A stretch of 64,000 nt of DNA. It comes from Sulfurimonadaceae bacterium (GTDB lineage: Bacteria > Campylobacterota > Campylobacteria > Campylobacterales > Sulfurimonadaceae). The stretch covers positions 17,496 through 81,495 of the forward strand of contig JBNLFL010000016.1 of NCBI GenBank assembly GCA_050305515.1. Direction: 5' to 3'. Below are positions 1 through 64,000 of the stretch, piece by piece. The position numbers and the translations under genes are program-made. How positions within the stretch are numbered: position 1 is the stretch's first letter; the number at the start of each line of letters is the position of its first letter. A model generated the notes under the pieces. It had not been told where the DNA came from. It was given only the letters and a program-made list of their open reading frames with translations, and made no database searches.

Positions 1-290
1 TCATAGCCGTGGACGAATGATGAGGTGCGGGTTACATAGACGTCAAGACGCTCATTGAAGCCATAGCCGAGTTTGAAAGAAGCTGCCAGTCCCTCGTGTG
101 TTTCCGTGGCATCTCTTTTCCAGGAGGCATCGGTATCGTCAAAGCGGCTTTGGGTCAGTGCCACACCGACACCGGCGGCAAAAAAGAGCCCTTTGGCTTC
201 GCTCTGCGCTGCATGGAGCGGGAGTGCTGAGAGGAACAGGTATGTGCCAATCTGTGCAGGCACACGGCGACAAAAAGTGGAAACAGACAT
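1..290 (-). CDS. Partial CDS (N-terminal 96 codons): putative secreted/outer-membrane protein
   Basis: ATG at 290-288 is preceded by AGGAG. My translation stays open to the window edge: MSVSTFCRRVPAQIGTYLFLSALPLHAAQSEAKGLFFAAGVGVALTQ.... The N-terminus looks like a signal peptide and the following Gly/Ala-rich segment looks like a beta-strand. The ORF is missing from the track because it runs off the window. Confidence 0.45.
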   Translation of the reverse strand, partial: MSVSTFCRRVPAQIGTYLFLSALPLHAAQSEAKGLFFAAGVGVALTQSRFDDTDASWKRDATETHEGLAASFKLGYGFNERLDVYVTRTSSFVHGY

Positions 291-447
291 GAAATCTCCT
301 TGATTGTTGTATTTCGTGGCAGTATAGGAAAGATTCGGATTTTGCGCTTTTCCATTCTTGCTGACTTATGCGTTTTAAGGTGGGATATACAAGCTCCGTT
401 TCAATCCCAAACGCTATAATTTGCCATCTGTTTTTTGAGGAGTTGAT

Positions 448-3400
448 ATGAGTGTGACCCCTTTCACCCACCTCCATCTGCACACCGAATACTCCCTGCT
501 TGACGGCGCCAACAAGATCTCCGCGCTGATGAGCCGCGTGAAGGAACTGGGCATGACGTCAGTGGCCATGACCGATCACGGAAACATGTTCGGCGCGATC
601 GATTTTTACCAGCAGGCGCGCGAAGCGGGTCTCAAGCCGCTCATCGGCATGGAAGGCTACATTCACAATGGTGAGGAGCTGGGCGACAAGAGTACCAAAC
701 AGCGCTTTCACATCTGCCTTTTTGCCAAAAATATGGCGGGTTACAAAAACCTGATGTACCTCTCCTCCAAGGCCTATATCGAAGGCTATTACTACTTTCC
801 GCGCATTAACAAGCAGGTGCTGCGCGAGTACTCTGAGGGGCTTATCTGTACTTCGGCATGTCTTCAGGGAGAAGTGAACTGGCATCTTAACCTCAAAAAC
901 GAACGTAACGTCAAAAACGGCGCGGGCGGGTATGACGAGGCGAAGCGGATCGCGCTGGAGTACAAGGAGATATTCGGAGAGGATTTTTACCTTGAACTGA
1001 TGCGCCACGGCATTGGCGATCAGCTCTACATTGACGAGCAGCTGCTGAAGCTCTCGCAGGAGACGGGCATCAAGATCGTCGCCACCAACGACACCCACTA
1101 CACCTTCCCCGACGATGCGCAGTATCATGAAGCGTTTATGTGTATCGGGATGAATAAACTGTATGACGACCCCAACCGGATGCGTCACTCGGTGCATGAG
1201 TTTTACATCAAAAGTCCCGAACAGATGGCACGCCTTTTTGCCGACATTCCCGAAGCGCTCGAACATACGCAGGAGATCGTCGAGAAGTGTCAGCTCGAAC
1301 TCAAACTCGGTGACCCGACGCCGCCGAACTTCAAGTTTACCCGCGAATATGCCGAGGCCGAAGGCTTACATGTAAACCATCCCGACGACCCGGAACTCCC
1401 CGAAGATGCTGACAAGGATGCGCGTAAAAAGTGGCTCAGCGCCGCCGACAAGAACGATGCGGAATTTTTCATTCACTGCTGCCGCAAGGGGCTCGAAGCG
1501 CGTCTTGCCTATGTCCCCGAAGCACGCCATGGGGAGTACCGCGAACGGCTTGAGTTCGAGATGAAGGTCATCAACGACATGAAGTTTCCGGGCTACATGC
1601 TCATTGTCTGGGACTTCGTGAAGGTAGCCAAGGAGATGGGTATTGCCGTAGGGCCGGGGCGGGGTTCCGCCGCAGGGTCGCTGGTAGCGTATGCGCTAGA
1701 AATTACCGACATCGATCCCATGAAATACGACCTTCTTTTTGAGCGTTTCCTTAACCCCGAACGGGTCTCCATGCCGGATATCGATATGGACTTCATGCAG
1801 GCGCGCCGTGGCGAAATTATCGATTACGTGGTGCGCAAATACGGCCGTAATCAGGTGGCGCAGATTATCACTTTCGGTTCGCTTCTGGCCAAGGGAGTCA
1901 TCCGTGACGTCGCACGGGTTCTCGACATGCCGCTTTCACAGGCCGACAAGATGGCCAAACTCATTCCCGATGAACTGGGTATTACACTCAACGGAAAGAA
2001 AAAGGGCGACGAGGTCAAACCCGGCGCGTTTCAGAAAGAGCCGAAAATCAAGGAGCTCATCGACTCCGACGCGCAGGCGGCGCGGGTATGGGAGTTTGCC
2101 AAAAAGCTCGAAGGTTTAAAGCGCAATGCCGGAATGCACGCGGCGGGCGTGGTCATTTCCAATGAAGAGCTGTGGCACAAGACGCCCATTTACAAGCCCT
2201 CCGGCGAGGAGACGTTTGTTACCCAGTATTCGCTCAACTACCTTGAAGACGTCGATCTGATCAAGTTCGACTTTCTGGGCCTCAAGACGCTTGACGTTAT
2301 TGACAACGCCCTGAAACTCGTCAAGGCGCGTCACAACATTGCCGTTGACTGGCACACGATCGACGTGGATGACCCGGAAGTGTACCGGGTGATTCAAAGC
2401 GGGGCGACGGTGGGAATGTTCCAGATAGAGAGTTCGGGCATGCAGGATCTGAATAAACGTCTCAAGCCATCCTCTTTTGAAGACCTCATTGCGGTACTGG
2501 CACTCTACCGTCCGGGACCGATGGAGTCGGGGATGCTTGATGACTTTATCGAACGTAAACACGGCCGCAAAAAGATATTTTACCCCTTTGAAGAGGTAAG
2601 CTTTGACATGCTCCAAGATACGCTTGGACCGACTTACGGGATGATCGTCTATCAGGAACAGGTCATGCAGATCGTCCAGACGGTGGGCGGTTTTTCCCTC
2701 GGCGGCGCGGACATCGTACGCCGGGCGATGGGTAAGAAAAAAGCCGATCTTATGAAAAAGTACAATCAGGAGTTCTCCGAGGGGGCGCAAAAGCAGGGGC
2801 TTGATTATAAAAAAGCCTCCGAGCTATTCGACCTGATCGAAAAATTCGCGGGTTACGGTTTCAACAAGTCGCACTCGGCAGCCTATGCGATGGTTACGTT
2901 CCAGACGGCATGGCTCAAGTGCTATTACCCCAAAGAGTTCATGGCGGCGCTGCTCACATCGGAGCGCGATAACACCGACAAGGTGGTCAAGTACATCGAT
3001 GAGGCCAAACGTATGGGCATCGAGCTTTCGCCTCCGGATATCAACCGCTCCTACATGGAGTTTTCACCGGCGACCATCGACGGCAACGAACTGATTCTTT
3101 TCGGGCTCGGTGCCATCAAGGGTGTGGGTGAATCGGCGGTTGAATCGATTCTCGAAGTGCGCAAAGAGGGCACGTTTGGCGATATGCAGGAGTTTGTCAA
3201 CCGTATCAACCCCAACAAGGTCAACAAGAAAGTGATCGAATCCATCGTCAAGGCGGGCGGGTTCGATGCCTTCGGCTTTTCGCGCAAGGCGCTGCTGCAG
3301 CAGATCGAAGCACTTGTGGAGGTCGCCAAAGATGCTTCAACGGCAAAGAAAAACGCCGTAGGCAGTCTGTTTGGAGACGATGAAGAGATCACGACGGTAC

Positions 3401-4068
3401 AGCTCTCGCTCAAAAACGAGCCCGAATACGGTCTGAAAGAGATTCTCGAGTTTGAAAAAGAGACGCTCGGTTTTTACGTTTCGGGCCATCCGCTCGATGA
3501 TTTCAGAAACGAGATCGATAAAATTACCTATACGCTCTCAAGCGACGTTGAAAACATCGCGGACGGCTCAACGGCGATTTTTATCGGAAAAGTCGAGGAG
3601 ATCACCAAGAAGATCTCCAAAAAAGGCAACGCCTTCGGCATTGTCAACCTGATGGACTTTCACGGGAACATCGAAATGATGCTCTTTAGCGACAAGCTTG
3701 AAGAGTTGGAAAAAATGAACCTTGACGAACCGGTGGCTTTCAAGGTCAAGATTACCCATACCGAGCAGTTTACCCGTACAAGCGTCATGAAAATCATTAC
3801 GCTCAAAGAGGCGATGAAAGAGGCGAAAAAGGTTGAAACCAAAATTATGGAAAAACCGCCAGAACCGCTCTTTATCCAGCTGCACATGACGCAGGATATG
3901 GAGCATCTTGAGACACTTTACCGTCTGGTGCGAAAATACCCCGGCAACCGCCCGCTGCAACTGACACTGGTGAGCAAACTTCAAAACATTGTCATTGATT
4001 CGGCGATCCGTGTTGACGGACGGGTTATTGAAGAGCTGGAAAAACTCGCTTTCGTGGATGTCGCATGA
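448..4068 (+). CDS. dnaE: DNA polymerase III alpha subunit
   Basis: 1206 aa. N-terminal PHP domain (HLHLHTEYSLLDG, MTDHGNMFG), polymerase core (GRGSAAGSLVAYAL, PDIDMDF) and a C-terminal OB-fold region. This is the typical DnaE length and motif set. Confidence 0.97.
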   Translation: MSVTPFTHLHLHTEYSLLDGANKISALMSRVKELGMTSVAMTDHGNMFGAIDFYQQAREAGLKPLIGMEGYIHNGEELGDKSTKQRFHICLFAKNMAGYKNLMYLSSKAYIEGYYYFPRINKQVLREYSEGLICTSACLQGEVNWHLNLKNERNVKNGAGGYDEAKRIALEYKEIFGEDFYLELMRHGIGDQLYIDEQLLKLSQETGIKIVATNDTHYTFPDDAQYHEAFMCIGMNKLYDDPNRMRHSVHEFYIKSPEQMARLFADIPEALEHTQEIVEKCQLELKLGDPTPPNFKFTREYAEAEGLHVNHPDDPELPEDADKDARKKWLSAADKNDAEFFIHCCRKGLEARLAYVPEARHGEYRERLEFEMKVINDMKFPGYMLIVWDFVKVAKEMGIAVGPGRGSAAGSLVAYALEITDIDPMKYDLLFERFLNPERVSMPDIDMDFMQARRGEIIDYVVRKYGRNQVAQIITFGSLLAKGVIRDVARVLDMPLSQADKMAKLIPDELGITLNGKKKGDEVKPGAFQKEPKIKELIDSDAQAARVWEFAKKLEGLKRNAGMHAAGVVISNEELWHKTPIYKPSGEETFVTQYSLNYLEDVDLIKFDFLGLKTLDVIDNALKLVKARHNIAVDWHTIDVDDPEVYRVIQSGATVGMFQIESSGMQDLNKRLKPSSFEDLIAVLALYRPGPMESGMLDDFIERKHGRKKIFYPFEEVSFDMLQDTLGPTYGMIVYQEQVMQIVQTVGGFSLGGADIVRRAMGKKKADLMKKYNQEFSEGAQKQGLDYKKASELFDLIEKFAGYGFNKSHSAAYAMVTFQTAWLKCYYPKEFMAALLTSERDNTDKVVKYIDEAKRMGIELSPPDINRSYMEFSPATIDGNELILFGLGAIKGVGESAVESILEVRKEGTFGDMQEFVNRINPNKVNKKVIESIVKAGGFDAFGFSRKALLQQIEALVEVAKDASTAKKNAVGSLFGDDEEITTVQLSLKNEPEYGLKEILEFEKETLGFYVSGHPLDDFRNEIDKITYTLSSDVENIADGSTAIFIGKVEEITKKISKKGNAFGIVNLMDFHGNIEMMLFSDKLEELEKMNLDEPVAFKVKITHTEQFTRTSVMKIITLKEAMKEAKKVETKIMEKPPEPLFIQLHMTQDMEHLETLYRLVRKYPGNRPLQLTLVSKLQNIVIDSAIRVDGRVIEELEKLAFVDVA

Positions 4069-4394
4069 ACAGCGAAGATGTTGAATTCATAGCGCGCCGC
4101 GCCAAATATACCAGACGCTGGAATGTCGTCGCGCTGCTCTCCGTGATTCTGCTTGCGGCAATGGCGGGCAACCTCTGGGTGAATGTGCCGCACATGATCA
4201 ACCCCTTACATGTAAAGACGTTGATCGAAGAGCATGCCCTGACATGCAATCTTGCAGCAACGATGGCCGGCGTCTTGCCTTACATGGTGCTTTTCATCTT
4301 TTTTCTAATGGTCATACTCATTGTGTATGCAAGCGTCATGATACGCAATGAAAAACGTTTTCTTAAGATCATCGAACAGATAAAAAACTCATGA
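4065..4394 (+). CDS. Hypothetical membrane protein (two hydrophobic helices)
   Basis: Start overlaps the dnaE stop (ATGA), suggesting translational coupling. Two clear hydrophobic segments. I recognise no family. Confidence 0.5.
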   Translation: MNSEDVEFIARRAKYTRRWNVVALLSVILLAAMAGNLWVNVPHMINPLHVKTLIEEHALTCNLAATMAGVLPYMVLFIFFLMVILIVYASVMIRNEKRFLKIIEQIKNS

Positions 4395-4990
4395 GACTTT
4401 CAGCTTTATGGGCGCTGGCGCTGCTCTTTGGAGGTTGCAGTATCACCTCTTTGAGTCTGGAAAACGAGTCGGAAATTCTCATCCGGAAAGATGAAAAGAA
4501 GCTAATAGTATCGGGCGATCTTGTACAGACGCGTCAGGAACGTTTCAGTAATCTCAAACTGCAGCAGAGTGTTTTCAAGTTTGAGGATGGGGAACTCTGC
4601 ATCTATGAAGAGGCTGAGACGGATATCGACTATCGCTTTGCCACCGATACGCAAAGTGCGACAGGCATGATCTTTGATTCCCGCAAGGTACGCTGCATCG
4701 CTTCACTCGGCAACCTCTATTTTTTTCAGGTTTTACTCAAGGATAACCACTGGCTCAATGTCATTGTTGAACAAGATGACATGCAAAGCCTGCAAATGGT
4801 CTATGGCATTGACAATGAAAAAATGCGCTTAACCATTGAACATCTTGGTGGTAAATTCTCACAGAATCTGGAAGAAAAAATAACCTCTTTTGATCGCTTT
4901 CAGGGTTCGTTTTTAACACAGTGGAGTGCAAAACTCCTGACACTTGACGGGCTGATTAACCGAATACGGCGCAATCGCATGAATCCTTGA
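4391..4990 (+). CDS. Hypothetical lipoprotein
   Basis: ATGA overlap with the upstream ORF. Signal peptide with lipobox (LLFGGC). No recognisable domain. Confidence 0.55.
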   Translation: MRLSALWALALLFGGCSITSLSLENESEILIRKDEKKLIVSGDLVQTRQERFSNLKLQQSVFKFEDGELCIYEEAETDIDYRFATDTQSATGMIFDSRKVRCIASLGNLYFFQVLLKDNHWLNVIVEQDDMQSLQMVYGIDNEKMRLTIEHLGGKFSQNLEEKITSFDRFQGSFLTQWSAKLLTLDGLINRIRRNRMNP

Positions 4991-5072
4991 AACTACATCG
5001 AATTTCCCCTTGAAGCTTCAGAAAATACCCTCTATGATGAGCGTATAAAACCTGTTACACAAGGAGGATAAG

Positions 5073-5255
5073 ATGTTTCTCGACAAGAAAAAATACAATA
5101 TTTATCTCGTCTCCGCGATTATCGGTGCAGGACTGCTGTATATGGGCATTAGCACCTGGTATATTCAAAAAGAGGTAATGAGCCAGACCAGCGTTGATCT
5201 TGCGATAGACCGCGCCGTTGATCAGTGCTGGGAACAGAAAAGTGTTAATGAGTAA
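5073..5255 (+). CDS. Small hypothetical membrane protein (60 aa)
   Basis: GGAGGA lies upstream of the ATG. One hydrophobic helix (IYLVSAIIGAGLLYMGI). The ORF is short, so confidence is low. Confidence 0.35.
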   Translation: MFLDKKKYNIYLVSAIIGAGLLYMGISTWYIQKEVMSQTSVDLAIDRAVDQCWEQKSVNE

Positions 5256-5317
5256 TCTGTTTTAAAAACTATTCTCACTATAATGCGATATCTTTGTGAA
5301 AAAAAAAGGATCGCATA

Positions 5318-7096
5318 ATGAAAGCTATTACAGGCATCATTGCGGCGATGGCAGCACTTTTTCTGCTGTCGGGGTGTGATGAGAGCAGTTTCGAGTGTGG
5401 AACGGGCCAGAAAGCTCTTAATGGAGAATGTGTCGCCAAAACCTGTCAGGCGGATGGCTATCAGTGTCCCGATTGTAATACGGCAATTGGTGAGACGCTT
5501 GGATATTTTGCAGATGAAAGCGGTTTTTGTAAGGTAACCTGGTGTCCTGATGCGCAGGGCAATCCGGATGAAGACTTTAAATGGGTCGATCACAACGAGA
5601 CTTTTGCCGAATGTATCGCCAAAACCTGTCAGACTGACGGTTACCAGTGTCCTGAATGTAATGAAGTGGGTGGTGAAACACTGCTTTATTTTGCTGATGA
5701 AAGCGGTTTTTGTAAGGTGACTTGGTGCCCGGATGCACAGGGCAATCCGGATGAAGACTTCAAATGGGTCGATCACAACGAGACTTTTGCCGAATGTGTT
5801 GCCAAAACCTGCCGTGATGATGCCTATGGCTGTCCGAGTTGCGCAACCTATGAAAAGCTGACTTACAGCAGTGACGGGAGTGGAACCTGCGTGGTAAAAA
5901 ACTGCCGTGACGACGGATATAACTGCCCCAGTTGTGATGCCTATGAACGTATCGTATATAATGGCGATGGTACGGCCTACTGTACCAGCAAGCCATGCGC
6001 TTATCCGACTGTTGGAAGTCGTTATGCACTCAGTAATCTGGTGATCCCGATGTGTAAAGTGCGACTCAAAAACGGCCAGACATTGAGCGTTGACCTTGGC
6101 ATCGGCAGTGGTGCCAGTACGCTCAGCGGCAAAAGCAATTTTGTTACCGGTAACGGGTTGAGCCTTAATTGTGGAGATGTTTCCGGCGTCTGCCCCGGCA
6201 GTGCTGCCGCAGACGATAAAATCATGCCTTTGCGTGAGAGTGACTTCACTCCGGCGGTTTTGGAATTTGAACTGAATGAAGCGATGAATCGTGCGACCCT
6301 GACCAAAATCACCACAATCAAAGATAGCAGCAACCATGCCATCAGTGCACTGTTTCATCCCTTAATGGAAAGCAATTCCTCCAAGCATGCTTATGACAGA
6401 AATGGTAATGAAATCGCCTATAATCCTAACGCCATAGATACTGAAGCGGTCGTCAGACTCTCTGCAGATCGTGGTTATTGGGTGGGTGATGCCTATACTG
6501 CCTCGATTGCCCATCTGGATGAAAACGGCGTGATTACAAAACGTTTTGTACCGCAGGGATGGATGTTTACAACCAATTATGATGTCAATGACTCGCTTCC
6601 TGCCACTCTTGCCTCTCGTGCACCTTATGGCGGGATTGAAGCGATTGCGGTGGATGAAACCAATCAGTTGCTTTATTTCATGACGGCAACACCGCTTTCG
6701 ACAGATGCCAATACCAATCTTCGCCTCTATACAGTCTCGCTTAATGCGGGGCTGGATGATATTGCGCTTCCTGTAGCTATCAGCAATGACCATAATTACA
6801 CGCTTGCAAGCTCCGGCCATCGTGTATCGGAAATGTATCTTAGCAGTCCGGGAACGCTTCTTGTTGTCGAACATGACGGTACGAATACGCAGCTCTATCG
6901 TGTACCGATCAGCGGTGCAACACTCAGCAAAAATGCTGTAGCAATTTCGGGAACAACGCCATCGGATGTCCAGGCATTTGCACCGGCACCTATGGGTGGA
7001 AGCAGCCGCTTCTTCTTTGCAAACGATAACAATTTTGGGCAAAATGGCAGTGCCAACCAAATGCTTTTCGTTGATCTTAACACGACAGGATTTTGA
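5318..7096 (+). CDS. Lipoprotein with N-terminal Cys-rich tandem modules and a large C-terminal globular (beta-propeller-like?) domain
   Basis: Signal peptide plus lipobox (LLSGC). Two near-identical 61-aa modules (AKTCQxDGYQCPxCN...[30 protein letters not shown]) are followed by shorter CxxDxYxCPSC modules. The C-terminal ~330 aa family is not identified with confidence. Confidence 0.7.
5435..5800 (+). repeat. Tandem direct repeat, 2 x 183 bp (in-frame, intragenic), with a degenerate third unit starting at 5801
   Basis: Units start at 5435, 5618 and 5801, each with GCCAAAACCTG. Long identical stretches include GATGAAAGCGGTTTTTGTAAGGT and GGCAATCCGGATGAAGACTT. Confidence 0.9.
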
Positions 7097-8484
7097 TCAT
7101 GAAACATAATATTTTTCTTTCAATGATTTTGGTCGGGACATCGCTCAGTGCCGGATATGTCGATCATCTCCATCTTCGCGGCGGTGTGAGTAAGGCATTC
7201 ATGGATGAAGCTGATAGCAGCAAAGTCGATACGAAAACCATTAAATCGGTTGGCTGGATTTACGATCTGTCTGCGGTTTTTAACGTTGCGGACGAGGGCT
7301 TTTTCAGTGAGTTCAAGCCCTATATTGATTTTTCCGGACGTCATTATGATGACCGGAGTGCCAATACGGCAGGGGTTGGTCTTTACCATGACTTTGATCC
7401 TGTCGCAGGATTCACCCCTTTTGCATCCGCAGGTATCGGTTACGGACAAATGCGCTGGGAAAATGTTCCGCTGAAGGGAACGGTAGATCGTGACAAAGGG
7501 ATGTCCAGTGCCGTTGGAACTTTACAGGGAGGGCTTTATATGCCGCTTCTTGACTGGCTTGACCTGAGTGCCGGAGTCCGTATGGATGTCTACAGTTTCA
7601 AGACCGAATTTAAAACCGAAGATCATACAACCTCCCAAACCGATAATTTTGCGCTATCAGGGCTGATAGGGCTGCGTTTCAAGTTCCCATCCTCTGCTTC
7701 GGATGAGATCATCGCGGCAGATGAGCCCGACACCAAGCTGCCACCGGCCAACATGGCGGCAGCCGCAACGGCCGCAACAACTGCCGCCGCTGTTACGACT
7801 GCTGTTACGGCTCCGTGTGATCTTTCAAAAACTCCGCGTCATCTCTATTTTGCATTCGACAGTGCCGAGCTTGATGCTCAGGCCAAAAAGATTCTGGATG
7901 ATTCAGCCGCATGTATGAATGAACACCCGGAAACCGTGATTGAATTTGAAGGTCATGCCGACAGTACCGGCCCTGCTGCCTACAACCAGCAACTGTCACT
8001 TAAACGTGCGATATCGGCTCGTGATTATGGTGTGACAGCTGGAATTGCCGCATCGCAGACCAATGTAGCTGCTAAAGGCGAAACCATGCCGATTGCAAGC
8101 AATGCAACACGTGAGGGACGTGCCAAAAACCGCCGTGTTGATATCTATTTCATCGATACAATACTGCCCGTTACGTTTGCATACAATGACACTTCCATCA
8201 CCGGACAGGTTGAAAAACTCAACGGTCTGCTTGAGATGATGCAGAAAAATCCGCAGAGTGCCATTACCATTGTCGGGCATACCGATGATGTGGGCAGCCA
8301 GAAATACAACCTGAAACTTTCGCGCAAACGTGCTGAAGCGGTTAAGGCGTTCCTGGTCGGAAACGGTATCGATGCCGCACGCATTAATGTTGAGGCCAAA
8401 GGAAAACTTGAACCCGCAGTAGAAGGCAAAGATGACGCTTCACGCGCGAAAAACCGTCGTGCCGAGATGACGGTACGCCATTAG
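7093..8484 (+). CDS. OmpA-family outer-membrane protein with two tandem C-terminal OmpA-like domains
   Basis: ATGA overlap with the upstream lipoprotein gene. Signal peptide, then a beta-barrel-like N-terminal half and an Ala/Thr-rich linker ([20 protein letters not shown]). Two OmpA peptidoglycan-binding modules follow, each ending in an NRRV/NRRA motif ([20 protein letters not shown]). Confidence 0.85.
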
Positions 8485-8490
8485 GATGTC

Positions 8491-9744
8491 ATGGTGGAGC
8501 ATTTCAACAGCGATCTCTTTGCGTTTCTGAATGCATCGCCGACACCGTTTCATGCGGTCTCCAGGATGCGTTCAATGCTGCTTGAAGCAGATTTTGAAGA
8601 GCTTCAGGAGAGTGCGTCCTGGAATGTAAAAGAAGGAAAACGCTATTTTTGCATACGTAACGGCAGTGCCCTGATTGCGTTTACGTACCCGAAAACTGCC
8701 AAACCGGGGTATCTGCTTCTGGGTGCCCATACGGACTCGCCCAATCTTAAAATCAAGCCCAATCCGATACAGCAAAAAGAGGGGATGACCCAGCTGGCTG
8801 TCGAACCTTACGGCGGAGTGCTCATCAACCCCTGGTTTGACCGTGAGCTTTCCATTGCCGGCAAGGTTGTCGGTGTTGATGCCGGAGATGCGGTTTGCGA
8901 ATCACTTGTGGATTTTGAAGCGCCTGTGGCTATTATCCCTTCACTGGCAATCCATCTCGACCCGACAGCCAATAAAGAGCGCAGTGTCAACCTCCAGACC
9001 GATATCGCCCCGCTGCTTACATGTAATGAAAATTTCGACTTTGACGCCGCACTTAAAAAAGCCGCCCATGCGGATTTGGAATCGATACTCTCGTACGAAC
9101 TGAGTCTGTACGATGTCCAGAAAGCGGGTTATGTCGGAATCGAGCGCGACTTTATCGCATCGGCACGTCTGGACAATCTGCTTAGCTGTTATGTCAATGT
9201 GCAGACGCTGCTGCAAGCGGGCCCTGACGATGCGGTGATGATCTTCTGTTCGGATCACGAAGAGGTGGGCAGCGAAAGCAGCTCCGGTGCGGCAGGGCCG
9301 TTTCTTGAGCAGTTGCTGCGACGCCTCTACACCCATCCCGAAACCTATGCGCAGATGATCCGAAACTCCCTGATGGTCTCCTGCGACAATGCCCATGCCG
9401 CCCATCCGAACTTTTCGGACAAGCATGAACCGGGGCACAAGCCGCGTATGAACGGCGGTGCCGTCATCAAAATCAACGCTAATCAGCGTTACGCTTCAAA
9501 CGCCCTGAGCATTGCCCGTTTTGCCAAGGCCGCGCAGGATGCTGGAGTCGCCATCCAGCGCTATGTGACCCGCAGCGATATGGGGTGCGGCTCGACCATC
9601 GGCCCGATTACGGCAACCCGTCTGGGGATCGAAACGGTCGATGTCGGCCTGCCGACGCTGGCCATGCACTCCATCCGCGAACTTGCAGGCAGCAGGGATG
9701 CTTACGAACTGGTACAAATCCTTCTGAAGCTTTTGCGTGGCTGA
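8491..9744 (+). CDS. apeB: M18-family aminopeptidase (aspartyl aminopeptidase-like)
   Basis: 417 aa. The N-terminal SPTPFHAV motif, HTDSP, and conserved acidic/His metal-ligand regions (DHEEVGS, AHAAHPN, MHS) are typical of M18 peptidases. Confidence 0.85.
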   Translation: MVEHFNSDLFAFLNASPTPFHAVSRMRSMLLEADFEELQESASWNVKEGKRYFCIRNGSALIAFTYPKTAKPGYLLLGAHTDSPNLKIKPNPIQQKEGMTQLAVEPYGGVLINPWFDRELSIAGKVVGVDAGDAVCESLVDFEAPVAIIPSLAIHLDPTANKERSVNLQTDIAPLLTCNENFDFDAALKKAAHADLESILSYELSLYDVQKAGYVGIERDFIASARLDNLLSCYVNVQTLLQAGPDDAVMIFCSDHEEVGSESSSGAAGPFLEQLLRRLYTHPETYAQMIRNSLMVSCDNAHAAHPNFSDKHEPGHKPRMNGGAVIKINANQRYASNALSIARFAKAAQDAGVAIQRYVTRSDMGCGSTIGPITATRLGIETVDVGLPTLAMHSIRELAGSRDAYELVQILLKLLRG

Positions 9745-10729
9745 CACGCTTTCCCCGCAGGAGCTGCAGTTCTTTATCGAACAGAGCTTCAAGCTTGAAA
9801 ACGATTTTAAAAACCTTAAAGAGTCGTATGAACAGCTGCAGGGAACCATAGAGCGTGTCGTCGCCTTTTTGCCCAATGCCATCTGGATTCTTGAAGAGGA
9901 TGGCAGGGTTTTTCTGGAAAATACCCAGGCGAAGGAACACGCCCATTTACTTGAGGCGCTGCGTTTCGATGAGGAAGAGTATGAACTTGCCATCGATGCG
10001 CGCTATTATCTGATCAAGCTCTCCCGTTATGAGGAGAAACGGCTGATTTCGGCAACGGACATCACGGAGCAAAAGCGCAAGGAAAACCTTGCGACCATGG
10101 GGCAGATGGCGGCGCATCTCTCGCATGAGATCCGTAATCCCATCGGCTCGATTGCACTGCTAACCTCAACTTTGATGAAGCGTGTCATTCCCAAAAACAA
10201 GCCGATCGTCTTTGAGATTCAGAAGTCCATTTACCGAATCGAGCGGATCATCAAATCAACCCTGATGTTTTCCAAAGGGGTCAAGACGCAAATCGAGACC
10301 ATCCGCTGGAGCCAGATTCTTGAAGAGCTTGAGATGGCTATAAGCTATTACAGTTACGCCAAGGAGATTGACTTCATTCTCCCGCGGGATGATTTTGAAC
10401 TCTCGGGCGATGCCGATCTGCTGAGCATGCTCTTTAGCAATTTCATTTTCAATGCCATTGATGCGATTGAGACAGATGAAGAGGAAACGGGCCGTGTGGA
10501 GATGCAGCATGTCGCTGAAGCGGACTTTCACCGTTTTGAAGTCCATGATACGGGCATTCCCATCGAAAACAAGCAGATGCTCTTTGAAGCGTTTAAAAGT
10601 ACGAAGCAGAAAGGAAATGGGCTGGGATTGCTCTTAAGCAAGCAGATTGCAGAGGCCCATGGCGGTGAAGTAGGGCTCTGCGAGGGCGCGCACAAAGGCT
10701 TTTACATTCGCCTGCGCCGCCGGGATTAA
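9737..10729 (+). CDS. Cytoplasmic sensor histidine kinase (PAS-like N-terminus, HisKA, HATPase_c)
   Basis: H-box AAHLSHEIRNPIGSI. N-, G1- and G2-like boxes (FNAIDA, HDTGIPI, GNGLGLLLSKQIAEAHGG). No TM segments. Confidence 0.85.
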   Translation: MADTLSPQELQFFIEQSFKLENDFKNLKESYEQLQGTIERVVAFLPNAIWILEEDGRVFLENTQAKEHAHLLEALRFDEEEYELAIDARYYLIKLSRYEEKRLISATDITEQKRKENLATMGQMAAHLSHEIRNPIGSIALLTSTLMKRVIPKNKPIVFEIQKSIYRIERIIKSTLMFSKGVKTQIETIRWSQILEELEMAISYYSYAKEIDFILPRDDFELSGDADLLSMLFSNFIFNAIDAIETDEEETGRVEMQHVAEADFHRFEVHDTGIPIENKQMLFEAFKSTKQKGNGLGLLLSKQIAEAHGGEVGLCEGAHKGFYIRLRRRD

Positions 10730-11292
10730 TCTTCCAGAATCCCTTCGATTTCAATCTGGAGTTTGACTGTGTCGCTTACGGCAACTCCGCCGGCTTCAAT
10801 CAGCTTGTTCCATTTGACACCGTAATCAAGACGGTTGATCTCGCCTTCGAGGCTGAAACCGACGCGCTGGTTCCCCCACGGATCTTCAATCATACCACCC
10901 AATTCGTATTCAAGTTCGATCTCTTTGGTAACACCGTGCATCGTAAAGGTTCCGTAAAGTTTGTCACCCTTGATTTTGGTCATCTTGAAGGTGATGTCGG
11001 GATATTTTGCAACATCGAAAAAATCGGCACTGCGCAGGTGGTTGTCGCGCTTTTCAATGCCGGTATCGATGGAAGCAACTTTAATGTCACCTTCGAGTGC
11101 GGTCAGGGTTTTGCTTTTTTCATCAAACGCAAAGCTGCCGCTGAACTCTTTGAAGTCGCCGCGGACATTGCTGACCATCATGTGTTTGACCTTGAATCCG
11201 ACGTTCGTGTGCGAGTTGTCGAGTTTGTAGGTTCCGCCAAAAAGCAGTACCGACGTAAGCAGTGTCAGTGAAAGTAGACGTGGAAGTTTCAT
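10726..11292 (-). CDS. YceI-family periplasmic (polyisoprenoid-binding-like) protein
   Basis: Signal peptide MKLPRLLSLTLLTSVLLFG. YceI-type pattern (YKLDNSHTNVGFKVKHMMVSNVRGDF...RDNHLRSADFFD). Start moved to the internal ATG at 11292, which has AGGAG upstream; the track start was 11319. Confidence 0.85.
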   Translation of the reverse strand: MKLPRLLSLTLLTSVLLFGGTYKLDNSHTNVGFKVKHMMVSNVRGDFKEFSGSFAFDEKSKTLTALEGDIKVASIDTGIEKRDNHLRSADFFDVAKYPDITFKMTKIKGDKLYGTFTMHGVTKEIELEYELGGMIEDPWGNQRVGFSLEGEINRLDYGVKWNKLIEAGGVAVSDTVKLQIEIEGILED

Positions 11293-11394
11293 AAGAGGCT
11301 CCTGAAATTTGGAATGCAACCATCATATTATGCTTACATGTAAAGCTTCCAAAAGTCATTCACCTGATTGAACAGATAAAGAAAACTTTAATGA

Positions 11395-12090
11395 TTATGA
11401 AAAACGGTTTCTAAAGTGTTTTGCCCCGTCTTTGCTCGATTCGACCGTGTCACTGATTCCCTCGAAACTGAAACGGATTTTGCTCTGTTCGATGGTCTCC
11501 ATCTCCCTGATATGATCGAGGTTAATCAGATAGGAGCGATGAATACGCACAAAATGGTGCGGCAGCAGCATTGTTTCAAGGTCGGATATTTTTTTGGTGA
11601 TATATGAGAAGCCTTTTTTTGTGCGCAGCATCACCTCGCTCAGATCGGCTTTGATATAGTAGATCTCTTCGGGACGCAGCAGGTAGTAGTTTTCGCCGTT
11701 GCGGCTCATAATGCGCAGGTCGCCGCTTGCCGAACGCATCTCGAGCGTCACGCGTTCAAGTGTTTTTTCAAGCTGTTCGATACTGTAGGGCTTGACAAGG
11801 TAGCCGATTGCGCCCATGTCGAAGGCATCAAGCGCATGGTCGCTGTAGGCGGTCTGAAAAATCAATGCGCTCGAACTCCCCCGGTAGCGGAGTTCATAGC
11901 CCAGATCAATACCGTTCATCGCCCCCATTTCAATATCAAGAAAGATCACATCGAAAGGGGTGGCAGCGGCTGCTTCAAGTGCGCCGGGGGCATCTTCGGC
12001 TGCCGTAATGTGTTCATGGCCGAGCGTGCGCAGCATACGTTCAAGACGCTGCCGTGCCAGAACCTCGTCATCGACAATGAGAATATTCAT
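11395..12090 (-). CDS. Two-component response regulator, LytTR DNA-binding family
   Basis: Receiver domain (ILIVDDE...DVIFLDIEM) plus a C-terminal LytTR domain (FVRIHRSYLINLDHI). Confidence 0.9.
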   Translation of the reverse strand: MNILIVDDEVLARQRLERMLRTLGHEHITAAEDAPGALEAAAATPFDVIFLDIEMGAMNGIDLGYELRYRGSSSALIFQTAYSDHALDAFDMGAIGYLVKPYSIEQLEKTLERVTLEMRSASGDLRIMSRNGENYYLLRPEEIYYIKADLSEVMLRTKKGFSYITKKISDLETMLLPHHFVRIHRSYLINLDHIREMETIEQSKIRFSFEGISDTVESSKDGAKHFRNRFS

Positions 12091-13075
12091 GATTGACTCC
12101 TAAGGTAATAAGAAATTCCGGAGGGTCGGAAGCGACGACTTCAAGCGCGCCGCCGCAAAGGCGTTCGAGACGCTCTTTGAGATTTGAAAGCCCGATTCCC
12201 TCTTGAAAATCTTTCAGGGCTTTGCCGTTATTGGCTACCCGAATCGAGCCGTGAGCGACTGAGATACTGATACGAAGCGGTCGGTTTTCCAGACCGTGCT
12301 TGATGGCGTTTTCCACCAGAAGCTGGATGGAGAACTTCGGCACGTTCATCGTTTCCACACCATCTTCAAGGGTTGTATTCAGGGCAATACGGTTGTTATG
12401 GCGGATGTTCTCAAGATCGACGTAGTCGCGAACATTCCTCAGTTCGTCACGGACAGCTATGAGTGCCTTCTCCTGCATCGTGTTGCGCATGAATGCAGAT
12501 ATCTTCAAAACGGCAGCTTCCGCCTTGAGCGGATCGGTGTGAATGAGTTCAGCTACGGAGTTTAGCGCATTGAACAGGAAATGGGGATTGAGCTGGGTTT
12601 CAAGAGAACGCAAACGGCTTTGAAGCAGATGATGGTCGGCCTGCTCTTTTTCATTTCGCATTTTTACGAAGCGGTAGAGCAGCGCGCCTACAATGTAGGT
12701 CAGGATACCGACGGCCGCAGCAATGGTAAGGGCGGAGCCTTTGACACCGGAAATGACAGTGACCGGCAGATGATCAGTCAGAAAAATGGTGCAGAGTGTC
12801 CCCAGAAATCCCGAAAGAAACGAGAAAAAGAGGGCCATAAGATCCCAGTAGCGCTTTTCAAGCCGCGGCAGCAACACGGTGTTCATCAGGCTGATGCATA
12901 CCAGAGAAAAGAGCGTGATGAAAAATCCCAGCAAGGCTCCAAAGAATGCACCCTCAACAATCGGTTGCGCGAGCAGCTGGTATCCGAGTGCCGAGAGCGT
13001 GGTTCCAAAGAGGATGCCGATTACGATGATGTAAAGCCAGTCCTGCTTTCGGATCTCAAGTTCGATATCACGCAT
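12068..13075 (-). CDS. LytS/YehU-type sensor histidine kinase
   Basis: Several N-terminal TM helices, then the His_kinase motif LNPHFLFNALNSV and a GHKL ATPase region. The 3-prime end overlaps the response-regulator gene. Start set at the internal ATG (MRDIELE). Confidence 0.85.
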   Translation of the reverse strand: MRDIELEIRKQDWLYIIVIGILFGTTLSALGYQLLAQPIVEGAFFGALLGFFITLFSLVCISLMNTVLLPRLEKRYWDLMALFFSFLSGFLGTLCTIFLTDHLPVTVISGVKGSALTIAAAVGILTYIVGALLYRFVKMRNEKEQADHHLLQSRLRSLETQLNPHFLFNALNSVAELIHTDPLKAEAAVLKISAFMRNTMQEKALIAVRDELRNVRDYVDLENIRHNNRIALNTTLEDGVETMNVPKFSIQLLVENAIKHGLENRPLRISISVAHGSIRVANNGKALKDFQEGIGLSNLKERLERLCGGALEVVASDPPEFLITLGVNHEYSHCR

Positions 13076-14504
13076 CGAGCAGCCTGGCAAGATTGTGAAC
13101 ACCTGTGACGACACCCGGCCATCCCTGCGCGGCATAAACGGAATCTCCCACGTTGTAGAGTCCGCGAAAGGGGGTGTCGTTACCCGGAAGACGGGGCAGA
13201 AAATTGCGCATGGTCATGGCATTGCCTCCAAGTTGCGAGCGTCCAAGGTAGTGCTCAAACGTTCCGGGCGTCGCGGCGAAATGATCGACGATCTGCGATT
13301 TTTTGATCTCCAGTGTATCACAAATACGCTGTAGAAGGTGTGATGCGAGTAGCTGCTTTTGCTCTTTGTAGGCAGCAGGTTCAAGGCCGCTCCACCATCG
13401 CGCATCCGTATGAATCGATGCGGTCACACTGTAGTGTCCCGGTGCTGCCATGAGTGCATCGGAAGGGTCGGAAAAAGAGACAAAGAGTGCCCGGGAGAGC
13501 GTTTGCGGTACGACTTTTGGAAATATGATTTGATAGTGGTGGGCAAACGCGGCACTGCTTTCAAGTGTCAAATAGAGCATAAAGGCGCTCTGATGGTTAT
13601 CGAGCGTTTCATACCGCTGATAGAAGCGTTTGTATTTCGCATTGTCAAAGAGGCGCGCCGAATTGTAGACGGTAGTATTGAGTATGAGATTTCTGGTTTC
13701 AACAGTGGCATTTTTGCCATGAAGCAGATAGCCCGATTTTCGGACTTCAACGTGAGAAATTTCGGTATTGCGGTGTATGGTTCGCATGTTACATGTAAGG
13801 GCGTCGAAGAGCGTGCCCATACCCCCGATGCTGTAGTGGTTGGCACCGAAGGTATAGCCCAGCGCCAGTGCGGCCGTGAGGAAGTTGACCTCTTCGCTGT
13901 TGCTTTGTGTGACGATAAGCAGCTGGGCGTCGATAAAGTCGCGGTACGCTTTTGAAAGCGTGCCGAAAAAACGGCTGATATAGCGCGACGCCGAGATGCC
14001 GATGTAGGGCGCAAACTTCAGAGCCAGAGGCATGAAGCTTGCAAGCGACGTGCATTTGTCCAGCAGTGAATGTGCGGAGTATCGATATCCGTCCATAGCA
14101 TAAAACTGCACGTTGATGTCGTAGACCAGCCTCCAGAACGCTTGGTTTTTCGCATGGGGATGTACCCGTTCGATCTCATCCAAAAAACGATCAAGATCCC
14201 GGTAACGCGCCACGCTTTTGCCGTTTTGAATGACAACGAGAGCCGGGTCGGTCGGAATGAGTTGCGGCGCGGTGCCTGCGGCGTCAAAAAGCGCTTTGAC
14301 ACTCTTGCCCGCTTCATACCCGGCAAAGGTCGTCGCTCCCGTATTATAGCGGCGCCCTTTGTGTTCAAAAGAGCTGCTGCAGCCTCCAAGAGAGGGCTCT
14401 TTTTCAATCAGCGCGACATCGTGGCCTCTGGCATCGAGCAACGCGGCAATGGCGCTTCCGCCAATACCCGAGCCGACAACGGCGAAATCATGCATAATAG
14501 GCAC
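13068..14504 (-). CDS. FAD-dependent oxidoreductase, phytoene-desaturase (CrtI/CrtD-like) family
   Basis: N-terminal dinucleotide-binding fold (FAVVGSGIGGSAIAALLDARGHDVALIEKEPSLGG) and a C-terminal GDSVYAAQGWPGV motif typical of the amine-oxidase/CrtI family. Confidence 0.8.
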   Translation of the reverse strand: MPIMHDFAVVGSGIGGSAIAALLDARGHDVALIEKEPSLGGCSSSFEHKGRRYNTGATTFAGYEAGKSVKALFDAAGTAPQLIPTDPALVVIQNGKSVARYRDLDRFLDEIERVHPHAKNQAFWRLVYDINVQFYAMDGYRYSAHSLLDKCTSLASFMPLALKFAPYIGISASRYISRFFGTLSKAYRDFIDAQLLIVTQSNSEEVNFLTAALALGYTFGANHYSIGGMGTLFDALTCNMRTIHRNTEISHVEVRKSGYLLHGKNATVETRNLILNTTVYNSARLFDNAKYKRFYQRYETLDNHQSAFMLYLTLESSAAFAHHYQIIFPKVVPQTLSRALFVSFSDPSDALMAAPGHYSVTASIHTDARWWSGLEPAAYKEQKQLLASHLLQRICDTLEIKKSQIVDHFAATPGTFEHYLGRSQLGGNAMTMRNFLPRLPGNDTPFRGLYNVGDSVYAAQGWPGVVTGVHNLARLLDA

Positions 14505-14579
14505 TCCCGTTTTTTTTGTTCCATTCTACGGGAGAATGCGGCAGTTTGGTACTCTGTTTATGTCGTTTGATAGCGGCTT

Positions 14580-15179
14580 TTAATGCGCAGGCGGGTTTGA
14601 AGGTGCCTCAGCGGCGAGAAGCCGTTTGATATCGGCTTCAATAGAGAGCGGCGTTGTCATGGGAGCGTAACGCGCTACGACATTGCCCTGACGGTCAACC
14701 AGAAATTTGGTGAAGTTCCATTTGATGGATTCACTGCCGAGCAGGCCGCTTTGGGCACTTTTGAGATAGCGATAAAGCGGATGGGCATTCGCTCCGTTGA
14801 CATCGATCTTTTCAAACATCGGAAACGTAACGTCGAAGTTTGTGCTGCAAAAACGCACAATCTCCTCTTCGCTGCCGCTCTCCTGCGCTCCGAACTGGTT
14901 GCAGGGGAATCCCAGCACGACGAGGCCCTTTTCCCTGTAGGTCTGATAGAGGGCCTGAAGTTGTTCATACTGGGGTGTAAAACCGCAATGGCTGGCCACA
15001 TTGACGATAAGCAGTACCTTGCCCCGGTAAGGTGCAAGCGTCGTCATGTTGTGATCGATGGTGGTGACTTCAATATCATAAAGTGACATGGCAGGCTCCC
15101 CGGCAAAAATAGAGGTATTGGCAAAGAAAAACAGCAGGATGAAAGCAGCTATTGAACGCTTGAATTTAGTTAACGTCAT
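14580..15179 (-). CDS. Glutathione peroxidase (Cys-type), with signal peptide
   Basis: Motifs NVASHCGFTPQY, GFPCNQFGAQE and WNFTKFLVDRQG are the canonical GPx signatures. The catalytic residue is encoded as Cys, not UGA. Confidence 0.9.
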   Translation of the reverse strand: MTLTKFKRSIAAFILLFFFANTSIFAGEPAMSLYDIEVTTIDHNMTTLAPYRGKVLLIVNVASHCGFTPQYEQLQALYQTYREKGLVVLGFPCNQFGAQESGSEEEIVRFCSTNFDVTFPMFEKIDVNGANAHPLYRYLKSAQSGLLGSESIKWNFTKFLVDRQGNVVARYAPMTTPLSIEADIKRLLAAEAPSNPPAH

Positions 15180-15321
15180 GGTGATTCCAGAAAAGTTTTT
15201 TGATATCCATAGCCTGCAGTGTAGCTAAAATTATACAAAGATTGATCAACTGACACCGGTGATCTTCCAAATGATTGCAATTACAGGCAAACTGTTACAT
15301 GTAAAGCAAAAAGGAGTTCCC

Positions 15322-16770
15322 ATGCGTCCGCTACACATTTTGCTCACCGGAGCCACAGGCTATATCGGGCGCCGGCTCAAATATGCACTCTCAGCCGATC
15401 GTAATGTGAAGCTGCGCCTTCTGGTGCGCCATCCCGAATCGCTCTCAAAACAGCTTTCACCTGACGTTGAAGTGGTGCGCGGAAGCACTTTCGAACCCGA
15501 AGCACTCGAAGCGGCGATGAAAGGCATTGACGTCGCCTACTACCTGATTCATTCGCTCGGGCATGACGACTATGCGCAGCGCGATCGCCAGAGTGCCATC
15601 AACTTTCGTGACGCCGCCATTGCCGCGGGCGTGAAAAAAATCATCTATCTTGGCGGACTCGGGGTTAAAAATGCGCTTACGAGCGAACATCTCTCCAGTC
15701 GCATCGAGACGGGAGAATTGCTCAGCGCGCGCCCCGATGCCATTGACGTGCTCTGGTTTCGTGCGGGCGTTATCATTGGCTCGGGGAGTGCCAGTTTCGA
15801 GATTATTCGCAATCTCATCGAAAAGCTCCCCCTCATGATTACGCCGCGTTGGGTGCGTACGATGGCGCAGCCCATCGGCGTGGATGATGTGCTGGCCTAT
15901 CTGAATGCGGCGCGGGAGCCGGACATCTCGGGAACGGTGATGATTGACATCGGTGCCGAGCCGCTTTGCTACCAGAATATGATGCGCCAGTGTGCGGAGG
16001 TGATGGGCCTGCGGCGGCTGATCGTTCCCGTACCGTTTCTCTCCATAGGTCTCTCGTCGTATTGGCTCAACCTCTTTACGCCGGTTCCCTTTGGCGTGGC
16101 AGCGTCGCTCATCGAAGGACTGCGTTCGGAAGTGGTGGTGCAAAATGACCATGCCCGAAGGCTTTTTCCGGATATCCGTCCCGTACCCTTTAAAGCAGCC
16201 GTAGCCAAAGCGCTTGAAGATGTGGAAAACAACCAGATTATCAGCCGCTGGAGCGATCAGGGCGGCGGCGTTTGGGAGGAAGATCACGGCAATTCCATCG
16301 CCAATGCGGTTTTTATGGATCGCCGCATCGCTTCTTTGGAGGGGATGAATGCCGGCAGCGTGTTTGAGAGTTTTTGTGCTATCGGAGGCGAAAGCGGCTG
16401 GTTTGGCTACGACTGGCTCTGGTCGCTTCGCGGGCTTTTTGATAAGATGCTCGGCGGCGTGGGACTCAACCGAGGGCGACGTCACCCAGAGGAGCTCCGC
16501 ATTGGAGACAGCCTCGATTTCTGGAAGGTCGTCGATATCAGACCCAATGAACGGCTGCTGCTGTTTGCCCAGATGAAAGTGCCGGGTAAAGCGTATCTTG
16601 AGTTCAGAATCAATGACGGCACACTGGTACAGAGTGCCTATTTTCTTCCCAAAGGGGTTTCGGGACGCCTGTATTGGCTGATGCTCGTGCCGATGCATGC
16701 GCTGGTATTTGGCGCTATGATCCGCGGTGTCATGAAACGTGCCCGTTTAAAAGCGGCATCGGCATCATGA
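15322..16770 (+). CDS. NAD(P)-binding NmrA/SDR-like protein with C-terminal DUF2867-like domain
   Basis: Rossmann motif ILLTGATGYIGRRL at the N-terminus. Start set at the ATG at 15322, preceded by AAAGGAG; the track start was 15259. Confidence 0.75.
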   Translation: MRPLHILLTGATGYIGRRLKYALSADRNVKLRLLVRHPESLSKQLSPDVEVVRGSTFEPEALEAAMKGIDVAYYLIHSLGHDDYAQRDRQSAINFRDAAIAAGVKKIIYLGGLGVKNALTSEHLSSRIETGELLSARPDAIDVLWFRAGVIIGSGSASFEIIRNLIEKLPLMITPRWVRTMAQPIGVDDVLAYLNAAREPDISGTVMIDIGAEPLCYQNMMRQCAEVMGLRRLIVPVPFLSIGLSSYWLNLFTPVPFGVAASLIEGLRSEVVVQNDHARRLFPDIRPVPFKAAVAKALEDVENNQIISRWSDQGGGVWEEDHGNSIANAVFMDRRIASLEGMNAGSVFESFCAIGGESGWFGYDWLWSLRGLFDKMLGGVGLNRGRRHPEELRIGDSLDFWKVVDIRPNERLLLFAQMKVPGKAYLEFRINDGTLVQSAYFLPKGVSGRLYWLMLVPMHALVFGAMIRGVMKRARLKAASAS

Positions 16771-17493
16771 AAATTCCGTCATCCATTTTCTGTAGAGCAG
16801 CGGTACATGCTGCCGCTGCAAGCGTTCGTTGCGGCGCGATTCAATAGTCACCTTCTCAAAGAAGAGCCGCCAGAGCTCTGCATAGCGTTTTTCATCGGAA
16901 TCGGTCTGTGGCAGTTCATAGTCATGCACGGCGTGCAGTTGCATGGAATCGTGCGTACGGACAAGCGCTGTTGCGCGTTTGAGATCGTGAATGATGAACG
17001 GCTCCGGACCGAAACGTTTTTTGAAGTGGCGTCCCATCAGCGGCAGGACATTTTGGGGCGGTTCGATACGGGCATAGAGCACTCCCGACACCACACTTTC
17101 GAAACGGGCGAAACCGACCATCTGATGCAGGGTGCCCAGCAGGCGGTGCTCGTACTGTTCAACCGCATAAACGACAGGGTGGGAGAGTGAGTCCAGAAAG
17201 CGGGGCGATTTAAAGCCGAGTCGTATGTACTGCAGCAGTTGCATTTCGGGGGAGAGTGTGTCACACAAAAATGCGTGATAGATACGCTCACAGTTGTTTT
17301 TGCCCAGTTGCCGCTTCATGGCATCAAAAAGCCTGCCGCTTTGCTCCATATCGGTTTCTATTATTTGCGGCTGTTCAAAAAGCCCCGCTTCAGCGTTGCT
17401 TCGCCCGATGCGTTCGGGGAGAACACGGCGTTCATAGCTCTGTACGACACAACTAAGAAAGCCTTCAAAACTGCCGTCGTAAACCCAGAACAC
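16765..17493 (-). CDS. Putative DNA-metabolism protein that partners the radical-SAM gene (DUF4130 / TIGR03915-like)
   Basis: 242 aa, with its start abutting the stop of the upstream radical-SAM gene. This gene pair is a recognised conserved pair. The family call rests on context and sequence feel only. Confidence 0.65.
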   Translation of the reverse strand: MFWVYDGSFEGFLSCVVQSYERRVLPERIGRSNAEAGLFEQPQIIETDMEQSGRLFDAMKRQLGKNNCERIYHAFLCDTLSPEMQLLQYIRLGFKSPRFLDSLSHPVVYAVEQYEHRLLGTLHQMVGFARFESVVSGVLYARIEPPQNVLPLMGRHFKKRFGPEPFIIHDLKRATALVRTHDSMQLHAVHDYELPQTDSDEKRYAELWRLFFEKVTIESRRNERLQRQHVPLLYRKWMTEFS

Positions 17494-18728
17494 TACAGTT
17501 CCCCTCCAAGTGCGCTGATCTGGTCAAAAAGGCTGGGCTGAACGTAGGCCATCGGCTTTGGAAGCGAAAGAAGGCGGGTTTCAAGCTGTTCGAACCTCAA
17601 AATCGTATTATCAAACGTGCGGCCGTCTGCGGTAATGAAATAGCGGGCCCGTTTGAGCGGAATCTTCATGGTTTCAAGCGCTGCAAAGTCGAGCCTGCGG
17701 TAGCGTCTGGCACGTAAAATCTTGCCCACACTGCGTACGCCAAGTCCCGGAACTCGTAGCAGCATCTCTTTATCGGCACGGTTGATCTCCAGCGGAAAAT
17801 GGTGCAGGTTTCGCAGCGCCCATGCCATCTTGGGATCGAACCGTTCATCCAGAAACGGGTGGGTATCGGAGACAATCTCGTCATAGCGGAAGTGGTAAAA
17901 ACGCATCAGCCAGTCTGCCTGATAGAGCCGGTGTTCGCGCAGCAGCGGTGCGGGTGTGGAGAGCGCAGGCAGATTTTTGTGGGAGTTGACCGGAAGGTAG
18001 GCGCTGTAGTAGACCCGCTTGAGCAGGGCCTGATGGTAGAGCGCGCTGCTGAGCTTGAGAATCTGAAGATCGCTCTCAGGTGTCGCACCGATAATGAGCT
18101 GCGTGCTCATGCCAATGGGCTTTTTGCCGCGTTCAAGAGAGAAGTCCCTTGCCTGATGCAGGGGCTGCAATACCTTTTCCTTGCTTTTTTCGGGTGCTAG
18201 CAGCCTCAGACTCTCGGAACTCGGCAGTTCAATGTTGGAGCTGACCCTGTCGGCAAGCAGGCTCGCTTCGCGGATCAGCTCGGGGTCGGAGCCGGGAATG
18301 AGTTTGAGATGCACATAGCCGTTAAAGCCGTAAGTGTGGCGCAGCAGTTTGAGGGTCTTTAGCAGAAGGCGCATGGTGTGATCTTCGCTGCTGATAATGC
18401 CCGAACTGAGAAATAGCCCCTCGATGTAGTTGCGTTTGTAAAAATTGACCGTAAGTTCCGCGACCTCTTCGGGTGTGAATGCGGCGCGCCTGCGGTCATT
18501 GCTGCTGCGGTTGATGCAGTAGGCACAGTCGTAAATGCAGTGATTGGTAAAGAGAATCTTGAGCAGCGAAATGCAGCGTCCGTCCGCCGAAAAGGCATGG
18601 CAGATGCCGCTGGCGTGGGTAGCCCCGAGGCTGCCGTAGCTTTCGGTGCGTGTCGAACCCGATGACGAACAGGAGACATCGTATTTCGCCGCATCGGTCA
18701 AAATGGAAAGTTTGGTTTCAAGAGTCAT
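17493..18728 (-). CDS. Putative DNA modification/repair radical-SAM protein (TIGR03916-like)
   Basis: 411 aa. Radical-SAM cluster motif CIYDCAYC. The N-terminus (LSILTDAAKYDVSCSSSG) is characteristic of this family. Confidence 0.8.
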   Translation of the reverse strand: MTLETKLSILTDAAKYDVSCSSSGSTRTESYGSLGATHASGICHAFSADGRCISLLKILFTNHCIYDCAYCINRSSNDRRRAAFTPEEVAELTVNFYKRNYIEGLFLSSGIISSEDHTMRLLLKTLKLLRHTYGFNGYVHLKLIPGSDPELIREASLLADRVSSNIELPSSESLRLLAPEKSKEKVLQPLHQARDFSLERGKKPIGMSTQLIIGATPESDLQILKLSSALYHQALLKRVYYSAYLPVNSHKNLPALSTPAPLLREHRLYQADWLMRFYHFRYDEIVSDTHPFLDERFDPKMAWALRNLHHFPLEINRADKEMLLRVPGLGVRSVGKILRARRYRRLDFAALETMKIPLKRARYFITADGRTFDNTILRFEQLETRLLSLPKPMAYVQPSLFDQISALGGEL

Positions 18729-18829
18729 AAAAAAAGGGTAGCAAAAGCAGAAAAGAGAGAGTGAAAATATGGCACAACGTCAGAAAAACAGCGTGGAGTG
18801 TTTTAGGGGCAATGCCTTTACATGTAAGG

Positions 18830-18943
18830 TTAAAACCAGATACAGTAAAGTCCGAACAGACCGATAAAAAGCGGTCCGATCAGATGGCCCAGACTTGCAA
18901 CCAGCGCACGTGAGTTGCACGATTCACATGAAGAAGGGGTCAT
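18830..18943 (-). CDS. Small Cys-containing membrane peptide (37 aa), hypothetical
   Basis: ATG at 18943 is preceded by a strong GAAGGAG. Sequence MTPSSCESCNSRALVASLGHLIGPLFIGLFGLYCIWF. Overlaps the 3-prime end of the upstream small ORF by 20 nt. Confidence 0.3.
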   Translation of the reverse strand: MTPSSCESCNSRALVASLGHLIGPLFIGLFGLYCIWF

Positions 18944-19091
18944 GGTCACTCCTTCGATGACGGTAGCTTGTAAAACGTTGTTTGGCTTCGAGCAGTTGAT
19001 ACCCGATCCAGTAGCGGTAACTGTGAATGAAACGCGCCAGAGCAATGATGACCAGAAAGGTCAGCGTAATGAAGAATATATTCATAGGCAT
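18924..19091 (-). CDS. Small membrane protein (55 aa), hypothetical
   Basis: ATG at 19091 has AAGAAGG upstream. One TM helix (MNIFFITLTFLVIIALARFI) followed by a basic tail. Confidence 0.3.
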   Translation of the reverse strand: MPMNIFFITLTFLVIIALARFIHSYRYWIGYQLLEAKQRFTSYRHRRSDHDPFFM

Positions 19092-19210
19092 ACAAACCTT
19101 CTTGGTTGAATTTTGAATGAAGATTATATTCATAAAATTGAATCGACGGTAAATCGTGACGGCGTATTCTGGCCTAAACGTTTACATGTAAAACAGATGT
19201 CGACGAGGCT

Positions 19211-21478
19211 TCATGTGTCGGCGGTAGCTTCGCGAAGCTTTTTTGGAAGCGTGATGACGGCGGCACATCCCTGTCCGCGGTTCTCAAGGGTAAGTGCGCC
19301 GCGAAAATAGTTCTGGATAATGGTCCGGCTCATGTAAAGGCCGATGCCGCTTCCCTTTCCCTGCTCCTTGGTGGTGTAATAGGGTTCGAAAAGGCGCGGC
19401 TGGATATCTTCTTTCAAGCCGATGCCGTTATCGACAATTTCGATACGCAGCGTATTCTGGTTGTCGAAGAGGTAGAACGTAATTTTGCCATTTTGTGTGT
19501 TTTTCTTCTCATTCCGCTCTTTGATGGCGTCGATGGCATTACTCATCAGGTTAAGAAACACCTGTCGTAAATGGTTGGCATTCCCATGGATATGCAAAGT
19601 CTGGTCACTGATTTCCGTCATATCGACTTCAATATCGTTGTTATGGAGCTGGGCTGAAAAAAGGGCTACGGCATCCTGAAGTGCCTGTGCTACAGAGAAG
19701 TCCTGATCGCCGCTTGAGGGTTTGAAAAAGTTCCTGAAATCTTCAATGGTCTGGGAAAGATGGTTGACCTGTTGCATGCCTAACGCGACACTCTCTTGAA
19801 TGTAGGCATCATCAAGCTCACCGCTTTTCTGGGCACTGAGCATATCCTGAAGATAGAGTGCAATGGCGTTAAGCGGCTGGCGCCACTGGTGGGCGATGGC
19901 GCTGATCATCTCCCCCATTGCGGCAAGCTTTGACTGCTGAATCAGCAGCTGCTCCTGTTCATGCCGCTTGGCACTCTCTTCGGCAACACGCTCTTCAAGA
20001 TGATGGGTCAGGGTTTCCGATTCGGTGATGTCGTAATTGATGCCGATCATCCGCGTCGCCTCTCCCTGAATGTCATAAAGAATATCCGCATAGGATTTGA
20101 TGGTCCTCACTTCACCGTTGTCCTGCCGGAGAATATGGAATTTGGAATCAAAACGCCGGTGATTGGTGATGGCAGACATAATTTCGTCGGCCACGCGTGC
20201 GGCATCTTCGGGAAAGACACAGCGCTCCCATGCATCATAAGTGGAATCAAAATCGCTTCGTTTAATACCATAGAGTTTGAAAAGTGTGTCATCCCACTCC
20301 AGATCCTGTGTGACGAGATTCAGGTCCCATACCCCGACCTGACCGCTTTCAGAGGCGACACGCAACCGGTGCTCGCTCAGACTCAGTTTTTCGCCGAGTT
20401 TCCGGCTCTCATCAAGAAGCTGGCGGATCTTGCGGTTTTTCTCTTCAAAAGCTTTGGCTGCGCGGGTGAGTTTGCCAATGTCATCGTCAGCGACATTCTC
20501 CGGTATGGTGACATCCTGCTGCGATGCGGTAAGGGCTTCAAAGGTTTGGGTCATTTCGCGTAGCGGAGTGGTAATGATCTTGATAAGCACCCAGGAGCTT
20601 GCGAACATGGCCAGTAGGAAAAGCAGGACTGTTACAAGAAGAATCCGGCGTAATTTTTCCGCATTATGACTCAGTTCTCCGCGCAAAACATCAAAGGCTT
20701 TGGTCGCTTCAAGACGCAGCTCTTTGGCGTAATAGAGCATTTCGTGGGCTTCACCGCTCATGACGACATCAAGCATCAGGTAGGCGCGAAAGTGCTGAAG
20801 CGATTTGACGACAATCGTATGAAACTGATCCAGAGCGCTCACAAGGCTCGCAGATTCGTGCGAACGGCTCTGTGCAAGGATTTGTGTCTGCTTCAGTGTT
20901 GCGAGCGCCTTTTCGGCGTAGGAGCGGTCAAGTGTCTCAAAATAGCGGATGACCCCTTTTTCCACCTTCATAAGATTGTTGAGTAGCTTGATATAGTGCA
21001 TCTGTTGTCTGGGATCGTTTTCCTTTGCCTGTAGCGCGGAGATTTCGGTTTCGATCGCTTCGGCAGTGGCGTGCAGGGTGTCCCGAAGTTCATTGTGAAT
21101 CGGGCGTTGCAGCTTCATGATGGCAAAGTTGCTCATATAATTGTCAAGATGCGATTTCAGTTTGGTGACTATCATCTGAAGTTCACTTGCCGAGGAAGCA
21201 TCAAGAAGCTGGATGTTCGTACGAACTGTGGAGGCAAGAGATTCCGCAGCATTGATGGAGTCGGCATCACCGGTGAGCGTAAAGTTGAGGACGTGACGTT
21301 TAAGCTCTTCGATATGGGTAGCCATAGCCATATCTTCCTGTAGCGTACGTGAATGCCGGTTAAGCTCTTCAAGCTGTTTTCCGGTGTGTTCCAGCTGGAT
21401 CATGGAAACAAGCATCAGTGTGAGCATCAAGAAGGTGGAAAAGAGCAGGGTCAGATAGATTTTAGTATTGAGCTTCAT
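19211..21478 (-). CDS. Membrane sensor histidine kinase (large periplasmic helical domain, HAMP-like, PAS, HisKA, HATPase_c)
   Basis: Two TM segments flank a ~290-aa extracytoplasmic region. A PAS domain follows, then H-box ISAIAHQWRQPLNAI and G-boxes (DNGIGL, GSGIGLYMS). Start set at MKLNTKIY. Confidence 0.85.
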   Translation of the reverse strand: MKLNTKIYLTLLFSTFLMLTLMLVSMIQLEHTGKQLEELNRHSRTLQEDMAMATHIEELKRHVLNFTLTGDADSINAAESLASTVRTNIQLLDASSASELQMIVTKLKSHLDNYMSNFAIMKLQRPIHNELRDTLHATAEAIETEISALQAKENDPRQQMHYIKLLNNLMKVEKGVIRYFETLDRSYAEKALATLKQTQILAQSRSHESASLVSALDQFHTIVVKSLQHFRAYLMLDVVMSGEAHEMLYYAKELRLEATKAFDVLRGELSHNAEKLRRILLVTVLLFLLAMFASSWVLIKIITTPLREMTQTFEALTASQQDVTIPENVADDDIGKLTRAAKAFEEKNRKIRQLLDESRKLGEKLSLSEHRLRVASESGQVGVWDLNLVTQDLEWDDTLFKLYGIKRSDFDSTYDAWERCVFPEDAARVADEIMSAITNHRRFDSKFHILRQDNGEVRTIKSYADILYDIQGEATRMIGINYDITESETLTHHLEERVAEESAKRHEQEQLLIQQSKLAAMGEMISAIAHQWRQPLNAIALYLQDMLSAQKSGELDDAYIQESVALGMQQVNHLSQTIEDFRNFFKPSSGDQDFSVAQALQDAVALFSAQLHNNDIEVDMTEISDQTLHIHGNANHLRQVFLNLMSNAIDAIKERNEKKNTQNGKITFYLFDNQNTLRIEIVDNGIGLKEDIQPRLFEPYYTTKEQGKGSGIGLYMSRTIIQNYFRGALTLENRGQGCAAVITLPKKLREATADT

Positions 21479-21488
21479 TATCTGTACC

Positions 21489-22766
21489 TTATGCAAGAGT
21501 CCCGACAGGCTGGGTACGTACGAAACGGTTCCATTTGTCAAGGGCATATTCAAAGTTCGGCATTACGGTATTCCAGACGGCAATGTGGCTGAAACGGTTA
21601 ATATAGGAACCGCCGGTCCGAATATCGCCGGGGTGAACGGAGATCTTTCCGTCCGTACCGTAAAGTGCTTTGGCAGCGGGTTTTCCCTCGTACCAGTAAT
21701 CCCACTCTTCAGGTTCCATCAGGGGTCTGGAGCGCTGCGGATTGGAGATGTAATAGCCCTGCCGGGCAATAAATGCTCCCGGCCATCCCGAGAGCCACCA
21801 GTTCATGTAGGCGTAGGCGGCTTCCTTGCGCTCGTCGCTGCTTTCGCTTGAGAGACTCATGACACCGTACCAGGCACGATATCCCTCTTTGGGCGCGGCG
21901 TAGATGCAGGGAATGCCCATGCCGTTAAGCGAGGTGATAGCCGGGGAAAACATGCTCTCGATATCGACCTGACCGCTTGCCATCAAATCGACGGATTGGG
22001 GAACGGAGTTCCAGACACCCCGAAAATGGCCGTTGCGGCGGTAACGCATGAGCACTTCAAAGAGTGCGTCGATCTCGCTGCGCGTAAGATTGCCGATATC
22101 CTTGAACCTGACCAGACCGCGCGCCTGCGTTGCCAAAATGGCATCGAAAAGTCCGATGCTGGGTTCGTTGACCAGTGCCACACGGCCTTTGTAACGCTCA
22201 TCGAGAAGCCATCCCCAGCTTTCACTCTGATAGGGTGTCCCTCTGGGAATTACGGTGCTGTTGTATCCGAAAGAGTCGACATTGTGGACGTAGGGCATGA
22301 AACTGATCTGCTCCGTAGGCGTTTTGCCAAGCGAACCATCAGACTGGATGAAGAGAATTTTGTTGGGAACGTCTCCCGCTCCGGGGAGTGCTTCGGGAAC
22401 GATGCGGCCGGTTTTTGGCAGGTCGTTGATTTCATTCCAATAGGTGAGACGTTTGATATCGATAGGTTGAATGGCACCGGAACTCCAGAGCAGACGGGTC
22501 GAATTGGACCACTGTTCGTAGAGGTCGAATGATGTCGGATCGGTGATTGCTTTCATCAGGACTTCGGCGCTGCCTCCGGGAAAAAACTCGATGTTGATTC
22601 CCAACTCGATCTGGGCACGTCGGCGCAGCGGTTCCTGAAGTGTCACATGAGTACCGAGCACCTTGATGGTGGGATATTTATTACGTGCATGCAAAATGGC
22701 GGGAAATGTAAATGCTGCTGCCGCAACGGCACTTTTTTGTAAAAAACGGCGTCGTTTTTCATTCAT
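21489..22766 (-). CDS. Periplasmic solute-binding protein (PotD/PotF-like ABC-type SBP fold) with Tat signal
   Basis: Twin-arginine signal MNEKRRRFLQKSAVAAAAFTFPAILHA. Size and composition fit type-2 periplasmic binding proteins. No ABC permease or ATPase gene is adjacent. An alternative start lies at 22781. Confidence 0.75.
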   Translation of the reverse strand: MNEKRRRFLQKSAVAAAAFTFPAILHARNKYPTIKVLGTHVTLQEPLRRRAQIELGINIEFFPGGSAEVLMKAITDPTSFDLYEQWSNSTRLLWSSGAIQPIDIKRLTYWNEINDLPKTGRIVPEALPGAGDVPNKILFIQSDGSLGKTPTEQISFMPYVHNVDSFGYNSTVIPRGTPYQSESWGWLLDERYKGRVALVNEPSIGLFDAILATQARGLVRFKDIGNLTRSEIDALFEVLMRYRRNGHFRGVWNSVPQSVDLMASGQVDIESMFSPAITSLNGMGIPCIYAAPKEGYRAWYGVMSLSSESSDERKEAAYAYMNWWLSGWPGAFIARQGYYISNPQRSRPLMEPEEWDYWYEGKPAAKALYGTDGKISVHPGDIRTGGSYINRFSHIAVWNTVMPNFEYALDKWNRFVRTQPVGTLA

Positions 22767-22851
22767 TGAACACTCACCCATGCATTGATATTTCTAATAA
22801 TATCACAAGCAGGAAGAATATAAATTACACTTTACATGTAAGGAAGAATTT

Positions 22852-23490
22852 TCAGGGAGCAAGGCGCGAAATCTGCCATCCTGTTTCGATTTTCGTATAG
22901 AGTATGCGGTCATGCAGGCGGCTTTCGCGTCCCTGCCAGAACTCGATGCTCTCAGGAACAATGCGGTAGCCGCCCCAGAAGTCGGGCAGGGGAATTTCGC
23001 CGTTTTTAAACTTCGCCGCCATCTTCTCCAGCTGCATGGCGAGTGCCTTGCGCGAGGTGATGATCTTTGATTGGTCGCTTACCCACGCACCGAGCTGGCT
23101 GCCGCGCGAGCGTTTCATGAAATAGGCGGCGGACTCTGCCGTGCTGATCTTTTCGCAGCGTCCGCGAATGCGTACCTGACGCTCCAGCTCAAGCCATAAA
23201 AAAGCTGCCGCTACCTGCGGATTGGCATGAAGTTCATGGGCTTTGACGCTGTTGTAATTGGTAAAAAAGACAAAGCCTTTCTCATCGAAAATTTTAAGCA
23301 GTACCGCACGGATGTTGGGCATTCCTGAAGCATCTGCCGTCGCGAGCTGCATGGCGTTGGGCTCGAGCACTTCACTTTTGAGTGCTTCGCCAAACCACGT
23401 TTCAAACTGTAGGAACGGGCTAGTGTCGACCTGTGATTCATCAAGTTCTGCGTGACGGTAGTCACGGCGCATGTCATAAAGGTTCAGCAT
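22852..23490 (-). CDS. pdxH: Pyridoxamine 5-prime-phosphate oxidase
   Basis: 212 aa. The conserved RVLLK-type segment (here AVLLKIFDEKGFVFFTNYNS) and the C-terminal IEFWQGRESRLHDR motif are diagnostic of PdxH. Confidence 0.92.
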   Translation of the reverse strand: MLNLYDMRRDYRHAELDESQVDTSPFLQFETWFGEALKSEVLEPNAMQLATADASGMPNIRAVLLKIFDEKGFVFFTNYNSVKAHELHANPQVAAAFLWLELERQVRIRGRCEKISTAESAAYFMKRSRGSQLGAWVSDQSKIITSRKALAMQLEKMAAKFKNGEIPLPDFWGGYRIVPESIEFWQGRESRLHDRILYTKIETGWQISRLAP

Positions 23491-23495
23491 GTGGT

Positions 23496-24194
23496 TCAGG
23501 GCAGCGGACGGAGCACAGGCTTAGGTTTTTTGTCATGGTCGTAATACCTGCTGACCCATTGGCGCTCGATATCGTTCCATGTGCGGCTGCTTACCTCTTC
23601 CTGACGGCTGTTTTCACGCTGGGCGAAACGCTGCGCAATGGAGTCTTCAAGTGACGTGTCGTCAGAAGCTACGCCAGCTACGGGAGCACACCAGCGTTCG
23701 AGGTCCGCTTTGAGGGAGAGCATCTGCTTTTGCAGCGCATCAAGCTTGGTTTGCGTCTCTTTGAGCTCTTTTTCTATGGTAGCGCTGTTGGAGTGTGACC
23801 ACGCGGCAATGTTGTCAAGATATTTGATGGCGACCGGAAGCGGTATATTGCTTTTGCCCATCACCGAGAAGGTACCGTTATCGGAGATCTGCCCATGCTT
23901 GGCGGGAATGCGCGTGTTGAGTGTAAGGCGTTCACGCGGGGTAAGTGCACTTTTTTTGTTCTGGATGGCAATGGCGTTGCGGATGACGTTGCGGGTGGCT
24001 TCGGTATCCCAGATGATTTGCCCCAGACGCTGCTGCTCGCTCTCCCAGAACGCTTCATCGGTATAAAGTTCCGACCATGCCGCTTCGAGTTTGGCATAGT
24101 CACGGCTAAGGGTGTTGCACTCTTCGGGGCTCATGGCATACAGCGTCACGAAAAGAAACGCTGTCGCGGTGAGGGTTAATGTAATACGTTGCAT
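23496..24194 (-). CDS. Secreted hypothetical protein, coiled-coil-rich (232 aa)
   Basis: Signal peptide (MQRITLTLTATAFLFVTLYA). Its start lies 15 nt downstream of the 1221-aa gene and its stop 5 nt upstream of pdxH. No recognisable family. Confidence 0.55.
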   Translation of the reverse strand: MQRITLTLTATAFLFVTLYAMSPEECNTLSRDYAKLEAAWSELYTDEAFWESEQQRLGQIIWDTEATRNVIRNAIAIQNKKSALTPRERLTLNTRIPAKHGQISDNGTFSVMGKSNIPLPVAIKYLDNIAAWSHSNSATIEKELKETQTKLDALQKQMLSLKADLERWCAPVAGVASDDTSLEDSIAQRFAQRENSRQEEVSSRTWNDIERQWVSRYYDHDKKPKPVLRPLP

Positions 24195-24209
24195 GATAAC
24201 TCCTTTGTT

Positions 24210-27200
24210 CTAATTGCCATGACACTGGCGTTTTCCGGGATCAAGCCCGATATGTTGACCCGCAGGACAGGGTTTGCAGTTGTTTACAGGGTCCGGCAGT
24301 GTCGGTTTTGTATCGAGTGCCTTGCCTTTACTGACACTGATGTTGGTATAGAGCGGATACTGGATGATCTTCATTTTCTTTTTGTTTTCTGCATTACGCT
24401 GTGTGATGAGGTCGTTGATCGTTTTGACATCTACAGGGCCGACAATCGTGTAGGTGGTTGATGAGCAGTTCGCCGTACGCTGCAAATAGGTACTCTTCTC
24501 GGTAATGAGATAATATTTTCCGACAGAGGGTGCCGTCGCTCCTGTTGTTGTGCTTTGCGAGGCACGGCTACTTTGGGATGTCGTCACGCTGCTTGATACC
24601 GAAGATGATGACCATGATTGACTCGAACTCCATGATGTTTGATCGTTACTGTTGCCATGGGCACTGCTGCGCTGGTTGTGTGCGGTAAGCGTGGCGATAG
24701 TTTCGGCATTCGCTTCATTCATGTTGTCCTGACCGAAGTCATGACCCTCTTCACCCCATCCCGAAGCGTTGTCCTGATTCTGACGCTCGCCGACACCGCT
24801 TTGGCGGTCACTCTCGCGGCTGTCCCATCCGGAAGCATCAAACCCGCCCCCGCCACTTTCAGGAATACAGATTTTATCGAGTCCACAGACCTGACCGAGC
24901 GGGCAGTTATGGTCGGTTTTACATGTAATGATGGAATCCTTGATCTGTTGACAGATAGCAGCTATTTTTGAAGAGCACGCCACGGCTTCCTGTGCTTTCG
25001 TATCGGCATAGGGACCGAAGATCTCCGCCGTATCTGCGGCTGCCCGGAGTTCGTTGAGATCACCTCCGGCGTTTTGCTCCTTGCAGCCGGCAAGCGCGAT
25101 TTTCTGCTGCATCAGTGCCGCGATGGCACGCTCTATGGCACTGCGCTGTGTGTTGCACTCGGCAATCGCTTTTTGCACGCCGGCAGAGTGCGTAGCGGCT
25201 GTGGAGGCGCTGAGACGGATACTTTCACTAATAGGTGCTAGCGATTGTTTGGCACCGGCGATCATCTCCTGCGATGCTCCGGAACGATCAAGCTCTTTGT
25301 TGATGCGGGCTGTGAGTGTCGCAGCCGTGGCCTGAAGCGAACGTACTTTATCAGCGTGCTCTCTCGCACCGCTTTGCAGGAGTGCGAGGGATTCGGGCGA
25401 AAGCAGCGCCAGTGAGGAGCGGGCCGATTCAATAGCGGCATTGATGGCATTGGACCGATAAAGCGCTTCGCGAACAAGTTGGTCGAACGCGGCATTGTTA
25501 AAGCCGGAAACCAGATGGTCGTAGCGCCCTTTGATAACTCCGGCTATCAGAAGCGCCTTGTTCGCTTCCGATCGTGATGCCGCCGCCGCACTTTTTGCCT
25601 GAAGGGCCAATGCGTTGCAGGCTTCAAGCGCCATCGATTTGTCGGCTTGCGACACGTAATCGCACGTCTCTTTGGCAGAATCGGCGGCGAAGGCGTAATG
25701 AAGTTTGAGTTTTCCCATATCTGATACCGAAGCGGCGTTGGCCGCTGCAATCTCCTGAGGATCGACAACGCCGAACTGCTGCATTTTGGCGCACCCCTCA
25801 ACGAGCTCATCAATGCCTTCGCCCGCACTCACGATTTTCTCTTTTATGGCACTGTACTCGGAGAGATACTGCTGCGCCTGTTGTGAAGCGCGTTCCAGCG
25901 GGGGGAGTTCCGCTTTGATACTGCGCTCTATTCCCTTGAGTTCGGCAAAAAGGCCGCGTACATCCGCAAAAGGATCAAATTCGTTTTGTTCCAGACCGCT
26001 GCACTCCCTGACACGGGCTTCAAGCGTATCAAACGCTGCAAGATAGCGGTTATAGCGGCTGAGTTCCATTTGAACGGCATCGACAAGCTGTGCGGGATCG
26101 GAAGCGGGAGCCTGACACGATTCGAGTGCTTGCGAGATGTCGCTTACCATGCGTTCACGTTCGCTCATGCGTTCGCGGAATGCCGCAATGTTGGCGCTTT
26201 CGGCAGCCATGATCGTTTTGATGTTCTGATCGACTTCCCATGCAGGCTTTTTGTATGCACGCGCCTGCTCCATGAGAGACTCTCCGGCTTTGGCCGCATA
26301 TTTCTTGATAAGCGGATCGCTCAGCAGCGTGCGGATCTGCTGATAGGGGGCGTCGATATACTCCGTGTAGGCTTTGGTGATAAACTCCTGCCAGGTCTCA
26401 ATATTGTGCAGGATGGTTTTGCCTTCGTCAATGCTTTTCGATGTTCCCGCAAGCTGCTCTTTCAGACTTTTGAGTTTTTTTAGAGTGCTTTTGATGGCGG
26501 TCGCATGGGTGAGTGCTTCTTTGACGTGGTAGTCTATGTCGGCTTTATAGCTTTGGGCTTCGCGCTTGCTTTTATTGATATATGCAAGGGTTTGACTGAT
26601 TAGTTTTGAATCGGATTTGTTCTGGCATGCGTTCTGTGCTTTCTCCCGTGCACTCAGACCGCGATCACGAATTTTGTCCAGATAGGTGCCGAGCTGATCA
26701 TGGGCAGTCTCAAAGCTTTGTTGATGCTGCGCGATGTCGCCGCACTCGGTGTATAGCGCCGCAGCTTCATGCCTGAGGTTCTCAAGTGTCTGTGCAGTGG
26801 CGTCGGAGCGGGAGTTGAATTCGGTGATTTTTTTGATCTGTTTTTCAAGTTTGCTATCAATACTGTAGAGCTGATCGGAGTTTTTCTCCAGCGTTTTCAT
26901 TGCGCTTTGCACCTGTGCGAAGATGCCTACCATTTTCTTGATCTGTTCATTATTCTGGGCATATTTCGCGGCGACGCTCATAAAGTACTGAAACATGCGG
27001 TCATGTTCCGCATCAAGAGCCGCCTTGAGCGGTTGAAGGCTTTGAACTGTTACCTGGTTTTGGCGTGCCTTGAATGCGGCATACTCATATTTTTCCAGAT
27101 AACCCAGCTCGGCGAACTCACGAACATTCTGCTGCTCCTTGATACCGAAGCTTCTGATCTCCGCCATGGGGTAACGGCCGTCAAGACTGAAGGTCTTCAT

Positions 27201-27875
27201 GTAGGCCTGTTCCGGAGTATATCCGGCCTGCCTGAGGTCATTGTAGTATTCGAGCATCTCACCCGAGAAGTAGCGTTTCATCCCTTTTTCGGCGAAATCA
27301 AGAAACTCGATTTCGAGTTCGACAAGCTGGATGAAGAGTCCCCCCGGACTGCCGCCGGTGCTATCTTTGAGAACCCAGTCAATGCCGCCGGTGATGAGGT
27401 CTTTCGAAAGCGCGGTCATCTTTTCGGTTCCGGTGGCTTTAAGCCGTGCTTTGAGGACGCTCGAAGCATCGGCATAGTTCCCCAGCCACACCTGCTGATA
27501 GACGGCTTTGGCATCATCGCGCGTGAGGGGAACGTAGTTTAAAATCTGCGCCGCGGGACTGTCATCGTCGATGATTTCGGCAATATGAGAGTCCACATAA
27601 GTGACGAAGTAGTCGCTGGCACTCTGTCCGGCCATCTGGAAGGCACCTTCGTAGTCGCCTCCGGCCATGCTGCCCAGAAAGTCACCGACTTTTGCCGGAT
27701 CAACGCTGCTGAGCCCTTTGGCAAGTTTGGGGTGATCTTCCTTGAGTTCTGCAATAAGGTCATTTTTAATCTGTACCATGGCCTCCTGCATCAGTTCATC
27801 ATCGCTGGGAGTATCGGCCAAACCTGTCGAGCATGTAAGCGAGAGAAACAGAAAAATGTGAATAAGAAAACGCAT
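24210..27875 (-). CDS. Large secreted alpha-helical/coiled-coil protein (1221 aa) with Ser-rich linker and Cys-containing C-terminal module
   Basis: Signal peptide MRFLIHIFLFLSLTCSTGLA. About 950 aa of helical, Ala/Glu/Lys/Gln-rich sequence follow. Then comes a CxxDHNCPLGQVCGLDKIC knot-like segment, a Ser-rich tract (SWSSSQSWSSSSVSSSVTTSQSSRASQSTTT) and a small C-terminal domain ending CKPCPAGQH...CHGN. Confidence 0.7.
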   Translation of the reverse strand: MRFLIHIFLFLSLTCSTGLADTPSDDELMQEAMVQIKNDLIAELKEDHPKLAKGLSSVDPAKVGDFLGSMAGGDYEGAFQMAGQSASDYFVTYVDSHIAEIIDDDSPAAQILNYVPLTRDDAKAVYQQVWLGNYADASSVLKARLKATGTEKMTALSKDLITGGIDWVLKDSTGGSPGGLFIQLVELEIEFLDFAEKGMKRYFSGEMLEYYNDLRQAGYTPEQAYMKTFSLDGRYPMAEIRSFGIKEQQNVREFAELGYLEKYEYAAFKARQNQVTVQSLQPLKAALDAEHDRMFQYFMSVAAKYAQNNEQIKKMVGIFAQVQSAMKTLEKNSDQLYSIDSKLEKQIKKITEFNSRSDATAQTLENLRHEAAALYTECGDIAQHQQSFETAHDQLGTYLDKIRDRGLSAREKAQNACQNKSDSKLISQTLAYINKSKREAQSYKADIDYHVKEALTHATAIKSTLKKLKSLKEQLAGTSKSIDEGKTILHNIETWQEFITKAYTEYIDAPYQQIRTLLSDPLIKKYAAKAGESLMEQARAYKKPAWEVDQNIKTIMAAESANIAAFRERMSERERMVSDISQALESCQAPASDPAQLVDAVQMELSRYNRYLAAFDTLEARVRECSGLEQNEFDPFADVRGLFAELKGIERSIKAELPPLERASQQAQQYLSEYSAIKEKIVSAGEGIDELVEGCAKMQQFGVVDPQEIAAANAASVSDMGKLKLHYAFAADSAKETCDYVSQADKSMALEACNALALQAKSAAAASRSEANKALLIAGVIKGRYDHLVSGFNNAAFDQLVREALYRSNAINAAIESARSSLALLSPESLALLQSGAREHADKVRSLQATAATLTARINKELDRSGASQEMIAGAKQSLAPISESIRLSASTAATHSAGVQKAIAECNTQRSAIERAIAALMQQKIALAGCKEQNAGGDLNELRAAADTAEIFGPYADTKAQEAVACSSKIAAICQQIKDSIITCKTDHNCPLGQVCGLDKICIPESGGGGFDASGWDSRESDRQSGVGERQNQDNASGWGEEGHDFGQDNMNEANAETIATLTAHNQRSSAHGNSNDQTSWSSSQSWSSSSVSSSVTTSQSSRASQSTTTGATAPSVGKYYLITEKSTYLQRTANCSSTTYTIVGPVDVKTINDLITQRNAENKKKMKIIQYPLYTNISVSKGKALDTKPTLPDPVNNCKPCPAGQHIGLDPGKRQCHGN

Positions 27876-27887
27876 GGTCTCCTCCTT

Positions 27888-30800
27888 TTACTGCCGCTGC
27901 AGCTCTATGCTGATGGTGATGGTGTCATCCAGAGTGCTGCAGGTTTTTGTTTTCGGGTAGCTGCCTTTGAGGGTGTTGCCGCTGATCTTGCCGTTCCAGA
28001 TGCCGAGTCCGGGGATGGTGAATGTGTTTTTATCGGGGTAGACATAGGCGTAGTCGGAACTGTTGTAGGCGTCGAGATGGATGCGGCGCTGTCCGCAGTA
28101 GTGGCGGAAACCGTATGTGACGGTAGCATTGTATTTGAATTTTTGCAGGCTTTCAGGACCGACATAGTGGTCTTCGACGTTGATGGTAATGGGGAACTTC
28201 TCTGTGCCGCTCTCTACTGTTGTGACGGTCGCCGTTCCTTTAAATCGTGCCGGAAGCGCCATACCGGAGCTTGCTGCGCTGGTCTGTGTCACGCTACCTT
28301 TGGACTGCCAGGTTCCCTTGACATCATCATCAGTCCAGGTACCGCTGCCGCTGAGGTTACCTTTGGCATCTTTTTTGATGGTGCCTTTCCAGCTGAAAGT
28401 TCCACTGCTGCCACCGGCCTGTTTGAGGTCTATCTTACCGGTGTTGCTGATGTTTCCGGTGAAGGAACCGTAGTCATCTCCTTCGTAACGCACCGTCACC
28501 TTGCCATCTTTGGCAATCGTCATAGTAAAAGTGCCTGAAGCGAGTTTGATAATCCCGCCTGAGCCTTTCCAGCTTCCGGTCATGGTACCGCTGAAGGCAG
28601 TAGAACCCGAAGTGGTCGTTGTACCAGTGGTAATGGAGGTTCCTGAGAGTGTGTCCGTAGAGCCTACCGTTCCCGTGGCAGTCGTACCCGTTGTCGTGCT
28701 GCTGCCGCAATCGGCAACGACATCGGTCATACCGCGGTAATTGGAACCGGAATTGTTGGCCCAGGTCGAATTTTCCGAGTCGACAATCGTATAGGTTCCT
28801 GCCGGCAGGGAGATGTTGGGTGACGCCGTCCAGTAAGCGTTGGGAACGCCGCCCTGTCCGGGTTTACCTATCGTTGACCACGGACCATACATTTTACCCG
28901 AACTATCACGAACTCCAATAGTGCCGGGCTTGCTTCCTTTGGCATTGTTCCAGTGGTAGTTGGTGATGGAGACAAGTTTACATGTAGACTTGATGGTGAA
29001 CGTAGTGGGGTTTTTCGGATTGTTTTGTACGCCGGCAATGTTACCCGTATTTAAAATGGTCTGCGATCCAGTTGTGGTCGTAGTTCCTGACGATGTATCC
29101 GAAGAAGTTGATGCGGTACCCGATGGCGTCGAAGATGTATGGGATGTTGGCGTATGCGTGTCATCATTTGAATGCGACGAATACTGCTTGCTGACAAGAA
29201 TCTCTTTTTGTTTGTTCATACCCGAGTTGACCTGTTGGGTCATCTGTTCGTATCCGAAACTGTTGGAGGGCTCTTCAGGGGTGTTGTAGCTGTCAAAAGA
29301 GTTGCGGTCCCCGACAACCTGGTCTCTGCCACTGTCACGACCTGTAAAACGGTCTGTCAAAGAGAGCCCGGCAGCGGTCATCGCGGCGTCATCTTTTTTC
29401 TTCTGGGCTTCGCGATTGGCTTTCTGCTCGGCTGCCGCTACGGCGTCGGCATTTTTTTTCTTTTCCTGCAGTCTCACTCGTAACGATGCGATCAGCTGTG
29501 ATATATTCGGGTCCGGCCACTGCTTGACACTCGCTTCGAAAGATTCAAGAGCACTGGCAAGATCACTTTTGTCAAGCGCTGCCCATCCTTTTTTGTTGTA
29601 GTCTCCGGCTCTTTGCTGGCGTTTTAGCAGATCATCGAGTTTTCGTTGCACACTGGAATCGTCTTGAATCTGGAGACTTTTTTTATATGAGGAAATAGCT
29701 TCACTGAATTTGGAGTGTTCATTGAACGTATCTCCTTGCCGCGCCTCACTCTCAGCTTGTGAGACACGCTCTGCTACCTGTGGACGATACCCTGTTATGC
29801 CTTCTGTATGTTCTTCCCATTTAGGAAAGTTGTCTATAAGGCTTAAGGCTTTTTTGGGATCTCTGTTCTCGAGAAGCGCGCCAATCTCTTTGAATGTGTC
29901 TGTCGCTTTTTCCTGCATTTCAAGACTACGTTCATTATATATTGTTGAAAGTTCGTTCCAGCGAGGGTCTTCTGAGACAGGAAGTTGCCGTTGCGTCATT
30001 CTTTGTCGTATGGAGTCCATAGTGCTCATAGCACTTTTGAGTTTTCCCTCTTTAATCTGGGATTTGATGTTTGGAATGTCTTCTTGCAGTACTTTGTTCC
30101 ATGGTTCTTTCCATCGTTTATACTCTTCAAGACGTTTGGCGTTGTTGACAGCTCTGGGACCACCCACCAGATCAGACAACTCAATTGCTTTGATACCTGC
30201 ATTGAAATCACTGTTTTTAAGGACTTTGGATTGACCAGCATTGATAAGACGCGCTGTTAAAATAGATTGCATCGCTTGTTTGTCTTTTTCCAGCATCATG
30301 TCAGCGATGCGTTTGTAAATTTCACCCGCTTCAATCCAGAGATCTTCCCAGCCGTCGCGTTGAGGAAATATCAGGGAGTTGATTTTTTGAATATCTTCTT
30401 CAATACACTTCGCGTTTTCTTTTTGGACGACGATTTTCAGTTTCTGATAGACCAGTTCATCATTTTTACGCATCTCATCAAAAATTTTGAGATTCTCTTC
30501 ATAATTTTTCTGGTCAACATAATTTCTGCATCCCAGGAGCGCTTTTTTTGAAAACGGCATGGGTGCATACCATGATGTCAAAGGACCGGTTGCCATACAA
30601 GGCCCACCCTGATTCGTACCGGCATAGTAACCGCCCAATGAACCACCGGAACTTTTACAAAGACAGTTATAAAGTTTGTCAAAGTCACTCTTTCTTGAAG
30701 TCTGATTTCCCGAAGAAACCTGAGCGCTCGAAGACGCAGGGTTGTTCAAAACGGAGTTTTCATAACCTTTGAAGGTGAACCGCTTGCTCTCTTCATCCGC

Positions 30801-31472
30801 ATACGCCTTACGCAGTCTGTTCAGTGTATTTGGTATTTCGTCCCTGTCTTTTTTCAAGGAATCCATAGAGACTTTATGATCGTTTTTCAGAGCATTCAAA
30901 ACCTTCATCAGTTTAGAGTTTTTCTCCAGTTCTTTTAATTTTTTAAGTACGAAGCTTTGACTGTTCTTTCCACCAGAATTCACTCCGTCTACGATGTTCC
31001 AGTCCAAATTGGTTTGAACCAGATCTTTTGAGAGGGAAAAGGGTGTCACTCCCGGAATCAAAAATTTAATTTGCTCTTCGGTGACTTGTATCTGAAGCTC
31101 ATTGATTATTTTTGACCGGCTCTTCAATGACTGGTTGGCAAGGTACGCGTACAGGTCATTCGCGTCAAGATACTCTTTGCGACACTGTTCATAGTTGTCG
31201 TCAAAGAGTTTTTTGATCGCATTGTCATTGTTGGCTTGGGGAAATGCAGAAGGTTGCCCATACTCTTTAAGTGTGCGTGCACATTTTTCTACAAGCCTGA
31301 TACGTTCATCCATGGGCATACCTGGATGCGTTAGCGCTTTTTCTAAGCCTTCTTTTGCTTCATTCACCCATTGTTGTTGCGATTGATTCAAGACACGTGC
31401 ATCTGCATTTGAATAAAAACTGACTAGCATGAGAAGAATAACGGAAAAGTATTTGAGAAGAGAGGGTGCCAT
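27888..31472 (-). CDS. Large secreted modular protein (~1194 aa): helical/TPR-like N-terminal two-thirds, Ser/Thr-rich linkers, three beta-rich C-terminal modules
   Basis: Start set at the ATG at 31472 (AAGGAG 6 nt upstream), giving signal peptide MAPSLLKYFSVILLMLVSFYSNADA. Ser/Thr tracts include HTSSTPSGTASTSSDTSSGTTTTTGS and SSTTTGTTATGTVGSTDTLSGTSITTGTTTTSGS. The gene lies 12 nt upstream of the next giant gene. Confidence 0.7.
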   Translation of the reverse strand: MAPSLLKYFSVILLMLVSFYSNADARVLNQSQQQWVNEAKEGLEKALTHPGMPMDERIRLVEKCARTLKEYGQPSAFPQANNDNAIKKLFDDNYEQCRKEYLDANDLYAYLANQSLKSRSKIINELQIQVTEEQIKFLIPGVTPFSLSKDLVQTNLDWNIVDGVNSGGKNSQSFVLKKLKELEKNSKLMKVLNALKNDHKVSMDSLKKDRDEIPNTLNRLRKAYADEESKRFTFKGYENSVLNNPASSSAQVSSGNQTSRKSDFDKLYNCLCKSSGGSLGGYYAGTNQGGPCMATGPLTSWYAPMPFSKKALLGCRNYVDQKNYEENLKIFDEMRKNDELVYQKLKIVVQKENAKCIEEDIQKINSLIFPQRDGWEDLWIEAGEIYKRIADMMLEKDKQAMQSILTARLINAGQSKVLKNSDFNAGIKAIELSDLVGGPRAVNNAKRLEEYKRWKEPWNKVLQEDIPNIKSQIKEGKLKSAMSTMDSIRQRMTQRQLPVSEDPRWNELSTIYNERSLEMQEKATDTFKEIGALLENRDPKKALSLIDNFPKWEEHTEGITGYRPQVAERVSQAESEARQGDTFNEHSKFSEAISSYKKSLQIQDDSSVQRKLDDLLKRQQRAGDYNKKGWAALDKSDLASALESFEASVKQWPDPNISQLIASLRVRLQEKKKNADAVAAAEQKANREAQKKKDDAAMTAAGLSLTDRFTGRDSGRDQVVGDRNSFDSYNTPEEPSNSFGYEQMTQQVNSGMNKQKEILVSKQYSSHSNDDTHTPTSHTSSTPSGTASTSSDTSSGTTTTTGSQTILNTGNIAGVQNNPKNPTTFTIKSTCKLVSITNYHWNNAKGSKPGTIGVRDSSGKMYGPWSTIGKPGQGGVPNAYWTASPNISLPAGTYTIVDSENSTWANNSGSNYRGMTDVVADCGSSTTTGTTATGTVGSTDTLSGTSITTGTTTTSGSTAFSGTMTGSWKGSGGIIKLASGTFTMTIAKDGKVTVRYEGDDYGSFTGNISNTGKIDLKQAGGSSGTFSWKGTIKKDAKGNLSGSGTWTDDDVKGTWQSKGSVTQTSAASSGMALPARFKGTATVTTVESGTEKFPITINVEDHYVGPESLQKFKYNATVTYGFRHYCGQRRIHLDAYNSSDYAYVYPDKNTFTIPGLGIWNGKISGNTLKGSYPKTKTCSTLDDTITISIELQRQ

Positions 31473-31495
31473 AACATGCTCCTTAGTCAAGGTAA

Positions 31496-31527
31496 GATCT
31501 GAATGCTTACATGTAAGCATTCAGATC
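31496..31527. promoter_or_regulatory. 32-bp perfect palindrome (potential 16-bp-stem hairpin or operator) between the csgG-like gene and the first giant gene
   Basis: GATCTGAATGCTTACATGTAAGCATTCAGATC equals its own reverse complement, checked base by base. It is centred on the TTACATGTAA motif and lies 24 nt upstream of the corrected start at 31472. Confidence 0.6.
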
Positions 31528-31557
31528 ATAGCTTGGGGAGCGGGAAGCTCCCGAAAG

Positions 31558-32307
31558 TTATTTCTTGTAGTACTGCTTCGGCGTTTTGACGATCAGCTGA
31601 TTGACCGCCTGGTCGATACAGGCGCGAATCGCTTTTTCCATCGGGGTGTTGGTGTATTTGCCCAAAGAGACGGGCAGGGCGCCTTCGCCTCTGCCGAGGG
31701 TGGTTCCCACATTGGCGTTATAGTCGGTGGTTTTGCCCTCAACCCGCGTGGCGAAGACGACGCGGCCCGATTTCATGTCGGTGGCGCGCATGTCGATGGC
31801 GACATGCGAGTTTTTGCTTCCGCCGCCCATGGAGAGCGGCAGCTGTCCCGAAAAGAGCGAAATCCCCATACCGCCGCTGTCGGCTTCAAATTCGGAGACG
31901 ACACCGTAGATGTAAAGCTCCGCTCCTTCAATGTGACCGCGTGAAGGTCCCGTACCCTCTTCGGCGCGGCGGCTGGCACTGAGGTCCTGTTCGAGCATCA
32001 TATCTTTCATGGCCTGACGGTCAAGGACAATAAAGTGGTTGGAGTCAAAGAGCGAGGTCATAAGCATTTCGCGCAGACCGTCACCGATTTCGCGCGTGGC
32101 ACCGGCGGCCTTGACCTGAAAGTCGCCCACTGCCACGTTGACTTTGGGACCGTTGTACTCCTGACGCTGCGCTTCATAGACGTCCATGCCCTGATTGTGC
32201 GTCGCCTGTGTCTGTGTGGGAACCTCAGGTCCCCCGCCGCCGCAGCCCGAGAGCAGCAGCATGGCTGCTGAGGCTGCGGCGATACCCAGTGATGTAATGC
32301 GTAACAT
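31558..32307 (-). CDS. CsgG-family lipoprotein (curli-type secretion-channel family)
   Basis: Lipobox LLLSGC. By eye it aligns to E. coli CsgG blocks: VNVAVGDFQVK...IGDGLREMLMTSLFDSNHFIVLDRQAMKDMMLEQDL versus IFVSVYNIQDE...ATAMLVTALKDSRWFIPLERQGLQNLLNERKI. A further block is AELYIYGVVSEFEADSGGMG...VAIDMRATDMKSGRVV. At 249 aa the size fits. Confidence 0.8.
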   Translation of the reverse strand: MLRITSLGIAAASAAMLLLSGCGGGGPEVPTQTQATHNQGMDVYEAQRQEYNGPKVNVAVGDFQVKAAGATREIGDGLREMLMTSLFDSNHFIVLDRQAMKDMMLEQDLSASRRAEEGTGPSRGHIEGAELYIYGVVSEFEADSGGMGISLFSGQLPLSMGGGSKNSHVAIDMRATDMKSGRVVFATRVEGKTTDYNANVGTTLGRGEGALPVSLGKYTNTPMEKAIRACIDQAVNQLIVKTPKQYYKK

Positions 32308-32320
32308 GACCGATCCTTTT

Positions 32321-33154
32321 TTAGTTGAAGAAGCCCATGGCTTTGACGTAGATCATAAAGGTTTTATCCAGATCACTGCCGTCATAGGAATCGATAAGCG
32401 GAATTTTGATGCCACTTGAGAGCGGAATGCCCGGAACAATATTGGTGCTGCTCAGTTCCGCCCAGAGGTCGGCAACACTCAGTTTGTCTTCCATGAAATA
32501 GGTGAATTTCACATTGGCGACCGCAACATTGGGAAGCAGTCCCATATGCGAGATGCCGCCCATTAAAGCGATGGAATCATCATAATCATCATCCATATAA
32601 TGTGTGTAATTCAACAAACCGTGGACACGCAGCTCCTGATTGAGGTCTTTAGCCAGAGCATGGGTCAGGACAATGGCTCCGGAACCCGTTCCCAGTCCAT
32701 TGTCTTCATCCCCGGTCGAAGCGATGTAGCGCAGTGTAGAGATGTTGACACCGTATTCGCTCTCTAAAGTACCGAAGTGGTAGTTGGCCGATGTGGAGAT
32801 ATCGCCGATACCCATTTCATCGCTCTCGCCGTTGCGGACAATCGGCAGGCGGACATCAAAACCGAGATTGCCTGTCGGGTTGTAACGGGGCACGACATCG
32901 ACATAATGGATGTCGCTGCCGATGCTGAGTGTGCCGTCAACTGCCATGGCACCTTCACCTTTCGTTGCAAAATCGATCTGGTTGGTATGGTCAATGACAT
33001 CGTTTTTGAAAGTCTGCATGGTTGCCAGCTCACTCGTACCCATGGCTGTTGGACAGTGTTCAACCCATGTACCGTTGATAAATTCCCAATGACATCCCGC
33101 ACTTGCCAGCAGTGCGCTGGCACTTAACGCCAGTGATAGAAGAACCTTTTTCAT
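32321..33154 (-). CDS. Putative outer-membrane beta-barrel protein (277 aa)
   Basis: Signal peptide MKKVLLSLALSASALLASA. Alternating hydrophobic beta-strand pattern, Asp/Gly-rich loops, and a C-terminal aromatic-rich end (YVKAMGFFN). Its stop lies 13 nt upstream of the csgG-like start. The family (possibly MetA-pathway/transporter-like barrel) is not established. Confidence 0.6.
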   Translation of the reverse strand: MKKVLLSLALSASALLASAGCHWEFINGTWVEHCPTAMGTSELATMQTFKNDVIDHTNQIDFATKGEGAMAVDGTLSIGSDIHYVDVVPRYNPTGNLGFDVRLPIVRNGESDEMGIGDISTSANYHFGTLESEYGVNISTLRYIASTGDEDNGLGTGSGAIVLTHALAKDLNQELRVHGLLNYTHYMDDDYDDSIALMGGISHMGLLPNVAVANVKFTYFMEDKLSVADLWAELSSTNIVPGIPLSSGIKIPLIDSYDGSDLDKTFMIYVKAMGFFN

Positions 33155-33258
33155 AACATACTCCTTAACTTGTTCTTATGATCATTATATACCCGGGAGT
33201 ATTAAAAGATTGCTGAATGTGAAAAAAAATTGTGAAACAGATTTGTTACATGTAACAC

Positions 33259-34803
33259 TCAGCGATACAACAGGCGTATGACACCGAGGAGAAACAGTAC
33301 AAGTGCGACTTCCTTTAACGAAGGATCGTAAAGAAGTGTAAAAAGGCTTGCAAAAAGTAGTACGAAGCCGGTAATAACCGGCTTGAGTGCTTCATCAAAA
33401 CTCTTTTGAAGCCAGCTCAACTGCAATCGCGAGAGTTCGACTTCGAGGCTGCCTTCACTGGCACGGTGCAGCGTCTGGCGCAGTGCCTTGATGTCCATCG
33501 GCAGCGCCTTGAACTCATCAATGAGCGTTTCGACAATGCTCTCCTTGGCTCCGAGTGCGCGGGGAATATTGCGCTGCAAAATGGGCAGGATGTCCTTGAT
33601 ACCGTTAAAGTTTTCGATGTAGGTCGTCCCCAGCCCTTCGATGATGGCACTCACACGCAGAATGTAGATGGCTTCCTGCGGCAGCTTGAAGGGTAGGGTG
33701 CGGGTCTGCTCCATCACTTCAAAGGCAAGCTGCTGCATGCTTCCCGCACTGAGATGGTCGTTGTCGAAGATATCGAACATTCGTTCCGTAAACTCGGCGA
33801 GCTCTGCTTCGGGCGCTTCGTAACTGACCGTACCCATGCGTTTGCTGGCACTTACGTAACGCTCGAAATTACGCTCGTGGGCGGCCTGAATCATCTCGAT
33901 GATGGCAACGCGCAGATGTTCGGGAACCCGCTTGACCATGCCGAAATCAAGCAGTATGAGATTTCCCTCGGGCGAGACCAGAAGGTTTCCCGGATGCGGG
34001 TCGGCATGGAAAAAGCCGCGAACGAGCATCTGTTCGGTGTAAAAGCGTACCAGCTGGTCGATGAGCGGATGAAAATCGATGCCGAGACGTCGCAGCGCTT
34101 CCTTGTCATCGAAACGCACGCCGGTCTCAAAGCTCATGACCAACGCGTCATCGCAGCTGTATGCATCAAACGGTTCCGGAAAGCGTACGCCAGAATCGGC
34201 ATAGACCGTTGCGAATTTTTTCAGGTTGGCGCGTTCCTGATTGAGGCTGACTTCCTGAAGAATCATGGTACCGAACTCGGCAATCAGCGCTTCGATGGAG
34301 TGTTTGGTGTAGTGTGAGAAGAGCGGTCGGAAAAGGGCATTGAAAAAACGGACGATGTACATGTCGGCGCGCACCTGACGCTCGATTCCCAAACGGCGCA
34401 GTTTGACAGCGACACGGGTGCCCTCATGCAGCGTCGCTTCATGCACCTGTCCGATGGACGCCGATGCCAGCGCACTTTGGTTGAAAGAAGCAAAAGGCTT
34501 TTTTTCTGAAAATGCCGCAGTAAAGACCTGCTGAAAATCTGCCTTGCTCATGGGTGGAAGCTCGTCATGCAGGCTTTTGAGCGCGTACATGTAATCACTG
34601 CTGAAAAAATCCGAACGGGTGGCGAGCACCTGTGCCAGTTTGATAAAACTGGCCCCGAGGGTTATGACCGCATCACGCAGCGCTTCGGGTGAAAGCGGGG
34701 TGAAGAAAAGGAGCCGGGGACGCTTTCGCATGAGAAGATAGAGCGAGAGCAGAAAACGGAAAACGCGCCAGATGCGCGAGGGTGCGTAAGGGTTTCTTCT
34801 CAC
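33259..34803 (-). CDS. ubiB: UbiB/ABC1-family atypical kinase (quinone biosynthesis-associated)
   Basis: 514 aa. ABC1 domain motifs (ASASIGQVHEATL, VAVKLRRLGI, HADPHPGNLLV, ILLDFGMV) and C-terminal TM helices. GTG start overlaps the upstream ORF stop. Confidence 0.88.
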   Translation of the reverse strand: MRRNPYAPSRIWRVFRFLLSLYLLMRKRPRLLFFTPLSPEALRDAVITLGASFIKLAQVLATRSDFFSSDYMYALKSLHDELPPMSKADFQQVFTAAFSEKKPFASFNQSALASASIGQVHEATLHEGTRVAVKLRRLGIERQVRADMYIVRFFNALFRPLFSHYTKHSIEALIAEFGTMILQEVSLNQERANLKKFATVYADSGVRFPEPFDAYSCDDALVMSFETGVRFDDKEALRRLGIDFHPLIDQLVRFYTEQMLVRGFFHADPHPGNLLVSPEGNLILLDFGMVKRVPEHLRVAIIEMIQAAHERNFERYVSASKRMGTVSYEAPEAELAEFTERMFDIFDNDHLSAGSMQQLAFEVMEQTRTLPFKLPQEAIYILRVSAIIEGLGTTYIENFNGIKDILPILQRNIPRALGAKESIVETLIDEFKALPMDIKALRQTLHRASEGSLEVELSRLQLSWLQKSFDEALKPVITGFVLLFASLFTLLYDPSLKEVALVLFLLGVIRLLYR

Positions 34804-35063
34804 TTGAGTTCGGATTTAAGCGCCTCGATATCTGCTTTGGTGGCAAGCCCAAGTTCGTCGATGACCTCTTTCAACGCTTCTTTGAGTTTCAGTTTCAAAC
34901 GCTCCTCTTCCGCTTCTCCGTGACTTTTGAGCCGTTCGAGAAATGCCTCACCGTCGCTTTTTGCAAGTTTGCCCTGATCTTCCAGACGTTTGAGCTCCTC
35001 TTCGACACGGTCTTTGATAAGCAGTGCGCCGCCGAGTGTGGTGTAAAGTGCTTCTTTAAACAT
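34800..35063 (-). CDS. Small coiled-coil protein (phasin-like / COG3937-like), 87 aa
   Basis: Highly charged helical sequence. Translationally coupled to ubiB (GTGA overlap) and located between the ubiD-family and ubiB genes. Confidence 0.55.
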   Translation of the reverse strand: MFKEALYTTLGGALLIKDRVEEELKRLEDQGKLAKSDGEAFLERLKSHGEAEEERLKLKLKEALKEVIDELGLATKADIEALKSELK

Positions 35064-35176
35064 GGATGCCTCCTTTGGGTATGGGTTCTAAAAGCGATTG
35101 TACAGAATTGGAAACAATATTGGTAGTGGCGTGGTGTCGATCTATCGGGCAAAACGCCCGAAAAGCGTTTTGGAAG

Positions 35177-37000
35177 TCAGATGATCTGGAATTTTTCGAG
35201 AAATGCCGCATCGGCATCGATAATGCCGCGAGTGTTCAGCGAGGCGATGACATCGCTATCGCAGACGACATCACCCGGCCATTCGCGCTCAAAGCCGTCA
35301 ATGGCGCTTTTGTTGGTGGCATCAATGCCCAGAGCGTGCTCGCGCCAGATATCGCGCATGGCGTCGATATTGTTGACCGTACGCCAGATAAGCATGTAGG
35401 GGTTCTCCACGCTGTTGCGCTGCTCATCCACAAAGACGACAATACGCAAATGTTCCGCAAGCGGTGCGAGTGCATCGTAGAGCTCTTTGGCCGGAGCGTC
35501 TTTGGAAAACTGCATGACGGTGATGGGGTTGGCGGTATGGGTCATGTACTGCTTCAGCGCTACGATGCGCACATCAAGTGCGCGGGCTTTTTCCAGAAGT
35601 TCTTTATCACCGAGAAGCTTACATGTAAACTCCTGAGCGGCTCCCGTGGCGTCAATACCCAGTTTGCCGCCGATGAGCTCTTCGTCGGCAGAGTGATCAA
35701 GCGCATCGACGATGCCTTCGGTAATGAGCAGGGATTTGAAATTCATGTGATTCAGAATATGTTCGGTGATCGCTTCGTAGTCGGCCAGGGCGGGCGCGCT
35801 CTCATCCACGAATATGGCGTGTTTGACAAAGCTCATCTGCCCCACGCCCCAGAAGGCGTGCATCAGCTGTTTGGCATGCCCTTTGAAATGGGGTTTGATC
35901 TTGGCAAGAATAAGGTTGTGAAAGACCCCGTTTTCGGGCATGTGGTAATCCACAAGATCGGGCGCGGTGGTCTGAAGCAGCGGCAGAAAAATACGCTCGG
36001 TTCCCCACCCCATAAACTTGTCTTCAAGCGGCGGTTTTCCAACGACCGTGGCCTGATAGATCGGGTTTTCTCTGGTGGTGATGGCGCTTACATGTAAGAG
36101 CGGGTAGGGCTCTTTGAGGGTGTAGTAACCGGTGTGGTCGCCAAAGGGCCCTTCAATGCGCATTTCGCTCGGATCGACCTCGCCCTCGATGATGATGTCG
36201 GCATCTTCGGGCACGTAGATGTCATTGGTGAGCGACTTCACCAGCCGCGCATTCTGACGGCGTACAAACCCGTAAAGCAGCAGTTCGAACATGCCATAAG
36301 GCATGGGGGCCTGACCGCACCAGATGTAGAGCGGATCGCCCCCGATGGCGACGGAAACGGGCATCTTTTTACCCGCCTTCTGGTACTGATCGAAAAAGTG
36401 CGAAGAGTCTTTATGGATCTGCCAGTGCATGCCCAGCGTGTTGTCCTCATACTGCTGCAGGCGGTACATGCCGAGATTCTGGAGTTTGCCATCAAGGCTC
36501 TGGGTGTAGACCTGACCCATGGTGATAAACGGCCCGCCGTCCTCGCTCCATGTGGTGAGGATGGGCAGGCGGTTCAGGTCGGCATTTTTGCCAAGGTACT
36601 GGCGCGCCTGACACGCTCCTTCGCCTTTTAAGCGTTTGGGCGGGACGCTTTTAAGCCCCAGCAGCTTTCCGGCAAACGAAAGCTTGTTCATAAACCCTTC
36701 GGGCGGCTTCATGTGCAGCAGTTCGCGGATCTCGGCGGCCAGATCGTCGGGATGGCGTCCGAAAAGCCACTCGGTAATCTCAAAGTTGGCGAACATGTTC
36801 ATGACGACGGGCATGTCGTATTCGATTCCTTTGGCCCTGTTGATCGGCCGGGTAAAAAGCAGTACTTTGGAGTCGGGTTTTTTGACCTCCACGTAGGCGA
36901 CGTGGGGAATCTCCAGATAGACGTCGAGGGGTTCGTCAATGGTCTTGAGCCACCCTTTGGCCTCAAGCGCTTCAAGGGTGCGTTTCATGTCGCTCATCAT
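35177..37000 (-). CDS. UbiD-family (prenylated-FMN dependent) decarboxylase, quinone biosynthesis type
   Basis: 607 aa. It has typical UbiD blocks (GGPFITMGQVYT, MYRLQ, GGDP, EGPFGDHTGYY). Two adjacent ATG codons at 37000 and 36997 both follow TAAGGAAA. Confidence 0.9.
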   Translation of the reverse strand: MMSDMKRTLEALEAKGWLKTIDEPLDVYLEIPHVAYVEVKKPDSKVLLFTRPINRAKGIEYDMPVVMNMFANFEITEWLFGRHPDDLAAEIRELLHMKPPEGFMNKLSFAGKLLGLKSVPPKRLKGEGACQARQYLGKNADLNRLPILTTWSEDGGPFITMGQVYTQSLDGKLQNLGMYRLQQYEDNTLGMHWQIHKDSSHFFDQYQKAGKKMPVSVAIGGDPLYIWCGQAPMPYGMFELLLYGFVRRQNARLVKSLTNDIYVPEDADIIIEGEVDPSEMRIEGPFGDHTGYYTLKEPYPLLHVSAITTRENPIYQATVVGKPPLEDKFMGWGTERIFLPLLQTTAPDLVDYHMPENGVFHNLILAKIKPHFKGHAKQLMHAFWGVGQMSFVKHAIFVDESAPALADYEAITEHILNHMNFKSLLITEGIVDALDHSADEELIGGKLGIDATGAAQEFTCKLLGDKELLEKARALDVRIVALKQYMTHTANPITVMQFSKDAPAKELYDALAPLAEHLRIVVFVDEQRNSVENPYMLIWRTVNNIDAMRDIWREHALGIDATNKSAIDGFEREWPGDVVCDSDVIASLNTRGIIDADAAFLEKFQII

Positions 37001-37126
37001 TTTCCTTACATGTAAAAAGAATTAAAGGGTTATTCTATCATTTTGGGCTTAGGGCTTGAAAGAAACGTGGTTGTATTGGCATTGTAAAACGCTCTCTTTG
37101 GCGGAGAAAACGAAGGGACTCAGTGC

Positions 37127-39178
37127 TCAGCTTTCCTGAAACGGTTCGGGTTTTCCAAAGAGATACCCCTGCGCATAATCGACGCCAAGTTCCTTGATGG
37201 TGCCAAACACGGCTTCGTCGGTGACATACTCCGCAATGGTCTTGATGCCCAGGCGTCTGGCGAGCTGTACGATGGCGTCGATGATCTTCTGCTTTTCGGG
37301 GTCCGTGTCGCAGTTGCGTACGAAGATGCCGTCGATTTTCAGGTAGTCGCTTTGCAGCGAGAGAATGCGCCCGAAGTTGGAATGCTCGCTTCCGAAGTCG
37401 TCGATGGCGATGTTGCAGCCGTAGTCTTTAACCAGTGCAATGGTCTTGGTTACGACGTCGCCTTCGCTTGAGAGCGTGAGGTTTTCAAGTACTTCAAAAG
37501 TGACGTTGTGCGGGTTAATATGGAATCGTTCCGCTTTTTGCTTGATAAAGTCGACCAGATAGCCGTCCATGATGTCGCGTTCGGTTATATTGATAGAGAA
37601 TTTGGTCCCGGTTCCCGAAAACTGCGCAAACGTCTTGTTGATCATTGACTTGGTAATCGAGGTCAGCAGCCCCAGTCGGGTGGCAGAATTTAGAAAACGG
37701 GCCGGAGGAATGACTTCACCCTCTTCGATAACCCGCGCCAGTGCTTCATATTTGTAGATTTTTCGGGTCGTGACATCGACGATGGGCTGATAGTAAGGGA
37801 CGATCATGTCTTTGTAGATGAATTTTCGGGTGCGGTTGAGCCAGTCGATGCTTTCACGCTCTTCCAGGAACTCTTCGGAGTCCTTGTTGTAGATGACCTT
37901 GAAGCGTTTGCCGTAGCGTTTGGTCAGGTCGAGTGCAAACTCGGCATCGATAATGGTGTCGCGCTCATGCTGAATACTGGCGATCCCGATGCTGAAGGTG
38001 ATGGGAGTCTCTATGGTGTCGATCTCCATCTCGGTGTTGTCGAAATAGGCGAAAATCTGGCTGCAGAGGTACTCGATGTAGTCAGTTTCGAAGCGCGGTG
38101 AAAGAATCACGAAACGGTCCGCACTCAGTTTGTAGAGCTTTTCGCTGCGCTCAAGCAGCAGGCTCAGATGCTCTGCAACAACGGAGAGGAGCTTGTCTCC
38201 GAATGAAAAGCCGTGAAGTTTGTTGAAGACGTTGAAGTTGTTGATATCGAGCAGGTAGAGGCTTCCTTCGTCAAAATAAGTAATATCGCGCTGGAGTGCC
38301 AGTGCATTGGGAAGATTCGTATTAGTGTCGATGTAAAGCCGTGAGAGCAGCTCTTTGGAACGCTCCATGGCAATCGCTTCGTTTTTACGTGCAACGTCAC
38401 GAAGGTGAAGGCTTTTTGAAGTCATGGAGGTAATATCATGGCGAATCCCCATATACTCGATAATATCGCCTTTAGGGTCGAGAATGGGGATGATGGTTGA
38501 TTCAACCGTATATTTTACGCCGTCTTTGGAGAGGTTGTTGATGACCCCCTTCCATATTTGGCCGTTTTTGATGGTCTGCCACAAATCTGCAAATACCTCT
38601 TTTGGCATATCGGGATGACGGATGATGTTGTGCGCTCTACCCATCAGCTCTTCGCGTGAATATCCGCTGATCTCGACAAAGGCGTCGTTGGCATAGGTGA
38701 TATATCCGCGCGGGTCGGTTTTGGAGAAGATGACGCTGCTGTCAAAGGCTTTGAGGTACTCGTTGACGAGGTGATGGGCATCGCGGGAATCACGGCTAAG
38801 CAGCAGGTGGTGGGCTTTTTGCTGCAGCCGCAGTTCAAGCCGCTGCAAATCAATCGGTTTGGCTATGATGGTCTCAAGACCACTCTCGATCGCTTGAAAA
38901 AGCCGGGAACTCTCATCTTTTGAAGCGATCAGCACGACCGGAATTTCGGGCGTGATCTTGCGAATGGCAAGACAGGTTTCAATACCGTCAAACTCCGGCA
39001 GAGCGATGGCACTGAGTACCAGATCGGGAGTGTGCAGACGATAGGCTTCAATGGCCTGCAGACCCGTTGAGGCATGAATAAGGTGCTGGCAACGTGTCTC
39101 AAGATATGCCGTGACATCTTTGGCGCAGTAGCGGTCACTTTCAATATAAAGAACACTTAAAGAGAGCAATGGTGTCAT
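37127..39178 (-). CDS. Response-regulator receiver + PAS + degenerate GGDEF + EAL protein (likely c-di-GMP phosphodiesterase)
   Basis: REC domain (DLVLSAIALPEFDG), PAS (FSKTDPRGYITYANDAF), a GGDEF-like domain whose signature is replaced by SADRF, and an EAL domain with YQPIVD...YEALARV intact. Confidence 0.88.
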   Translation of the reverse strand: MTPLLSLSVLYIESDRYCAKDVTAYLETRCQHLIHASTGLQAIEAYRLHTPDLVLSAIALPEFDGIETCLAIRKITPEIPVVLIASKDESSRLFQAIESGLETIIAKPIDLQRLELRLQQKAHHLLLSRDSRDAHHLVNEYLKAFDSSVIFSKTDPRGYITYANDAFVEISGYSREELMGRAHNIIRHPDMPKEVFADLWQTIKNGQIWKGVINNLSKDGVKYTVESTIIPILDPKGDIIEYMGIRHDITSMTSKSLHLRDVARKNEAIAMERSKELLSRLYIDTNTNLPNALALQRDITYFDEGSLYLLDINNFNVFNKLHGFSFGDKLLSVVAEHLSLLLERSEKLYKLSADRFVILSPRFETDYIEYLCSQIFAYFDNTEMEIDTIETPITFSIGIASIQHERDTIIDAEFALDLTKRYGKRFKVIYNKDSEEFLEERESIDWLNRTRKFIYKDMIVPYYQPIVDVTTRKIYKYEALARVIEEGEVIPPARFLNSATRLGLLTSITKSMINKTFAQFSGTGTKFSINITERDIMDGYLVDFIKQKAERFHINPHNVTFEVLENLTLSSEGDVVTKTIALVKDYGCNIAIDDFGSEHSNFGRILSLQSDYLKIDGIFVRNCDTDPEKQKIIDAIVQLARRLGIKTIAEYVTDEAVFGTIKELGVDYAQGYLFGKPEPFQES

Positions 39179-39243
39179 GTTACAAGCGTCCCCTGTTAGT
39201 GGTATTTTTTACGTCTGGCGAATTAACGTAATATAATATCGTG

Positions 39244-40560
39244 TTATGCCTGAAATCTTTTTACGGCTTCTTCCGCAGCATGTTTGTGTGTAACAATCGG
39301 ATAAGGATAGCCACGGATCGAGGCACGTTTGAGGGCCGTTTCATCATGAAGTATCTTCGGTGCCACTCGCTCAAGCTCCGGGCACCATGCTTTAATGTAG
39401 CGCGCTTCCGGGTCAAACTTTTTGCTCTGAAGATAGGGGTTGAATACCCGAAACCACGGCTGGGCGTCGATGCCGGTTCCCGCACTCCACTGCCATGAAA
39501 GTATATTGCTTGCCGCATCGTAGTCATTGAGATGGCGCGCGAAAAAACGCTCACCCCACTGCCACGGCAGCAGCAGGTCTTTTGTAAAAAAAGAGGCTGC
39601 GATCATGCGGACTCTGTTGTGCATGTCACCGGTAGCGAGCAGCTGCCGGATACCCGCATCGACTATAGGAACACCGGTCCGGGCGGAGATGAAGCGTTTA
39701 AAATACGCATCATTAGCAACGCCGTTAAAACGGTAGCGGAAATTTTTCGAATCGAGCGTCGGATAGTGATAGAGCAGCTGGGCATAAAAGTCGCGGAAAA
39801 CGAGCTGCCTGAAAAAAGGTTCGGTGTCGATGCCTTCTGCTTGGCGTGTGCCCAGCCAGCGCAGAACCTGACGGATGGAAATCGAACCAAAGCGCAGGGC
39901 GACGCTCAATCTGGAGGTGCCGATAGTGTCGATACGGTCGCGCTCTGTCGCATAAGCGGCGATTCCTGAGATGAAGTCATCGAGAAGTATCTGCCCGGGG
40001 GTGAGCAGGAGTGCTTTACATGTAAAGCCCATGCTTTCAAGGCTTACGGGTTCACTCTCATAGGGAAGCTGCTTCATCGCGGCGTGAGGGTAATGCATCA
40101 TGTGCTGCGCGCTAAAAAGTGCTTTAGCCCGTTTATAATAGGGTGAAAAGAGCAGAAACGGGGTGCCATCACTCTTGAGAAGCTCCTGCGGCGTAAAGAT
40201 ATAGGTGTCGTGAATGACTTGAAAAGGGAGCAGGTGCGAAACATTCCGGTCGCGCTCCAGCGCATAGGCGTCGTAATCGCCCCCGGCAGCCACTTCGTCA
40301 AATGCGAAGTGCTGCTGCAAAGCGGCGATGATCGTCACGGGGTCGCCGTAAAAGGTGTGCAGTTCCAGCCCCAGTGACCGAAGCCGCTCTTTGAGCTGTG
40401 AGACCAGCGCGAAGATCATGCCGACACGGCGATCATCTTTTTCGAGGGGCTCGAGAATATTGGAGTCAAAAATAAAAATGGGAAGCACCGCCCCGCCGAG
40501 TGCGAGCAGGGGCTGATCTTCGACACGAAGGTCGCGCCGAAACCAGAGCAGCCGTTTCAC
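39244..40560 (-). CDS. phr: Deoxyribodipyrimidine photolyase (cryptochrome/photolyase family)
   Basis: 438 aa. N-terminal LLWFRRDLRVEDQPLL and FAD-binding C-terminal motifs (TGVPIVDAGIRQL, GDMHNRVRMIAASF, SWQWSAGTG). Confidence 0.9.
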   Translation of the reverse strand: MKRLLWFRRDLRVEDQPLLALGGAVLPIFIFDSNILEPLEKDDRRVGMIFALVSQLKERLRSLGLELHTFYGDPVTIIAALQQHFAFDEVAAGGDYDAYALERDRNVSHLLPFQVIHDTYIFTPQELLKSDGTPFLLFSPYYKRAKALFSAQHMMHYPHAAMKQLPYESEPVSLESMGFTCKALLLTPGQILLDDFISGIAAYATERDRIDTIGTSRLSVALRFGSISIRQVLRWLGTRQAEGIDTEPFFRQLVFRDFYAQLLYHYPTLDSKNFRYRFNGVANDAYFKRFISARTGVPIVDAGIRQLLATGDMHNRVRMIAASFFTKDLLLPWQWGERFFARHLNDYDAASNILSWQWSAGTGIDAQPWFRVFNPYLQSKKFDPEARYIKAWCPELERVAPKILHDETALKRASIRGYPYPIVTHKHAAEEAVKRFQA

Positions 40561-41045
40561 TTGCCGCCTTCGAGATGCGAGCGCAGTGCGAGTTCCTTGG
40601 GATAGGGGGAGAGAAAAGTCTGCTCAAGCAGGTAGGAGGTTTCATATTTTCTTGCATAAAGCAGCAGGGTGCTCACCGGTGTGATGAGCGGTACGATTTT
40701 GGCGGCATAGTCGTTGATCTGTTCATGCAGGATCGCTTTCTCACCGGGTGTGAGGTGGCGTTTAAAAAATCCCGCCATGTGCTCAAGCACGTTACGGTTG
40801 CGCTTGATGGAGCTTTTCTGGGCGATGGCCTCTTTGAAAACACACTCATATTCAGCAAGAAGCGTTTCAAAAGGGCGCTTTTCGAGATTGCCGACGATCT
40901 GTCCGAGAAGTCGGTAGCGCTGTTCGTCCTTGGCCTGAAGCATGAATTTATTGCGGGTATGAAACTGCACGAGCGCATTCATATTTGGCGCGTCGAATCG
41001 GATTTTTTCTCCCGGAAGGCAGGCTGAAACCGCAAGGCGCATCAT
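40557..41045 (-). CDS. ybgA: YbgA-family protein (DUF1722)
   Basis: 162 aa, 4-nt overlap with the photolyase start. The ybgA-phr gene order matches the known E. coli operon. The helical sequence with HMAGFFKRHLTPGEK is typical of DUF1722. Confidence 0.7.
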   Translation of the reverse strand: MMRLAVSACLPGEKIRFDAPNMNALVQFHTRNKFMLQAKDEQRYRLLGQIVGNLEKRPFETLLAEYECVFKEAIAQKSSIKRNRNVLEHMAGFFKRHLTPGEKAILHEQINDYAAKIVPLITPVSTLLLYARKYETSYLLEQTFLSPYPKELALRSHLEGGK

Positions 41046-41149
41046 CTCTCCTCAGACCGCTTGTTTAAAGCTATATCAGGCGGTTGAGAAGTATTATAAA
41101 AAAAAACGCTGCCGTTTTGTAGGTGATATATGGCGATTGATCTCGGATG

Positions 41150-42601
41150 TTATTTAAGATTGTGCGTCATGCTCTCCTGCAGCATTGTTTCCATGATCTC
41201 ATAAAGGCGCTGACTGTATGCTTCCATCTCCCTGAAATTATTGATGATCGTATCACGATGCTCGAGTACCTGGTTTTCAGGGTGGATAAAGCCGATATTG
41301 CGATTCACCAGTTGATGGATCTTGTGATGCGGTTCATCAAGACTTTTGTAAGAGGGGCAGGCATTGAACTTTTCTTTTGCATCACCGCGGTACCATTTGC
41401 CAAGATCACAGTTATCGGGATCTTCGAAATCCACACGTCGTTCGCGGCGAAAGATGGAGGAGTAGGCGTTGGATTTGTAAATGGTGTGATCGATTTTGGC
41501 CAGAATAATGAAAATACGGTTTTCAATGGCGTGGGCATAGCGTGTCGCGGTAGTGGCGTTCTCTCCGAAATTGGAAACGGTATGTGTGAAGGCATTGATG
41601 GTTTCGCTTGAACCTTCGGCAAGACGGCTCATGGTTTCCGAGTTCTCCTGCATCTCGGAAGCATCCTGTTGCAGTGTCTGAATGGAAATGGCAATGTTGC
41701 TGGTTGCTTTTTGGGTACGCTCGGCCAGTTTGCGTACTTCGTCGGCGACGACGGCGAAACCGCGTCCATGCTCTCCGGCGCGTGCCGCTTCGATAGCGGC
41801 ATTAAGGGCAAGCAGGTTGGTCTGTTCGGCAATATCCTGAATGAGATCGACGATGGAGGTGATTTCATTGGTTTTGAAACTGAGCTCTTTGGCATGTTCG
41901 GATGAGTCGTGCACACCTTCTATGAGTGAGCCCAGCTGCGCTCTGACCTGATCGAGAAGATCGCTTGAGTCATGTGCGGCATTTTGGGTTTTTGTTGAGG
42001 CCTGCACAATTTCACGTATATGTTCAAGAGAGTTTTTCAGATCGTTTTGCAGCAGGTTAAGCTCACCGATAACCCCCTGTCCGATTTTTGTGATTTCATT
42101 ATTGAGCATGGAATTTTCGATTTTTGCGGTATCGTCGCGCATCAGGGTGATGGCATCATTTGTCACGGCAATGTTTTCAAGAAGCTGTCCTGAAAAACCA
42201 TTGGTATCGATGGTATGAAAATCTTCTCCCGAACTTGCATGGGTGATGGAGACGGTAATCTGTGACACAAAGGTACGGAACTGTTGCATCAGCGCATTAA
42301 AATTAACGCGGAGTACTTCGAGCTCACCGCCGTCACGGTAGTCATCGATACGGCACTCCAGATGTCCCTCTTTTGCCCGGGCCAGTTCGCTGCTGAAGCG
42401 CCCGATAATCGTTTGAACCCGGCGAATGTTGGCAAACATGTACCATGCAAGCGCAAAATTGGCAAGATTAACGATACGCATCCAGTCAAAACCGTAAGCG
42501 TAGATTTCGACTCCGAGTGCAAGTGAAAAGATCACCAGCGAGATGATATTGGCATATTGAATTTTGGTCAGTGATGAAATGGAATGCATGTAAACCCTCA
42601 A
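41150..42601 (-). CDS. Methyl-accepting chemotaxis protein with C-terminal CZB (zinc-binding) domain
   Basis: Two N-terminal TM helices and a HAMP-like segment. Highly conserved MCP signalling hairpin ([36 protein letters not shown]). The C-terminal H..C..H pattern ([11 protein letters not shown]...CDLGKWY...HHKIH) is typical of CZB. Confidence 0.88.
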
Positions 42602-42733
42602 AAAGGCAGCTCCGGGAATTGCTTCTTTTTTTCAGAGATGCCAAAAATATAGTACAAGATTATCACAAATAGTTGTTTTTTTAATAGAAGGAATAAAAAA
42701 AAAGTGTTTTACGGCCTCTAAACGGCCATAAAA

Positions 42734-44533
42734 TTATACAGAAGTAAGCGATGCGCTTCCGGCAACGGTTTTAAGTTTTTTTGAGCGGGTCGTGAGGGTA
42801 GCATAGGTTTCCGAAGCGACGGAATCGACAAAAATCCATTCTGCCATCGCAGCCTCTTTGGTAAAAGTGACACTCATGAACCCGCGGTTATTGGCGTTGA
42901 AATATTTCAGATCGTCGATGAGTTCGGTAATGACGGTTTCAAACTGCATGGCACTCGCGGTATCGGTGAGTCCGGCATACTCTTCCATGCCCGGTGACGT
43001 GACCGACGTCGTAGCGAACTCGACGCCCACGGGAATGGTTGGCTGGTAGGTATTATCGAACATTTTGAGTTCGCTCGCCCATGCGTTGTGGGTGTCGCCT
43101 GCAAGTACGACAAGGTTTTTACCCAGTGAGGAAGCTGTCTGCAAGACGACTTCGCGGCTGTAGCCGTAACCGTCCCATGCATCAAGATTGTAAGGCACGA
43201 CAGTGTTGATGCGTGCGAGCTCTTCCGCGGTGAGTGTGGGGTCACTTGCGTTGGCCCGAAGTTTGATGGTGTAGAGCTCGGTGAGCATCGATGAGAGCTG
43301 CGAAAGGAGGACGGGCTTTGTTGTTTCATCCGCACCCTCAAGGCTGGCAATCACCAGTAGCAGCTCGGCCGGGAGCATCATGCGCGCCATAAGCACCTGC
43401 TGCCCCAGAACATCCCATGTCGTTGTGCTCTGTATCATCTGCCCCTGAAGCCATTGGGTTTGTTCGTTACCCATGATGGTGCGCTGCGGATTCATGATAG
43501 CGGCGACAAAGTTACTGCTGTCTCCCGTGGTGATGAGTTCGGGAAAATCGCCGTAGCTCAGCTGCTTGTCGCGTCCGATGACGCGGGTGTCGAGCATGTG
43601 CAGGCTCAGCAGGTCGCCGTAGGTGAAGGTGCGGTAGATCGTCTCGCTGTAGTTGGCGTCGCTTGAGGGACGGATGGGAATCCACTCAAAATAGGCCTGA
43701 AGCGCCGCCATTTTTCGTGCTTCAAAACTCCCTTCGCCTTCGTTATGGTTTTCGGCTCCGTCTTTATAGGTATCGTTGGCAACTTCGTGGTCGTCCCAGA
43801 CCGCAATCATCGGGCAGGCGGCGTGAACGGCCTGCAATCCGGTATCGGTATGGTAGATGGCGTAGCGTTTGCGGTAGTCATCAAGCGTGAAGAGTTCGGT
43901 GGCATTGTCAGATGCGAGTTCCCGTCCGTACTCTTTGGCGTGTGATGTTGCATAGTCCGGTGTTACGCCGTCGGCTTTGAACATGCCGTATTCGTAGATA
44001 TAGTCGCCCAGATGCAGCGTGGCGTCAAGGTCGGCGATTTTCGCGGCTTCGGCATAGGCATTGAAGTAGCCGTTAGGGTAGTTGGCACAGGAGAAGACGG
44101 CAAAACGCGCCTGCGATAGGACGCCTTCGGGGAGGGTTTTGGTGCGGCCCACGGGCGAAACGGTATTGCCGACTTTAAAACGGTAGTAATAGACACTCCC
44201 GCTCTGGAGATTTTGAAAATCGACTTTCAGTGTGTAATCGAACGCTTTTTTCACCGTAAAGGATTCGGCGGGACGCACGAGGTTGGAAAAAGCGGCGTCG
44301 GTAGCGACTTCGTAACTCACTTCAATGCTTTCCGCCGCAGCGTCGGGCGTGACGCGGGTCCAGAGAATGACGCTGTTCTGCAGCGGGTCACCGCTGGCAA
44401 CGCCGTGCTTGAAGCTGCCTTTTGCGCCTGACGAGCTGTCAGAACCGCACCCTCCCAGTCCGGTAGATACGGCAAATGCCCCCACCGTCAGCGCCGAAGC
44501 AATCAGAAATTCCCTGCGGGTACGAATGGCCAT
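42734..44533 (-). CDS. phoD: Alkaline phosphatase D (PhoD-family), Tat-exported
   Basis: Twin-arginine signal MAIRTRREFLIASALTVGAFAV. PhoD metallophosphatase motifs (FSCANY, HLGDYIYEY, VWDDHEVAND, LAGDTHNAWA). Confidence 0.88.
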   Translation of the reverse strand: MAIRTRREFLIASALTVGAFAVSTGLGGCGSDSSSGAKGSFKHGVASGDPLQNSVILWTRVTPDAAAESIEVSYEVATDAAFSNLVRPAESFTVKKAFDYTLKVDFQNLQSGSVYYYRFKVGNTVSPVGRTKTLPEGVLSQARFAVFSCANYPNGYFNAYAEAAKIADLDATLHLGDYIYEYGMFKADGVTPDYATSHAKEYGRELASDNATELFTLDDYRKRYAIYHTDTGLQAVHAACPMIAVWDDHEVANDTYKDGAENHNEGEGSFEARKMAALQAYFEWIPIRPSSDANYSETIYRTFTYGDLLSLHMLDTRVIGRDKQLSYGDFPELITTGDSSNFVAAIMNPQRTIMGNEQTQWLQGQMIQSTTTWDVLGQQVLMARMMLPAELLLVIASLEGADETTKPVLLSQLSSMLTELYTIKLRANASDPTLTAEELARINTVVPYNLDAWDGYGYSREVVLQTASSLGKNLVVLAGDTHNAWASELKMFDNTYQPTIPVGVEFATTSVTSPGMEEYAGLTDTASAMQFETVITELIDDLKYFNANNRGFMSVTFTKEAAMAEWIFVDSVASETYATLTTRSKKLKTVAGSASLTSV

Positions 44534-44636
44534 GCAAATCTCCTGTCTTTTTCGGGAGTTTAGCGCTGCCGTATTGCAGGGACGTTACATGTAAAGCACG
44601 GAATGAATACGGGAGCGCGTTGGCGCTCCAAATGAG

Positions 44637-45311
44637 TTAATGGGGAAAGAGAACGGAACCAAGACGTACCATGGTGGCGCCGCAGCGAATGGCGAGTTCG
44701 TAGTCGCCGCTCATGCCCATGGAGCAGATGGTGGCACCCGGAAGCGTTTCAAAAATGCGGTGCGTGGTCTCGAAGCTTTTTTGAATGACTGCAGTGTCGT
44801 CCACGTGCGCGCCGATGCTCATGACCCCTTTGAGGTTCAGGTTGGGACAGCTCTGCTCAATCTGCGCGTAGATGTCGGCAGCCGCTTCGGGCATAACGCC
44901 GCTTTTACTCGCCTCTTTGGCGCTGTTGATCTGCAACAATACGTCTAGCGTTCTGTTCTCACGCCCCAGACGGCTCTGTAGCGCCTCGGCCAGATCTAGA
45001 GAGTCGAGCGACTGCATCAAAAAGGGGTCAAGGTCGAGCAGGTTGTTGATTTTGTTTTTCTGCAGGGAGCCGATGAAGTGCCACTCCAGCGGCAGGTCGT
45101 CAAGAATTTCGCTTTTGGCTTTCAGGTCCTGTACCCGGTTTTCTCCAAATGCCCGCTGGCCGATTTCATAGAGGGCACGCACGGCATCGGCATCGGAGTA
45201 TTTGCTGACGGCAATGATTTTGACAATATGGTGTCCGCTTACATGTAAGCGTGCCTTTTCGATTTTTTCAATGACGGTGTCGATGTGCTGTTTGTATGCA
45301 ACGGTATCCAT
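44637..45311 (-). CDS. yggS: YggS-family pyridoxal-phosphate homeostasis protein
   Basis: 224 aa. VKIIAVSKY (PLP-binding Lys), FGENRVQ, WHFIGSLQKNK, SMGMSGDYELAI and VRLGSVLF match the YggS/PROSC family. Confidence 0.9.
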   Translation of the reverse strand: MDTVAYKQHIDTVIEKIEKARLHVSGHHIVKIIAVSKYSDADAVRALYEIGQRAFGENRVQDLKAKSEILDDLPLEWHFIGSLQKNKINNLLDLDPFLMQSLDSLDLAEALQSRLGRENRTLDVLLQINSAKEASKSGVMPEAAADIYAQIEQSCPNLNLKGVMSIGAHVDDTAVIQKSFETTHRIFETLPGATICSMGMSGDYELAIRCGATMVRLGSVLFPH

Positions 45312-45372
45312 ATAGCTCCTTCAAAGGGTTGCGTAATTGTAACTCATTACGCCCTTTTTGCCAACGCCGATA

Positions 45373-48294
45373 CTAAGCTGGATGGCTCTTTTCATGAGAA
45401 GTATGATCGGCATAAAACTGTTCCAGTTCCGGAGTATCCATGGGTTGTGCATAGTAAAAGCCCTGAATTTCGTTGCAGCCGTATGCTGCAAGCAACTCTG
45501 CTGTGCGTTGCTCTTCGACACCTTCAGCGATGGTTTTGAGATTGAGCGTTCTGGCCATATCGATAATGGCTTTTACAATGGCGATATTCTCTTTGTTCCC
45601 GGAGAGATCCAATATGAAAGAACGGTCAATTTTGAGCTTGTCTACGGCAAAACGCTTGAGATAGGCAAGGCTCGAATAGCCGGTGCCGAAATCGTCAATG
45701 GAGAGGGTGATTCCCATGCCTTTAAGCGTCTGTATTTTTGAGAGGGTTTTCTCCGTCGTACGCATCATGATTGTTTCCGTCATTTCGAGCTCCAGCATAT
45801 TGGGGCTTAAACCGCTCTCTTGCAGGACCCGCGAGACAATATCAACAAAATCTTTCCTCCAGAACTGTACGGCAGAGATATTGACTGCAACAACAAGGCG
45901 AATGCCGTTTTGAATCCATTTGGCTGCCTGTGCGCACGCTTGTGAAAGAATCCATTCGCCAAGTTCGACAATCAGTCCGCTCTCCTCGGCAACCTGAATA
46001 AAATCGTCCGGCGCCACGACGCCCAAATCGGGATGCCGCCAGCGTACAAGCGCTTCGACTCCGACGATGCGGCCGGTTTGAATCTCGATTTGCGGCTGAT
46101 ATTGCAGATAAAACTCTTCTTGCAGGATACCGTTTAAAATTCTGTTTTTGATATGCATGCGGGCGGGGAGGTCGCTGTCCATATTTGAATCGTAGAAGAA
46201 GAAACCGTTTTTACCGTTTGCTTTTGCCTGGCTCATGGCGATATCGCTCTTTTGTAACAGCGCCTCGAAACTTTCACTGTCGTTTGGATAGACGGCGATA
46301 CCGATAGATGCCGTGATGGCATAGTGCTCATCCGTATGTTCAAAAGGATCTTTGAAGATTTTGACGATTTTCCGGGCAATGTCACTGACTTCATCGATCG
46401 ATGCGATATTGGCAACGGAGAGCAGGAACTCGTCGCCGCCTTGTCTGCTGAGCAGGTCGGTTGTTCTGGTATGCAGCTGGAGCCTGAGAGCTACGGCTTT
46501 GAGAATGTCATCTCCCAAATCGTGTCCTACGGAGTTGTTGATATTTTTGAATCCGTCAAGGTTAATCAGCATCAGCGCGACTTTAAGTGTGCTTTTTTTT
46601 GCCTGGCTAATCATTTTGATGCAGCGCTCTTTTGCCAGAAAGCGGTTGGGAAGACGTGTGAGTTCGTCATAGTAGGCGAGAAATTCTATTTTCTTTTCCG
46701 CCTCTTTGTGCTCGGTAATGTCGCGGATGTAGCCATACCAGATGGTGCCTCCCTGCGGATGCGGAAGGGGATTGGAATAGCCTTCCATCCAGCGCTCCCC
46801 ATCTTTAGGATGCTGGATTTTAAAGTACTGATGCCACATGGTTTTTTTGTGAGCCGATTCGATCAGCGATTGCTTCAAGGCATCATGCTCTTGGGGGTGT
46901 ATGAGCGCAAAAAAAGGTGACGCATCGTTGACAACTTCCGAGTGTTCCAGCCCGAAAAGCGTATGGAGTTTGGATGACGCGTAGGGGATGCAAAACGAAC
47001 CGTCGCTTCGCATGTGCAGACTTCCCGCCATCCCCGGAGAAGATTCGGTGAGCATGCGCAGCTCCTGCTCTTTGGCAATGATGTCATTTTGTAACGTGTA
47101 ATAGTCGGTCATATCGCGTCCGACTCCAAGAACGCCAATGAGTCTGTTCTGCTCGTTAAACTCCGGGATCAGTCTGATATCATGGATTTCGGTGATGCCG
47201 TTTGGCATCAAAAAGCTTTTTTTTGATAGAAGAACCGGCTTCTGCGTTGCAAAAACCCGTTTTATTCCATCTTCGATAGCGGTAAAGCGATTCTCACCAA
47301 AGAGTTCGGTCGTGGTTTTGCCTATGACATCTTCATATCGCAATTTGAGCATGTTAAGTTTGATTGTATTGACATAGACAATTCTGCCTTCATGATCCCA
47401 ACGCACGACATTATCAGGGAGATTGTCTGCCAAAGTCCGAAACTCCTGCTCCCGTTCCCGCAGTTTCTGGAGTGAGGACTTCTGTTGGGTTATGTCTTTA
47501 ACAATAGAGAGATAGAGTTCTCTATGATTGTGATAAAAACGGGATGAAGTAACCTCGACATCGATCAGGGTTCCGTCTTTTTTCCGGTGTTTGGTCTCAA
47601 ATCGGTTTTCACTGTGTTTTGTATGCTTGGCTTTGTCAATGATTCCGGATTTTTCATACAGCGCCTCAATGTCAAAAACGCTCATTTCCAGAAACTCATC
47701 AGGCGTATAGCCGAGCATTTTGCAAGCTGCCGTATTGACATAAATGATATCAAATTGACGATCGATGAGATAAACGCCCTCTTTGGCATTTTTCATGGCA
47801 ATGTCAAGTAGCCGCATCCGTTTTTTGGATTCGGTGAGCTCCGCAATATAATTGAATCGGGACTGTATGTAAACCAGCTCTCTTTTGGTATTGAATTTTG
47901 GCGTAAAAGAGACAAAAGTATAGACTTTACCGCCATCTTTACGGATGCAGATATGCTCGAAATCTTCACCCCTGCCGCTTTGAATCAGCGCGCGTACTTT
48001 CTGCTCAAGGAATTTGCCGTCTAAAGAGGAGGCAACATCAGTTGGCCGTTTCCCGTAAAGTTCTCTCGAACTCACTCCCAACAAGGTCTCATATCCCCGG
48101 CTGGTATGGATGTACTGACCATATCGGTCAAAACGGGCAATAATGTCTGATGGATGATCTTGAGAAGCGACGGGCATCTGAAATGCTTCGACATTGGAAG
48201 ATGATGCAGATTTTTTTGAGCGCGAGAGATAACGACCTAGCATGAGTTCCTGAAGTTCTTGACCCTTTCCGCGTTCGGATACATTGTAAGGCAT
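45373..48294 (-). CDS. Multi-PAS + GGDEF + EAL signalling protein (c-di-GMP turnover)
   Basis: 973 aa. At least three PAS/PAC modules, an intact GGDEF (SRQGGDEFLL) and an intact EAL (YQPQIEIQTGRIVGVEALVRW, DDFGTGYSSL). Confidence 0.88.
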   Translation of the reverse strand: MPYNVSERGKGQELQELMLGRYLSRSKKSASSSNVEAFQMPVASQDHPSDIIARFDRYGQYIHTSRGYETLLGVSSRELYGKRPTDVASSLDGKFLEQKVRALIQSGRGEDFEHICIRKDGGKVYTFVSFTPKFNTKRELVYIQSRFNYIAELTESKKRMRLLDIAMKNAKEGVYLIDRQFDIIYVNTAACKMLGYTPDEFLEMSVFDIEALYEKSGIIDKAKHTKHSENRFETKHRKKDGTLIDVEVTSSRFYHNHRELYLSIVKDITQQKSSLQKLREREQEFRTLADNLPDNVVRWDHEGRIVYVNTIKLNMLKLRYEDVIGKTTTELFGENRFTAIEDGIKRVFATQKPVLLSKKSFLMPNGITEIHDIRLIPEFNEQNRLIGVLGVGRDMTDYYTLQNDIIAKEQELRMLTESSPGMAGSLHMRSDGSFCIPYASSKLHTLFGLEHSEVVNDASPFFALIHPQEHDALKQSLIESAHKKTMWHQYFKIQHPKDGERWMEGYSNPLPHPQGGTIWYGYIRDITEHKEAEKKIEFLAYYDELTRLPNRFLAKERCIKMISQAKKSTLKVALMLINLDGFKNINNSVGHDLGDDILKAVALRLQLHTRTTDLLSRQGGDEFLLSVANIASIDEVSDIARKIVKIFKDPFEHTDEHYAITASIGIAVYPNDSESFEALLQKSDIAMSQAKANGKNGFFFYDSNMDSDLPARMHIKNRILNGILQEEFYLQYQPQIEIQTGRIVGVEALVRWRHPDLGVVAPDDFIQVAEESGLIVELGEWILSQACAQAAKWIQNGIRLVVAVNISAVQFWRKDFVDIVSRVLQESGLSPNMLELEMTETIMMRTTEKTLSKIQTLKGMGITLSIDDFGTGYSSLAYLKRFAVDKLKIDRSFILDLSGNKENIAIVKAIIDMARTLNLKTIAEGVEEQRTAELLAAYGCNEIQGFYYAQPMDTPELEQFYADHTSHEKSHPA

Positions 48295-48456
48295 AGTCTT
48301 CCTTTGGCAGATTGTCTCAAATCACTATTTTACACCGTTTTTTTTCGAAAAGTGATAATTCAGGGCATTGAAAAATAATATTAAATATTTTGTCCCGTAT
48401 AGATTTTCATCATAGCGCATGTACAAAATGTATGAAGAATCACAATGTCCATGCAA

Positions 48457-49026
48457 TCAGTTATAGTCTTGAATGTATCCGATGAGCATCTCTATGGCGT
48501 CGATATAGTCCTGCGTGTCACCAGAGGCTTTGGCGGCCAGAATCGCACCTTCGAGTGTAACGGTGGTGAAGAGTGCAAGTTTTGCCGTATCGCAGGGTCT
48601 GAGTTCGCCTGCTTTGACTGCCCGGTCGAAAATGCGTTTGACATTCAGGCGGAACGCGGTGTAGATGCTCTTCATGAGACGGTTGAAATCGTCATCGATG
48701 TTGGACATCTCCTGTACGATGTTCGCAACCGGGCATCCCCGCTTGAAATCGCGCGCATTCAGGTCGCGCAGCCCTTCGAAAAACTGCTCCAGATAAGGGC
48801 CGTCGCTTTTGGCAATGGCGCGGTAACGCGTTCCGAAACGCTCGGCAATCTTCTCTTTGACCGCGGCGAGGGCCATCTCTTTTTTATTGGCAAAAAAGTG
48901 GTACATCGACCCCTTGTGAACACCTGCTTCAGCGAGGATATCCGCCAGTGCCGCGCCCTGGTAGCCGTGGGTGTAGACTGCTTCATAGGTAGCGTCAATC
49001 AGTTTTTGTCGGGTGGTTTCTTTCAT
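48457..49026 (-). CDS. TetR/AcrR-family transcriptional regulator
   Basis: N-terminal HTH (LIDATYEAVYTHGYQGAALADILAEAGVHKGSMYHFFANK). Divergent from the AhpD-like gene. Start set at MKETT. Confidence 0.85.
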   Translation of the reverse strand: MKETTRQKLIDATYEAVYTHGYQGAALADILAEAGVHKGSMYHFFANKKEMALAAVKEKIAERFGTRYRAIAKSDGPYLEQFFEGLRDLNARDFKRGCPVANIVQEMSNIDDDFNRLMKSIYTAFRLNVKRIFDRAVKAGELRPCDTAKLALFTTVTLEGAILAAKASGDTQDYIDAIEMLIGYIQDYN

Positions 49027-49049
49027 AAAAAGCATTATAGCACAGTGAC

Positions 49050-49099
49050 TTGACTAATTGGTCAAATCGTATTACAATGCCACTTGACCAAACAGTCAA
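49050..49099. promoter_or_regulatory. Two TTGAC-N6-GTCAA inverted repeats (candidate TetR operators) in the divergent intergenic region
   Basis: TTGACTAATTGGTCAA at 49050-49065 and TTGACCAAACAGTCAA at 49084-49099, lying between the TetR gene and the AhpD-like gene. Confidence 0.5.
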
Positions 49100-49121
49100 A
49101 TTTTACATGTAAGGAACTTCC

Positions 49122-49655
49122 ATGCCTATCATCGAGACCATAACCCCAGAAGCCGCAACCGGCGAGTTGGCGAAACTTTACAAAATTATCACGGCGATGC
49201 GCGGTAACGTTGGACACAATGCCCGGATATTCAGCGTCAGCTCGGAACTGTTGCGCCAGCAGATCGATTTTATCAGGTTCTATTCGGAACATCCGACGCT
49301 TTCCATGCCGTTGCTTGCCGCAATACGGATTATGGTTTCAAGCGATGAAGCGTGTCAGTTTTGCATCGATTTTAATACGGCGCTGCTAATCAATTATGCC
49401 GGGTGGAGTATGGAACAGGTCACTGCCATGCGTAGCAATATTGACGATGCCAACCTGAACGAACGGGATCTCTCCATGCTGCGTCTGGCCGTCAAAGCCG
49501 TTCGTGATGCTCACACGGTCAATGCCAATGACCTTGACATGCTGCGTGAGATGGGATGGCACGACTCCGATATGCTCGAAGCGGTCAACCATGCGGCGCG
49601 AATGCTCGCCACGGATGTCGTTTTCAATACGTTTAAAATTGAGAGTTTCCGGTGA
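49122..49655 (+). CDS. Carboxymuconolactone-decarboxylase (AhpD-like) family protein
   Basis: 177 aa, helical. It has the CxxC-like motif (ACQFCIDF) typical of the AhpD/CMD fold. RBS TAAGGAAC lies upstream. Confidence 0.7.
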   Translation: MPIIETITPEAATGELAKLYKIITAMRGNVGHNARIFSVSSELLRQQIDFIRFYSEHPTLSMPLLAAIRIMVSSDEACQFCIDFNTALLINYAGWSMEQVTAMRSNIDDANLNERDLSMLRLAVKAVRDAHTVNANDLDMLREMGWHDSDMLEAVNHAARMLATDVVFNTFKIESFR

Positions 49656-49730
49656 ATACACCGTCGTTACAGTGAAGGGTGGGAGCTTTCACGCCGAAGG
49701 TATCGAAACGGTCGTCATGAATCATCTCTC

Positions 49731-50072
49731 TTATGCATTAACGCGATCACCATGACTGGGCGGCGTGGATATCACGAGAAATTCAAGCTCCCGCTCATGG
49801 TTATTGCTTAACGTATGGGCAACACCCGCAGGAACATGGAACCCTTCATTGGGGTGAATGATGAAAACCTCGCCCGAGACTTCAAGCGTGGCAATGCCAA
49901 AGAGCACATAGAAAAACTGCTCGGCATTATTGTGGAGATGGCGCGCTTCTGAAGCGCCCTGCGGAACGCGTTCCTGTATGACGCTGAGGTTGGCGGAGGC
50001 GGCAAGATGCCACCCGTCGCAGTTTTCTCCCCATCTATAGTGATCGGCATTTTTTACAGAGATGACTGGCAT
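49731..50072 (-). CDS. Cupin-domain protein
   Basis: 113 aa. Cupin motif pattern (GASEARHLHNNAEQFFYVLFG...HVPAGVAHTLSN). Confidence 0.75.
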   Translation of the reverse strand: MPVISVKNADHYRWGENCDGWHLAASANLSVIQERVPQGASEARHLHNNAEQFFYVLFGIATLEVSGEVFIIHPNEGFHVPAGVAHTLSNNHERELEFLVISTPPSHGDRVNA

Positions 50073-50282
50073 TGATTTTTCCTGTAGGTGATTGAATATG
50101 ATAATTTCTGTAAATTTTACTCGGAAACGCTTGAACTTTTTTATGATTTGGTGAATGACAGTTTACCGTGCCCAAAATCAGACCGTCTGGCCGAAGCGAT
50201 CAATGCAGAATATCTTTAAATAAATCATTATTTAACCATTTAATTGTATTATTGTTCTATGAAATAAGCTTTGGAGAATGAT

Positions 50283-51398
50283 ATGCGATTGAAAATGATG
50301 CGCTTTAGCGCACTAATTGCAGGTGTGTCGATTGTTTTTGTGGGTTGTCAAAATGACAACAACGGATGGGGACCATGTTGGACAGATTGTCCAAAGACGC
50401 TTGAGGGAACGGGCGGATTGTATACGCTCACCGACATGACCTCTTTGCAGCAGGATACCATCGCATTCAGAAGAGCTGATGTTATGACCAGAGCAGCAGC
50501 AAGTTGTAGTGCACCTCCGCATGAAAACATACAGGAACAGCGGATGTCAGAGCATCGGCAAATTTATTATGAGTCTTATGACTGGCAATTATGCAATGTA
50601 TTTGGTGGCAATAACCTGTTTGATATCAGAATGGTTTTGTTCGGTCAAGAGCGCTATGTCGGTTCGTTCGATACCCATGCCGAATCAAATATCAGTACGA
50701 CCAGCATCTCCTGTAACAACGCATCGGTCACGGTAGCTGCCGGAACGTTTGATACACAGCACTGTGTTTATGAATCTGAAGATAAACAGTACCGATATGA
50801 ATCGTATTACACGGACCCCACTAAAATGGGTGGACTCGTCCTGTATACCAGCTATGTCGACGGATTAGAAAATTATCAGATAGAGCTTCAGGCCTTGGGT
50901 GATTACATCATTGAAAATAACACCACCACAAACTGCCCTCCTCAATATAATGCATGTTATGCTTATGGTTATGACGAGATACTTGAGTACGAATTGGCTT
51001 TTTCAGGTGAAATACCAAGTATGTACGTTTTTGGAGATCATCTTTTTACCACGCAGGAAAGCTACAGAGAGTTTTTTAAACAATTTACACTCGACATACC
51101 GGTGGATATCGATTTTACAACACATTCCGCACTGTTGATTTCAGTCCCAGATGCACCGGACGGAAATGAAATGGTCTGTTTCAATGTCACCAAAGATGGT
51201 GATAAGATAAAAGCGGAGTACATATACGATATTCCCCTGACACGTTTCGAGTATGTTGACGGAGAATATTGTTCGGCACCTTCAGTTTTGGACAATAAAG
51301 ATCTGTATTATATTTATGCGATTACAAAGGTCGATGAAAACGTTTCTGCCTCCTATTACAGATACAGAGAGTCATATCGATATTATGAGAACGAGTAA
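50283..51398 (+). CDS. Hypothetical lipoprotein
   Basis: Signal peptide plus lipobox (IVFVGC). GGAG lies upstream of the ATG at 50283. No recognisable family. Confidence 0.55.
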   Translation: MRLKMMRFSALIAGVSIVFVGCQNDNNGWGPCWTDCPKTLEGTGGLYTLTDMTSLQQDTIAFRRADVMTRAAASCSAPPHENIQEQRMSEHRQIYYESYDWQLCNVFGGNNLFDIRMVLFGQERYVGSFDTHAESNISTTSISCNNASVTVAAGTFDTQHCVYESEDKQYRYESYYTDPTKMGGLVLYTSYVDGLENYQIELQALGDYIIENNTTTNCPPQYNACYAYGYDEILEYELAFSGEIPSMYVFGDHLFTTQESYREFFKQFTLDIPVDIDFTTHSALLISVPDAPDGNEMVCFNVTKDGDKIKAEYIYDIPLTRFEYVDGEYCSAPSVLDNKDLYYIYAITKVDENVSASYYRYRESYRYYENE

Positions 51399-51446
51399 CG
51401 CAGGCGTTTTGTTTGTTACCGCTTACATGTAAGGCTTTTCAAGTTT

Positions 51447-52727
51447 TTACATCTGCAACCGAAACGGCACCATTCCCGAAGCTTCAAAGCCCATGTTTTC
51501 ATAAAAACGGTGGGCGGCTTTATTGTCGCCGTCGGTGAGCAGCGTTACTCTTTTTACTCCTTTCTCCCGGCTACATGTAAGCGCGTATTCGAGCAGTGAC
51601 GCGCCGATGTTTTCTCCCCTGTGCGCGGCATCTATTATCATGTCTTCAAGCAGTGCCACGCGTTCGCCCAGCGCGGTGGAGACGCTGTAAAGCATGTTGA
51701 CCATGCCGATAGCGCTCCCATCCCGGTGTGCTACGTAGATACTCCCGATATTCTCGTTTTCTATAATCTGTTTGAGCGCCCGCGTCTGTCTGGCACTATC
51801 GGGAGTGAATTCGGCTTCTTGCGAGAAGAGCTGTTCGAGAAGGCCGCAAAGCTGCGGGATGTCTTCAAGCGTAGCGGCGCGGTATTGCACAATGGTTTCC
51901 TTACATGTAGACTCACGGGCAAGTAGAATCTTTTTGCGTTCAATCCCCCAGCGATAGCCGCTTATGGCACCGCTTTTGGCGATAACCCGATGGCAGGGAA
52001 TAAGGTAGCCGATGTGATTGCTGCCAATGGCGTTGGCCACGGCCCGCACCGCCTCGGGGCGTTCGACGAGATTGGCAATATCCTGATAGGTGGCGATAAC
52101 GCCGTTAGGCAGGTTGATGAGCGCTTTCCAGACGTTAATCTGGAGATTGGTGCCCTTGACCATCAGATTGTATTTCTTGTTTTTGATGAAAATGTTTTCC
52201 AGATAGGTTTGAGCCTTCTCGTCGTCATGCAGCAGGTTCGCCCGCTCCCACAGCTCGTTGAAGCGTGCGAAAATCGCTTCTTTGTTGGCGTCGATGAAGC
52301 CCAGATAGCAGACCCCTTTGTCGGTGTAGGCGATGAGCGCTTCCCCAAACGGGGTGATGCCGTAACCGTAGGTGATGGTGACATCTTTTCCCTTTTCACG
52401 CCACTCTTTGGGCGTGACGCCGATGAGGTTGACGAAAAGTTCATGCAGCCTGCTGGTGCTGGAGAGCCCGATGTCAAGGGAACTCTCCAGAAGTGAGCCG
52501 GACTCCTTGATACGCTCTTTGGCGTAATTGAGCGTTATCGAGTGTAAAAACTGTTTGGGCGTGAGCCCGACGTACTCCTTGAAGACGCGGATGAAATGGT
52601 ACTTGCTCATGCCCACACTGCGCGCGATGGCATCGACGGTGGGCTGCTCCTTGAAATGGGTATCGATGTAGGTTATCGCTTTGGCGATCAAGCGGTAATT
52701 GTGATGCAGCGTTTCGATATCCGACAT
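51447..52727 (-). CDS. Three-domain fusion: AraC-type HTH (Ada-like) + O6-methylguanine-DNA methyltransferase + GNAT acetyltransferase
   Basis: N-terminal AraC HTH (SKYHFIRVFKEYVGLTPKQF). MGMT active site IPCHRVIAKSG. C-terminal GNAT motif (AHRGENIGASLLEYAL...AAHRFYENMGFE). Confidence 0.8.
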   Translation of the reverse strand: MSDIETLHHNYRLIAKAITYIDTHFKEQPTVDAIARSVGMSKYHFIRVFKEYVGLTPKQFLHSITLNYAKERIKESGSLLESSLDIGLSSTSRLHELFVNLIGVTPKEWREKGKDVTITYGYGITPFGEALIAYTDKGVCYLGFIDANKEAIFARFNELWERANLLHDDEKAQTYLENIFIKNKKYNLMVKGTNLQINVWKALINLPNGVIATYQDIANLVERPEAVRAVANAIGSNHIGYLIPCHRVIAKSGAISGYRWGIERKKILLARESTCKETIVQYRAATLEDIPQLCGLLEQLFSQEAEFTPDSARQTRALKQIIENENIGSIYVAHRDGSAIGMVNMLYSVSTALGERVALLEDMIIDAAHRGENIGASLLEYALTCSREKGVKRVTLLTDGDNKAAHRFYENMGFEASGMVPFRLQM

Positions 52728-52742
52728 GGCGCGCCTTTTTAT

Positions 52743-54005
52743 TTAATAGTGAACATGATTATAAACTCTAAACCGCTTCAAAAAGGTTTGAAGCTCCGCT
52801 TTTATTTCGTTTTGCAGCTGAATGTTGTCGATGTCATCAAGAACGTCGCAGACTTTATGCGCGATGAACTCAAACTCATTTTCTCCCATTCCCAGCGTCG
52901 TCAGCGCTGCCGAACCGATGCGAACACCCGAAGTTGCCGTTGCCGGACGCGGGTCGTGGGGTATGGTGTTTTTGTTGACCGTAATACCGGCGCGTTCAAG
53001 CGCCATGCTGGCGTCGTTACCCGAAAAGGCACGATCCCGTAGGGAGATAAGCACCAGATGGTTGTCCGTACCGCCGCTGACAAGCGTATAGCCCCGTTGA
53101 AGCAAAACGTCGGCGAGAATGGCGGCATTGGCTTTTAGCGCTTTGGCGTAGGTGCGCCATGAAGGGTGCAGCACCTCACCGAACGCCACGGCTTTGGCGG
53201 CAATGACATGCATGAGCGGACCGCCCTGCAGACCGGGGAAGATGGCACTGTTGATCTTTTTGGCAATGCTCTCGTCGTTGGTCATGATGACACCGCCTCT
53301 GGGGCCGCGGAGGGTTTTATGCGTTGTCGAAGTAACGACATCGGCGTAGGGAAAAGGGCTCATGTGTTCTCCGGCGGCCACAAGTCCCGCAATATGGGCA
53401 ATGTCGGCAAAGAGGATGGCCCCCACGGCATCGGCGATGTCGCGGAACTTTTTAAAGTCGATCTCCCGCGCATAGGCGCTGGCACCGCAGACGATGATTT
53501 TAGGTTGGACGATTGTGGCTATGTCAAGGATTTTTTCATAATCCATCCGCCCGTCTTCCTCTACACCGTAGGTGAAGGCGTGGTAGTTTTTTCCCGAAAA
53601 GCTGGGTTTGGCACCGTGGGTCAAATGTCCGCCGTGGTTAAGATCCATACCCAGCAGTTTGTCTCCCGCCTGAAGCAGTGCGGCATAGACGGCACCGTTG
53701 GCCTGAGAACCCGAATGAGGCTGTACGTTGGCATAGGCGCAGCCGAAAATGGCGCACAGGCGTTCAATGGCCAATGTCTCGACCTGATCGGCAAACTCGC
53801 AGCCGTTGTAGTACCTTTTAGCGGGGTAGCCTTCGGCATATTTGTTGGTATAAATACTCCCCATGGCCTCCATGACGGCAGGCGACGTAAAGTTTTCGCT
53901 GGCAATCATTTCAAGATGCGTACTCTGGCGTTCAAACTCGCGTTCCAAAATGCCAAACACTTCCGTATCGGCAACGGATAGGGGTATTTCGTGAATGAAA
54001 CTCAT
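52743..54005 (-). CDS. glyA: Serine hydroxymethyltransferase
   Basis: 420 aa. Canonical SHMT motifs ([42 protein letters not shown]). Confidence 0.96.
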
Positions 54006-54135
54006 GGCGTCTCCTTGTTTTATGGTTGTAAAAGTGTAGCGCCGCAGCGCGGCAGAGGCAATCCGTATTTTGCGAAGATTTCGTAAGGAAAAGCAATTTT
54101 TGGATTTGCAGTAAAATACGGCTAAAAAGAGGGCT

Positions 54136-54606
54136 GTGATGACTCCTGCCGTAACGGTGGCAAAAAAAGCGAAAATTTCCTACACGCTTCACTCCTATAC
54201 CCATGACCCTTCCAATACGGCATACGGTGAGGAAGCTTCAGTAATGCTGGGCGTTGCGCCGGAGCGGGTTTTTAAAACGCTGGTAGTGCGGCTTGATGAC
54301 AAACAGCTGGTTGTTGCCGTGATTCCCGTTTCATCCATGCTCTCCATGAAACAGCTTGCCAAAGCCACAGGCGGTAAAAAAGCCGAAATGGCCGAGGGTG
54401 CGGATGTGGAACGTTCAAGCGGTTACATTCTGGGTGGAGTCAGCCCGCTGGGCCAAAAAAAGCGTCTTCGGACGTTTATTGACAGTTCGGCGGAGCGTTA
54501 TGAGAGCATCTATGTGAGTGCGGGGCGTCGGGGGCTGGAGATAGAACTTGCCCCTGAAGATTTGTGCCGTCTTGTCAACGGAGTGTTCGCGGGATTGTCT
54601 GCCTGA
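54136..54606 (+). CDS. ybaK: Cys-tRNA(Pro)/Cys-tRNA(Cys) deacylase YbaK
   Basis: 156 aa. YbaK-type sequence ([39 protein letters not shown]). Confidence 0.85.
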
Positions 54607-54612
54607 GGCGCT

Positions 54613-54726
54613 CTATTTCCCGCAGGTCTTGCATTCGAACTCTTTCAAAAGAAAGAGTATGCCCGGCAATGCAAAAACAAGCACCATGACAAATACACCC
54701 ATCTGATAATTAAATTCAAAATTCAT
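54613..54726 (-). CDS. Possible small membrane peptide (37 aa)
   Basis: My own translation: MNFEFNYQMGVFVMVLVFALPGILFLLKEFECKTCGK. It has one TM helix and a weak AAAGG upstream. It is too short for the supplied track, and support is weak. Confidence 0.25.
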   Translation of the reverse strand: MNFEFNYQMGVFVMVLVFALPGILFLLKEFECKTCGK

Positions 54727-54854
54727 TATAAACCTTTGAGATTCAAAAAGCCCTATTATATCAAAACCTAATAAGTTTTATTACTTGTATGTAACAAAAA
54801 TCACAGACCGCTTTAGGGCGCTTTTTTTACAATGCTCTTTAAAAAGGAGACGGT

Positions 54855-55268
54855 ATGAAAGCGGATTATGCCGTGCGTGTCATGCAGATCATGATTGGGG
54901 TGAATTTTTTCTGGTTCGGGATGCTCAAATTTTTTTCAGGCGTAAGCCCCGCAGAAACGCTGGCCGTAATGACCATTGCCAAGCTGACGTTCGGCTTTAT
55001 TGCACCGGAGCTTTCCATTAAACTTCTGGCTATCTGGGAAGTCGCTATCGGTGCCGGATTTCTGCTCGGGCGCTATGTCAGGATATTCATGCCGCTTTTC
55101 ATGCTGCACATGGTGCTGACGTTTTCACCGCTCTTTTTCTTTCCCGAACTCTGCTTTGGCGAAGCACCGTTTTCATTGACGCTTGTGGGTCAGTATATTT
55201 TCAAAAACCTTGTTTTCATTGCGGCGGGCGTGGTGATCTGCATAAAATCGAGGCAGGCGGACGTTTAG
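54855..55268 (+). CDS. Small integral membrane protein (DUF417/YkgB- or DoxX-like)
   Basis: 137 aa with four hydrophobic helices. AAAGGAG lies upstream of the ATG. Confidence 0.6.
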   Translation: MKADYAVRVMQIMIGVNFFWFGMLKFFSGVSPAETLAVMTIAKLTFGFIAPELSIKLLAIWEVAIGAGFLLGRYVRIFMPLFMLHMVLTFSPLFFFPELCFGEAPFSLTLVGQYIFKNLVFIAAGVVICIKSRQADV

Positions 55269-55442
55269 CGAAAGTTTTGTTTTCTTTTTCATCAACTTCT
55301 TTGGAGTACTTAAAAGTAGCCTCGTCACCTTTTTATCATTGCTGTGAGATAGTAATGGGGGGGGAGTGGGGCTTCTGGTGGAGCTTTATGATATTATATT
55401 GCGTACTGCTTTTAATTACCACGGGGGAGTTATAATAGATAT

Positions 55443-56402
55443 ATGTATAATTCATTGATTGACAAAGAGTTTCAAAGAATTATCTTAAATAATACTGCCA
55501 TGTGGTTAAATATGTTGGATAATGACGCTAACGTAGTTATGTGGAATAAAGCTGCAGAGAAGATAAGTGGCTATAGCAAAGAAGAGGTACTTGGCCATAA
55601 TAAAATATGGGAGTTACTTTATCCAGATGAAGATTATCGTACTTCTATTTACAATAAAGCACTTGAAATTATTGATAGTGGAGAAGAAATTATAGATTTT
55701 GAAACAACTATAATTTCTAAAGATGGTACTAAGAAAATTTTATCTTGGAACACACATCAGATGGTGGATAAAGATAAAAATATTATTGGTTCTCTTGCTA
55801 TAGCAAGAGACATTACAAAAATAAAAGCTCATGAAAAAAACCTCCAATTATTGACACTTGAATTAGAAAAATCAAATGAAAAACTACTTGAATTAAGTTA
55901 TGTTGATCCACTAACAAACATACCAAATAGAAGAGCTTATGACGAAAGATACGCACATGAGTTACAAGCCACAAAAAGATCAGGAAAAGAGTTCTCTTTT
56001 TTATTAATTGATATTGATCATTTCAAAGAATATAATGATATATATGGACATGAAAATGGTGATGTTATTTTATTTAGAGTCTCTAATCAAATAAAAAATG
56101 TATTACCAAGAAAAACTGATTTTATTGCGCGTTATGGCGGTGAAGAAATAGTAGTAATACTCTCTTATACACCTCTAAAGGAAGCACAAATTATTGCAAA
56201 AAAAATTCTTCAATCTATACGTGACTTAAATATTGAACACTCATATTCAAAGTTTGATCGATTGTTAACTGTTAGTATAGGGGTTACTTCTACAAAAATC
56301 TCTATTGAAAATGTAATGGACGATGCAGATCAAGCACTTTATAAAGCCAAGAATAATGGGCGTAATAGGTTTGAAGTCTACTCTGATGAACCTTGTTTAT
56401 AA
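55443..56402 (+). CDS. PAS + GGDEF diguanylate cyclase (active-site GGEEI with RxxD I-site)
   Basis: PAS domain (NVVMWNKAAEKISGYSKEEVLG). GGDEF domain with RKTDFIARYGGEEIVVIL. Codon usage is markedly AT-rich compared with the flanking genes. Confidence 0.85.
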   Translation: MYNSLIDKEFQRIILNNTAMWLNMLDNDANVVMWNKAAEKISGYSKEEVLGHNKIWELLYPDEDYRTSIYNKALEIIDSGEEIIDFETTIISKDGTKKILSWNTHQMVDKDKNIIGSLAIARDITKIKAHEKNLQLLTLELEKSNEKLLELSYVDPLTNIPNRRAYDERYAHELQATKRSGKEFSFLLIDIDHFKEYNDIYGHENGDVILFRVSNQIKNVLPRKTDFIARYGGEEIVVILSYTPLKEAQIIAKKILQSIRDLNIEHSYSKFDRLLTVSIGVTSTKISIENVMDDADQALYKAKNNGRNRFEVYSDEPCL

Positions 56403-56577
56403 AGTTCCAATCTTCGACAGGCAAAGGCTTAGAGTTGATAAATCATTTCCGTTTCAATGCTAAAGGTAAAAACTTGTATTTTCTATAGCTACCTTATTTT
56501 GGGATTTTTTCTCGCTTTACAATAAGGGTTTGATCTGCTTTAGGGCAGGCTTTTAGGCACCTTTTTAGTGTAACTGA

Positions 56578-57333
56578 TTACATAATACTAGATGCTCTTA
56601 CTGTTAAAAGGAACTCTTTTTCTTTAGACCATGGATTTGATTTAGTATTTTCTAGTTCAATTATAAATTCTTTTTTGTTTGGATGATAAAGATGCCCAAG
56701 CCCATGCAAGCCATATGATTCAAATCTAGCATCTCCGCTATAAATCATCTTTTTATAGTGTTCTAGACAAATTCCAAGTAGTTGTTTATGTTTATCGGGT
56801 CGATTATCAAACCACTTTTTCACTTTATCTTCATTGTATTCAACATAACCAGGCTCATCATCGCTTTTCAATTCTTTCCAAAAACGATCTTCGTCATTTA
56901 CTTGATATGAATTTACCGAATCTGAAACACTTTCGCAAAACATATCAAATCCATTTGGCATCATATAAATCGGATTTTCAAAAACATTTTGCCACAGCAT
57001 TTGAAAGAAAGAGTCTATTAGCTCTTTTATCAATTCAACATCATCGAACTTATTAATCACAAAATTTATGCTTTCTGGTCCTGATTGTACAAACCATATA
57101 TAGACATCAAGAATATCTAAATCTTCATCTTTAGCTATCTGCCTATTTAATTCTATAAGATTTCTTGCATACTTCTCACAACGAGCACATTGGATCATAG
57201 GTGCTTCATCAGCATAATACCAATTATCATCTTTTCTGAATAACAGTTCTTGTAGTTGGGACAGATTCAAATCATCTAAGTCAATAATATCAATGTGTTC
57301 ATGATCTATTTCGTCATTCATATCATTTCTCAA
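56578..57333 (-). CDS. Hypothetical acidic protein (251 aa), partner of the HEPN-motif gene
   Basis: AT-rich ORF 44 nt downstream of the 393-aa gene on the same strand. No recognisable domain. Very acidic N-terminus (DEIDHEHIDIIDLDDL). Confidence 0.55.
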   Translation of the reverse strand: MRNDMNDEIDHEHIDIIDLDDLNLSQLQELLFRKDDNWYYADEAPMIQCARCEKYARNLIELNRQIAKDEDLDILDVYIWFVQSGPESINFVINKFDDVELIKELIDSFFQMLWQNVFENPIYMMPNGFDMFCESVSDSVNSYQVNDEDRFWKELKSDDEPGYVEYNEDKVKKWFDNRPDKHKQLLGICLEHYKKMIYSGDARFESYGLHGLGHLYHPNKKEFIIELENTKSNPWSKEKEFLLTVRASSIM

Positions 57334-57377
57334 TTATTAAATTTTGATCTTTACATGTAATCCCAAAAGCACCATCT

Positions 57378-58559
57378 CTACTTTGCCAGATCTTGAAAAA
57401 CGCAAAGTGGAAACTCGTATCTTTTTTGATTATCTTCCTGATCTGACGGTGTATGGTAAAAGAGTTGCTCCAAGACAAGAAAGCCAATAATTGATGACTT
57501 AAGTGAAAACTCACTCGTATTCGCCACGCCGTGACCTACTGAGTTTCGTGAGATTTCAGCAGGTTCTCCGGGGGCAAAGTTTGCAAAATAGATTTTATTC
57601 AAATAGTCGCTAAACTTTGCTGGTAAGATTCTTGAATAACGCTCTTTTTGAATTTTCGACATTTTCATTGGCGCATTTGCTAAATTTTTTTGACTATATT
57701 GCGTACTGTTTATGAATTGATTCACACTTCTTAGAACCCCTTCAATACGGGGGTAAAGAATAGAAGTTGAACTAATATAATCTTTCTCTATAAATCTTTC
57801 TGCGGCACGCTCAAGGAGATCAATGTGCTCACCAAAAATATGAGAGTTACGCCATTTTTCAAGGAATTCAGGTAAAGATTTTTCAACTTCAGTAGCTATG
57901 TCAGTTAATAGCTCATCGCAATCCCAATCGGCTTTGACATAATTGAGTAGTGAAGTAATGGTTTTCTTTTTTAAGCCGATGAATGGAAACCATTTCTTTT
58001 CAAATAGTTTATCCCATTCGTCATCGCTGATTTTATGTAAGTCTTGAAAAAACAAGTAATTGTAGAAGTGGCCCAAGTTTGCCCAAATATCATATTCAAT
58101 TTTATATTCATTGTCGACTATTGATGTAAAATCAAAAAAGAAGCCTTTTCGCCATCCTTTCGATAGGATGACAAAGTATCCCACATCATTAGGTATTTCT
58201 GTGCCTTTGAACTCCAATGATACGATATCTGCAAAATCATCTTCAAAAACAGGGTCACCTTTTTTCATTGATTTTTTGATACGAGCTTTGGCAACAAGGT
58301 CTATTTCATTCAGATAAACATCACACTTACCATCTTTATGAAATATTGCAAGCATGTGGTCTAGCGTGGAACAGCGAATATTTTGATCTTTTGGCAGTAG
58401 ATTAATGACTTCTGTAGGAATGCCATCTAATCTACTTATAAATTCATCACCATCCTCATACGATGTAAATTCACGTGTGATAAGGGAAACATTTTCACCT
58501 GATCTGGCTTCGGTTGCAGTGTAGCCAGCAGGTGGGCGATCAAATTTTACAGTATACAA
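57378..58559 (-). CDS. Hypothetical protein with C-terminal HEPN-like (Rx4H) motif region, Abi-like
   Basis: 393 aa with a TTG start preceded by AGGAG. The C-terminal helical region contains ISRNSVGHGVA (R-x4-H, the HEPN nuclease signature). Its helices resemble abortive-infection C-terminal domains. The call rests on this motif alone. Confidence 0.55.
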   Translation of the reverse strand: MYTVKFDRPPAGYTATEARSGENVSLITREFTSYEDGDEFISRLDGIPTEVINLLPKDQNIRCSTLDHMLAIFHKDGKCDVYLNEIDLVAKARIKKSMKKGDPVFEDDFADIVSLEFKGTEIPNDVGYFVILSKGWRKGFFFDFTSIVDNEYKIEYDIWANLGHFYNYLFFQDLHKISDDEWDKLFEKKWFPFIGLKKKTITSLLNYVKADWDCDELLTDIATEVEKSLPEFLEKWRNSHIFGEHIDLLERAAERFIEKDYISSTSILYPRIEGVLRSVNQFINSTQYSQKNLANAPMKMSKIQKERYSRILPAKFSDYLNKIYFANFAPGEPAEISRNSVGHGVANTSEFSLKSSIIGFLVLEQLFYHTPSDQEDNQKRYEFPLCVFQDLAK

Positions 58560-58580
58560 TAGAGATGCTCCTGATTTGTA

Positions 58581-58621
58581 ACCTAACGGTGGTACGGGTT
58601 CAGCCCTTTGGGTTGTTAGAC
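58581..58621 (-). repeat. Short attC-like site candidate (41 bp), weakest of three
   Basis: Minus strand reads GTCTAAC-AACCC-AAAGGGC-TGA-ACCCGTA-CCACC-GTTAGGT. Both core boxes are canonical (RYYYAAC ... GTTRRRY), but the length is below that of known attC sites. Confidence 0.3.
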
Positions 58622-58622
58622 A

Positions 58623-58726
58623 AAAAGGGGACAGGCTACTTTAGCTAGTAAATGGGGACAAGCTACTTTTTCTTTACATGTAAAAGAGTTAGTGCTTAAT
58701 TTCAATAAAGTAGCCTGTCCCCTTTT
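58623..58726. repeat. 104-bp element bounded by 21-bp perfect inverted repeats (MITE-like or long-stem RNA structure)
   Basis: AAAAGGGGACAGGCTACTTTA at 58623-58643 is the exact reverse complement of 58706-58726. An imperfect internal copy lies at 58650-58670. A related copy, AAAAGTAGCCTCGTCACCTTTT, lies at 55312-55333 at the island edge. Confidence 0.7.
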
Positions 58727-59114
58727 CCTTAGGTGCGTTAATAATACTAGATATTTTATTTATATAGAATAAGTTAATTAATAATGGTACTCCAAGTACC
58801 ATAAGTGCCTCAATATACCAACCACTAAATAAAGAAGGAATACCACTAGCCCAAGAAGGAAGGATAATTAATCCGATTGAGCTTATCCACTTAATATTTT
58901 TAATAGGCATAATGTTATTTTTTATAAAATGTATTAAAAACAATCCAGAAATTAAAAAAATAGGAACTGCCGCTAAAACTAAAGTAATAAAACTATTAAT
59001 TTTTATAACAATGCCTAGCATCCATAGCATTTCATATTTTTTTAAAATTTTTCCAGAAATAATTAACAGATCAATTGTCCAAGATGCTGTATAGCCAGCA
59101 AGCTCCTGCTGCAA
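58689..59114 (-). CDS. Hypothetical multi-pass membrane protein (start uncertain)
   Basis: AT-rich ORF with three or four hydrophobic helices. The track start is TTG. The first in-frame ATG is at 59030 (MLWMLGIV...). The last 7 codons lie inside the right arm of the 21-bp inverted repeat. Confidence 0.45.
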   Translation of the reverse strand: MQQELAGYTASWTIDLLIISGKILKKYEMLWMLGIVIKINSFITLVLAAVPIFLISGLFLIHFIKNNIMPIKNIKWISSIGLIILPSWASGIPSLFSGWYIEALMVLGVPLLINLFYINKISSIINAPKEKGTGYFIEIKH

Positions 59115-59163
59115 GTCCGACTAAAAATATAATAATTGATAAATATATTTTTTTCATTCCATT

Positions 59164-59232
59164 ACCTAACGTTTAAAATGAGCCGATGAATTGCCCGCAG
59201 GGTAATTCATCGGCTCCTCTGATTTGTTAGAT
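59164..59232 (-). repeat. attC-like structured repeat, copy 1 (69 bp)
   Basis: Minus strand reads ATCTAAC-AAATC-AGAGGAG-[CCGATGAATT ACCCTGCGGGC AATTCATCGG]-CTCATTT-TAAAC-GTTAGGT. This is the 7-5-7-variable stem-7-5-7 layout of integron attC sites. It starts 3 nt after the stop of the 59236..59535 ORF. Confidence 0.6.
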
Positions 59233-59235
59233 CTG

Positions 59236-59535
59236 CTATCCAGCAAGTAATACTCCTATTGTCATATAGATTAACAAAATAACTAGTGCAATACTTCCCG
59301 CAATACGAAAAGCTTTTTCGAGGTAAAAACTTTTTGCTCGCAAGTATCTGGAAGACAAGAATAGTAACAGGGTAGTAAGCCCCCAAGAACCATACCAAAT
59401 AGGCAACATAATAGGTTGCTGATTTGGAAGATTATAAACAATTCCAAAAATCAAAAATAGCCAGACTGCTGCTACAAAAGAAGCTCCGAGAATAACTCCC
59501 AAGATTATCTGGCTACTTGATTTTACAAGATTCAT
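59236..59535 (-). CDS. Hypothetical small membrane protein (~99 aa)
   Basis: Start set at ATG 59535 (MNLVKSSSQIILGVILG...), because the track start at 59574 would lie inside repeat copy 2. Three hydrophobic helices. Confidence 0.5.
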   Translation of the reverse strand: MNLVKSSSQIILGVILGASFVAAVWLFLIFGIVYNLPNQQPIMLPIWYGSWGLTTLLLFLSSRYLRAKSFYLEKAFRIAGSIALVILLIYMTIGVLLAG

Positions 59536-59552
59536 TGTTTGTTCAATCCTTG

Positions 59553-59624
59553 AGCTAACGTTTAAAATGAGCAATCAAAAAGCCGCCCGCGGGTTTTTGA
59601 TTGCTCTCCTTTGATTTGTTAAAA
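59553..59624 (-). repeat. attC-like structured repeat, copy 2 (72 bp)
   Basis: Its arms match copy 1 (CTAACGTTTAAAATGAGC ... GCTC.CCT.TGATTTGTTA on the plus strand). The central 9 stem positions differ from copy 1 and remain perfectly complementary (AATCAAAAA/TTTTTGATT versus CGATGAATT/AATTCATCG). It starts 3 nt after the stop of the 106-aa ORF. Confidence 0.6.
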
Positions 59625-59627
59625 GTA

Positions 59628-59948
59628 TCATCTAATACTATTGACAGCTTCTTGCATAGCCTTACGTTTTTTATCAACTAAGTCTTGTCCCATTGCTTGT
59701 AATTTATGATTCTTGTGGAACAATAAATAAAGCAATTTTTCCATTGAACTTTCAGACATTTTAAAAACTTCATTTGCACGAGGACCGTAATCACGTTTAT
59801 AAAAGACATCATTAATTTGGATGGTTTCACCATATTCATCAATATGTTCTTTTCTTGCAGTTGATTCCCTCCAAGGAAAATAGTTATCTCCCATTTCCTT
59901 GAGATAGGAAAGATATATGTCAAATTCTTCAAAAGTAAGATAGTTCAT
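59628..59948 (-). CDS. Hypothetical soluble protein (106 aa)
   Basis: AT-rich ORF with GGAGCC upstream of the ATG. No recognisable family. Followed immediately by repeat copy 2. Confidence 0.5.
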   Translation of the reverse strand: MNYLTFEEFDIYLSYLKEMGDNYFPWRESTARKEHIDEYGETIQINDVFYKRDYGPRANEVFKMSESSMEKLLYLLFHKNHKLQAMGQDLVDKKRKAMQEAVNSIR

Positions 59949-60111
59949 AAAGGCTCCAATGTCTTTTAACTATTTATTCAACAAACATTATATAAAAAAC
60001 AGCCAGATAGTGCCAAATAAACAAACACAAAAAATGTTGGTATAAATGATAAAACCATTGCAAAATGCACTATCTTGACTCTTTTGAGCCTTACATGTAA
60101 GGGTCTATTTC

Positions 60112-60912
60112 CTACATCACCCCAACAACCATCTTGACACTCAGTGCCAGGGCCAAAACGCCAAAGATTTTTTTCAGAGTTCCCACGGGCAGTGTGGTGG
60201 CGTATTTAACGCCCAGCGGTGCGGTGAGGGTGCTGCCAATGGCTACCAACAACACGGCAGGCAGGTACACATAGCCTACAACCCAGTGCGTAGGGTCGGT
60301 ATGGCTCCAGCCGTTTATAAGGTAGCCCAGTGTGCCTGAAATTGCAATAGGAAAGCCAATAGCCGCCGAGGTGCCAATGGCGCGGGATATAGGGATGTTC
60401 TGATGCATCAGATAGGGCACGCTCAGTGATCCGCCGCCAATGGAAACCAGTGCGGAGATGGCGCCAATGAAGACGCCGCTTAGGATCTTTCCTGCGGTAG
60501 CGTGGGGCTTTGTATTGTGCGGGTAATCGCGTTTAAAAAACATACTAAGCGCCACCCATCCCATAAACAGGGCAAAAAAGAGTGCCAGATAGATGCCTTT
60601 AAGATACGACGCTACAAAGGTCGCCACAAAGGTGCCTGCCAGAACGCCCATAGCGATTTTTACGGCCAGATCGGTCTGGATGTTGTGTTTGCGGTAATGC
60701 GCCCGCATGCTGGCAAACGAGGTAAAGATAATCGTCGCCATCGAGGTGCCCAGCGAAAGGTGCATAATGCTCTCGTTTGCAAAGCCCTGCATGGCAAAAA
60801 GCATGGCAAATATGGGCACCATAATACCTCCGCCGCCAATGCCCAGCAATCCGGCGGCAAAGCCCACAAAGAGCCCCAAAACAGCGTAAGCAACAATAAA
60901 AAGCGGCTCCAT
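60112..60912 (-). CDS. TauE/SafE-family anion (sulfite/sulfonate-type) exporter membrane protein
   Basis: 266 aa with about 8 TM helices and Gly-rich motifs (GLLGIGGGGIMVP, GGGSLSVP) typical of TauE/SafE. Its start lies 2 nt after the stop of the leuA-like gene. Confidence 0.85.
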   Translation of the reverse strand: MEPLFIVAYAVLGLFVGFAAGLLGIGGGGIMVPIFAMLFAMQGFANESIMHLSLGTSMATIIFTSFASMRAHYRKHNIQTDLAVKIAMGVLAGTFVATFVASYLKGIYLALFFALFMGWVALSMFFKRDYPHNTKPHATAGKILSGVFIGAISALVSIGGGSLSVPYLMHQNIPISRAIGTSAAIGFPIAISGTLGYLINGWSHTDPTHWVVGYVYLPAVLLVAIGSTLTAPLGVKYATTLPVGTLKKIFGVLALALSVKMVVGVM

Positions 60913-60914
60913 TC

Positions 60915-62963
60915 TTACTCCTTGATCGCTTTGAGTCTTAAGCGCACATAATCAATATGCCATCCGTTTTTTGGGCTGTAAAGCGTTGGTTTGCATATTC
61001 TGCGAACCTCCTCTTTAAACACGCCAAACTCTGTGGGGCTTAAATGTGCCGTGACGCCGTTGGCAAAAAGATCAAGCCAGTGGCTAATGTCATCCACCGG
61101 GGTGGGGCGTTTGATCAACTCTATGTATTCTACTCTAAATCCCTGCGACTCCAAAAGTTTTTGGTAGTGCGCAACACTGGGAAAAAACCACGGGTTTTCA
61201 AACGCTCCAAACTCGGGATGTTCCTTAAAGGCCTGAGCCATGGCATCTACAGCGGTTTTGGCATTGCCCTCGCCGCCAAACTCCGCCACAAAGCGGCCCC
61301 CGGGTTTAAGCACGTTATAAATGTTTTTCACCACGCTATCGCTCTCTTTAATCCAGTGCAATACGGCGTTGGAAAAGAGCGCGTCAAAATGGTTTTCAAA
61401 AGGCATGTTTGTGGCATTCATCACGTGTGCATCCAGCCCTTTAGCCCGTGCGCTCGCAACCATCTCTGCGCTGGCATCCACCGCTGTAACCTTAGCGCCC
61501 GATGTCTGAATCTCCAGCGCAAGCCGTCCTTCGCCGCAGCCCAAATCCAAAATCTGCTCGCCTGCTTTGGGCGCAAGCAGATCCACCACGCTCAAGGCCA
61601 ACTCCGAGACAAACGCGGCATGTTTGTTGTAGGCATCGGCATTCCAGCGGTTTTCATTGCGCTGCATCATGCCCTCATAAATACCCAACACCTCCTCACT
61701 GCCAATCTCTTTGCCGCGTGTTTCGCTGATGAGTTTGACTTTAGCGGCCAATTCGGCCTGCATCTCCAAAGGTGTGTCGATGCCGTATATCTCTTTAAGC
61801 ACATACGCCACACCCCCTTTGCCCGATTGCGAGTTGATGCGCACCGTATCTTGGTAGCGGCGTTTAATATCGCGCGGATCAATGGCAAGATAGGGCACAC
61901 TCCATACCGAAGATTCGCTGTTTCGGTAATGCTCAATCCCTTTTTTAATCGCGTCTTGATGCGTTCCCGAAAAGGCGGTATAGATCATTGAGCCCACATA
62001 CGGATGCCGCTCACCAACACTCATGCCGGTAATGGCGGTAATACGCTTTAAAATCTCATCAATCCGTTCTACATGTAAGCGCGGATCAATCCCTTGCGCA
62101 TAGTAGTTAAAGGCCAAAGTTACCAAATCCACATTGCCTGCGCGCTCGCCATTGCCAAGCATGGTGCCTTCAACACGTTCGGCTCCTGCCAATACCGCCA
62201 TTTCGGCACTGGCCACGGCGCAGCCGCGATCGTTATGCGGATGCACGCTTATAATGACGCTTTCACGGTTGCGTATGTGCGTGCTCATCCACTCGATTCT
62301 ATCGGCATAAATATTGGGCGAACAGGCTTCAAGGGTGTTGGGCAAGTTCAAAATCATCGGTGCATCTGGCGTGGGGTTGTAGGCCGCAATAACGGCATTG
62401 GAAACCTCAAGCGCGTATTCCAATTCGGTCTGCGAAAAGCTCTCGGGCGAATACTCAAACACCACCGCTCCCTCAAAACGTGCCGCTTCGCGTTTCATAA
62501 TACGCACCCCTTCAAGTGCCAAGTCAATAATGGCCTCTTTGGAGCGCTTAAAAACCACCTCGCGCTGGTTGGCGGCAGTAGGATTGTACAGATGCATTGT
62601 AATGCGTCTGGCGCCTTTAAGTGCTTCGAAACTGCGCACAATATGCTTTTGTATCGAAGGGGTCAAGATGCCAACGGTAACATCATCGGGAATCAAACCC
62701 TCTTCAATCAAGCGGCGGCAAAAATCAAACTCGGTTTGCGAAGCGCTAGGGTAGGCAATCTCAATCTCTTTCAAACCAAAATCGACAAGCGCTTTGAAAT
62801 AGGCAATTTTTTGCGCAATTCCCATAGGGTTTGCAAGGGCCTGATTGCCATCTCGCAAATCGGTACTCACCCACGTTGGGGCAACAGTGGCACTTTTATT
62901 TGGCCATATTCTTTGGTGCAATGCAACCGTGGGATACGGCTGATATTTGACATGCGTCTGCAT
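60915..62963 (-). CDS. 2-isopropylmalate-synthase-like (long/type-2 LeuA catalytic region) fused to C-terminal class-I SAM-dependent methyltransferase
   Basis: N-terminal ~440 aa carry WVSTDLRDGNQAL, HLYNPT and HPHNDRGCAVA (HMGL-like TIM barrel of LeuA). The C-terminal ~240 aa carry ILDLGCGEGRLA...VDASAEMV...LKPGGRFV (methyltransferase motifs I to III). Start set at ATG 62963, preceded by TAAGGAAA. Confidence 0.8.
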   Translation of the reverse strand: MQTHVKYQPYPTVALHQRIWPNKSATVAPTWVSTDLRDGNQALANPMGIAQKIAYFKALVDFGLKEIEIAYPSASQTEFDFCRRLIEEGLIPDDVTVGILTPSIQKHIVRSFEALKGARRITMHLYNPTAANQREVVFKRSKEAIIDLALEGVRIMKREAARFEGAVVFEYSPESFSQTELEYALEVSNAVIAAYNPTPDAPMILNLPNTLEACSPNIYADRIEWMSTHIRNRESVIISVHPHNDRGCAVASAEMAVLAGAERVEGTMLGNGERAGNVDLVTLAFNYYAQGIDPRLHVERIDEILKRITAITGMSVGERHPYVGSMIYTAFSGTHQDAIKKGIEHYRNSESSVWSVPYLAIDPRDIKRRYQDTVRINSQSGKGGVAYVLKEIYGIDTPLEMQAELAAKVKLISETRGKEIGSEEVLGIYEGMMQRNENRWNADAYNKHAAFVSELALSVVDLLAPKAGEQILDLGCGEGRLALEIQTSGAKVTAVDASAEMVASARAKGLDAHVMNATNMPFENHFDALFSNAVLHWIKESDSVVKNIYNVLKPGGRFVAEFGGEGNAKTAVDAMAQAFKEHPEFGAFENPWFFPSVAHYQKLLESQGFRVEYIELIKRPTPVDDISHWLDLFANGVTAHLSPTEFGVFKEEVRRICKPTLYSPKNGWHIDYVRLRLKAIKE

Positions 62964-63049
62964 GATAATTTCCTTACATGTAACAATAATAAAATTCAAA
63001 TGCCGCTAAGGGGCAAAACTAAAAAAAAGGGTAAAAAAGGGAAGAAAAA

Positions 63050-63130
63050 TTAGAGTAGGGGTAGTAGTAGGAGAGCAGCGCTTACAGTATGGCTTTGTCG
63101 CGGTATGGCTGTGTCATGATGACGTTTCAT
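63050..63130 (-). CDS. Candidate Leu-rich leader peptide (26 aa) upstream of the leuA-like gene
   Basis: AAAGGAGAGACC precedes the ATG. My translation is MKRHHDTAIPRQSHTVSAALLLLPLL. Six of the last seven codons are Leu (CTC CTA CTA CTA CCC CTA CTC), four of them CTA. No clear terminator hairpin was found. Confidence 0.4.
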   Translation of the reverse strand: MKRHHDTAIPRQSHTVSAALLLLPLL

Positions 63131-63242
63131 GGTCTCTCCTTTGGTTTTTAAATAAGAAATTGTAACAGAGAATGGATCTTTATTCAAGGTTGTCAGATCT
63201 GTGTGAACCTGTCCCTGCCATATATGGTTTTTAAATACAGAG

Positions 63243-63272
63243 TTGACAATAGTGTGGCAGGCATGATAGAAT
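63243..63272 (+). promoter_or_regulatory. Sigma70-like promoter for the TetR gene (TTGACA-N18-TAGAAT with TG extension)
   Basis: TTGACA at 63243-63248 and TAGAAT at 63267-63272, with TGA immediately upstream of the -10 hexamer. Confidence 0.45.
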
Positions 63273-63282
63273 TTTGAAAAAA

Positions 63283-63302
63283 TTAACCAACCGGTTGGTT
63301 AA
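63283..63302. promoter_or_regulatory. 20-bp perfect palindrome, candidate TetR auto-operator
   Basis: TTAACCAACCGGTTGGTTAA equals its own reverse complement. It lies between the predicted promoter and the TetR start at 63312. Confidence 0.5.
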
Positions 63303-63311
63303 TAAGGTTAT

Positions 63312-63932
63312 ATGAAAATGAAAGAAGATACAAAAGAAATTATTTTACAGACTGCATTGGAATTGTTTGCAAAAAAGGGTTTTGACGCCTGTAGCATGAA
63401 TGATGTCGCCGCTGCGGCAAAAGTCAATAAGGCAACGATTTACTACTATTTCAGCAGTAAAGAAAAAATTTATCATGCCGTTTTAGCCCATATCCTTGAG
63501 AACTTTTACGCCAGATTGCTCAAAGCTGTTTCAAAAGAAGAGACAGCTCAGAAAAAACTAATGGCATACATTTATGCATTTGGAGAAAACTTTAAAGATA
63601 CGCAGAAAATAGCGCCTTTAATGCTGCGGGAACTCGCCTCAAGTGGGGAAAACCTTTCTGATGATGTTAGAAAAATTTTGTTTAATAACATCACGTTGCT
63701 GAGTGACATTATAGAGTCGGGATATCATAGTGGGGTATTCAGGCGTCAGGAGATTTTCCCTCTCTATCTTATGATCGTTGGAACCATGAATATGTATACG
63801 GCAACAAATAAATTTCGTAAAAAAGTACCTGCGGAGACTACATTGTCCGGCTTTAATCTGGATTCAAAAGCGTTAGCAGACTATATACTGGCAATCGTTC
63901 GACAAGGAATAGACAGTGAAAAAAATAGTTAA
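63312..63932 (+). CDS. TetR/AcrR-family transcriptional regulator
   Basis: N-terminal HTH (ILQTALELFAKKGFDACSMNDVAAAAKVNKATIYYYFSSKEKIY). Confidence 0.85.
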   Translation: MKMKEDTKEIILQTALELFAKKGFDACSMNDVAAAAKVNKATIYYYFSSKEKIYHAVLAHILENFYARLLKAVSKEETAQKKLMAYIYAFGENFKDTQKIAPLMLRELASSGENLSDDVRKILFNNITLLSDIIESGYHSGVFRRQEIFPLYLMIVGTMNMYTATNKFRKKVPAETTLSGFNLDSKALADYILAIVRQGIDSEKNS

Positions 63933-64000
63933 TGGTGCACAGGTTATTACGCAAAGTCTTGAAGATCTTGGCATTACACATGTATTTGGATATTCCGGTG
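63916..64000 (+). CDS. Partial CDS: thiamine-pyrophosphate enzyme N-terminus (acetolactate-synthase-like)
   Basis: GTG start with AAGGA upstream. My translation is (M)KKIVNGAQVITQSLEDLGITHVFGYSG, the classic TPP-enzyme N-terminal pattern. It overlaps the TetR stop and runs off the window. Confidence 0.55.
   Translation, partial: MKKIVNGAQVITQSLEDLGITHVFGYSG

Follow-up and report, generated by a model that had tools for sequence, protein, structure and literature searches.

To our knowledge, experiments have demonstrated sequence-specific DNA uptake in two families alone, the Neisseriaceae and the Pasteurellaceae, where a pilin-type receptor recognises asymmetric words (DUS and USS, respectively) that number hundreds to thousands per genome; the HIP1 palindrome of cyanobacteria (GCGATCGC) is a recent candidate. 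[quoted passage not shown] Between 35 and 65% of USS and DUS copies lie in ORFs (PMC2817400), and recently acquired genes were found by Findlay and Redfield to be without uptake sequences. Campylobacter jejuni takes up only RAATTY-methylated DNA.

We describe here a 10-letter palindrome, TTACATGTAA, that stands in several-hundredfold excess over chance in a sulfur-cycle epsilonproteobacterium and in scattered relatives; a literature search found no published description of this word, nor of 'self' words in this group. The window, that is the whole stretch of 64 kb that was analyzed, belongs to a Sulfurimonadaceae-like genome of the Campylobacterota with 51% GC. Like HIP1 (15- to more than 300-fold over-represented), the word is a short, dispersed, perfect palindrome in at least 15-fold excess, with unique flanks and with sites within and between genes that are kept between related genomes. 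It is not HIP1 proper, the sequence not being GCGATCGC and the host belonging to the Campylobacterota. Indeed, it spans 10–14 bp instead of 8 bp, and whereas HIP1 is near phylum-wide and has known cognate methylases, TTACATGTAA is patchy within families, shows a strong intergenic bias, and has no cognate methylase in the window or the sampled loci. With DUS and USS the word shares a density of about 0.4–1 copy per kb, intergenic enrichment, a proportion in ORFs within the range quoted above, coding copies that are restricted in frame, sit at poorly conserved residues and alter the peptide, a minority of one-off variants, and lineage 'dialects' around a conserved core. On the other hand, its 19-fold intergenic excess in the window is higher than theirs, and it occurs in distant families and is missing from a sister clade, whereas DUS dialects track phylogeny; an asymmetric paired word is seen only in other Sulfurimonas loci, with TTCCACATGCCAA. 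RAATTY is likewise palindromic, belongs to the same phylum and serves self/non-self discrimination at the uptake step, but is a degenerate 6-mer, methylated by CtsM, that needs no special enrichment.

Our best explanation, to which we give a probability of about 0.45, is that TTACATGTAA belongs with HIP1, DUS and USS as a signature word, specific to its lineages and spread over the whole genome, and is most likely a self or kin mark in natural transformation; we infer this function, as the window and the sampled motif-rich loci yielded neither a receptor nor a methyltransferase nor a competence gene. The asymmetry of the known DUS and USS words speaks against it, as does the presence of the same 10-mer in distant families together with its absence from the closest sister clade.

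Abundance and placement of the word

The window contains 24 exact copies (Table 1) against 0.01–0.06 expected, a density of 0.375 per kb or about one per 2.7 kb. Dinucleotide shuffles of the window hold 0.01 copies on average and one at most, and Markov-1 to Markov-4 models predict 0.035–0.23. Count, shuffles and models thus confirm the number of exact copies, and the excess far above random, given in an earlier note on this DNA; its start coordinates stand for all copies but one (35618, the true start being 35619), and its five one-mismatch copies were recovered. All five differ at position 1 or 10 only, two-mismatch words are at background level (17 vs. about 24 expected), and a word scan of the window revealed no other over-represented word. 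Evidence from the source genome comes from this 64-kb window; if its density holds genome-wide, we estimate at least 900 exact copies per genome.

Table 1. Copies of TTACATGTAA, one-mismatch variants and associated elements in the window
Positions	Feature	Location	Details
1366–1375	exact copy	dnaE	frame 0 (Leu-His-Val)
4206–4215	exact copy	109-aa ORF 4065–4394	frame 0
9017–9026	exact copy	M18 aminopeptidase gene	frame 1 (x-Thr-Cys-Lys/Asn)
11334–11343	exact copy	intergenic	YceI-like gene start 14 bp downstream; LytTR regulator stop 51 bp before
13789–13798	exact copy	CrtD-like FAD oxidoreductase gene	frame 1
15295–15304	exact copy	intergenic, divergent spacer	17 bp upstream of ATG 15322, AAGGAG between
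18818–18827	exact copy	intergenic	radical-SAM gene start 89 bp downstream
19182–19191	exact copy	intergenic	19 bp past histidine-kinase stop
22832–22841	exact copy	intergenic	10 bp past PNP-oxidase stop
24919–24928	exact copy	1221-aa coiled-coil ORF	frame 1
28978–28987	one mismatch, TTACATGTAG	coding	position 10
31496–31527	32-bp perfect palindrome GATCTGAATGCTTACATGTAAGCATTCAGATC	intergenic	exact copy 31507–31516 central, 11-bp extension each side; CsgG-like stop on one side, next gene's SD/ATG (31472) on the other
33246–33255	exact copy	intergenic	3 bp past ABC1-kinase stop; not conserved in L209
34585–34594	one mismatch, GTACATGTAA	coding	position 1
35619–35628	exact copy	UbiD-family menaquinone decarboxylase gene	frame 1 (Phe-Thr-Cys-Lys)
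36088–36097	exact copy	UbiD gene	frame 0 (Leu-His-Val)
37006–37015	exact copy	intergenic	fused to UbiD ribosome-binding site (TTACATGTAAGGAAAATG)
40016–40025	exact copy	photolyase gene	frame 1 (Phe-Thr-Cys-Lys), part of GCTTTACATGTAAAGC
44585–44594	exact copy	intergenic	YggS-like gene stop on one side, PhoD start on the other
45239–45248	exact copy	YggS-like (Ala_racemase_N) gene	frame 0, part of GCTTACATGTAAGC
49103–49112	exact copy	intergenic	fused to ribosome-binding site (TTACATGTAAGGAACTTCCATG), 9 bp before ATG 49122
51423–51432	exact copy	intergenic, convergent genes either side	24 and 14 bp past two stops
51571–51580	one mismatch, CTACATGTAA	coding	
51901–51910	one mismatch, TTACATGTAG	coding	
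57351–57360	exact copy	intergenic, 30–37% GC island	17 bp from either neighbouring gene
58627–58725	structured element, about 100 bp	intergenic, AT-rich island	GGGGACAGGCTACTTT arms three times (58627+, 58654+, 58707-)
58674–58683	exact copy	element 58627–58725	in hairpin loop
60091–60100	exact copy	intergenic	11 bp past TauE-like gene stop
62069–62078	one mismatch, CTACATGTAA	coding	
62974–62983	exact copy	intergenic, spacer divergent from TetR-family gene	fused to ribosome-binding site (TTACATGTAAGGAAATTATCATG, ATG at 62963)

Along the window the copies are spaced more evenly than random (CV 0.62, p about 0.009). They might accordingly be the binding sites of an abundant dimeric protein that organises the chromosome, of the nucleoid-associated, occlusion or SMC-loading type, and be selected for architecture rather than for DNA uptake, a reading that we consider unlikely. 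The arrays of SlmA, Noc and MatP likewise consist of palindromic sites of 12–16 bp that are dispersed along the chromosome and bind dimers, but they comprise tens of degenerate sites per genome as opposed to the exact copies estimated here. Besides the spacing, a dyad symmetry that is perfect and extends into the flanks, the conservation of sites and the role proposed for HIP1 by Xu et al. would suit such an array; however, one exact 10-mer every 2.7 kb or so is far denser than SlmA, Noc or matS arrays, and zero copies in the sister clade together with a different asymmetric word in other relatives would be odd for a core system. The copy at 62974 adjoins a gene of the TetR family that gives weak SlmA/RefZ-like hits; TetR genes are ubiquitous, so this adjacency carries little weight.

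Outside any long ORF, in 8.1% of the window bases, lie 12 of the 24 copies (binomial p = 8e-8). The copies at 15295, 31507 and 62974 turn intergenic when the gene start is shifted to an ATG preceded by a clear ribosome-binding site, and with these corrected starts the 15 intergenic copies counted in the earlier note were reproduced; about 15 of 24 are thus found in non-coding DNA, which makes up roughly 8% of the window (non-coding share of the copies 50–62%). About one third of the intergenic spacers carry a copy, many copies sit 3–19 bp past stop codons, and the neighbouring genes are functionally unrelated. The 9–12 genic copies occur only in the two stop-free frames (0 and 1). The other motif-rich contigs (347 kb) use the same two frames, and non-coding copies make up 30% there (vs. 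8.8%, p = 3e-19). Copies thus accumulate where they are tolerated, in intergenic spacers and in two stop-free frames. The AT-rich island (30–37% GC), in which copies had been noted before, contains two and carries the word at native density; that one of them lies in an element shared with another motif-rich organism favours our best explanation, whereas the presence of copies in the island differs from the behaviour of recently acquired genes in the study of Findlay and Redfield and speaks against it.

The fusion of three to four copies with TAAGGA ribosome-binding sites hints at a possible local function and runs against our best explanation. A role in the expression of adjacent genes, be it as operator of a very large regulon, as translation element (the word contains an AUG-UAA start-stop) or as terminator tip, is nevertheless very improbable. 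One copy does tip a 32-bp palindrome, a few elsewhere lie in hairpins, and the share of occupied spacers is also in keeping with such a role; but most copies have neither T-run nor hairpin, there are no Rfam matches, no theme unites the neighbouring genes, and the proportion of copies inside unrelated genes, given above for the window, reaches 70% elsewhere. An operator of a transcription-factor regulon was rejected on account of the genic copies, the many copies shortly past stops and the unrelated neighbours. The likeness to HIP1 or to DNA-uptake words, preferred in the earlier note over a single-regulon operator, is supported by genic copies, conservation at orthologous positions and lineage enrichment.

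Origin and conservation of the copies

The extended consensus is symmetric, Y-T-TTACATGTAA-A-R, with A excluded at positions -1 and -2 and T at +1 and +2. GC precedes eight copies and GC or AGC follows six, and longer palindromes are present at 31505 and 45237 (GCTTACATGTAAGC) and at 40013 (GCTTTACATGTAAAGC), all as previously reported. Because the dyad symmetry is perfect, flanks included, a single homodimeric sequence-specific reader (receptor, DNA-binding protein or methyltransferase) may see every copy. Only about 14 bp are conserved, and beyond ±2 bp the flanks of 23 of the 24 are unrelated.

Coding copies align to motif-free orthologues without indels. At the DnaE site relatives encode G-L-D-I-N and the window G-L-H-V-N; the UbiD sites arose by in-frame substitutions of E to H and E to K, motif-free relatives encoding [L/M]-E-[V/I] at 36088, and the photolyase site by in-frame substitutions that altered amino acids. 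Point substitution in situ therefore generates the copies, even where the protein sequence is changed by it. Since the flanks are unique, the word is not a mobile element, and neither is it a regulon operator. That all copies might belong to one longer mobile element, which the earlier note had named as grounds for dropping its reading, is at odds with these flanks and with indel-free substitution in place. REP/BIME, MITE and Correia-type repeats are similarly abundant, partly palindromic and mostly intergenic, but they are units of 20–150 bp with conserved flanks that insert as blocks, rarely in genes; assignment of TTACATGTAA to the REP/MITE repeats was rejected, with about 14 bp conserved, copies in genes and no indels relative to orthologues. 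Short remnants or ends of mobile elements (MITE, REP, insertion scar) are suggested by the copy at 58674, which is part of a structured repeat of about 80 bp common to the window and the motif-rich metagenome contig L152 (the stretch 58647–58725 is 82–92% identical to 5–7 element repeats there), and by TTAC within the motif, the target tetranucleotide of IS608. For the other 23 copies, with their unrelated flanks, and with no transposase in the window, this origin is effectively refuted.

Conservation at orthologous positions, a check proposed in the earlier note, was found in related motif-rich genomes. Two loci of 21.8 kb, L209 and L211, whose UbiD is 77–82% identical to that of the window, are equally motif-rich with 7 and 9 copies, respectively, vs. 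0.02–0.05 expected (density 0.32–0.41 per kb). At the codon position of site 35619 L211 has the exact motif and L209 has CTACATGTAA; site 36088 is exact in both, site 40016 is identical in L209, and the spot matching 37006 reads GTACATGTAAGGAG in L209. Both UbiD sites and the photolyase site are thus kept at the same codons in genomes of 62–77% nucleotide identity. Pairs of motif-rich metagenome contigs conserve 31 of 32 non-ascertained sites, and overall 33 of 51 vs. 8.2 expected; coding sites are conserved, intergenic sites only partially.

These observations also bear on a functionless origin, in which sequence-biased repair or gene conversion, comparable to very-short-patch repair, would turn near-cognates into the motif. 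The sharp profile, with near-cognates at or slightly below background, and copies born by substitution anywhere, amino-acid changes included, would be expected from it. Nevertheless we regard it as improbable: copies remain unchanged through 20–30% divergence of the surrounding sequence instead of being replenished at random places, and non-core ACATGT is not clearly depleted. We know of no repair system with 10-bp specificity.

Distribution and dialects among Campylobacterota

Enrichment of TTACATGTAA reaches at least 100-fold in several other Campylobacterota lineages, and the word is likewise in excess in Sulfurospirillum arcachonense and in about 37 bacterial metagenome contigs. It recurs in distant families and is patchy within families; in the loci compared, the sister clade closest to the window clade has 0 copies. 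In L039 and L056 a concerted outer-base dialect appears at orthologous sites. One Sulfurospirillum lineage has shifted the outer base in concert, which supports a single reader. Other Sulfurimonas lineages use a different asymmetric word, TTCCACATGCCAA, in both orientations, with the ACATG core in common; its intergenic copies form inverted pairs and its copies in genes are single, the classic DUS layout.

It is conceivable, though doubtful, that Campylobacterota outside Campylobacter and Helicobacter possess a hitherto unrecognised system of DNA 'self' words with fast-evolving ACATG-core dialects, a transferable reader and cross-family exchange groups. The proposed dialect family would comprise the palindrome TTACATGTAA, the CTACATGTAR variant and the asymmetric TTCCACATGCCAA, and the transferable specificity determinant could be a receptor or a methylase-plus-reader pair. 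If so, exchange groups would cut across families, and genomic islands would move preferentially between sharers of one word.

Candidate readers and implications

According to our best explanation, the word would mark DNA as self or kin in natural transformation, biasing uptake and/or recombination, and word-bearing DNA would be acquired preferentially, so that molecular drive together with selection would spread and maintain the word. Methylation of the CATG/ACATGT core may be needed for recognition, in analogy to cyanobacterial HIP1 and to methylated RAATTY of C. jejuni. Such a core is typical of type II systems, and an orphan or restriction-linked DNA methyltransferase could instead target the word, which would then be an epigenetic mark within TACATGTA with a methylation-dependent cytoplasmic function (for instance in choosing the repair strand, timing replication or protecting self DNA from a nuclease) and without a role in uptake. 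The recognition of HIP1 by orphan methylases and a patchy distribution resembling horizontal transfer, as fits mobile methyltransferase specificities, argue for this mark, which we nonetheless hold to be distinctly unlikely. Indeed, the cognate methyltransferase sought at the suggestion of the earlier note was not found: neither the window nor the approximately 400 kb of sampled motif-rich loci contain a DNA methyltransferase, CtsM-like or otherwise, or a restriction gene. Moreover, CATG and ACATGT outside the motif are about as frequent as usual, and C-to-T or G-to-A decay variants, which m5C would produce, are not in excess. We know of no type II specificity of 8–10 bp with the sequence TTACATGTAA. 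Restriction targets are normally avoided, not enriched, which also speaks against this mark; the earlier note had raised the point for ACATGT/CATG, and for CATG it is not borne out in the window, CATG being neither enriched nor avoided there (367 vs. 388 expected).

If the transformation reading is correct, the word would be a third or fourth independent case of sequence-specific uptake, in an environmentally dominant phylum and with palindromic and asymmetric dialects. It would allow the origin of such words to be tested (uptake bias, methylation or both), comparative genomics could identify the reader because gains and losses are frequent in Campylobacterota, and the words would provide practical tags for the genetic tractability of Sulfurimonas and Sulfurospirillum relatives. 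If the function differs, a 10-bp word kept about once per 2.7 kb at protein-coding cost would represent a major unexplained genome constraint. Concerning uptake genes, the window and the same 400 kb of sampled loci contain no competence or pilin-receptor gene (ComP/ComN-type minor pilin); the sole 'DPPF' match in the window and the sampled loci is an RsmD-like rRNA methylase.

Abundance and placement of the palindrome in the window

Scanning the window for the 10-bp palindrome TTACATGTAA yielded the 24 exact copies counted in the earlier note, 23 of them at the starts listed there and one at 35619 instead of 35618. Chance, which would give 0.01-0.23 copies (mean of 0.01 over dinucleotide shuffles, 0.035-0.23 under Markov-1 to Markov-4 models), is ruled out. 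With the motif masked, the window shows no further conspicuous word of 8 to 12 bp, and the core TACATGTA is its only enriched 8-bp palindrome (29 copies vs. 0.7 expected). The five one-mismatch copies noticed earlier are indeed present, with the mismatch always at position 1 or 10, and two-mismatch words number 17 vs. ~24 expected; the motif profile is thus all-or-none. Of the 34 ACATGT sites in the window, 29 lie inside TACATGTA. A depletion of ACATGT outside the motif, suggested by the 5 such copies in the window, is marginal in the 347-kb pool described below (49 vs. ~60-66 for sister hexamers) and was not retained. The CATG core had been regarded as a restriction-modification target, normally avoided rather than enriched; this is not borne out, CATG occurring at expectation in the window (367 vs. 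388). Among one-off variants of the motif no m5C-type decay signature is seen, and a regular-expression screen of motif-rich loci for DNA methyltransferases matched a single RsmD-like rRNA methylase; a methylation mark devoid of any uptake role is one of the main rivals to the reading favoured below.

Twelve copies are located outside any long ORF, that is in 8.1% of the bases (p = 8e-8), and three more become intergenic once start codons are moved to an ATG behind a clear ribosome-binding site, in agreement with the 15 of 24 proposed previously. Intergenic copies are frequently found 3-19 bp past a stop codon, and in three or four cases the copy merges with a TAAGGA ribosome-binding site. Coding copies are confined to the two stop-free frames, which encode Leu-His-Val or x-Thr-Cys-Lys. 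The flanks share no sequence beyond +/-2 bp and show a symmetric preference, A being absent at -1 and -2 and T rare or absent at +1 and +2; a long palindrome surrounds one copy only (see table). These unique flanks, together with the alignment of coding copies to orthologues without indels, rule out a mobile element for 23 of the 24 copies. A conventional operator set is excluded by the data, as is an RNA family; the Rfam and tRNA scans of the window were both empty. According to a second main rival, the word would form an array of nucleoid-protein sites; the spacing between copies in the window is more even than random (CV 0.62, p ~0.009 in a post-hoc test).

The genes concerned are ordinary chromosomal ones (dnaE, histidine kinases, GGDEF/EAL proteins, photolyase, UbiD-family decarboxylase, SHMT, PhoD), and no restriction, DNA-methylase, competence or transposase genes were found in the 64-kb window. 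Next after a radical-SAM gene comes a DUF4130 gene; annotations elsewhere treat such a pair as a putative system for DNA modification or repair. An unusual fusion ORF is also present.

Conservation and origin of the copies

The window DnaE belongs to Campylobacterota, adjoining Sulfurimonadaceae and Sulfuricurvum-like MAGs (best identity 82%), and the GC content of ~51% is unusually high for this group. In the DnaE tree the window pairs with locus L002, which also holds a motif copy; the sister clade (L001, L003-L007) has none in ~90 kb in total. Two further relatives, reached through the UbiD-family protein, carry 7 copies in 21.8 kb (L209, GCA_016938735.1, 82% amino acid identity) and 9 copies in 21.8 kb (L211, GCA_050292685.1, 77%), each vs. 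0.02-0.05 expected. Sulfurospirillum arcachonense DSM 9755 (L056) has 8 copies in 24 kb vs. 0.08 expected, a second Sulfurospirillum MAG has the word in the form CTACATGTAR, and the TACATGTA core is present in L012, L078 and L022. Single genes can hold strong clusters, as seen in the L209 photolyase gene and in one S. arcachonense ORF (see table).

Conservation at orthologous positions in relatives was found for UbiD, for photolyase and between pairs of metagenome contigs. Both UbiD copies of the window occur at identical codons in L209 and L211, in genes of 71-77% nucleotide identity whose codons flanking the sites differ; in relatives lacking the motif these sites read [L/M]-E-[V/I] and T-C-E or T-V-N. 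One photolyase copy is common to the window and L209, and at the places of the five extra L209 copies the window sequence is unrelated. At the DnaE site the window encodes G-L-H-V-N vs. G-L-D-I-N in relatives, the length being unchanged. For the copy preceding UbiD, the counterparts differ by one mismatch; no conservation is seen for the copy that follows the ABC1 gene. Homologous metagenome contigs of 71-89% nucleotide identity were also compared. As these loci had been retrieved via a motif pair, the first conservation test was biased, and it was rerun after removal of the sites that triggered retrieval. Among the matches listed, motif-rich partners then preserve the site in 31 of 32 directed comparisons. 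Overall it is preserved in 33 of 51, vs. 8.2 predicted by random 10-mers drawn from these alignments; the losses are almost entirely confined to comparisons that involve a motif-poor partner. Taken together, the DnaE, UbiD, photolyase and contig comparisons indicate that copies are made by substitution, at a cost to the protein, are still accumulating and are then held. The third main rival would have the word arise as a by-product of biased repair. Four sites that read TTACATGTAA in S. arcachonense were compared with their orthologues in a related MAG, of which three read CTACATGTAA or CTACATGTAG, a concerted change that would be expected if one reader of shifted specificity saw all copies.

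Distribution, other lineage words and a candidate role in transformation

Metagenomes were scanned for two motif copies 340-370 bp apart, and eukaryote-like and tandem-repeat material was taken out before statistics. This removed 24 loci of low ORF density within L085-L193 (mostly Ga0209679), in which the 10-mer lies inside a long non-coding repeat family, as well as L086, L125 and L141, in which it lies inside 22-38 bp tandem arrays; this material is probably of eukaryotic or satellite origin and not connected with the phenomenon in bacteria. Among the matches listed, at least ~37 gene-dense contigs of 30-49% GC were kept (347 kb including L056), with 221 motif copies in unique flanks, a pooled consensus of symmetric Y-T-TTACATGTAA-A-R, and 30% of copies in the 8.8% of bases that are non-coding (p = 3e-19). 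On many of these listed contigs the encoded proteins match Campylobacterota loci at 55-92% identity. Of the 8 matches in the viral scan, none shows host-like dispersed enrichment; the longer palindrome of viral contig L203 (IMGVR_UViG_3300030385_000605) looks like a phage-specific regulatory site containing the 10-mer by happenstance.

Four Sulfurimonas loci (L035, L013, L026, L027) are rich in a different, asymmetric word, (T)TTCCACATGCCAA: each 14-24 kb holds 7-15 copies where 0.2-0.4 would be expected. The word is found in either orientation, paired between genes as inverted copies a short distance apart and unpaired within genes, which is the classic layout of the DNA uptake sequences of Neisseriaceae (DUS) and Pasteurellaceae (USS). 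Both words have an ACATG core in common; in the DnaE tree, clades with one are interspersed with clades with the other, and both are found together in L012 and L027. Other Campylobacterota loci have unrelated over-represented words of their own: TGATGCTAAG in L024 (10 times, 8 on one strand), AAACGCAG in L017 (20 times), AGAATCTA in Helicobacter sp. CLO-3 (L075; 47 times in 23 kb), AATTTGCAAA in L072 (overlapping palindromic pairs) and, in L041, a word within a repetitive coding region. An apparent word of L007, TTCAACATTCAA, was dropped as a single tandem heptamer array, which could be a phase-variable tract.

We place TTACATGTAA in the class of the cyanobacterial palindrome HIP1 and of DUS/USS; its perfect symmetry and patchy phylogeny set it apart from DUS/USS. 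[quoted passage not shown] USS/DUS show intergenic enrichment, frame bias and sites at poorly conserved residues (PMC2817400), and their dialects share a conserved core (PMC3630211). In Campylobacter jejuni, of the same phylum, uptake is restricted to DNA whose RAATTY palindromes are methylated (PMC10046745). This placement and these precedents lead us to favour a reading in which the word would tag DNA as self or kin during natural transformation and would be read by a dimeric factor, possibly through methylation; neither a reader nor a competence gene turned up in the 64 kb examined. The full-text literature searched, which lacks most subscription journals, yielded no report of TTACATGTAA or TTCCACATGCCAA and none of uptake sequences in Campylobacterota/Epsilonproteobacteria. 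The finding is of high interest in that gains, losses and dialect shifts are so frequent that the reader could be identified by comparative genomics, and in that experiments can be done on a cultured carrier, S. arcachonense DSM 9755.

The AT-rich island and further features

Coordinates of features (window positions unless a locus is named)
Feature	Position	Strand	Remark
Radical-SAM, then DUF4130 gene	16765-18728	minus	
Spacer upstream of this pair	18729-19210		482 bp; two motif copies
Giant ORF, ~1220 aa	24210-27875	minus	no Pfam domain; weak coiled-coil, Rad50/SMC-like matches
Giant ORF, ~1195 aa	27888-31472	minus	no Pfam domain; signal peptide at start
Long palindrome around motif	31496-31527		32 bp
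CsgG-like gene	31558-32307		
Fusion ORF	51447-52727	minus	AraC-type HTH, O6-methylguanine-DNA methyltransferase DNA-binding and GNAT acetyltransferase domains
One-mismatch copies	51571, 51901		both within fusion ORF
AT-rich island	55500-60050		30-37% GC vs. ~51% in window
Island ORFs	56578-57333, 57378-58559, 58689-59114, 59236-59574, 59628-59948		five or six without Pfam/NCBIfam match
Structured intergenic element	58627-58725		three GGGGACAGGCTACTTT arms, then T-run
Segment repeated in L152	58647-58725		5-7 times, 82-92% identity
L209 photolyase gene	L209:1-1303		six exact copies in 1.3 kb; one in window orthologue
S. arcachonense ORF	L056:6721-7923		400 aa; four copies
Viral palindromes	L203:7576-11552		seven copies of ATCTTACATGTAAGAT(A), upstream of genes
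Inverted (T)TTCCACATGCCAA pairs, examples	L035:417/435, 9893/9918, 14825/14842, 16393/16420		
Heptamer array	L007:4156-4190		(AACATTC)n

The AT-rich island was likely acquired horizontally, and its two motif copies correspond to the native density. The arms of the structured element could form alternative hairpins. In L152, a motif-rich metagenome contig of 32% GC, the repeats lie between small variable ORFs, several of them membrane proteins ending ...RGKK(N/D)(K/R)LL, and the element may be the cassette junction of a polymorphic gene family. One island copy of the motif lies inside this element common to the window and L152, which, with the native density, fits exchange among taxa sharing the word. 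Elsewhere in the window, the two adjoining giant ORFs sit downstream of the CsgG-like gene, with which they may form a secretion or surface-structure operon.

Follow-up and report, generated by a model that had tools for sequence, protein, structure and literature searches.

Introduction

CsgG-family lipoproteins are known from curli, whose subunits are small Q/N-rich amyloid proteins, and from the holdfast anchor of Caulobacter, in which HfaA and HfaD depend on the CsgG-like HfaB to reach the cell surface and HfaB forms a trans-outer-membrane anchor complex (PMC6707917). An alpha/beta core is common to related outer-membrane lipoproteins that act as rings or plugs (PMC13631591). Here we analyse a locus of five genes, A to E, of a sulfur-oxidising Campylobacterota bacterium, lying within a 64-kb stretch of DNA (the window), in which a CsgG-type lipoprotein is encoded beside very large exported proteins that have an Arg-rich motif in common. 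This pairing of channel and tag points to an undescribed route by which envelope proteins of very large size are exported or anchored.

A conserved operon of exported proteins

All five open reading frames were confirmed on the minus strand, spanning positions 23496-33154, with intergenic gaps of 13, about 85 (with a hairpin inside), 12 and 15 bp in the order A to E. Direct reading of the sequence gives every product an N-terminal segment resembling a signal peptide, with cleavage, marked by a slash, predicted at ...LLASA/G in A, ...SNADA/R in C, ...TGLA/D in D and ...TLYA/M in E, and a predicted lipobox, LLSG/C with Cys22, in B, in agreement with the original prediction of co-directional, tightly spaced genes for exported proteins. 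The same five genes occur in at least five Sulfurimonadaceae-type lineages and in three different chromosomal contexts, and because their order repeats at loci L001, L008, L009 and L013/L014 (partial copies are present at L002-L004), the grouping is not a matter of chance. Orthologs of A and B are 55-80% identical. In most lineages the other three products reach no more than 33-46%, though D is 75% identical in L013/L014.

No member of the CsgA/B/E/F, Fap or Hfa families was detected in any neighbour with Pfam and NCBIfam models, and C, D and E matched no curated family. The expectation that curli-type subunits are missing from the locus was thus upheld, and so was the view that the combination differs from any described system, as no description of it was found in the curated families and literature searched. 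Compared with the holdfast anchor, homologues of HfaA and HfaD and the holdfast polysaccharide genes are absent, and the partners of the lipoprotein are instead giant proteins with an Arg-rich motif.

A CsgG-family lipoprotein and a FapF-like barrel

Gene B (31558..32307, minus strand) encodes a 249-aa CsgG-family outer-membrane lipoprotein, which matches Pfam CsgG (PF03783; E=8e-33, 114 bits, cut-off 20.8) and, by sequence, CsgG in the PDB (E~5e-4). The top Foldseek match of its AF2 model is likewise CsgG (4uv2/6l7c, E=2e-10), followed by matches that include FlgT/LPHT ring, HpaA, PelC and PqiC-like proteins. Together with the lipobox this bears out the family assignment first proposed, and since B is of the CsgG family and relatives keep the gene neighbourhood, the original prediction is not overturned; the placement in the Campylobacterota that it assumed is also correct. 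As judged by alignment to E. coli CsgG, B retains equivalents of both transmembrane hairpins, TM1 at residues 144-166 (31810..31878, minus strand) and TM2 at residues 192-220 (31648..31734, minus strand), and both are conserved in 63 relatives; the TM1 equivalent has a conserved alternating hydrophobic pattern and long strands in the AF2 model, and TM2 agrees with the family alignment and the model. B resembles curli CsgG as a PF03783 lipoprotein with both hairpin equivalents, but its equivalog scores are only 18 bits for CsgG (cut-off 505) and 24 bits for HfaB (cut-off 300).

The equivalent of the constriction loop, placed by alignment to E. coli CsgG and within the family, is residues 61-70 of B (GDFQVKAAGA; 32098..32127, minus strand). 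The Tyr/Asn/Phe set of curli constriction residues is absent from it, KAAGAT standing in its place, and it is the most clade-specific stretch of the protein (columns 61, 62, 64, 65, 67, 69 and 70), with Asp62 invariant. As the clade-specific residues sit in this loop, a docking site for partner proteins may lie at the pore or close to it.

Gene A (32321..33154, minus strand) encodes a 277-aa protein whose AF2 model has 12 strands (pLDDT 80.7) and whose best Foldseek matches are FapF (5o68, E=9e-10, TM 0.64-0.69) and a COG4313 channel (4rl8), the TM over both being about 0.6-0.69. The model places A in the FapF/COG4313 fold class and agrees with the outer-membrane barrel read earlier from the sequence. 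A has no Pfam match, matches the NCBIfam FapF model weakly over residues 77-118 (18 bits on the equivalog model, cut-off 700), and only 16 homologues of it were found among 5.8e9 proteins. Its invariant RYNPTG segment (residues R90-G95; 32870..32887, minus strand) is the counterpart of the PTG motif common to FapF and the COG4313 channel, as reported for FapF and Pput2725 (PMC5557850). At the N-terminus a Cys21-Cys34 loop is followed by helices (residues 40-63), a possible barrel plug. A is thus like FapF and Pput2725 in its 12-strand barrel, its N-terminal helix and its PTG segment, but differs from FapF in lacking the long periplasmic coiled-coil domain ahead of the barrel, and the locus differs from the Pseudomonas Fap system in lacking fapA-E. 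A system that pairs a FapF-type with a CsgG-type channel was not found in the literature and libraries searched, and to our knowledge none that co-encodes them has been described. At two loci (L011 and L015) A is present without B, which makes its part in a complex with B uncertain.

Giant proteins with a common motif and cassette

The longest reading frame of gene C is 27888-31520 (1210 aa). M17 (ATG at 31472) is preceded, at a distance of 7 nt, by a perfect AAGGAG, so that the most likely product is a secreted modular protein of 1194 aa (27888..31472, minus strand), the length first given. By ortholog alignment and composition, C begins with a variable helical N-terminus, continues through a Cys module and a helical/TPR-like region with sub-threshold TPR matches, and ends, after the Arg-rich motif and a Ser/Thr linker, in three beta-rich modules. 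The Cys-rich module has the invariant columns CxC..GGSLGG..GPC..GPLTxW..C (residues 276-343 in the 1210-aa numbering; 30492..30695, minus strand) and is also found in a 2372-aa PKD/Ig/SprB protein that adjoins a TPR-CsgG fusion at L096. Gene D (24210..27875, minus strand) encodes a 1221-aa secreted protein in which a conserved N-terminal domain leads into a long helical region and a Cys-knot (DUF7107/Dickkopf-like); the Arg-rich motif follows, then a Ser-rich linker and a C-terminal domain of about 103 aa. The N-terminal domain (residues 20-240; 27156..27818, minus strand), which has no relative in the PDB, was recovered by representative search, HMM matches and alignment in giant PASTA/CLIPPER proteins from other phyla, and the gene for one of these adjoins a CsgG-domain gene. 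Composition supports the layout foreseen for both giants, with helix formers enriched in residues 1-720 of C and 240-960 of D, Ser/Thr-rich linkers at about 780-840 and 940-975 of C and about 1080-1118 of D, and beta-rich modules at both C-terminal ends. C contains 12 Cys and D 20, including pairs in their end domains. Gene E (23496..24194, minus strand) encodes a 232-aa secreted helical protein with two Cys conserved in the family alignments.

Going beyond the original prediction, C, D and E were found to contain one copy each of an Arg-rich motif of about 28 aa, [FWY]xxR[ED]xxRxxxVxxRxxxD, which is probably helical. It lies at residues 720-748 of C (SLTDRFTGRDSGRDQVVGDRNSFDSYNTP; 29277..29363), 1012-1040 of D (FDASGWDSRESDRQSGVGERQNQDNASGW; 24756..24842), 181 aa before the C-terminus, and 185-213 of E (SIAQRFAQRENSRQEEVSSRTWNDIERQW; 23556..23642), all on the minus strand. 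The strict pattern matches C, D and E as well as orthologs of the three and proteins from other phyla, against 0-1 matches in each of 20 shuffles of about 495,000 residues. In all six frames of the window the motif HMM matches only C, D and E; elsewhere it matches the orthologs of all three at L001, L008 and L013 and those of C and E at L009, as well as E-like proteins, PASTA proteins and one Rhs protein. Some co-encoded giants gave no motif match at E<0.01, namely the 558-aa D ortholog of L009 and the Rhs proteins encoded at L007 and L016.

In D the motif, the linker (residues 1041-1118) and the C-terminal domain (residues 1119-1221; linker and domain 24213..24755, minus strand) make up a C-terminal cassette. 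In nine D-type, PASTA and Rhs proteins the motif stands 178-197 aa from the C-terminus and is followed by a Ser/Thr/Gly/Pro linker and an end domain of about 110 aa; the linker is enriched in these residues in most of the nine (0.37-0.86 against a background of 0.17-0.30), the D protein of L001 being the exception (0.26 against 0.22). Surface-protein cassettes are known as the C-terminal domain of the T9SS, the LapA-type retention module in a TolC-like channel and the linker-in-barrel of autotransporters, and the cassette described here resembles them, by analogy only, in joining a conserved terminal module and a low-complexity linker to diverse, very large passengers and in being genetically coupled to one outer-membrane channel. 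It has no sequence or family relationship to them and its channel is of the CsgG type, and we know of no Arg-rich motif of this kind in any of the three.

Co-occurrence with one CsgG clade

E is the founding member of a family that occurs together with the CsgG clade closest to B across several phyla, with HMM matches at L005, L007, L016, L019, L020, L023 and L026. An E-family gene with the motif is present at 14 of 14 loci of this clade (clade I, which includes other phyla), and neither the family nor the motif at any of 67 more distant loci (clade II), the clade-I count being limited to loci with at least 5 kb downstream and the survey comprising about 10 independent clade-I loci, every one picked via B. 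The giant proteins at clade-I loci of other phyla are Rhs-repeat and PASTA proteins. The motif present in C, D and E accompanies this CsgG clade from phylum to phylum, which speaks for the three as clients or partners of the channel and makes the case stronger than originally put; what is shown is a functional link between B and the three proteins, and export or anchoring of the giants by the channel is plausible. That A and B instead serve some different substrate, for example a small molecule or exopolysaccharide, with C, D and E independent secreted proteins, is very improbable and already disfavoured by this count, by the tight spacing (12-15 bp) and by a gene order kept in five lineages with differing flanks, even though A homologues stand alone at L011 and L015, weak A-like barrels occur in NikR/CbiM-type transport operons and COG4313 channels import small hydrophobic molecules.

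TPR-CsgG fusions were found at L096 and P0099, and at L096 giant Ig/PKD/PASTA proteins containing the C Cys module and the D N-terminal domain flank the fusion. A FlgT_N protein adjoins the L096 system.

A model for docking at a CsgG-type hub

We propose a model, to which we give about an even chance of being correct, in which a CsgG-based outer-membrane hub docks, and perhaps threads or displays, the motif-tagged giant proteins. The five genes would form one operon for an outer-membrane complex built on B, each subunit of which would insert two beta-hairpins into the outer membrane and which, by analogy with CsgG, would assemble into an oligomeric ring with a channel. C, D and E would enter the periplasm via Sec as clients or subunits of the ring, the Arg-rich motif serving as their docking or targeting element. 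E would be the constant partner, an accessory subunit with a role of the kind CsgE and CsgF have in curli, and the giants would be interchangeable cargo, represented here by the TPR/coiled-coil proteins C and D and in other phyla by Rhs and PASTA proteins, all with the common C-terminal cassette in which a disordered Ser/Thr/Gly/Pro linker joins the motif to the end domain. In the most economical arrangement the motif would sit on the ring, the linker would run through the pore and the small end domain or domains would be on the cell surface, with the bulky, disulfide-bonded helical/TPR body kept in the periplasm, so that the outcome would be a trans-outer-membrane tether or a surface-display device. 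A, as a FapF-like plugged 12-strand barrel, would be a Campylobacterota-specific addition and could act as a second polypeptide conduit or assembly partner. The Hfa proteins, with HfaB as a CsgG-like trans-outer-membrane hub (PMC6707917) of the kind proposed here for B, would be the closest functional analogy for a role in anchoring rather than release.

A rival reading, in essence that of the original prediction, is secretion akin to type VIII. B, with or without A, would be a diffusion channel from which entire chains of C, D and E emerge unfolded, to be set free or to build fibre, adhesin or matrix on the cell surface, and the motif would be a secretion signal like CsgA N22. The two hairpins kept in B, the likeness of A to FapF, a transporter of unfolded polypeptide, the Ser/Thr-rich linkers, the HfaB precedent and cargo relatives with typical surface modules (PKD/Ig/SprB, CLIPPER, CarboxypepD_reg and Rhs) are all consistent with this, but we consider it unlikely given chains of 1200-2000 aa with many Cys and large helical/TPR bodies, a locus without an encoded periplasmic chaperone, and a motif whose internal or C-terminal position at a fixed distance from the C-terminus suggests an anchoring cassette rather than a leader. 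The Cys of C and D, once oxidised in the periplasm, would hinder passage through a CsgG-type pore of about 1 nm, and the 12 and 20 Cys, the TPR-like repeats of C, the PASTA domains of equivalents and the lack of an encoded energy source fit proteins that are at least partly periplasmic and argue against whole 1200-aa chains crossing so narrow a pore. A CsgE-like cap is not recognisable at the locus either. The parallel with curli is conceptual, E recalling CsgE/CsgF and the short client signal the CsgA targeting segment, whereas the clients here are of 232-1221 aa, contain Cys and are helical, TPR or beta-modular, no CsgA/B/E/F-like protein is encoded, and the signal is internal or C-terminal.

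The same features would suit a wholly periplasmic scaffold, in which B is an outer-membrane-anchored ring on the periplasmic face, like FlgT, FlgP, PelC, PqiC or LptE-type proteins, and C (TPR), D (coiled coil) and E dock on it through the motif, giving a periplasmic structure or an outer-membrane-to-peptidoglycan tether that does not cross the outer membrane. FlgT of the H-ring, PelC, PqiC and LptE are docking rings for periplasmic partners and, as far as we know, lack the membrane-spanning hairpins of CsgG; B has their core alpha/beta fold but keeps the hairpins. We regard this arrangement as improbable: the secondary Foldseek matches of B, the core it has in common with ring and plug lipoproteins (PMC13631591), the TPR-like repeats of C, the peptidoglycan-binding PASTA module of equivalents in other lineages, even Cys counts suggestive of periplasmic folding and the FlgT_N neighbour at L096 speak for it, while the conserved amphipathic TM1 and TM2, a match to the CsgG Pfam model and not to those of FlgT or PelC, clade-specific residues in the pore loop, Rhs shells and PKD/Ig/SprB arrays typical of surface proteins, and a FapF-like channel left without a role speak against it.

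A hairpin between B and C

The gap between B and C contains a predicted stable RNA/DNA hairpin, a 24+24 nt palindrome (31488..31535, minus strand) whose inverted repeat is 92% complementary, with a predicted RNA fold of -30.3 kcal/mol (z=-7.2). Pairing of the outer stem involves the Shine-Dalgarno sequence of C. Hairpins occur at the equivalent position in L001, L003, L008, L009 and L013, and four of six have the core UUACAUGU.

Organisation and conservation of the operon

Five co-directional genes, here called A to E, occupy the minus strand at 23496-33154, where the original prediction had placed them. In the order of transcription they encode a FapF-like barrel protein (A, 32321-33154, 277 aa), a CsgG-family lipoprotein (B, 31558-32307, 249 aa), two giant secreted proteins (C, 27888-31520, and D, 24210-27875, 1221 aa) and a small secreted helical protein (E, 23496-24194, 232 aa). 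Each begins with a signal-peptide-like N-terminus, which bears out the claim that all five products are of the exported type. The longest open reading frame of C would give 1210 aa; as a perfect AAGGAG stands 7 nt upstream of the ATG at 31472 and the signal-peptide-like segment starts at that ATG, the product most likely has the 1194 aa first proposed. Intergenic gaps are 12-15 bp, except for the B-C gap, which contains a hairpin. A scan for sigma-70 promoters and terminators scored no better than shuffled sequence, so the operon structure rests on gene spacing and conservation. Unrelated housekeeping genes flank the operon, with ubiB/ABC1 and ubiD upstream and pdxH, a solute-binding protein and a histidine kinase downstream. 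The start codon of pdxH (22852-23490) lies on the same strand, 5 bp past the stop of E, and to judge by this spacing the operon transcript may extend into pdxH. In a syntenic Sulfuricurvum locus (L009) the equivalent place 3′ of the operon is taken by a 193-aa ORF, with additional ORFs between it and E.

Conservation of the neighbourhood, as originally anticipated, is borne out by related loci: L001, L008, L009 and L013/L014 have all five genes in the A-B-C-D-E order, and L002-L004 have partial copies. The related copies occupy at least three different chromosomal contexts, and the operon is therefore a self-contained module. B of L009 and B of the window fall in one 90%-identity cluster; with the synteny of L009, this makes the source of the window a close relative of Sulfuricurvum within the Campylobacterota. 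A and B are 55-80% identical to their orthologs and C, D and E 33-46% in most lineages, with D reaching 75% in L013/L014; ortholog lengths range from 1186 to 1618 aa for C and from 558 to 1244 aa for D. The shortest D (L009 12060-13736, 558 aa) aligns to residues 629-1219 of D, with the N-terminal domain and half the helical region missing, so either D can do without its N-terminal part or the assembly is at fault.

The B-C hairpin (31488-31535, minus strand) is a 24+24-nt palindrome with a predicted RNA fold of -30.3 kcal/mol (z=-7.2), and the Shine-Dalgarno sequence of C is paired within its outer stem. A hairpin stands at the equivalent site in every related locus (L001 10735-10860, L003 915-1028, L008 1730-1825, L009 8385-8510 and L013 11590-11690), with the loop core UUACAUGU in four of six, and L001, L003 and L009 also have a terminator-like GC hairpin followed by a U-run 3′ of B. 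An Rfam search of the window found no match. The hairpin may set the ratio of A/B to C/D/E expression or serve as a protein-binding operator.

Two outer-membrane channel types in one operon

The assignment of the 249-aa protein to the CsgG family was upheld, B matching Pfam CsgG (PF03783) at 114 bits (gathering threshold 20.8; E=8e-33) with residues 54-246 on positions 8-205 of the 210-position profile. Its lipobox, read from the sequence, is LLLSG/C22, and 63 relatives keep Cys22 without exception. Residues 144-166 and 192-220 align with TM1 and TM2 of E. coli CsgG at similar lengths, and the alternating hydrophobic pattern of these segments is kept across the same 63 relatives. The AlphaFold2 (AF2) model (pLDDT 71.8) has long strands in the hairpin regions, and in a structural search CsgG was the best match (E=2e-10), followed by FlgT, HpaA and PelC. 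Alignment and model together point to two amphipathic beta-hairpins of the CsgG membrane-barrel type, and by analogy with CsgG we infer that B would form a ring and pore in the outer membrane. A reading of B as FlgT, or as part of a flagellar H-ring, was rejected on the match to the CsgG model and the retention of the membrane hairpins. An exact look-up of the B sequence gave no match.

B is neither a curli CsgG nor an HfaB ortholog. It scores 18.4 bits against the curli CsgG equivalog PRK15184 (NCBIfam; cut-off 505), and the equivalent of the CsgG constriction loop reads FQVKAAGA(T/S), within the stretch KAAGATRE, with none of the constriction residues Tyr51, Asn55 and Phe56 of curli CsgG. 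No curli families were found among its neighbours in Pfam or NCBIfam, in agreement with the original prediction, and csgA/B/E/F partners are absent. Against the HfaB equivalog NF037935 (NCBIfam) B scores 24.1 bits (cut-off 300), and its neighbours have no likeness to hfaA or hfaD. The residues that separate the CsgG-like proteins closest to B (clade I) from the more distant ones cluster in the constriction-loop equivalent, Asp62 being invariant in clade I where the other clade mostly has Lys. To our knowledge, curli and holdfast anchoring are the only functions studied in the CsgG/HfaB family, and most of its lipoproteins in genomes are without a known role. Marine phages (pelagiphages and one methylophage) have been reported to carry CsgG-like genes (PMC9004378, PMC9599517, PMC7029224), another uncharacterised use of the family.

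In the AF2 model of A (pLDDT 80.7), helices at residues 40-63 lead into a 12-strand barrel. Among PDB structures, Foldseek ranks the model closest to the Pseudomonas amyloid transporter FapF (5o68, E=9e-10, TM 0.64-0.69; also 5o65) and the COG4313 channel 4rl8. A segment RYNPTG is invariant across the A family and corresponds to the PTG motif common to FapF and Pput2725 (PMC5557850). The predicted 12 strands and N-terminal helix, together with the PTG motif, place A in the FapF/COG4313 fold class. At the level of sequence, A scores 18.3 bits against the FapF equivalog NF058560 (NCBIfam; cut-off 700), over residues 77-118 only, and a Pfam search gave no family at E<=1, including Phenol_MetA_deg (PF13557) and other OMP families. 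The A family comprises 16 proteins among 5.8 billion and occurs in 3 of 185,579 species genomes at the sensitivity of a pattern scan, which found it in MAGs of Sulfuricurvum, Sulfurimonas and a Helicobacteraceae; the sequence of A itself is identical to an NCBI/Logan record. A is specific to the Campylobacterota version of the system, occurs without B in two loci, and its role is the least clear of all the parts. Weak A-like barrels (E=4e-5 to 7e-4) lie 3′ of distant CsgG-like genes at L064 11795-12583, L091 3637-4410 and L093 1565-2338, beside genes that by N-terminal sequence alone look like NikR and CbiM (metal uptake); here the barrel class probably serves an unrelated purpose.

FapF-type and CsgG-type channels are the two channel types known from functional-amyloid export, and their presence in one operon is unusual in itself. 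A reading of the operon as one for curli-like or Fap-like amyloid subunits was rejected, since it encodes neither CsgA/B or FapB/C family members nor small repeat proteins rich in Q/N. The system thus falls outside the curli, holdfast and Fap systems alike, and is closest in manner of working to the CsgG/HfaB-type translocon or anchor, B being a member of the CsgG Pfam family.

The secreted proteins share an Arg-rich motif and a C-terminal cassette

C consists of a variable helical N-terminus, an invariant Cys-rich module (residues 276-343), a helical/TPR-like region, a conserved peptide, a Ser/Thr linker and three beta-rich modules. Residues 593-699 match TPR_1, TPR_16 and TPR_2, all below threshold, and a profile of five C orthologs found designed CTPR, HOP and BamD in the PDB at E=1e-4 to 5e-3. 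D begins with a conserved domain of ~210 aa, followed by ~700 residues rich in helix formers, a putative Dickkopf/DUF7107-like Cys knot, an acidic and Arg-rich conserved peptide, a Ser-rich linker and a C-terminal domain of ~103 aa. The Cys knot of D (residues 967-999) matches Dickkopf_N weakly (E=0.15), and DUF7107 gives E=4e-15 to 1e-23 in three relatives of D (P0144, P0147 and P0149). The small protein E is helical and contains two conserved Cys; C has 12 Cys in all, D 20 and E 2. Neither A, C, D and E nor the E-like proteins from other phyla reached the threshold of any Pfam or NCBIfam family, and when the PDB was searched by sequence and profile with A, C, D, the E family and the N-terminal domain of D, only noise and matches to TPR or coiled-coil proteins came back. 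By sequence, no curated family or solved structure corresponds to the E family, to the motif and cassette described below, to the C Cys module or to the D N-terminal domain. A word-indexed homologue search with full-length C was dominated by low-complexity words and gave one partial match. An Rhs toxin system in the window was rejected, as Pfam found neither RHS repeats nor DUF6531 in C or D.

The key new observation is that C, D and E each carry one copy of the same motif of ~28 residues, SLTDRFTGRDSGRDQVVGDRNSFDSYNTP at residues 720-748 of C, FDASGWDSRESDRQSGVGERQNQDNASGW at 1012-1040 of D and SIAQRFAQRENSRQEEVSSRTWNDIERQW at 185-213 of E. A strict pattern, [FWY]..R[EDQ]..R...[VI]..R...[DE], matches C, D, E, their orthologs and proteins of other phyla, with 0-1 matches per shuffle (20 shuffles, ~495,000 residues). 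A motif HMM recovered the C, D and E orthologs of L001, L008 and L013 and, in L009, C and E only, the short D ortholog of that locus having no detectable motif. In six frames of the 64-kb window it found C, D and E only, a partly circular test because the window instances helped to train the HMM. If the motif forms a helix, its Arg residues (i, i+4 and i+8) would all lie on the same face.

In nine motif-bearing proteins of the D, PASTA and Rhs types the motif lies 178-197 residues from the C-terminus. The linker that follows is enriched in S/T/G/P in most of the nine (0.37-0.86 vs a background of 0.17-0.30), D of L001 being the exception, and an end domain of ~110 aa, of at least two types, closes the cassette. 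The cassette is a fixed C-terminal unit borne on very different protein bodies.

The system in other phyla

With an HMM of E, homologues were found in metagenomic and genomic loci from other phyla, including a Desulfoferrobacter, next to CsgG-like genes that share 52-58% identity with B. Between the CsgG-like and E-like genes stand PASTA-domain proteins of ~930-1000 aa and, in three loci, Rhs-repeat/DUF6531 proteins of 1320-2007 aa with a signal peptide, encoded directly 3′ of the CsgG-like gene and 5′ of the E-family gene (L007 10824-16847, L016 4644-8606 and L019 5371-10521). The motif is carried by the PASTA proteins, by one Rhs protein (that of L019, where motif and cassette lie near the C-terminus) and by all full-length E-like proteins of these loci; the Rhs proteins of L007 and L016 have no detectable motif, and the E-like copy of L019 is truncated (127 aa) and lacks the motif region. 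The D N-terminal domain was looked for in the PASTA proteins of L016, L019 and L026 and was not found there. Full-text literature searches returned no description of this cluster, nor of a CsgG-Rhs association.

An E-family gene with the motif is present in all 14 of the clade-I loci with at least 5 kb downstream (~10 of them independent), whereas neither the E family nor the motif occurs in any of 67 more distant CsgG-like loci; as all loci were retrieved through B or A, this co-occurrence is measured in one direction only. That unrelated genes merely happen to be adjacent here is very improbable, and the conservation and co-occurrence data effectively exclude it.

A third, more distant arrangement of the system is present in L096 (1-20414, Logan SRR29054613). 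This locus encodes a 664-aa TPR-CsgG fusion, a FlgT_N protein, a 96-aa ORF, a 2372-aa PKD/Ig/SprB protein with the C Cys module, a 1936-aa PASTA/CLIPPER/CarboxypepD_reg protein with the D N-terminal domain and a further giant ORF; a search for the Arg-rich motif detected none in it. In L097, a protein with the D N-terminal domain has no CsgG gene within 10 kb.

A model for the handling of giant proteins at the outer membrane

We propose a model that builds on the family and fold assignments of A and B, the conservation of the operon, the motif and cassette shared by its secreted proteins, and the clade-specific co-occurrence of B, E and the motif. E would be a constant accessory subunit of the B ring, and the motif a docking or sorting element coupling interchangeable giant proteins to that ring. 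The motif would dock onto the B ring, the disordered linker would run through the pore, the small end domains would come to lie outside the cell, and the bulky, disulfide-bonded helical/TPR body would be kept in the periplasm. Such a topology resembles that of HfaABD, a trans-outer-membrane anchor (PMC6707917), and it reconciles a pore-type channel with cargo whose size and Cys content are too great for diffusion in the manner of curli. Two rival readings, release of the entire giant proteins by secretion and a scaffold confined to the periplasm, seem to us less probable than this model and equally so to each other.

The locus defines a coherent system of a specific CsgG clade, an obligatory E family, a client-marking motif within a cassette and interchangeable giant cargo, Rhs-repeat proteins among it in other phyla. 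The cluster has a real chance of being a new sorting pathway. It may be the founding example of a new cross-phylum outer-membrane pathway, somewhat less probable than its opposite, in which a distinct CsgG clade, with an obligatory E-family subunit, would recognise the C-terminal cassette and use it to export, thread or anchor giant proteins that depend on Sec, among them Rhs-repeat, PASTA/coiled-coil and TPR proteins. If so, this would be a cargo-sorting system new to diderm bacteria and would account for the way in which the outer membrane deals with Rhs proteins that bear signal peptides. Should the motif be a docking or sorting signal, it would allow genome-wide prediction of the clients of such channels, offer a candidate outer-membrane route for Sec-dependent Rhs and other giant proteins, and provide a new example of an energy-free outer-membrane pore that holds or displays very large proteins. 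In the sulfur-oxidising Sulfurimonadaceae we speculate that the system may have a part in attachment to minerals, sulfur or biofilm matrices.

Other features of the window

Three c-di-GMP signalling genes of the PAS-GGDEF-EAL or PAS-GGDEF type lie within 25 kb of the operon (37127-39178, 45373-48294 and 55443-56402) and would fit a surface or biofilm lifestyle. The last of these falls within a low-GC stretch at 54000-60000 (0.33-0.42 vs ~0.51 elsewhere), which also holds two ORFs without Pfam matches (56578-57333 and 57378-58559) and may be a horizontally acquired island. Finally, a 694-aa ORF at 60915-62999 has an unusual architecture, an HMGL-like/isopropylmalate-synthase-type domain being fused to a SAM-dependent methyltransferase domain.

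Follow-up and report, generated by a model that had tools for sequence, protein, structure and literature searches.

Stabilising hairpins between cistrons are known from the puf operon of Rhodobacter and from the REP stem-loops of the E. coli malEFG operon, and sites in the early mRNA of phage T7 are known substrates of RNase III. Mutagenesis work in E. coli has described the correction of quasi-palindromes by template switching. Short words that are iterated through a genome can also be involved in hairpins, as in Neisseria and Pasteurellaceae, where inverted pairs of DNA uptake sequences frequently make up terminator hairpins. HIP1 (GCGATCGC) is a highly iterated palindrome of cyanobacteria (PMC4390886, PMC5861425). 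Intercistronic mRNA stem-loops give the segments of an operon transcript different stabilities (see PMC11354728). In the yabJ-spoVG cis-interaction reported from S. aureus, an RNase III substrate is located inside a polycistronic mRNA (bioRxiv 10.64898/2026.09.18.752551).

The hairpin described here is an ordinary kind of intra-operon control element and belongs to this well-known class of intercistronic stem-loops. It is located in a 3.31-Mb Sulfuricurvum genome (referred to as W in locus comparisons), within a 64-kb stretch of DNA that was analysed as a whole and is called the window (Table 1). The first-pass annotation of the window had reported a 32-bp perfect palindrome with 16-bp arms and no loop at this place, and direct reading of the sequence confirms it. 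The 85-nt gap between the two flanking genes was also given correctly; it extends from the TAA stop codon of the CsgG-like gene (31558-31560) to the ATG of the 1194-aa gene (31470-31472) and is unusually long for this operon, the other junctions of which measure 12-15 nt. Most of the gap is occupied by the palindrome and its hairpin.

All genes at the locus are on the minus strand. A 277-aa gene and the CsgG-like gene would form the short upstream message of the operon. An in-frame ATG of the 1194-aa gene at 31520 falls inside the palindrome; the start at 31472 is the likely one, since AAGGAG is found 6 nt upstream of it and the resulting protein has a signal-peptide-like N-terminus. The two giant proteins encoded 3' of the hairpin (27888-31472 and 24210-27875) are both very fast-evolving, and neither has a Pfam domain above threshold. 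Between the 1194-aa protein and its ortholog in the related genome G003 the identity is 45%, from residue 260 onward only, with an unalignable N-terminus, and the adjoining CsgG-like protein is 92% identical in the same comparison.

Table 1. Features of the junction between the CsgG-like gene and the 1194-aa gene (window coordinates)
Feature	Position	Strand	Basis or remark
CsgG-family lipoprotein gene, 249 aa, upstream cistron	31558..32307	-	Pfam PF03783, E 8e-33
Hairpin H1, GGGAGC-UUCCC-GCUCCC	31536..31552	-	Fold; 5 nt after the CsgG-like stop, abuts H2
Hairpin H2, 48 nt, 20 bp, two 1x1 mismatches (C·C, U·U), CAUG tetraloop	31488..31535	-	Fold
Perfect palindrome, 16-bp arms, no spacer	31496..31527	.	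GATCTGAATGCTTACATGTAAGCATTCAGATC, read directly
Core TTACATGTAA at the H2 apex	31507..31516	.	One of 1182 genome copies of a lineage-specific iterated palindrome
Shine-Dalgarno (SD) sequence AAGGAG of the 1194-aa gene	31479..31484	-	3 nt past the H2 base, 6 nt before the ATG
Gene of the 1194-aa secreted, fast-evolving protein	27888..31472	-	ORF; SD and signal-peptide-like N-terminus

The palindrome occurs once in the window, with zero occurrences expected from shuffled sequences, and its arm sequences have no second occurrence anywhere in the genome. A repeat search extending it gave a near-palindrome of 48 nt with 24-position arms and 2 mismatches. Among perfect palindromes of any kind in the genome it is the longest. 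The palindromes ranked second and third, with arms of 15 and 14 bp (C9:27069 and C15:32379), are paired adjacent copies of the core motif, CATTACATGTAACCGCGGTTACATGTAATG and GTTACATGTAAGGATCCTTACATGTAAC. For all 1182 copies of TTACATGTAA in the genome, the numbers with arms of 5 to 11 bp are 857, 217, 71, 24, 8, 3 and 1, followed by a single copy with 16-bp arms, which is the site studied here. Given the decay of ~0.33 per extra pair, ~0.006 sites with arms of this length are expected. The site had been described as the longest extension of an abundant motif within the window, and this holds for the whole genome (16-bp arms against 11 for the next longest, n=1182); its fold also surpasses all others centred on the 1182 motif copies in stability. 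The existence of the palindrome is thereby confirmed, it is exceptional by these statistics, and its biological meaning is that of a conserved mRNA hairpin between cistrons.

Read on the mRNA strand, the junction folds into two adjacent hairpins. The second of them, H2, has a free energy of -23.2 kcal/mol and a z-score of -8.0, and none of 200 shuffled sequences is equally stable. Its double-stranded part comprises 20 pairs over 22 positions, against an RNase III length criterion of ~20 bp or more; the genome encodes RNase III, with a score above the family cut-off, as well as RNase J. No U-tract follows H1 or H2 on the minus strand of this genome, so that neither hairpin qualifies as an intrinsic terminator and termination at H1 is doubtful here. 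A search of Rfam with the csgG-like junction matched only miRNA-precursor models, at 18-25 bits compared with gathering scores of 56-100. A covariance model of H2, with 150 of ~2900 candidates per genome scored in 31 genomes, gave this site as the only real match. One further weak match of the model, C34:29983, was rejected as a motif copy at a gene end that has no real stem.

Orthologous junctions were collected from contigs that share the gene order and were found via CsgG-like homologs, together with one Sulfuricurvum metagenome-assembled genome (MAG), which gave 11 junctions; locus L016 was left out since its downstream genes are different. The CsgG-like proteins of the homologs with junctions read are 68-92% identical, and a Sulfuricurvum MAG is the only close relative among the species-representative genomes. 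A metagenome search with the CsgG-like protein and an exact-protein look-up gave no match, and a metagenome pattern scan with GATCTGANNNCTTACATGTAA found nine unrelated loci, none of which has the hairpin.

At every orthologous junction the gap measures ~80-170 nt, and two adjacent hairpins separated by only 0-3 nt are folded in all of them. H1 lies a few nucleotides past the stop codon in all orthologs and has a lineage-variable stem: GGGAGC/GCUCCC in this genome, and GGGGCG/CGCCCC, GGGAA/UUCCC, GCUGAGAG/CUCUUUAGC, GGGG/CCCC and others elsewhere. A- and U-runs on its flanks make it resemble an intrinsic terminator in L008-L015. H2 is found at the same place in W, L003, L005, L006, L008, L009/10, L011/12, L013 and L014, and in a short form in L007. 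Its stems have 13-20 pairs and end 3-14 nt ahead of the SD sequence, and each version has a z-score of -3.9 to -8.5 against dinucleotide shuffles, with 0 of 200 shuffles as stable. The core motif TTACATGTAA is located at the H2 apex in eight of the 11 junctions (W, L005, L006, L007 with short arms, L008, L009/10, L011/12 and L013). The apex of L014, from a genome with 913 motif copies, is the one-mismatch variant TTACATGTGA; in G003 the hairpin is kept at the csgG junction with a different apex and no motif, and in L015 the motif is lost. The first-pass annotation had counted absence of the palindrome from orthologous loci against its reading. There the hairpin is kept, at 11 junctions, and the perfect 32-bp palindrome is confined to this genome. 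The palindrome is this bacterium's unusually perfect version of a stem-loop that is kept in related sulfur bacteria.

The arms of H2 differ completely between lineages, and their complementarity is retained. In an unguided MAFFT alignment of eight sequences, RNAalifold predicted 15 pairs, seven of which show compensatory double changes; the orthologs are phylogenetically related, so that counts of compensatory cells overstate the number of independent events. Paired cells amount to 92%, compared with 31-45% when the partners are slid by 1-3 columns, and the covariation score of 0.436 (0.19 in shuffles) was reached by none of 500 shuffled alignments. Judging from these comparisons, selection is on the pairing of H2 and not on the sequence of its arms.

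The strand on which this pairing is selected is indicated by G·U pairs. Over ten H2 loci, with segments delimited by eye for this count as for the shuffle z-scores, 22 G·U pairs are found in the mRNA-sense folds and 3 in the antisense folds, and the sense strand is the more stable one at eight of the ten loci, by up to 11 kcal/mol; the stems of W and L005 are almost purely Watson-Crick and are uninformative on strand. Same-strand gaps genome-wide have no such bias towards sense G·U pairs (245 versus 307). The change that degraded the apex motif of L014 retains a U·G pair on the sense strand. From these patterns we conclude that H2 appears to be selected as an RNA structure in the sense transcript, rather than as a cruciform or operator, since the G·U pairs lie on the mRNA strand and the arms are complementary without being conserved. 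The proposal that the palindrome forms a hairpin as RNA is therefore supported by both the compensatory changes at orthologous junctions and the G·U pairs of the mRNA strand. The sense-strand G·U pattern and the co-directional genes imply a transcript that would span the element, and, given the mere 0-3 nt that separate H1 from H2, the sense transcript must read through H1.

The origin of the perfect arms can be followed by comparison with L005 and L006, whose arms are homologous to those of W and whose inner stems are both imperfect. Between W and L005 there are 3 differences among the 19 positions of the left arm and 7 among the 19 of the right arm. Of the latter, four are in the six innermost positions, and the W bases at these four sites are all now complementary to the left arm. 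By this comparison, the perfect 16-bp arms are a derived state. They probably arose by template switching at a quasi-palindrome, with one arm corrected against the other, or by selection for a tighter stem. The arm pattern of W is a signature of either of these two processes. The likeness to quasi-palindrome correction consists in clustered changes of one arm that turn an imperfect inverted repeat into a perfect one; the comparison is drawn from three sequences, and selection for a tighter stem would look alike.

On balance, we consider it somewhat probable that the palindrome is the counterpart in DNA of a stem-loop, H2, located between cistrons in the polycistronic mRNA of the CsgG-like operon, and that this stem-loop has a role in splitting the fates of the transcript. 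H1 and H2 would divide the operon transcript into segments with different fates. H1, which is terminator-like in most relatives, would end the message of the 277-aa and CsgG-like genes or protect its 3' end, as a leaky terminator or a 3' protector. H2, a 20-bp helix beside the SD sequence, would serve as a 5' cap protecting the downstream segment against RNase J or, alternatively, as an RNase III cleavage site. With either role of H2, expression of the giant genes would differ in level from that of the channel gene. Such a partition fits the biology of the locus, since the CsgG-like protein is 70-92% conserved and the giant protein has 45% identity from residue 260 on. A copy of TTACATGTAA would have settled in the apex of H2, where any sequence may be tolerated and where a palindrome would even lengthen the stem. 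We infer the function, be it that of a decay barrier, an RNase III site or a coupling device, from the sequence only.

The same palindrome could act at the DNA level, as a dimer site composed of TTACATGTAA and its flanks or as a cruciform, with an effect on a promoter of the giant genes or on recombination where the conserved channel gene borders the hypervariable giant gene. Several observations would suit such an element: the 10-mer is perfect in eight of the 11 junctions while its surroundings change, the centre is AT-rich, one arm contains a -10-like TATGAT by eye, and the downstream gene, in contrast to the CsgG-like gene with its 70-92% conservation, is hypervariable right from the first codon. 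This -10-like sequence (31525-31530, minus strand, in the 5' arm) may belong to an internal promoter; no promoter was called at the palindrome site. However, it is the complementarity of the arms that is conserved and not their sequence, each sense G·U pair is an A·C mismatch on the other strand that would destabilise any DNA cruciform, the motif is absent in G003 and L015, and 1182 copies, ~70% of them intragenic, are too many for a specific operator. We hold a DNA-level role to be highly improbable, and the cruciform and dimer-operator options raised at first pass are disfavoured by the unconserved half-sites and by the A·C mismatches that weaken a cruciform. The operator of a dimeric transcription factor was also considered as a candidate and rejected, given the complete difference of the arms between lineages and the lack of a called promoter. 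It is very unlikely, too, that the long perfect arms are a neutral by-product, namely a recent template-switch accident nucleated at the 10-mer and having no function of its own. Consistent with an accident are the restriction of the perfect state to this genome, the concentration of the changes in one arm, and the quite different junctions of L007 and G003, the closest relatives by CsgG identity. Against it, a long hairpin has been kept at the exact position through many compensatory changes in distant relatives; because of this, the stem at least would be selected, and only its extra perfection could be neutral.

Two further explanations accept the RNA hairpins and differ in what they do. 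A translational clamp, in which H2 brings the region past the CsgG-like stop next to the downstream SD sequence, is an unlikely explanation. Either a CCUCC-like anti-SD in or beside H1 would pair with the SD sequence across the H2 base and be released by ribosomes terminating on the CsgG-like gene, or the terminating ribosomes would re-initiate across the folded 85-nt gap; in both versions, synthesis of the giant protein would be coupled to translation of the channel gene. CCUCC or CUCCC is present in H1 of most orthologs (in the loop of L009-L013, GUCCUCCUU; CCUCC in L005 and L006; CUCCC in W, L008 and L014), the minimum-energy folds of W, L006 and L003 pair an upstream pyrimidine stretch with the SD region so as to enclose H2, and H2 is 3-14 nt from the SD sequence at every locus. 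Yet duplexes of the upstream stretch with the SD region have no clear advantage over those formed by shuffled upstream stretches (z from -0.1 to -2.7, fraction as good 0.02-0.82), and the minimum-energy fold of L009-L013 leaves H1 closed and the SD sequence free. A composite attenuator or terminator, in which H1 and H2 halt RNA polymerase or make it pause and let only a fraction of the transcripts extend into the giant genes, would affect transcription and not decay, and we find it distinctly unlikely. The resemblance of H1 to a classical intrinsic terminator in L008-L015, the short motif-centred hairpin of L007 followed by UUUUUU, and a gap far longer than the other operon junctions all point in this direction, but W, L005 and L006 have no U-tract after either hairpin, and H2, which is downstream of H1, appears to be under selection as sense-strand RNA, so that transcripts must pass H1 frequently enough for H2 to be of consequence.

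The preferred reading, an intercistronic stem-loop separating transcript fates, can be compared with the described systems. The junction shares with the puf and REP-type stem-loops a stable hairpin within a gap of unusual length, flanked by co-directional genes that probably have to supply unequal amounts of product, and a structure that is conserved when its sequence is not. In contrast to them, it contains a tandem pair of hairpins, the second of which adjoins the SD sequence of the downstream gene instead of being confined to the 3' end of the upstream cistron; unlike REP, its arms are not a repeated genomic element. With RNase III substrates, H2 has in common a near-perfect dsRNA helix of about two turns in an intercistronic position, in a genome with an RNase III gene, although it is a predicted site and some orthologous stems, with 13-16 pairs including G·U, may be short for the enzyme. 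The likeness to DNA uptake sequences consists in a genome-wide short word at gene-junction hairpins and in lineage-specific 'dialects'; the difference is that a single palindromic copy is found here at the apex, with arms of unrelated sequence.

The apex 10-mer TTACATGTAA is itself an iterated element. It has 24 copies in the window (sites 1366 to 62974) compared with 0.01 expected, and its 1182 copies in the genome (0.36 per kb) make it the commonest 10-mer; the next palindromic 10-mer has 45. ACATGT hexamers are located within TACATGTA in 1449 of 1823 cases. About 70% of the motif copies are within ORFs and 29% are intergenic, the latter in every gene orientation. Their flanks are random beyond ±2 nt, and only a core of 10-14 nt recurs. 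The motif is abundant (355-1182 copies) in seven of 31 related genomes, comprising all five of the genus and two from other genera of the same family, and nearly absent (0-6 copies) from the other 24. Its positions are conserved within the genus at 72-79% DNA identity and carry no motif in motif-poor relatives. In these respects, TTACATGTAA seems to behave like a HIP1-type iterated palindrome: both are short perfect palindromes that are specific to a lineage, conserved in position and hyper-abundant inside as well as outside coding DNA. They differ in sequence and in phylum (Campylobacterota here), and the likeness concerns the apex only and not the hairpin. Our search of the literature on the motif and on Sulfuricurvum palindromes, and of the text of the HIP survey paper, returned no relevant report.

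Two explanations of the repeated copies were discarded. A MITE- or REP-type element was rejected on account of the unique arms and the random flanks of the 1182 copies, and the idea that all motif copies lie in hairpins was rejected on account of a stem-length distribution that equals the shuffled-partner control except for 3 outliers. A hairpin of 16 pairs with the motif at its tip was observed at C20:99575, inside the coding sequence of an 857-aa ORF. Separately from the motif, a hairpin family with the consensus GAGCCrATrAATTrCCC-TGC-GGGyAATTyATyGGCTC recurs in gaps between genes of the same strand, with copies on five or more contigs (window 59166-59230, C27:42114, C31:18491, C20:96198 and C13:54661). 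The genome also has an orphan D12-class (DPPY) adenine methyltransferase of 328 aa (C10:72939-73925), located beside a RecO-like gene and with no adjacent nuclease gene. Homologs of this methylase are found in all motif-rich genomes and also in the motif-poor G007 (43% identity); its correlation with the motif is not clean, and no cognate methyltransferase for TTACATGTAA was identified.

The second outlier in the stem-length distribution of the motif is the junction between rpsG and fusA (C15:75443-75575; L031 about 1966-2098), with a gap of 127 nt. Its layout is that of the csgG junction: H1, here with a U-run, is followed by H2, a 15-bp stem with the motif at its tip, and then by the SD sequence. 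This two-hairpin module is conserved in G001-G004 and G006. The motif-poor G011 has the same H2 base at this junction (GACCTCTTT/AAAGAGGTC) without the motif; the base GACCUCUUU/AAAGAGGUC is common to it and to the motif-rich genomes, where the motif is at the tip. The rpsG-fusA hairpin therefore predates the motif. In several other genera these genes are separated by two-hairpin junctions of a different kind, and in four genera by gaps of only 9-12 nt; Rfam gave nothing above threshold for the rpsG-fusA junction. As G011 and G003 keep H2 without the motif, and motif copies are generally not in hairpins, the apex 10-mer is probably a passenger. Its retention in eight of 11 apices could also mean that the motif itself matters. 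The occurrence of UUACAUGUAA at the stem tip in at least two unrelated operons (CsgG-like/giant and rpsG/fusA) might reflect a recognition loop or a preference of the motif for landing at stem tips, a proposal that we consider unlikely. A recognition loop may be read by an RNA-binding protein or nuclease, and preferred landing sites may be produced by the process that spreads the palindrome through the genome. If true, either would be the first lead to the function or mechanism of a HIP-like element from outside the cyanobacteria.

This work adds a two-hairpin module supported by covariation to the operons of Sulfurimonadaceae, whose RNA biology is almost unrecorded. This module is placed at the boundary between the gene of a conserved CsgG-family channel and those of giant secreted proteins that evolve fast, a setting in which unequal expression is plausible. 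The work further presents a case in which a palindrome iterated through the genome would meet RNA structure by settling in the tips of hairpins, which may help to interpret such motifs elsewhere.

Follow-up and report, generated by a model that had tools for sequence, protein, structure and literature searches.

A probable CALIN headed by an attI-like leader in a Sulfurimonadaceae-like bacterium

Two structured repeats that follow consecutive small open reading frames raise the question of whether a Sulfurimonadaceae-like MAG (about 50% GC, from sulfidic habitats and a little-studied lineage) carries integron attC sites, and of what kind of element these would belong to. A sequence-only reading of the window, by which we mean the whole stretch of 64,000 nucleotides that was analysed, had taken the repeats for part of a CALIN-like cassette array. 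This is borne out by arrays of the same repeat family in other genomes, the adjacency of intI genes to them, the bottom-strand fold, a shared G|TT boundary and the lack of intI in the window. We conclude that the region 57422-60063 (minus strand) is very probably the remnant of a Campylobacterota-type chromosomal integron platform without an adjoining integrase gene, and because no such gene adjoins it, the array counts as a CALIN. It is a known kind of element in a Sulfurimonadaceae-like bacterium, real but ordinary. A CALIN is defined as two or more attC sites that lie on a single strand within less than 4 kb of each other, without a nearby intI (PMC4889954). Covariance models R1 and R2 found two significant attC sites in the window, 389 bp apart on the minus strand, and no integrase is present inside the 64 kb; the element therefore fits the published definition (PMC4889954).

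The two repeats are the following:

59162-59232, minus strand: attC copy 1, subfamily A (ATCTAAC-AAATC-AGAGGAG...CTCATTT-TAAAC-GTTAGGT), crossover 59170|59169
59551-59624, minus strand: attC copy 2, subfamily B (TTTTAAC-AAATC-AAAGGAGAG...CTCATTT-TAAAC-GTTAGCT), crossover 59559|59558

Our data support their identification as genuine integron attC sites in a short gene-cassette array. On the minus strand both show the R-box/spacer/L-box/stem layout that had been described from the letters, and both start 3 nt past the stop codon of a same-strand minus ORF, as had been stated for elements at 59164-59232 and 59553-59624. The inverse core sites of attC read, on the top strand, RYYYAAC at the 5' end (R'') and GTTRRRY at the 3' end (R') (PMC5027507). 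The boxes of copy 1 (ATCTAAC and GTTAGGT) fit perfectly, and those of copy 2 (TTTTAAC and GTTAGCT) have one mismatch each. Extrahelical bases of attC sites lie near L'', on the arm that faces the AAC triplet of the bottom strand. The two extra bases reported in one L-box of copy 2 are present and lie on the L'' arm, where subfamily B carries one or two additional bases (GGAG-AC-C against GCTC). Copy 1 and subfamily A are symmetric in length and show L box mismatches only; because of this lack of length asymmetry, extrahelical bases are not evident in subfamily A.

Folding of the bottom (plus) strand as DNA, which had been suggested as a check, gave the expected imperfect hairpin, with the R box paired (CTAAC/GTTAG), the 5-nt spacers unpaired, then the L box and a terminal stem of 13-17 bp. 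The folding energy was -19 kcal/mol for copy 1 (z -6.9 against shuffles) and -18.2 kcal/mol for copy 2 (z -5.8), and both strands of the two copies fold much better than shuffles. There are exactly two occurrences of the 18-mer GCTCATTTTAAACGTTAG in the window (59166-59183 and 59555-59572, minus strand), against 0.06 expected from shuffles; by the 18-mer count, R1 and R2 alike, the window holds only these two copies of the family. Copy 1 scored 59 bits with R1 (E 1.2e-12) and 76.7 bits with R2 (E 2.9e-16), copy 2 scored 96.1 bits (E 1.6e-22) and 91.8 bits, respectively, and these scores are partly circular because the seeds of both models were picked through the window's own 18-mer. The match to plasmid R100 and the adjacency to intI genes, described below, are independent of that choice.

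Starting from the shared 18-mer arm we obtained 71 loci, almost all from Campylobacterota. The further copies of the conserved arm that the sequence-only reading had proposed to look for were thus found in other genomes, as dense same-strand arrays and not scattered in REP-like fashion. A REP-type element would appear as solitary copies unrelated to ORF ends or orientation; the copies found elsewhere cluster in oriented arrays. Model R1 gave 293 matches in 502 kb, including dense same-strand arrays such as those of L065, with 11 sites over 6.3 kb, and L044, with 13 over 8 kb; further arrays lie in L028 and L063. TAAC and GTTA are near-invariant among 150 family members. A single attC type, in two subfamilies, is common to Sulfurimonas, Sulfurovum, Arcobacter, Sulfurospirillum, Sulfuricurvum and a Prosthecochloris isolate genome, which points to a cassette pool common to these bacteria.

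For the covariance models, subfamily B was given a hand-written structure first and all sequences were then re-aligned to that model. RNAalifold on a plain MAFFT alignment of both subfamilies returned no structure, MAFFT having placed the two stems out of register. We detected covariation in all four helices of the family, with double-sided changes in 18 of 24 pairs and 92.7% of cells paired, a result matched by none of 500 shuffles; with the pairing register shifted, no more than 49% of cells were paired, compared with 93%. Covariation is real at the level of the family. The difference between the two central stems is no idiosyncratic compensatory drift between two copies: the two stem types are subfamilies A and B, each conserved over many genera. 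In plasmid R100 the top match (L073 3001-3062, correct strand) is the attC of aadA1, with E 0.0024 for R1 and 6.6e-5 for R2. A scan of Rfam, which does not include the curated attC model of IntegronFinder, gave nothing relevant, and neither did a literature search for TTACATGTAA.

The array is laid out as an attI-like leader, three complete single-gene cassettes and a fourth cassette without its 3' end and attC:

60112-60912, minus strand: tauE/safE-family gene, chromosomal flank; sister-strain synteny ends 2 nt past its stop codon
59967-60063, minus strand: attI-like leader with a palindrome-like element atagtgcattttgcaatgg, a promoter-like site and the core AATAAATAG|TTA; inferred crossover 59970|59969
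59559-59969, minus strand: cassette 1, 411 bp, ORF106 (59628-59948) and a subfamily B attC; bounded by the attI-like G|TTA and the attC G|TTAGC
59170-59558, minus strand: cassette 2, 389 bp, ORF99 (59236-59535, predicted membrane protein, ATG at 59535) and a subfamily A attC
58587-59169, minus strand: cassette 3, 583 bp, a 29-aa ORF and orf141 (58689-59114), ending in an attC remnant
58623-58726, unstranded: MITE-like insert with 21-nt perfect inverted repeats AAAAGGGGACAGGCTACTTTA and a third inner copy
58581-58621, minus strand: internally deleted attC remnant, GTCTAAC...GTTAGGT; junction 58587|58586
57422-58586, minus strand: cassette 4, ORF393 (57378-58559); 3' end truncated and attC lost

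Cassettes of about 390 and 580 bp had been anticipated, in good agreement with the 411, 389 and 583 bp delimited by the G|TT junctions. Intact attC sites terminate two of the cassettes. The cassette ORFs are orphans of about 33% GC, against about 50% GC for the host, and Pfam, NCBIfam and PADLOC assigned no family to any of them, nor to ORF251. Residues 5-124 of orf141 match a Sulfurovaceae locus at 47% identity, and a Sulfurovum homologue (29% identity) sits exactly between two attC sites. The 3' end of orf141 has been replaced by the MITE-like insert, whose repeat is present in three copies versus 0.09 expected. In the sister strain, the same 15-mer is found at L074 14387-14401, some 20 nt ahead of the start of an rve transposase gene that borders the array. 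A reading of ORF251 and of the GGDEF gene as further cassettes is not supported, as no attC was detected on either strand and the homology of cassette 4 to its relatives ends at about 57422.

The element at 58581-58621 had been proposed as a third, very short attC. Its GTCTAAC and GTTAGGT boxes are as described, and its status as an attC was not confirmed: it has no stem, is unfolded (z +0.3) and scores 11-13 bits with the family models (E 2-7). With no fold and E above 1, we reject a minimal functional attC, and the element is most readily explained as the remnant of an attC with an internal deletion, marking a true cassette junction. The homology of cassette 4 to other genomes begins exactly at the G|TTAGGT of this remnant. 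There, the ORF393 cassette (80-85% nucleotide identity to L078 5974-7141 and L082 3428-4585) comes first after the leader, and its own attC lies behind it (L082 4595-4668, 81 bits; L078 7141-7209, 44 bits). Comparison of cassettes at G/TT junctions, another check that had been proposed, thus places the boundary of this cassette exactly at G|TT in two other genomes, and one and the same cassette has an identical G|TT boundary in three genomic contexts. We see in this direct sequence evidence of cassette movement, as the same boundary lies behind the leader in two genomes and behind the attC remnant in the window. Such comparisons support the view that the cassettes would move as units of ORF and attC with G|TT boundaries. 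A Vibrio harveyi homologue of ORF393 (57% amino-acid identity) is flanked by VCR-type repeats of about 130 nt.

With regard to the head of the array, a correction is due to any picture of it as headless, since an attI-like leader with a promoter-like site appears to open it. The promoter-like site resembles a sigma-70 promoter (TTGGCA-18-TATAAT, 60016-59987; 11 of 12 positions matched), in an AT-rich stretch where a promoter scan overall is not above chance (13 found versus 15.3 expected). A single occurrence of the motif TATAATG-N7-AWTAAATAGTTA was found in the window, with none expected; it recurs in 11 other loci (12 in all), always on the same strand as, and upstream of, an attC array. At L014 and L055 the leader is positioned between intI and the first cassette. 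In alignment A5 it is conserved through AATAGTTA and diverges right after G|TTA. We infer that the leader is an attI with an active promoter, that intI was lost through deletion or rearrangement, and that the sites may still be recombinogenic. About 10 of the 12 leader-bearing loci have no intI, and because this is the case for most of them, it is not certain that the leader is a plain attI remnant.

The genes upstream of these intI-less leaders are unrelated housekeeping genes (htpG, guaB, rpsR, tauE), and a module of about 100 nt (palindrome, promoter and AATAAATAG|TTA core) forms the head of their cassette arrays. That such orphan units of leader plus cassettes are a recurrent Campylobacterota architecture, possibly selected or mobile, is a tentative idea that we consider rather unlikely. 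If true, they would be integrase-independent expression platforms whose leader could still be loaded by a trans-acting IntI, and they would blur the boundary between integrons and CALINs.

Elsewhere, the family does flank real integrase genes. At five loci, an array of the family adjoins a divergent intI; in L056, L014, L055 and L062, tblastn identified IntI with 44-45% identity to IntI1, oriented divergently from the arrays, and in L031 an N-terminal intI stub beside the array. The IntI of L056 and L014 reach 427 and 402 bits on NCBIfam TIGR02249 (cutoff 265). The sequence-only reading that no intI gene is present in the window agrees with our tblastn searches of the 64 kb, in which IntI1 gave a best E of 0.8 and two Campylobacterota IntI had no match with an E of 1 or below. 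No tyrosine recombinase was found in the 64-kb window, and Pfam detected no integrase on L001, an 8.2-kb Logan contig that reaches farther into the upstream flank. A complete integron would have intI next to attI and the array; neither intI nor a fragment of it is present here.

Some 50 nt separate the end of tauE from the leader, and about 140 nt separate it from the G|TT crossover of the leader. A sister strain is 96% identical at the nucleotide level up to window position 60110 and carries, at the same tauE flank, a different, inverted array of toxin-antitoxin cassettes adjoined by an IS-type transposase gene (rve domain). In more distant relatives, unrelated genes and no array follow tauE. 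Import of a low-GC island across phyla was considered and rejected, the host itself being a member of Campylobacterota whose GlyA is 82% identical to that of Sulfuricurvum and whose TauE shows 70% identity.

Could the repeats be something other than attC sites? Dispersed REP- or MITE-like palindromes, or simple intrinsic terminators of small genes, unrelated to integron recombination, would account for the matches on several contigs in many MAGs, for the ATTTT directly after each hairpin on the sense strand and for the flagging of the copy 1 hairpin as terminator-like, though on the antisense strand. They would not account for closely spaced, co-oriented arrays that hold one ORF in each unit and begin beside TIGR02249 integrases, for a family model that picks out the textbook attC of aadA1 in R100, or for one cassette boundary placed exactly at G|TT in three contexts. 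A terminator role may coexist with the attC role, and it leaves the arrays, the integrases, the R100 match and the G|TT boundary unexplained. We regard this explanation as extremely improbable. Only marginally better placed, and still very improbable, is the possibility that an integrase encoded elsewhere inserted cassettes singly at a secondary, non-att GTT site of the chromosome, where a platform never existed. Off-target insertion is a documented route to CALINs (PMC4889954; bioRxiv 10.1101/2022.09.11.507474), and the tauE flank of more distant relatives has no integron. Against it, the stretch of roughly 95 nt that precedes the first G|TT does not belong to the native tauE flank: the homology to the sister strain ends at the tauE stop codon, ahead of the leader, and 11 other loci have the leader too, among them L014 and L055, in their intI-attI intergenic region. 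In the cassette-free relatives seen so far, the leader is missing from the DNA behind tauE, another point against this possibility.

The remaining alternative concerns the whereabouts of the integrase. The array may belong to a complete integron with its intI beyond the window or split off by rearrangement, and an integrase of its own, encoded at another place in the genome, may still serve it. Half of all CALINs lie on replicons with an IntI gene (PMC4889954), an inversion or rearrangement is seen in the sister strain, together with an IS-type rve transposase gene beside its array, and a MITE related to the end of that IS lies inside the array of the window. On the other hand, the array head, where intI would be expected, abuts tauE, and no integrase occurs in the 4 kb upstream within the window or in the 8.2-kb contig L001. 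We give this scenario a substantial chance, somewhat short of even, and it is compatible with the assignment as a CALIN rather than opposed to it.

If an integron integrase were supplied in trans, it would cut between A and C of the AAC triplet in the R' of the folded bottom strand, which would correspond to G|TT on the top strand, and would thereby release cassettes as circles or let new ones in. Since a local integrase is absent, we propose that the array would be a static reservoir. The leader promoter would transcribe cassette 1 and perhaps the remaining cassettes too. Altogether, these findings leave the picture of integron function unchanged and add a well-documented CALIN from a little-studied Sulfurimonadaceae-like lineage. 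That a promoter-bearing leader is often kept in integrase-less Campylobacterota arrays bears on the expression of CALIN cassettes and on the origins of CALINs.

Compared with CALINs as described by Cury et al. 2016 (PMC4889954), the array of the window likewise has intact attC sites (two on the same strand, at a distance of 389 bp), a single orphan ORF in each cassette and no intI within 4 kb or across the 64-kb window. It differs in keeping an attI-like leader with a promoter-like site at its head; in a CALIN split from its integron, Pc cannot drive the cassettes (Cury et al., PMC4889954). Of the CALINs in that study, 95% have no nearby intI pseudogene (PMC4889954), and the array of the window has none either, yet the platform head is present. 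With the sedentary chromosomal integrons of Campylobacterota (Sulfurimonadaceae/Arcobacter loci L056, L014 and L055) it shares attC subfamilies A and B, the leader motif ahead of the first cassette, the style of the cassettes and the orf141 cassette family, whereas it lacks an integrase gene, is short, and contains one degraded attC and one truncated cassette. Vibrio cassette arrays have an adjacent IntIA. The Vibrio superintegron, with VCR-type attC, likewise carries an ORF393 homologue as a cassette, and differs in the family and length of its attC sites. Finally, the class 1 attC (59-base element; aadA1, In2, plasmid R100) has the same order R''-5 nt-L''...L'-5/6 nt-R' (GTCTAACAATTC... versus ATCTAACAAATC...), and that of aadA1 is matched end to end by the model built from Campylobacterota sites. 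The stem sequences differ, the Campylobacterota sites being AT-rich, and across genera their sequences are far more alike than those of class 1 cassettes.

The elements in question lie in a run of minus-strand genes beside tauE, in DNA with a GC content of 31-37% across ~55300-60100, against about 50% for the whole window:

60112, minus strand: tauE stop
about 140 nt, minus strand: AT-rich DNA between the tauE stop and ORF106
59948-59628, minus strand: ORF106
59624-59553, minus strand: element 2
59535-59236, minus strand: ORF99
59232-59164, minus strand: element 1
minus strand: a 29-aa ORF, then orf141 (59114-58689)
58621-58581, minus strand: 41-nt candidate
58559-57378, minus strand: ORF393
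57333-56578, minus strand: ORF251
beyond ORF251, convergent: PAS-GGDEF gene

Elements 1 and 2 have in common the exact 18-mer GCTCATTTTAAACGTTAG (2 occurrences in 64 kb versus 0.06 expected) and the 5' arm TAACAAATCARAGGAG. Folded in silico as single-stranded DNA, a check put forward by the sequence-only reading, both are far more stable than shuffled sequence: the plus strand, which is the cassettes' bottom strand, gives -19.0 kcal/mol for element 1 (z -6.9) and -18.2 kcal/mol for element 2 (z -5.8), with CTAAC paired to GTTAG, the 5-nt spacers unpaired and a terminal stem of 13-17 bp. An attC site is recognised by its RYYYAAC and GTTRRRY core sites, by R and L boxes, by a central spacer that stays unpaired, by a terminal structure that varies and by extrahelical bases close to L'', on the arm facing the bottom-strand AAC triplet (PMC5027507). 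The first four are present here; as for extrahelical bases, the L'' arm of subfamily B, that of element 2, is longer by one or two nucleotides, and subfamily A, to which copy 1 (element 1) belongs, shows no length asymmetry. The 41-nt candidate, put forward as a third attC, did not hold up, as it shows no fold relative to shuffled controls (z +0.3) and obtains 11 bits (E = 7) from R1, our first covariance model of the family.

One scan with the 18-mer over 185,579 species-representative genomes retrieved 71 loci, nearly all from Campylobacterota (Sulfurimonas, Sulfurovum, Arcobacter, Halarcobacter, Malaciobacter, Sulfurospirillum and Sulfuricurvum); a Prosthecochloris isolate and one Thermoplasmata-labelled contig were also among them. 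Near-identical subfamily-B attCs occur in both: at 1381-1453 of L038 (Prosthecochloris vibrioformis DSM 260, a Chlorobiota isolate genome) and at 207-280, 851-924 and 1885-1958 of L016 (a 2.5-kb contig labelled Thermoplasmata archaeon M9B1D). These sites score 88-101 bits, and their presence there points either to cassettes shared across phyla or to mis-binning.

The seeds of the family models were found via the window's own 18-mer. R1 was built from 47 sequences of subfamily B, all from outside the window, and given an explicit structure of R box, spacer, L box and stem. In the window it found only the two elements (96.1 and 59.0 bits), and in the 71 loci it gave 293 matches that form dense one-strand arrays (e.g., 11 sites in L065 and 13 in L044) with a spacing of 0.35-2.1 kb; these oriented copies bear out the reading of the elements as parts of a cassette array. 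On a segment of plasmid R100, R1 and R2, a broader model built from 150 matches, both had as their best match the known 60-nt aadA1 attC, over its full length and on the correct strand (R1: 20.2 bits, E 0.0024; R2: 27.3 bits, E 6.6e-5), which is an independent check on the models.

The upstream halves of the family members fall into two conserved subfamilies, A (...CAGTGGAGCCAATAAATTACCCTGCGGGCAATTYATYG-) and B (...CAAAGGAGACCAATCAAAAACCCGCGGGCGGCTTTTTGATT-), matching the window's two copies. The nine positions taken by the sequence-only reading as compensatory are therefore a difference between subfamilies; double-sided pair changes do occur across the family. In the 150 best R1 matches, aligned by the model and hence leaning towards structure, 92.7% of cells are paired and 18 of the 24 pairs have changed on both sides, a level reached by none of 500 shuffles. 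A one-column register shift halves the pairing, and we find these slid controls, together with double changes inside the terminal stem (e.g., in L014 and L032), convincing.

The family is also linked to integron integrases. With IntI1 of R100, a plasmid located via its aadA1 attC, tblastn returned full-length homologues in L056 and L014 (44-45% identity) and, in L055 and L062, a frameshifted copy and fragments respectively; one more locus, L031, came up with Campylobacterota IntI queries and has an N-terminal stub at its edge. Each of these genes is divergent from an array of the window's attC family; in L056, for instance, intI is at 7043-7990 (+) and the minus strand has attCs at 6248, 5372, 1713 and 117. 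Against a cutoff of 265, the L056 and L014 proteins reach 427 and 402 bits with the 'integron integrase' model NCBIfam TIGR02249.

ORF393 belongs to an uncharacterised family, and its closest relatives are in L082 and in a Sulfurimonas MAG, L078, at 85% and 80% nucleotide identity respectively. Both alignments to the window begin exactly at the G of GTTAGGT (58587), in agreement with the proposed cassette boundary at G|TT, and end at ~57422-57429. In both loci this cassette comes first, at the junction ...AATAAATA|GTTAGGT, and has its own attC behind it (81 bits in L082, 44 bits in L078); in the window it is preceded by the 41-nt remnant, and its last ~45 nt and attC are replaced by unrelated sequence. 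We take this as comparative evidence of cassette movement at G|TT. A Vibrio harveyi ORF393 homologue (57% identical) lies between ~130-nt VCR-type repeats (CTAACAAAC...GGCGTTAGGC), a typical superintegron context. A Sulfurovum homologue of orf141 (29% identical) lies exactly between two attCs, and a second homologue (47%) is found in a Sulfurovaceae locus.

At the array head, the 26-nt motif TATAATG-N7-AATAAATAGTTA (59992-59967) is found a single time in the window, where chance predicts none, and recurs in 11 other retrieved loci, plus a close variant in L078, in every case upstream of an attC array on the same strand; in L014 and L055 it stands between intI and the first cassette. In a ten-sequence alignment, ~100 nt before the motif are conserved, including a palindrome-like element and a -35/-10 pair, and similarity ends directly after AATAGTTA, as is to be expected at an attI x attC junction. 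A promoter-like site, TTGGCA-18-TATAAT (60016-59987), agrees with the consensus at 11 of 12 positions; sites of this kind are no commoner in this AT-rich stretch than chance predicts. On these grounds we read 59967-60063, with moderate confidence, as an attI-like leader, and infer that it serves as attI and promoter. In the 0.9-2.5 kb of upstream sequence available, most of the loci with this leader show no intI, and the upstream genes differ (htpG-like in L018, guaB-like in L051, rpsR in L078, tauE in the window). L051 apparently keeps, as judged by eye, only the first few codons of intI, which points to deletion. The leader (promoter plus AATAAATAG|TTA) heads arrays without upstream intI, downstream of unrelated housekeeping genes, in L005, L010, L018, L020, L024, L043, L051 and L078; in L024 a second leader lies 3.6 kb from the first, on the same strand.

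Judging from GlyA (82% identity to Sulfuricurvum and 81% to Sulfurimonas proteins) and TauE (70% to a Sulfuricurvum protein), the host is Sulfurimonadaceae-like, of the same phylum that owns the attC family, and not a foreign recipient. The sister strain GCA_050292685.1 (L074) is 96% identical over leuA-methyltransferase and tauE, but similarity stops 2 nt past the tauE stop, beyond which it carries a different array of five attCs in opposite orientation, its cassettes bearing BrnT/BrnA, Phd/YoeB and ParE-type toxin-antitoxin domains, bounded by an rve transposase gene. More distant tauE relatives have unrelated genes there; the flank is therefore a variable spot, and in-situ loss of intI is plausible. 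At ~13540-13705 (minus strand) of L074, directly after an AT-rich attC, a GC-rich ~150-nt inverted repeat (ATAACGGGGGCGCGGG ... CCCGCGCCCCCGTTAT), undetected by the family models, resembles an attC from another family. Upstream of tauE, the gene at 60915-62999 fuses a 2-isopropylmalate-synthase-like domain to a SAM methyltransferase domain (682-694 aa), a fusion conserved in L074 and L087; one relative, L084, has a 446-aa unfused form.

Beyond the truncated array the low-GC island runs on (55443-57333) with ORF251, of no known family, and the convergent PAS-GGDEF diguanylate cyclase gene, and no attC was detected there; GGDEF homologues (34-40% identity) are present in two attC-bearing loci, L009 and L053. 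The 3' end of orf141 is replaced by a MITE-like element (58623-58726), whose inverted repeats (AAAAGGGGACAGGCTACTTTA) are perfect over 21 nt and recur once more inside it; a 15-mer of this repeat is also present at L074 14387-14401, ~20 nt upstream of the start of the rve gene bordering the sister strain's array. The 10-nt palindrome TTACATGTAA is the most over-represented 10-mer of the window (24 copies in 64 kb versus 0.01 expected; sites include 1366, 4206, 9017, 57351, 58674, 60091 and 62974), with only 5 one-mismatch variants, no extended consensus visible in the flanks and about half of the sites outside long ORFs. Some loci of Sulfurospirillaceae and Campylobacterales are rich in it too (8 in 8 kb of L035, 6 in L042, 5 in L003), and it looks like an uptake-signal-like or HIP1-like iterated palindrome; our literature search on it returned nothing relevant.

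The absence of intI from the window, noted from the sequence alone, was confirmed: IntI1 gave only noise in tblastn (E = 0.8), and two Campylobacterota IntI queries, which did find an Xer-like gene in L074, gave nothing at E <= 1. No integrase domain is present either in a Logan contig that carries the tauE side on to 8.2 kb. The array is thus a CALIN, a cluster of attC sites lacking an integron integrase, under the published definition (PMC4889954). CALINs are common (PMC4889954), and integrons have already been reported in Campylobacterota (PMC8618304). Altogether, this is an integrase-less array of a type already known, which goes slightly beyond the textbook case in that it retains its leader, carries one attC type very highly conserved across families of Campylobacterota, and shows a clean cassette junction in three contexts.
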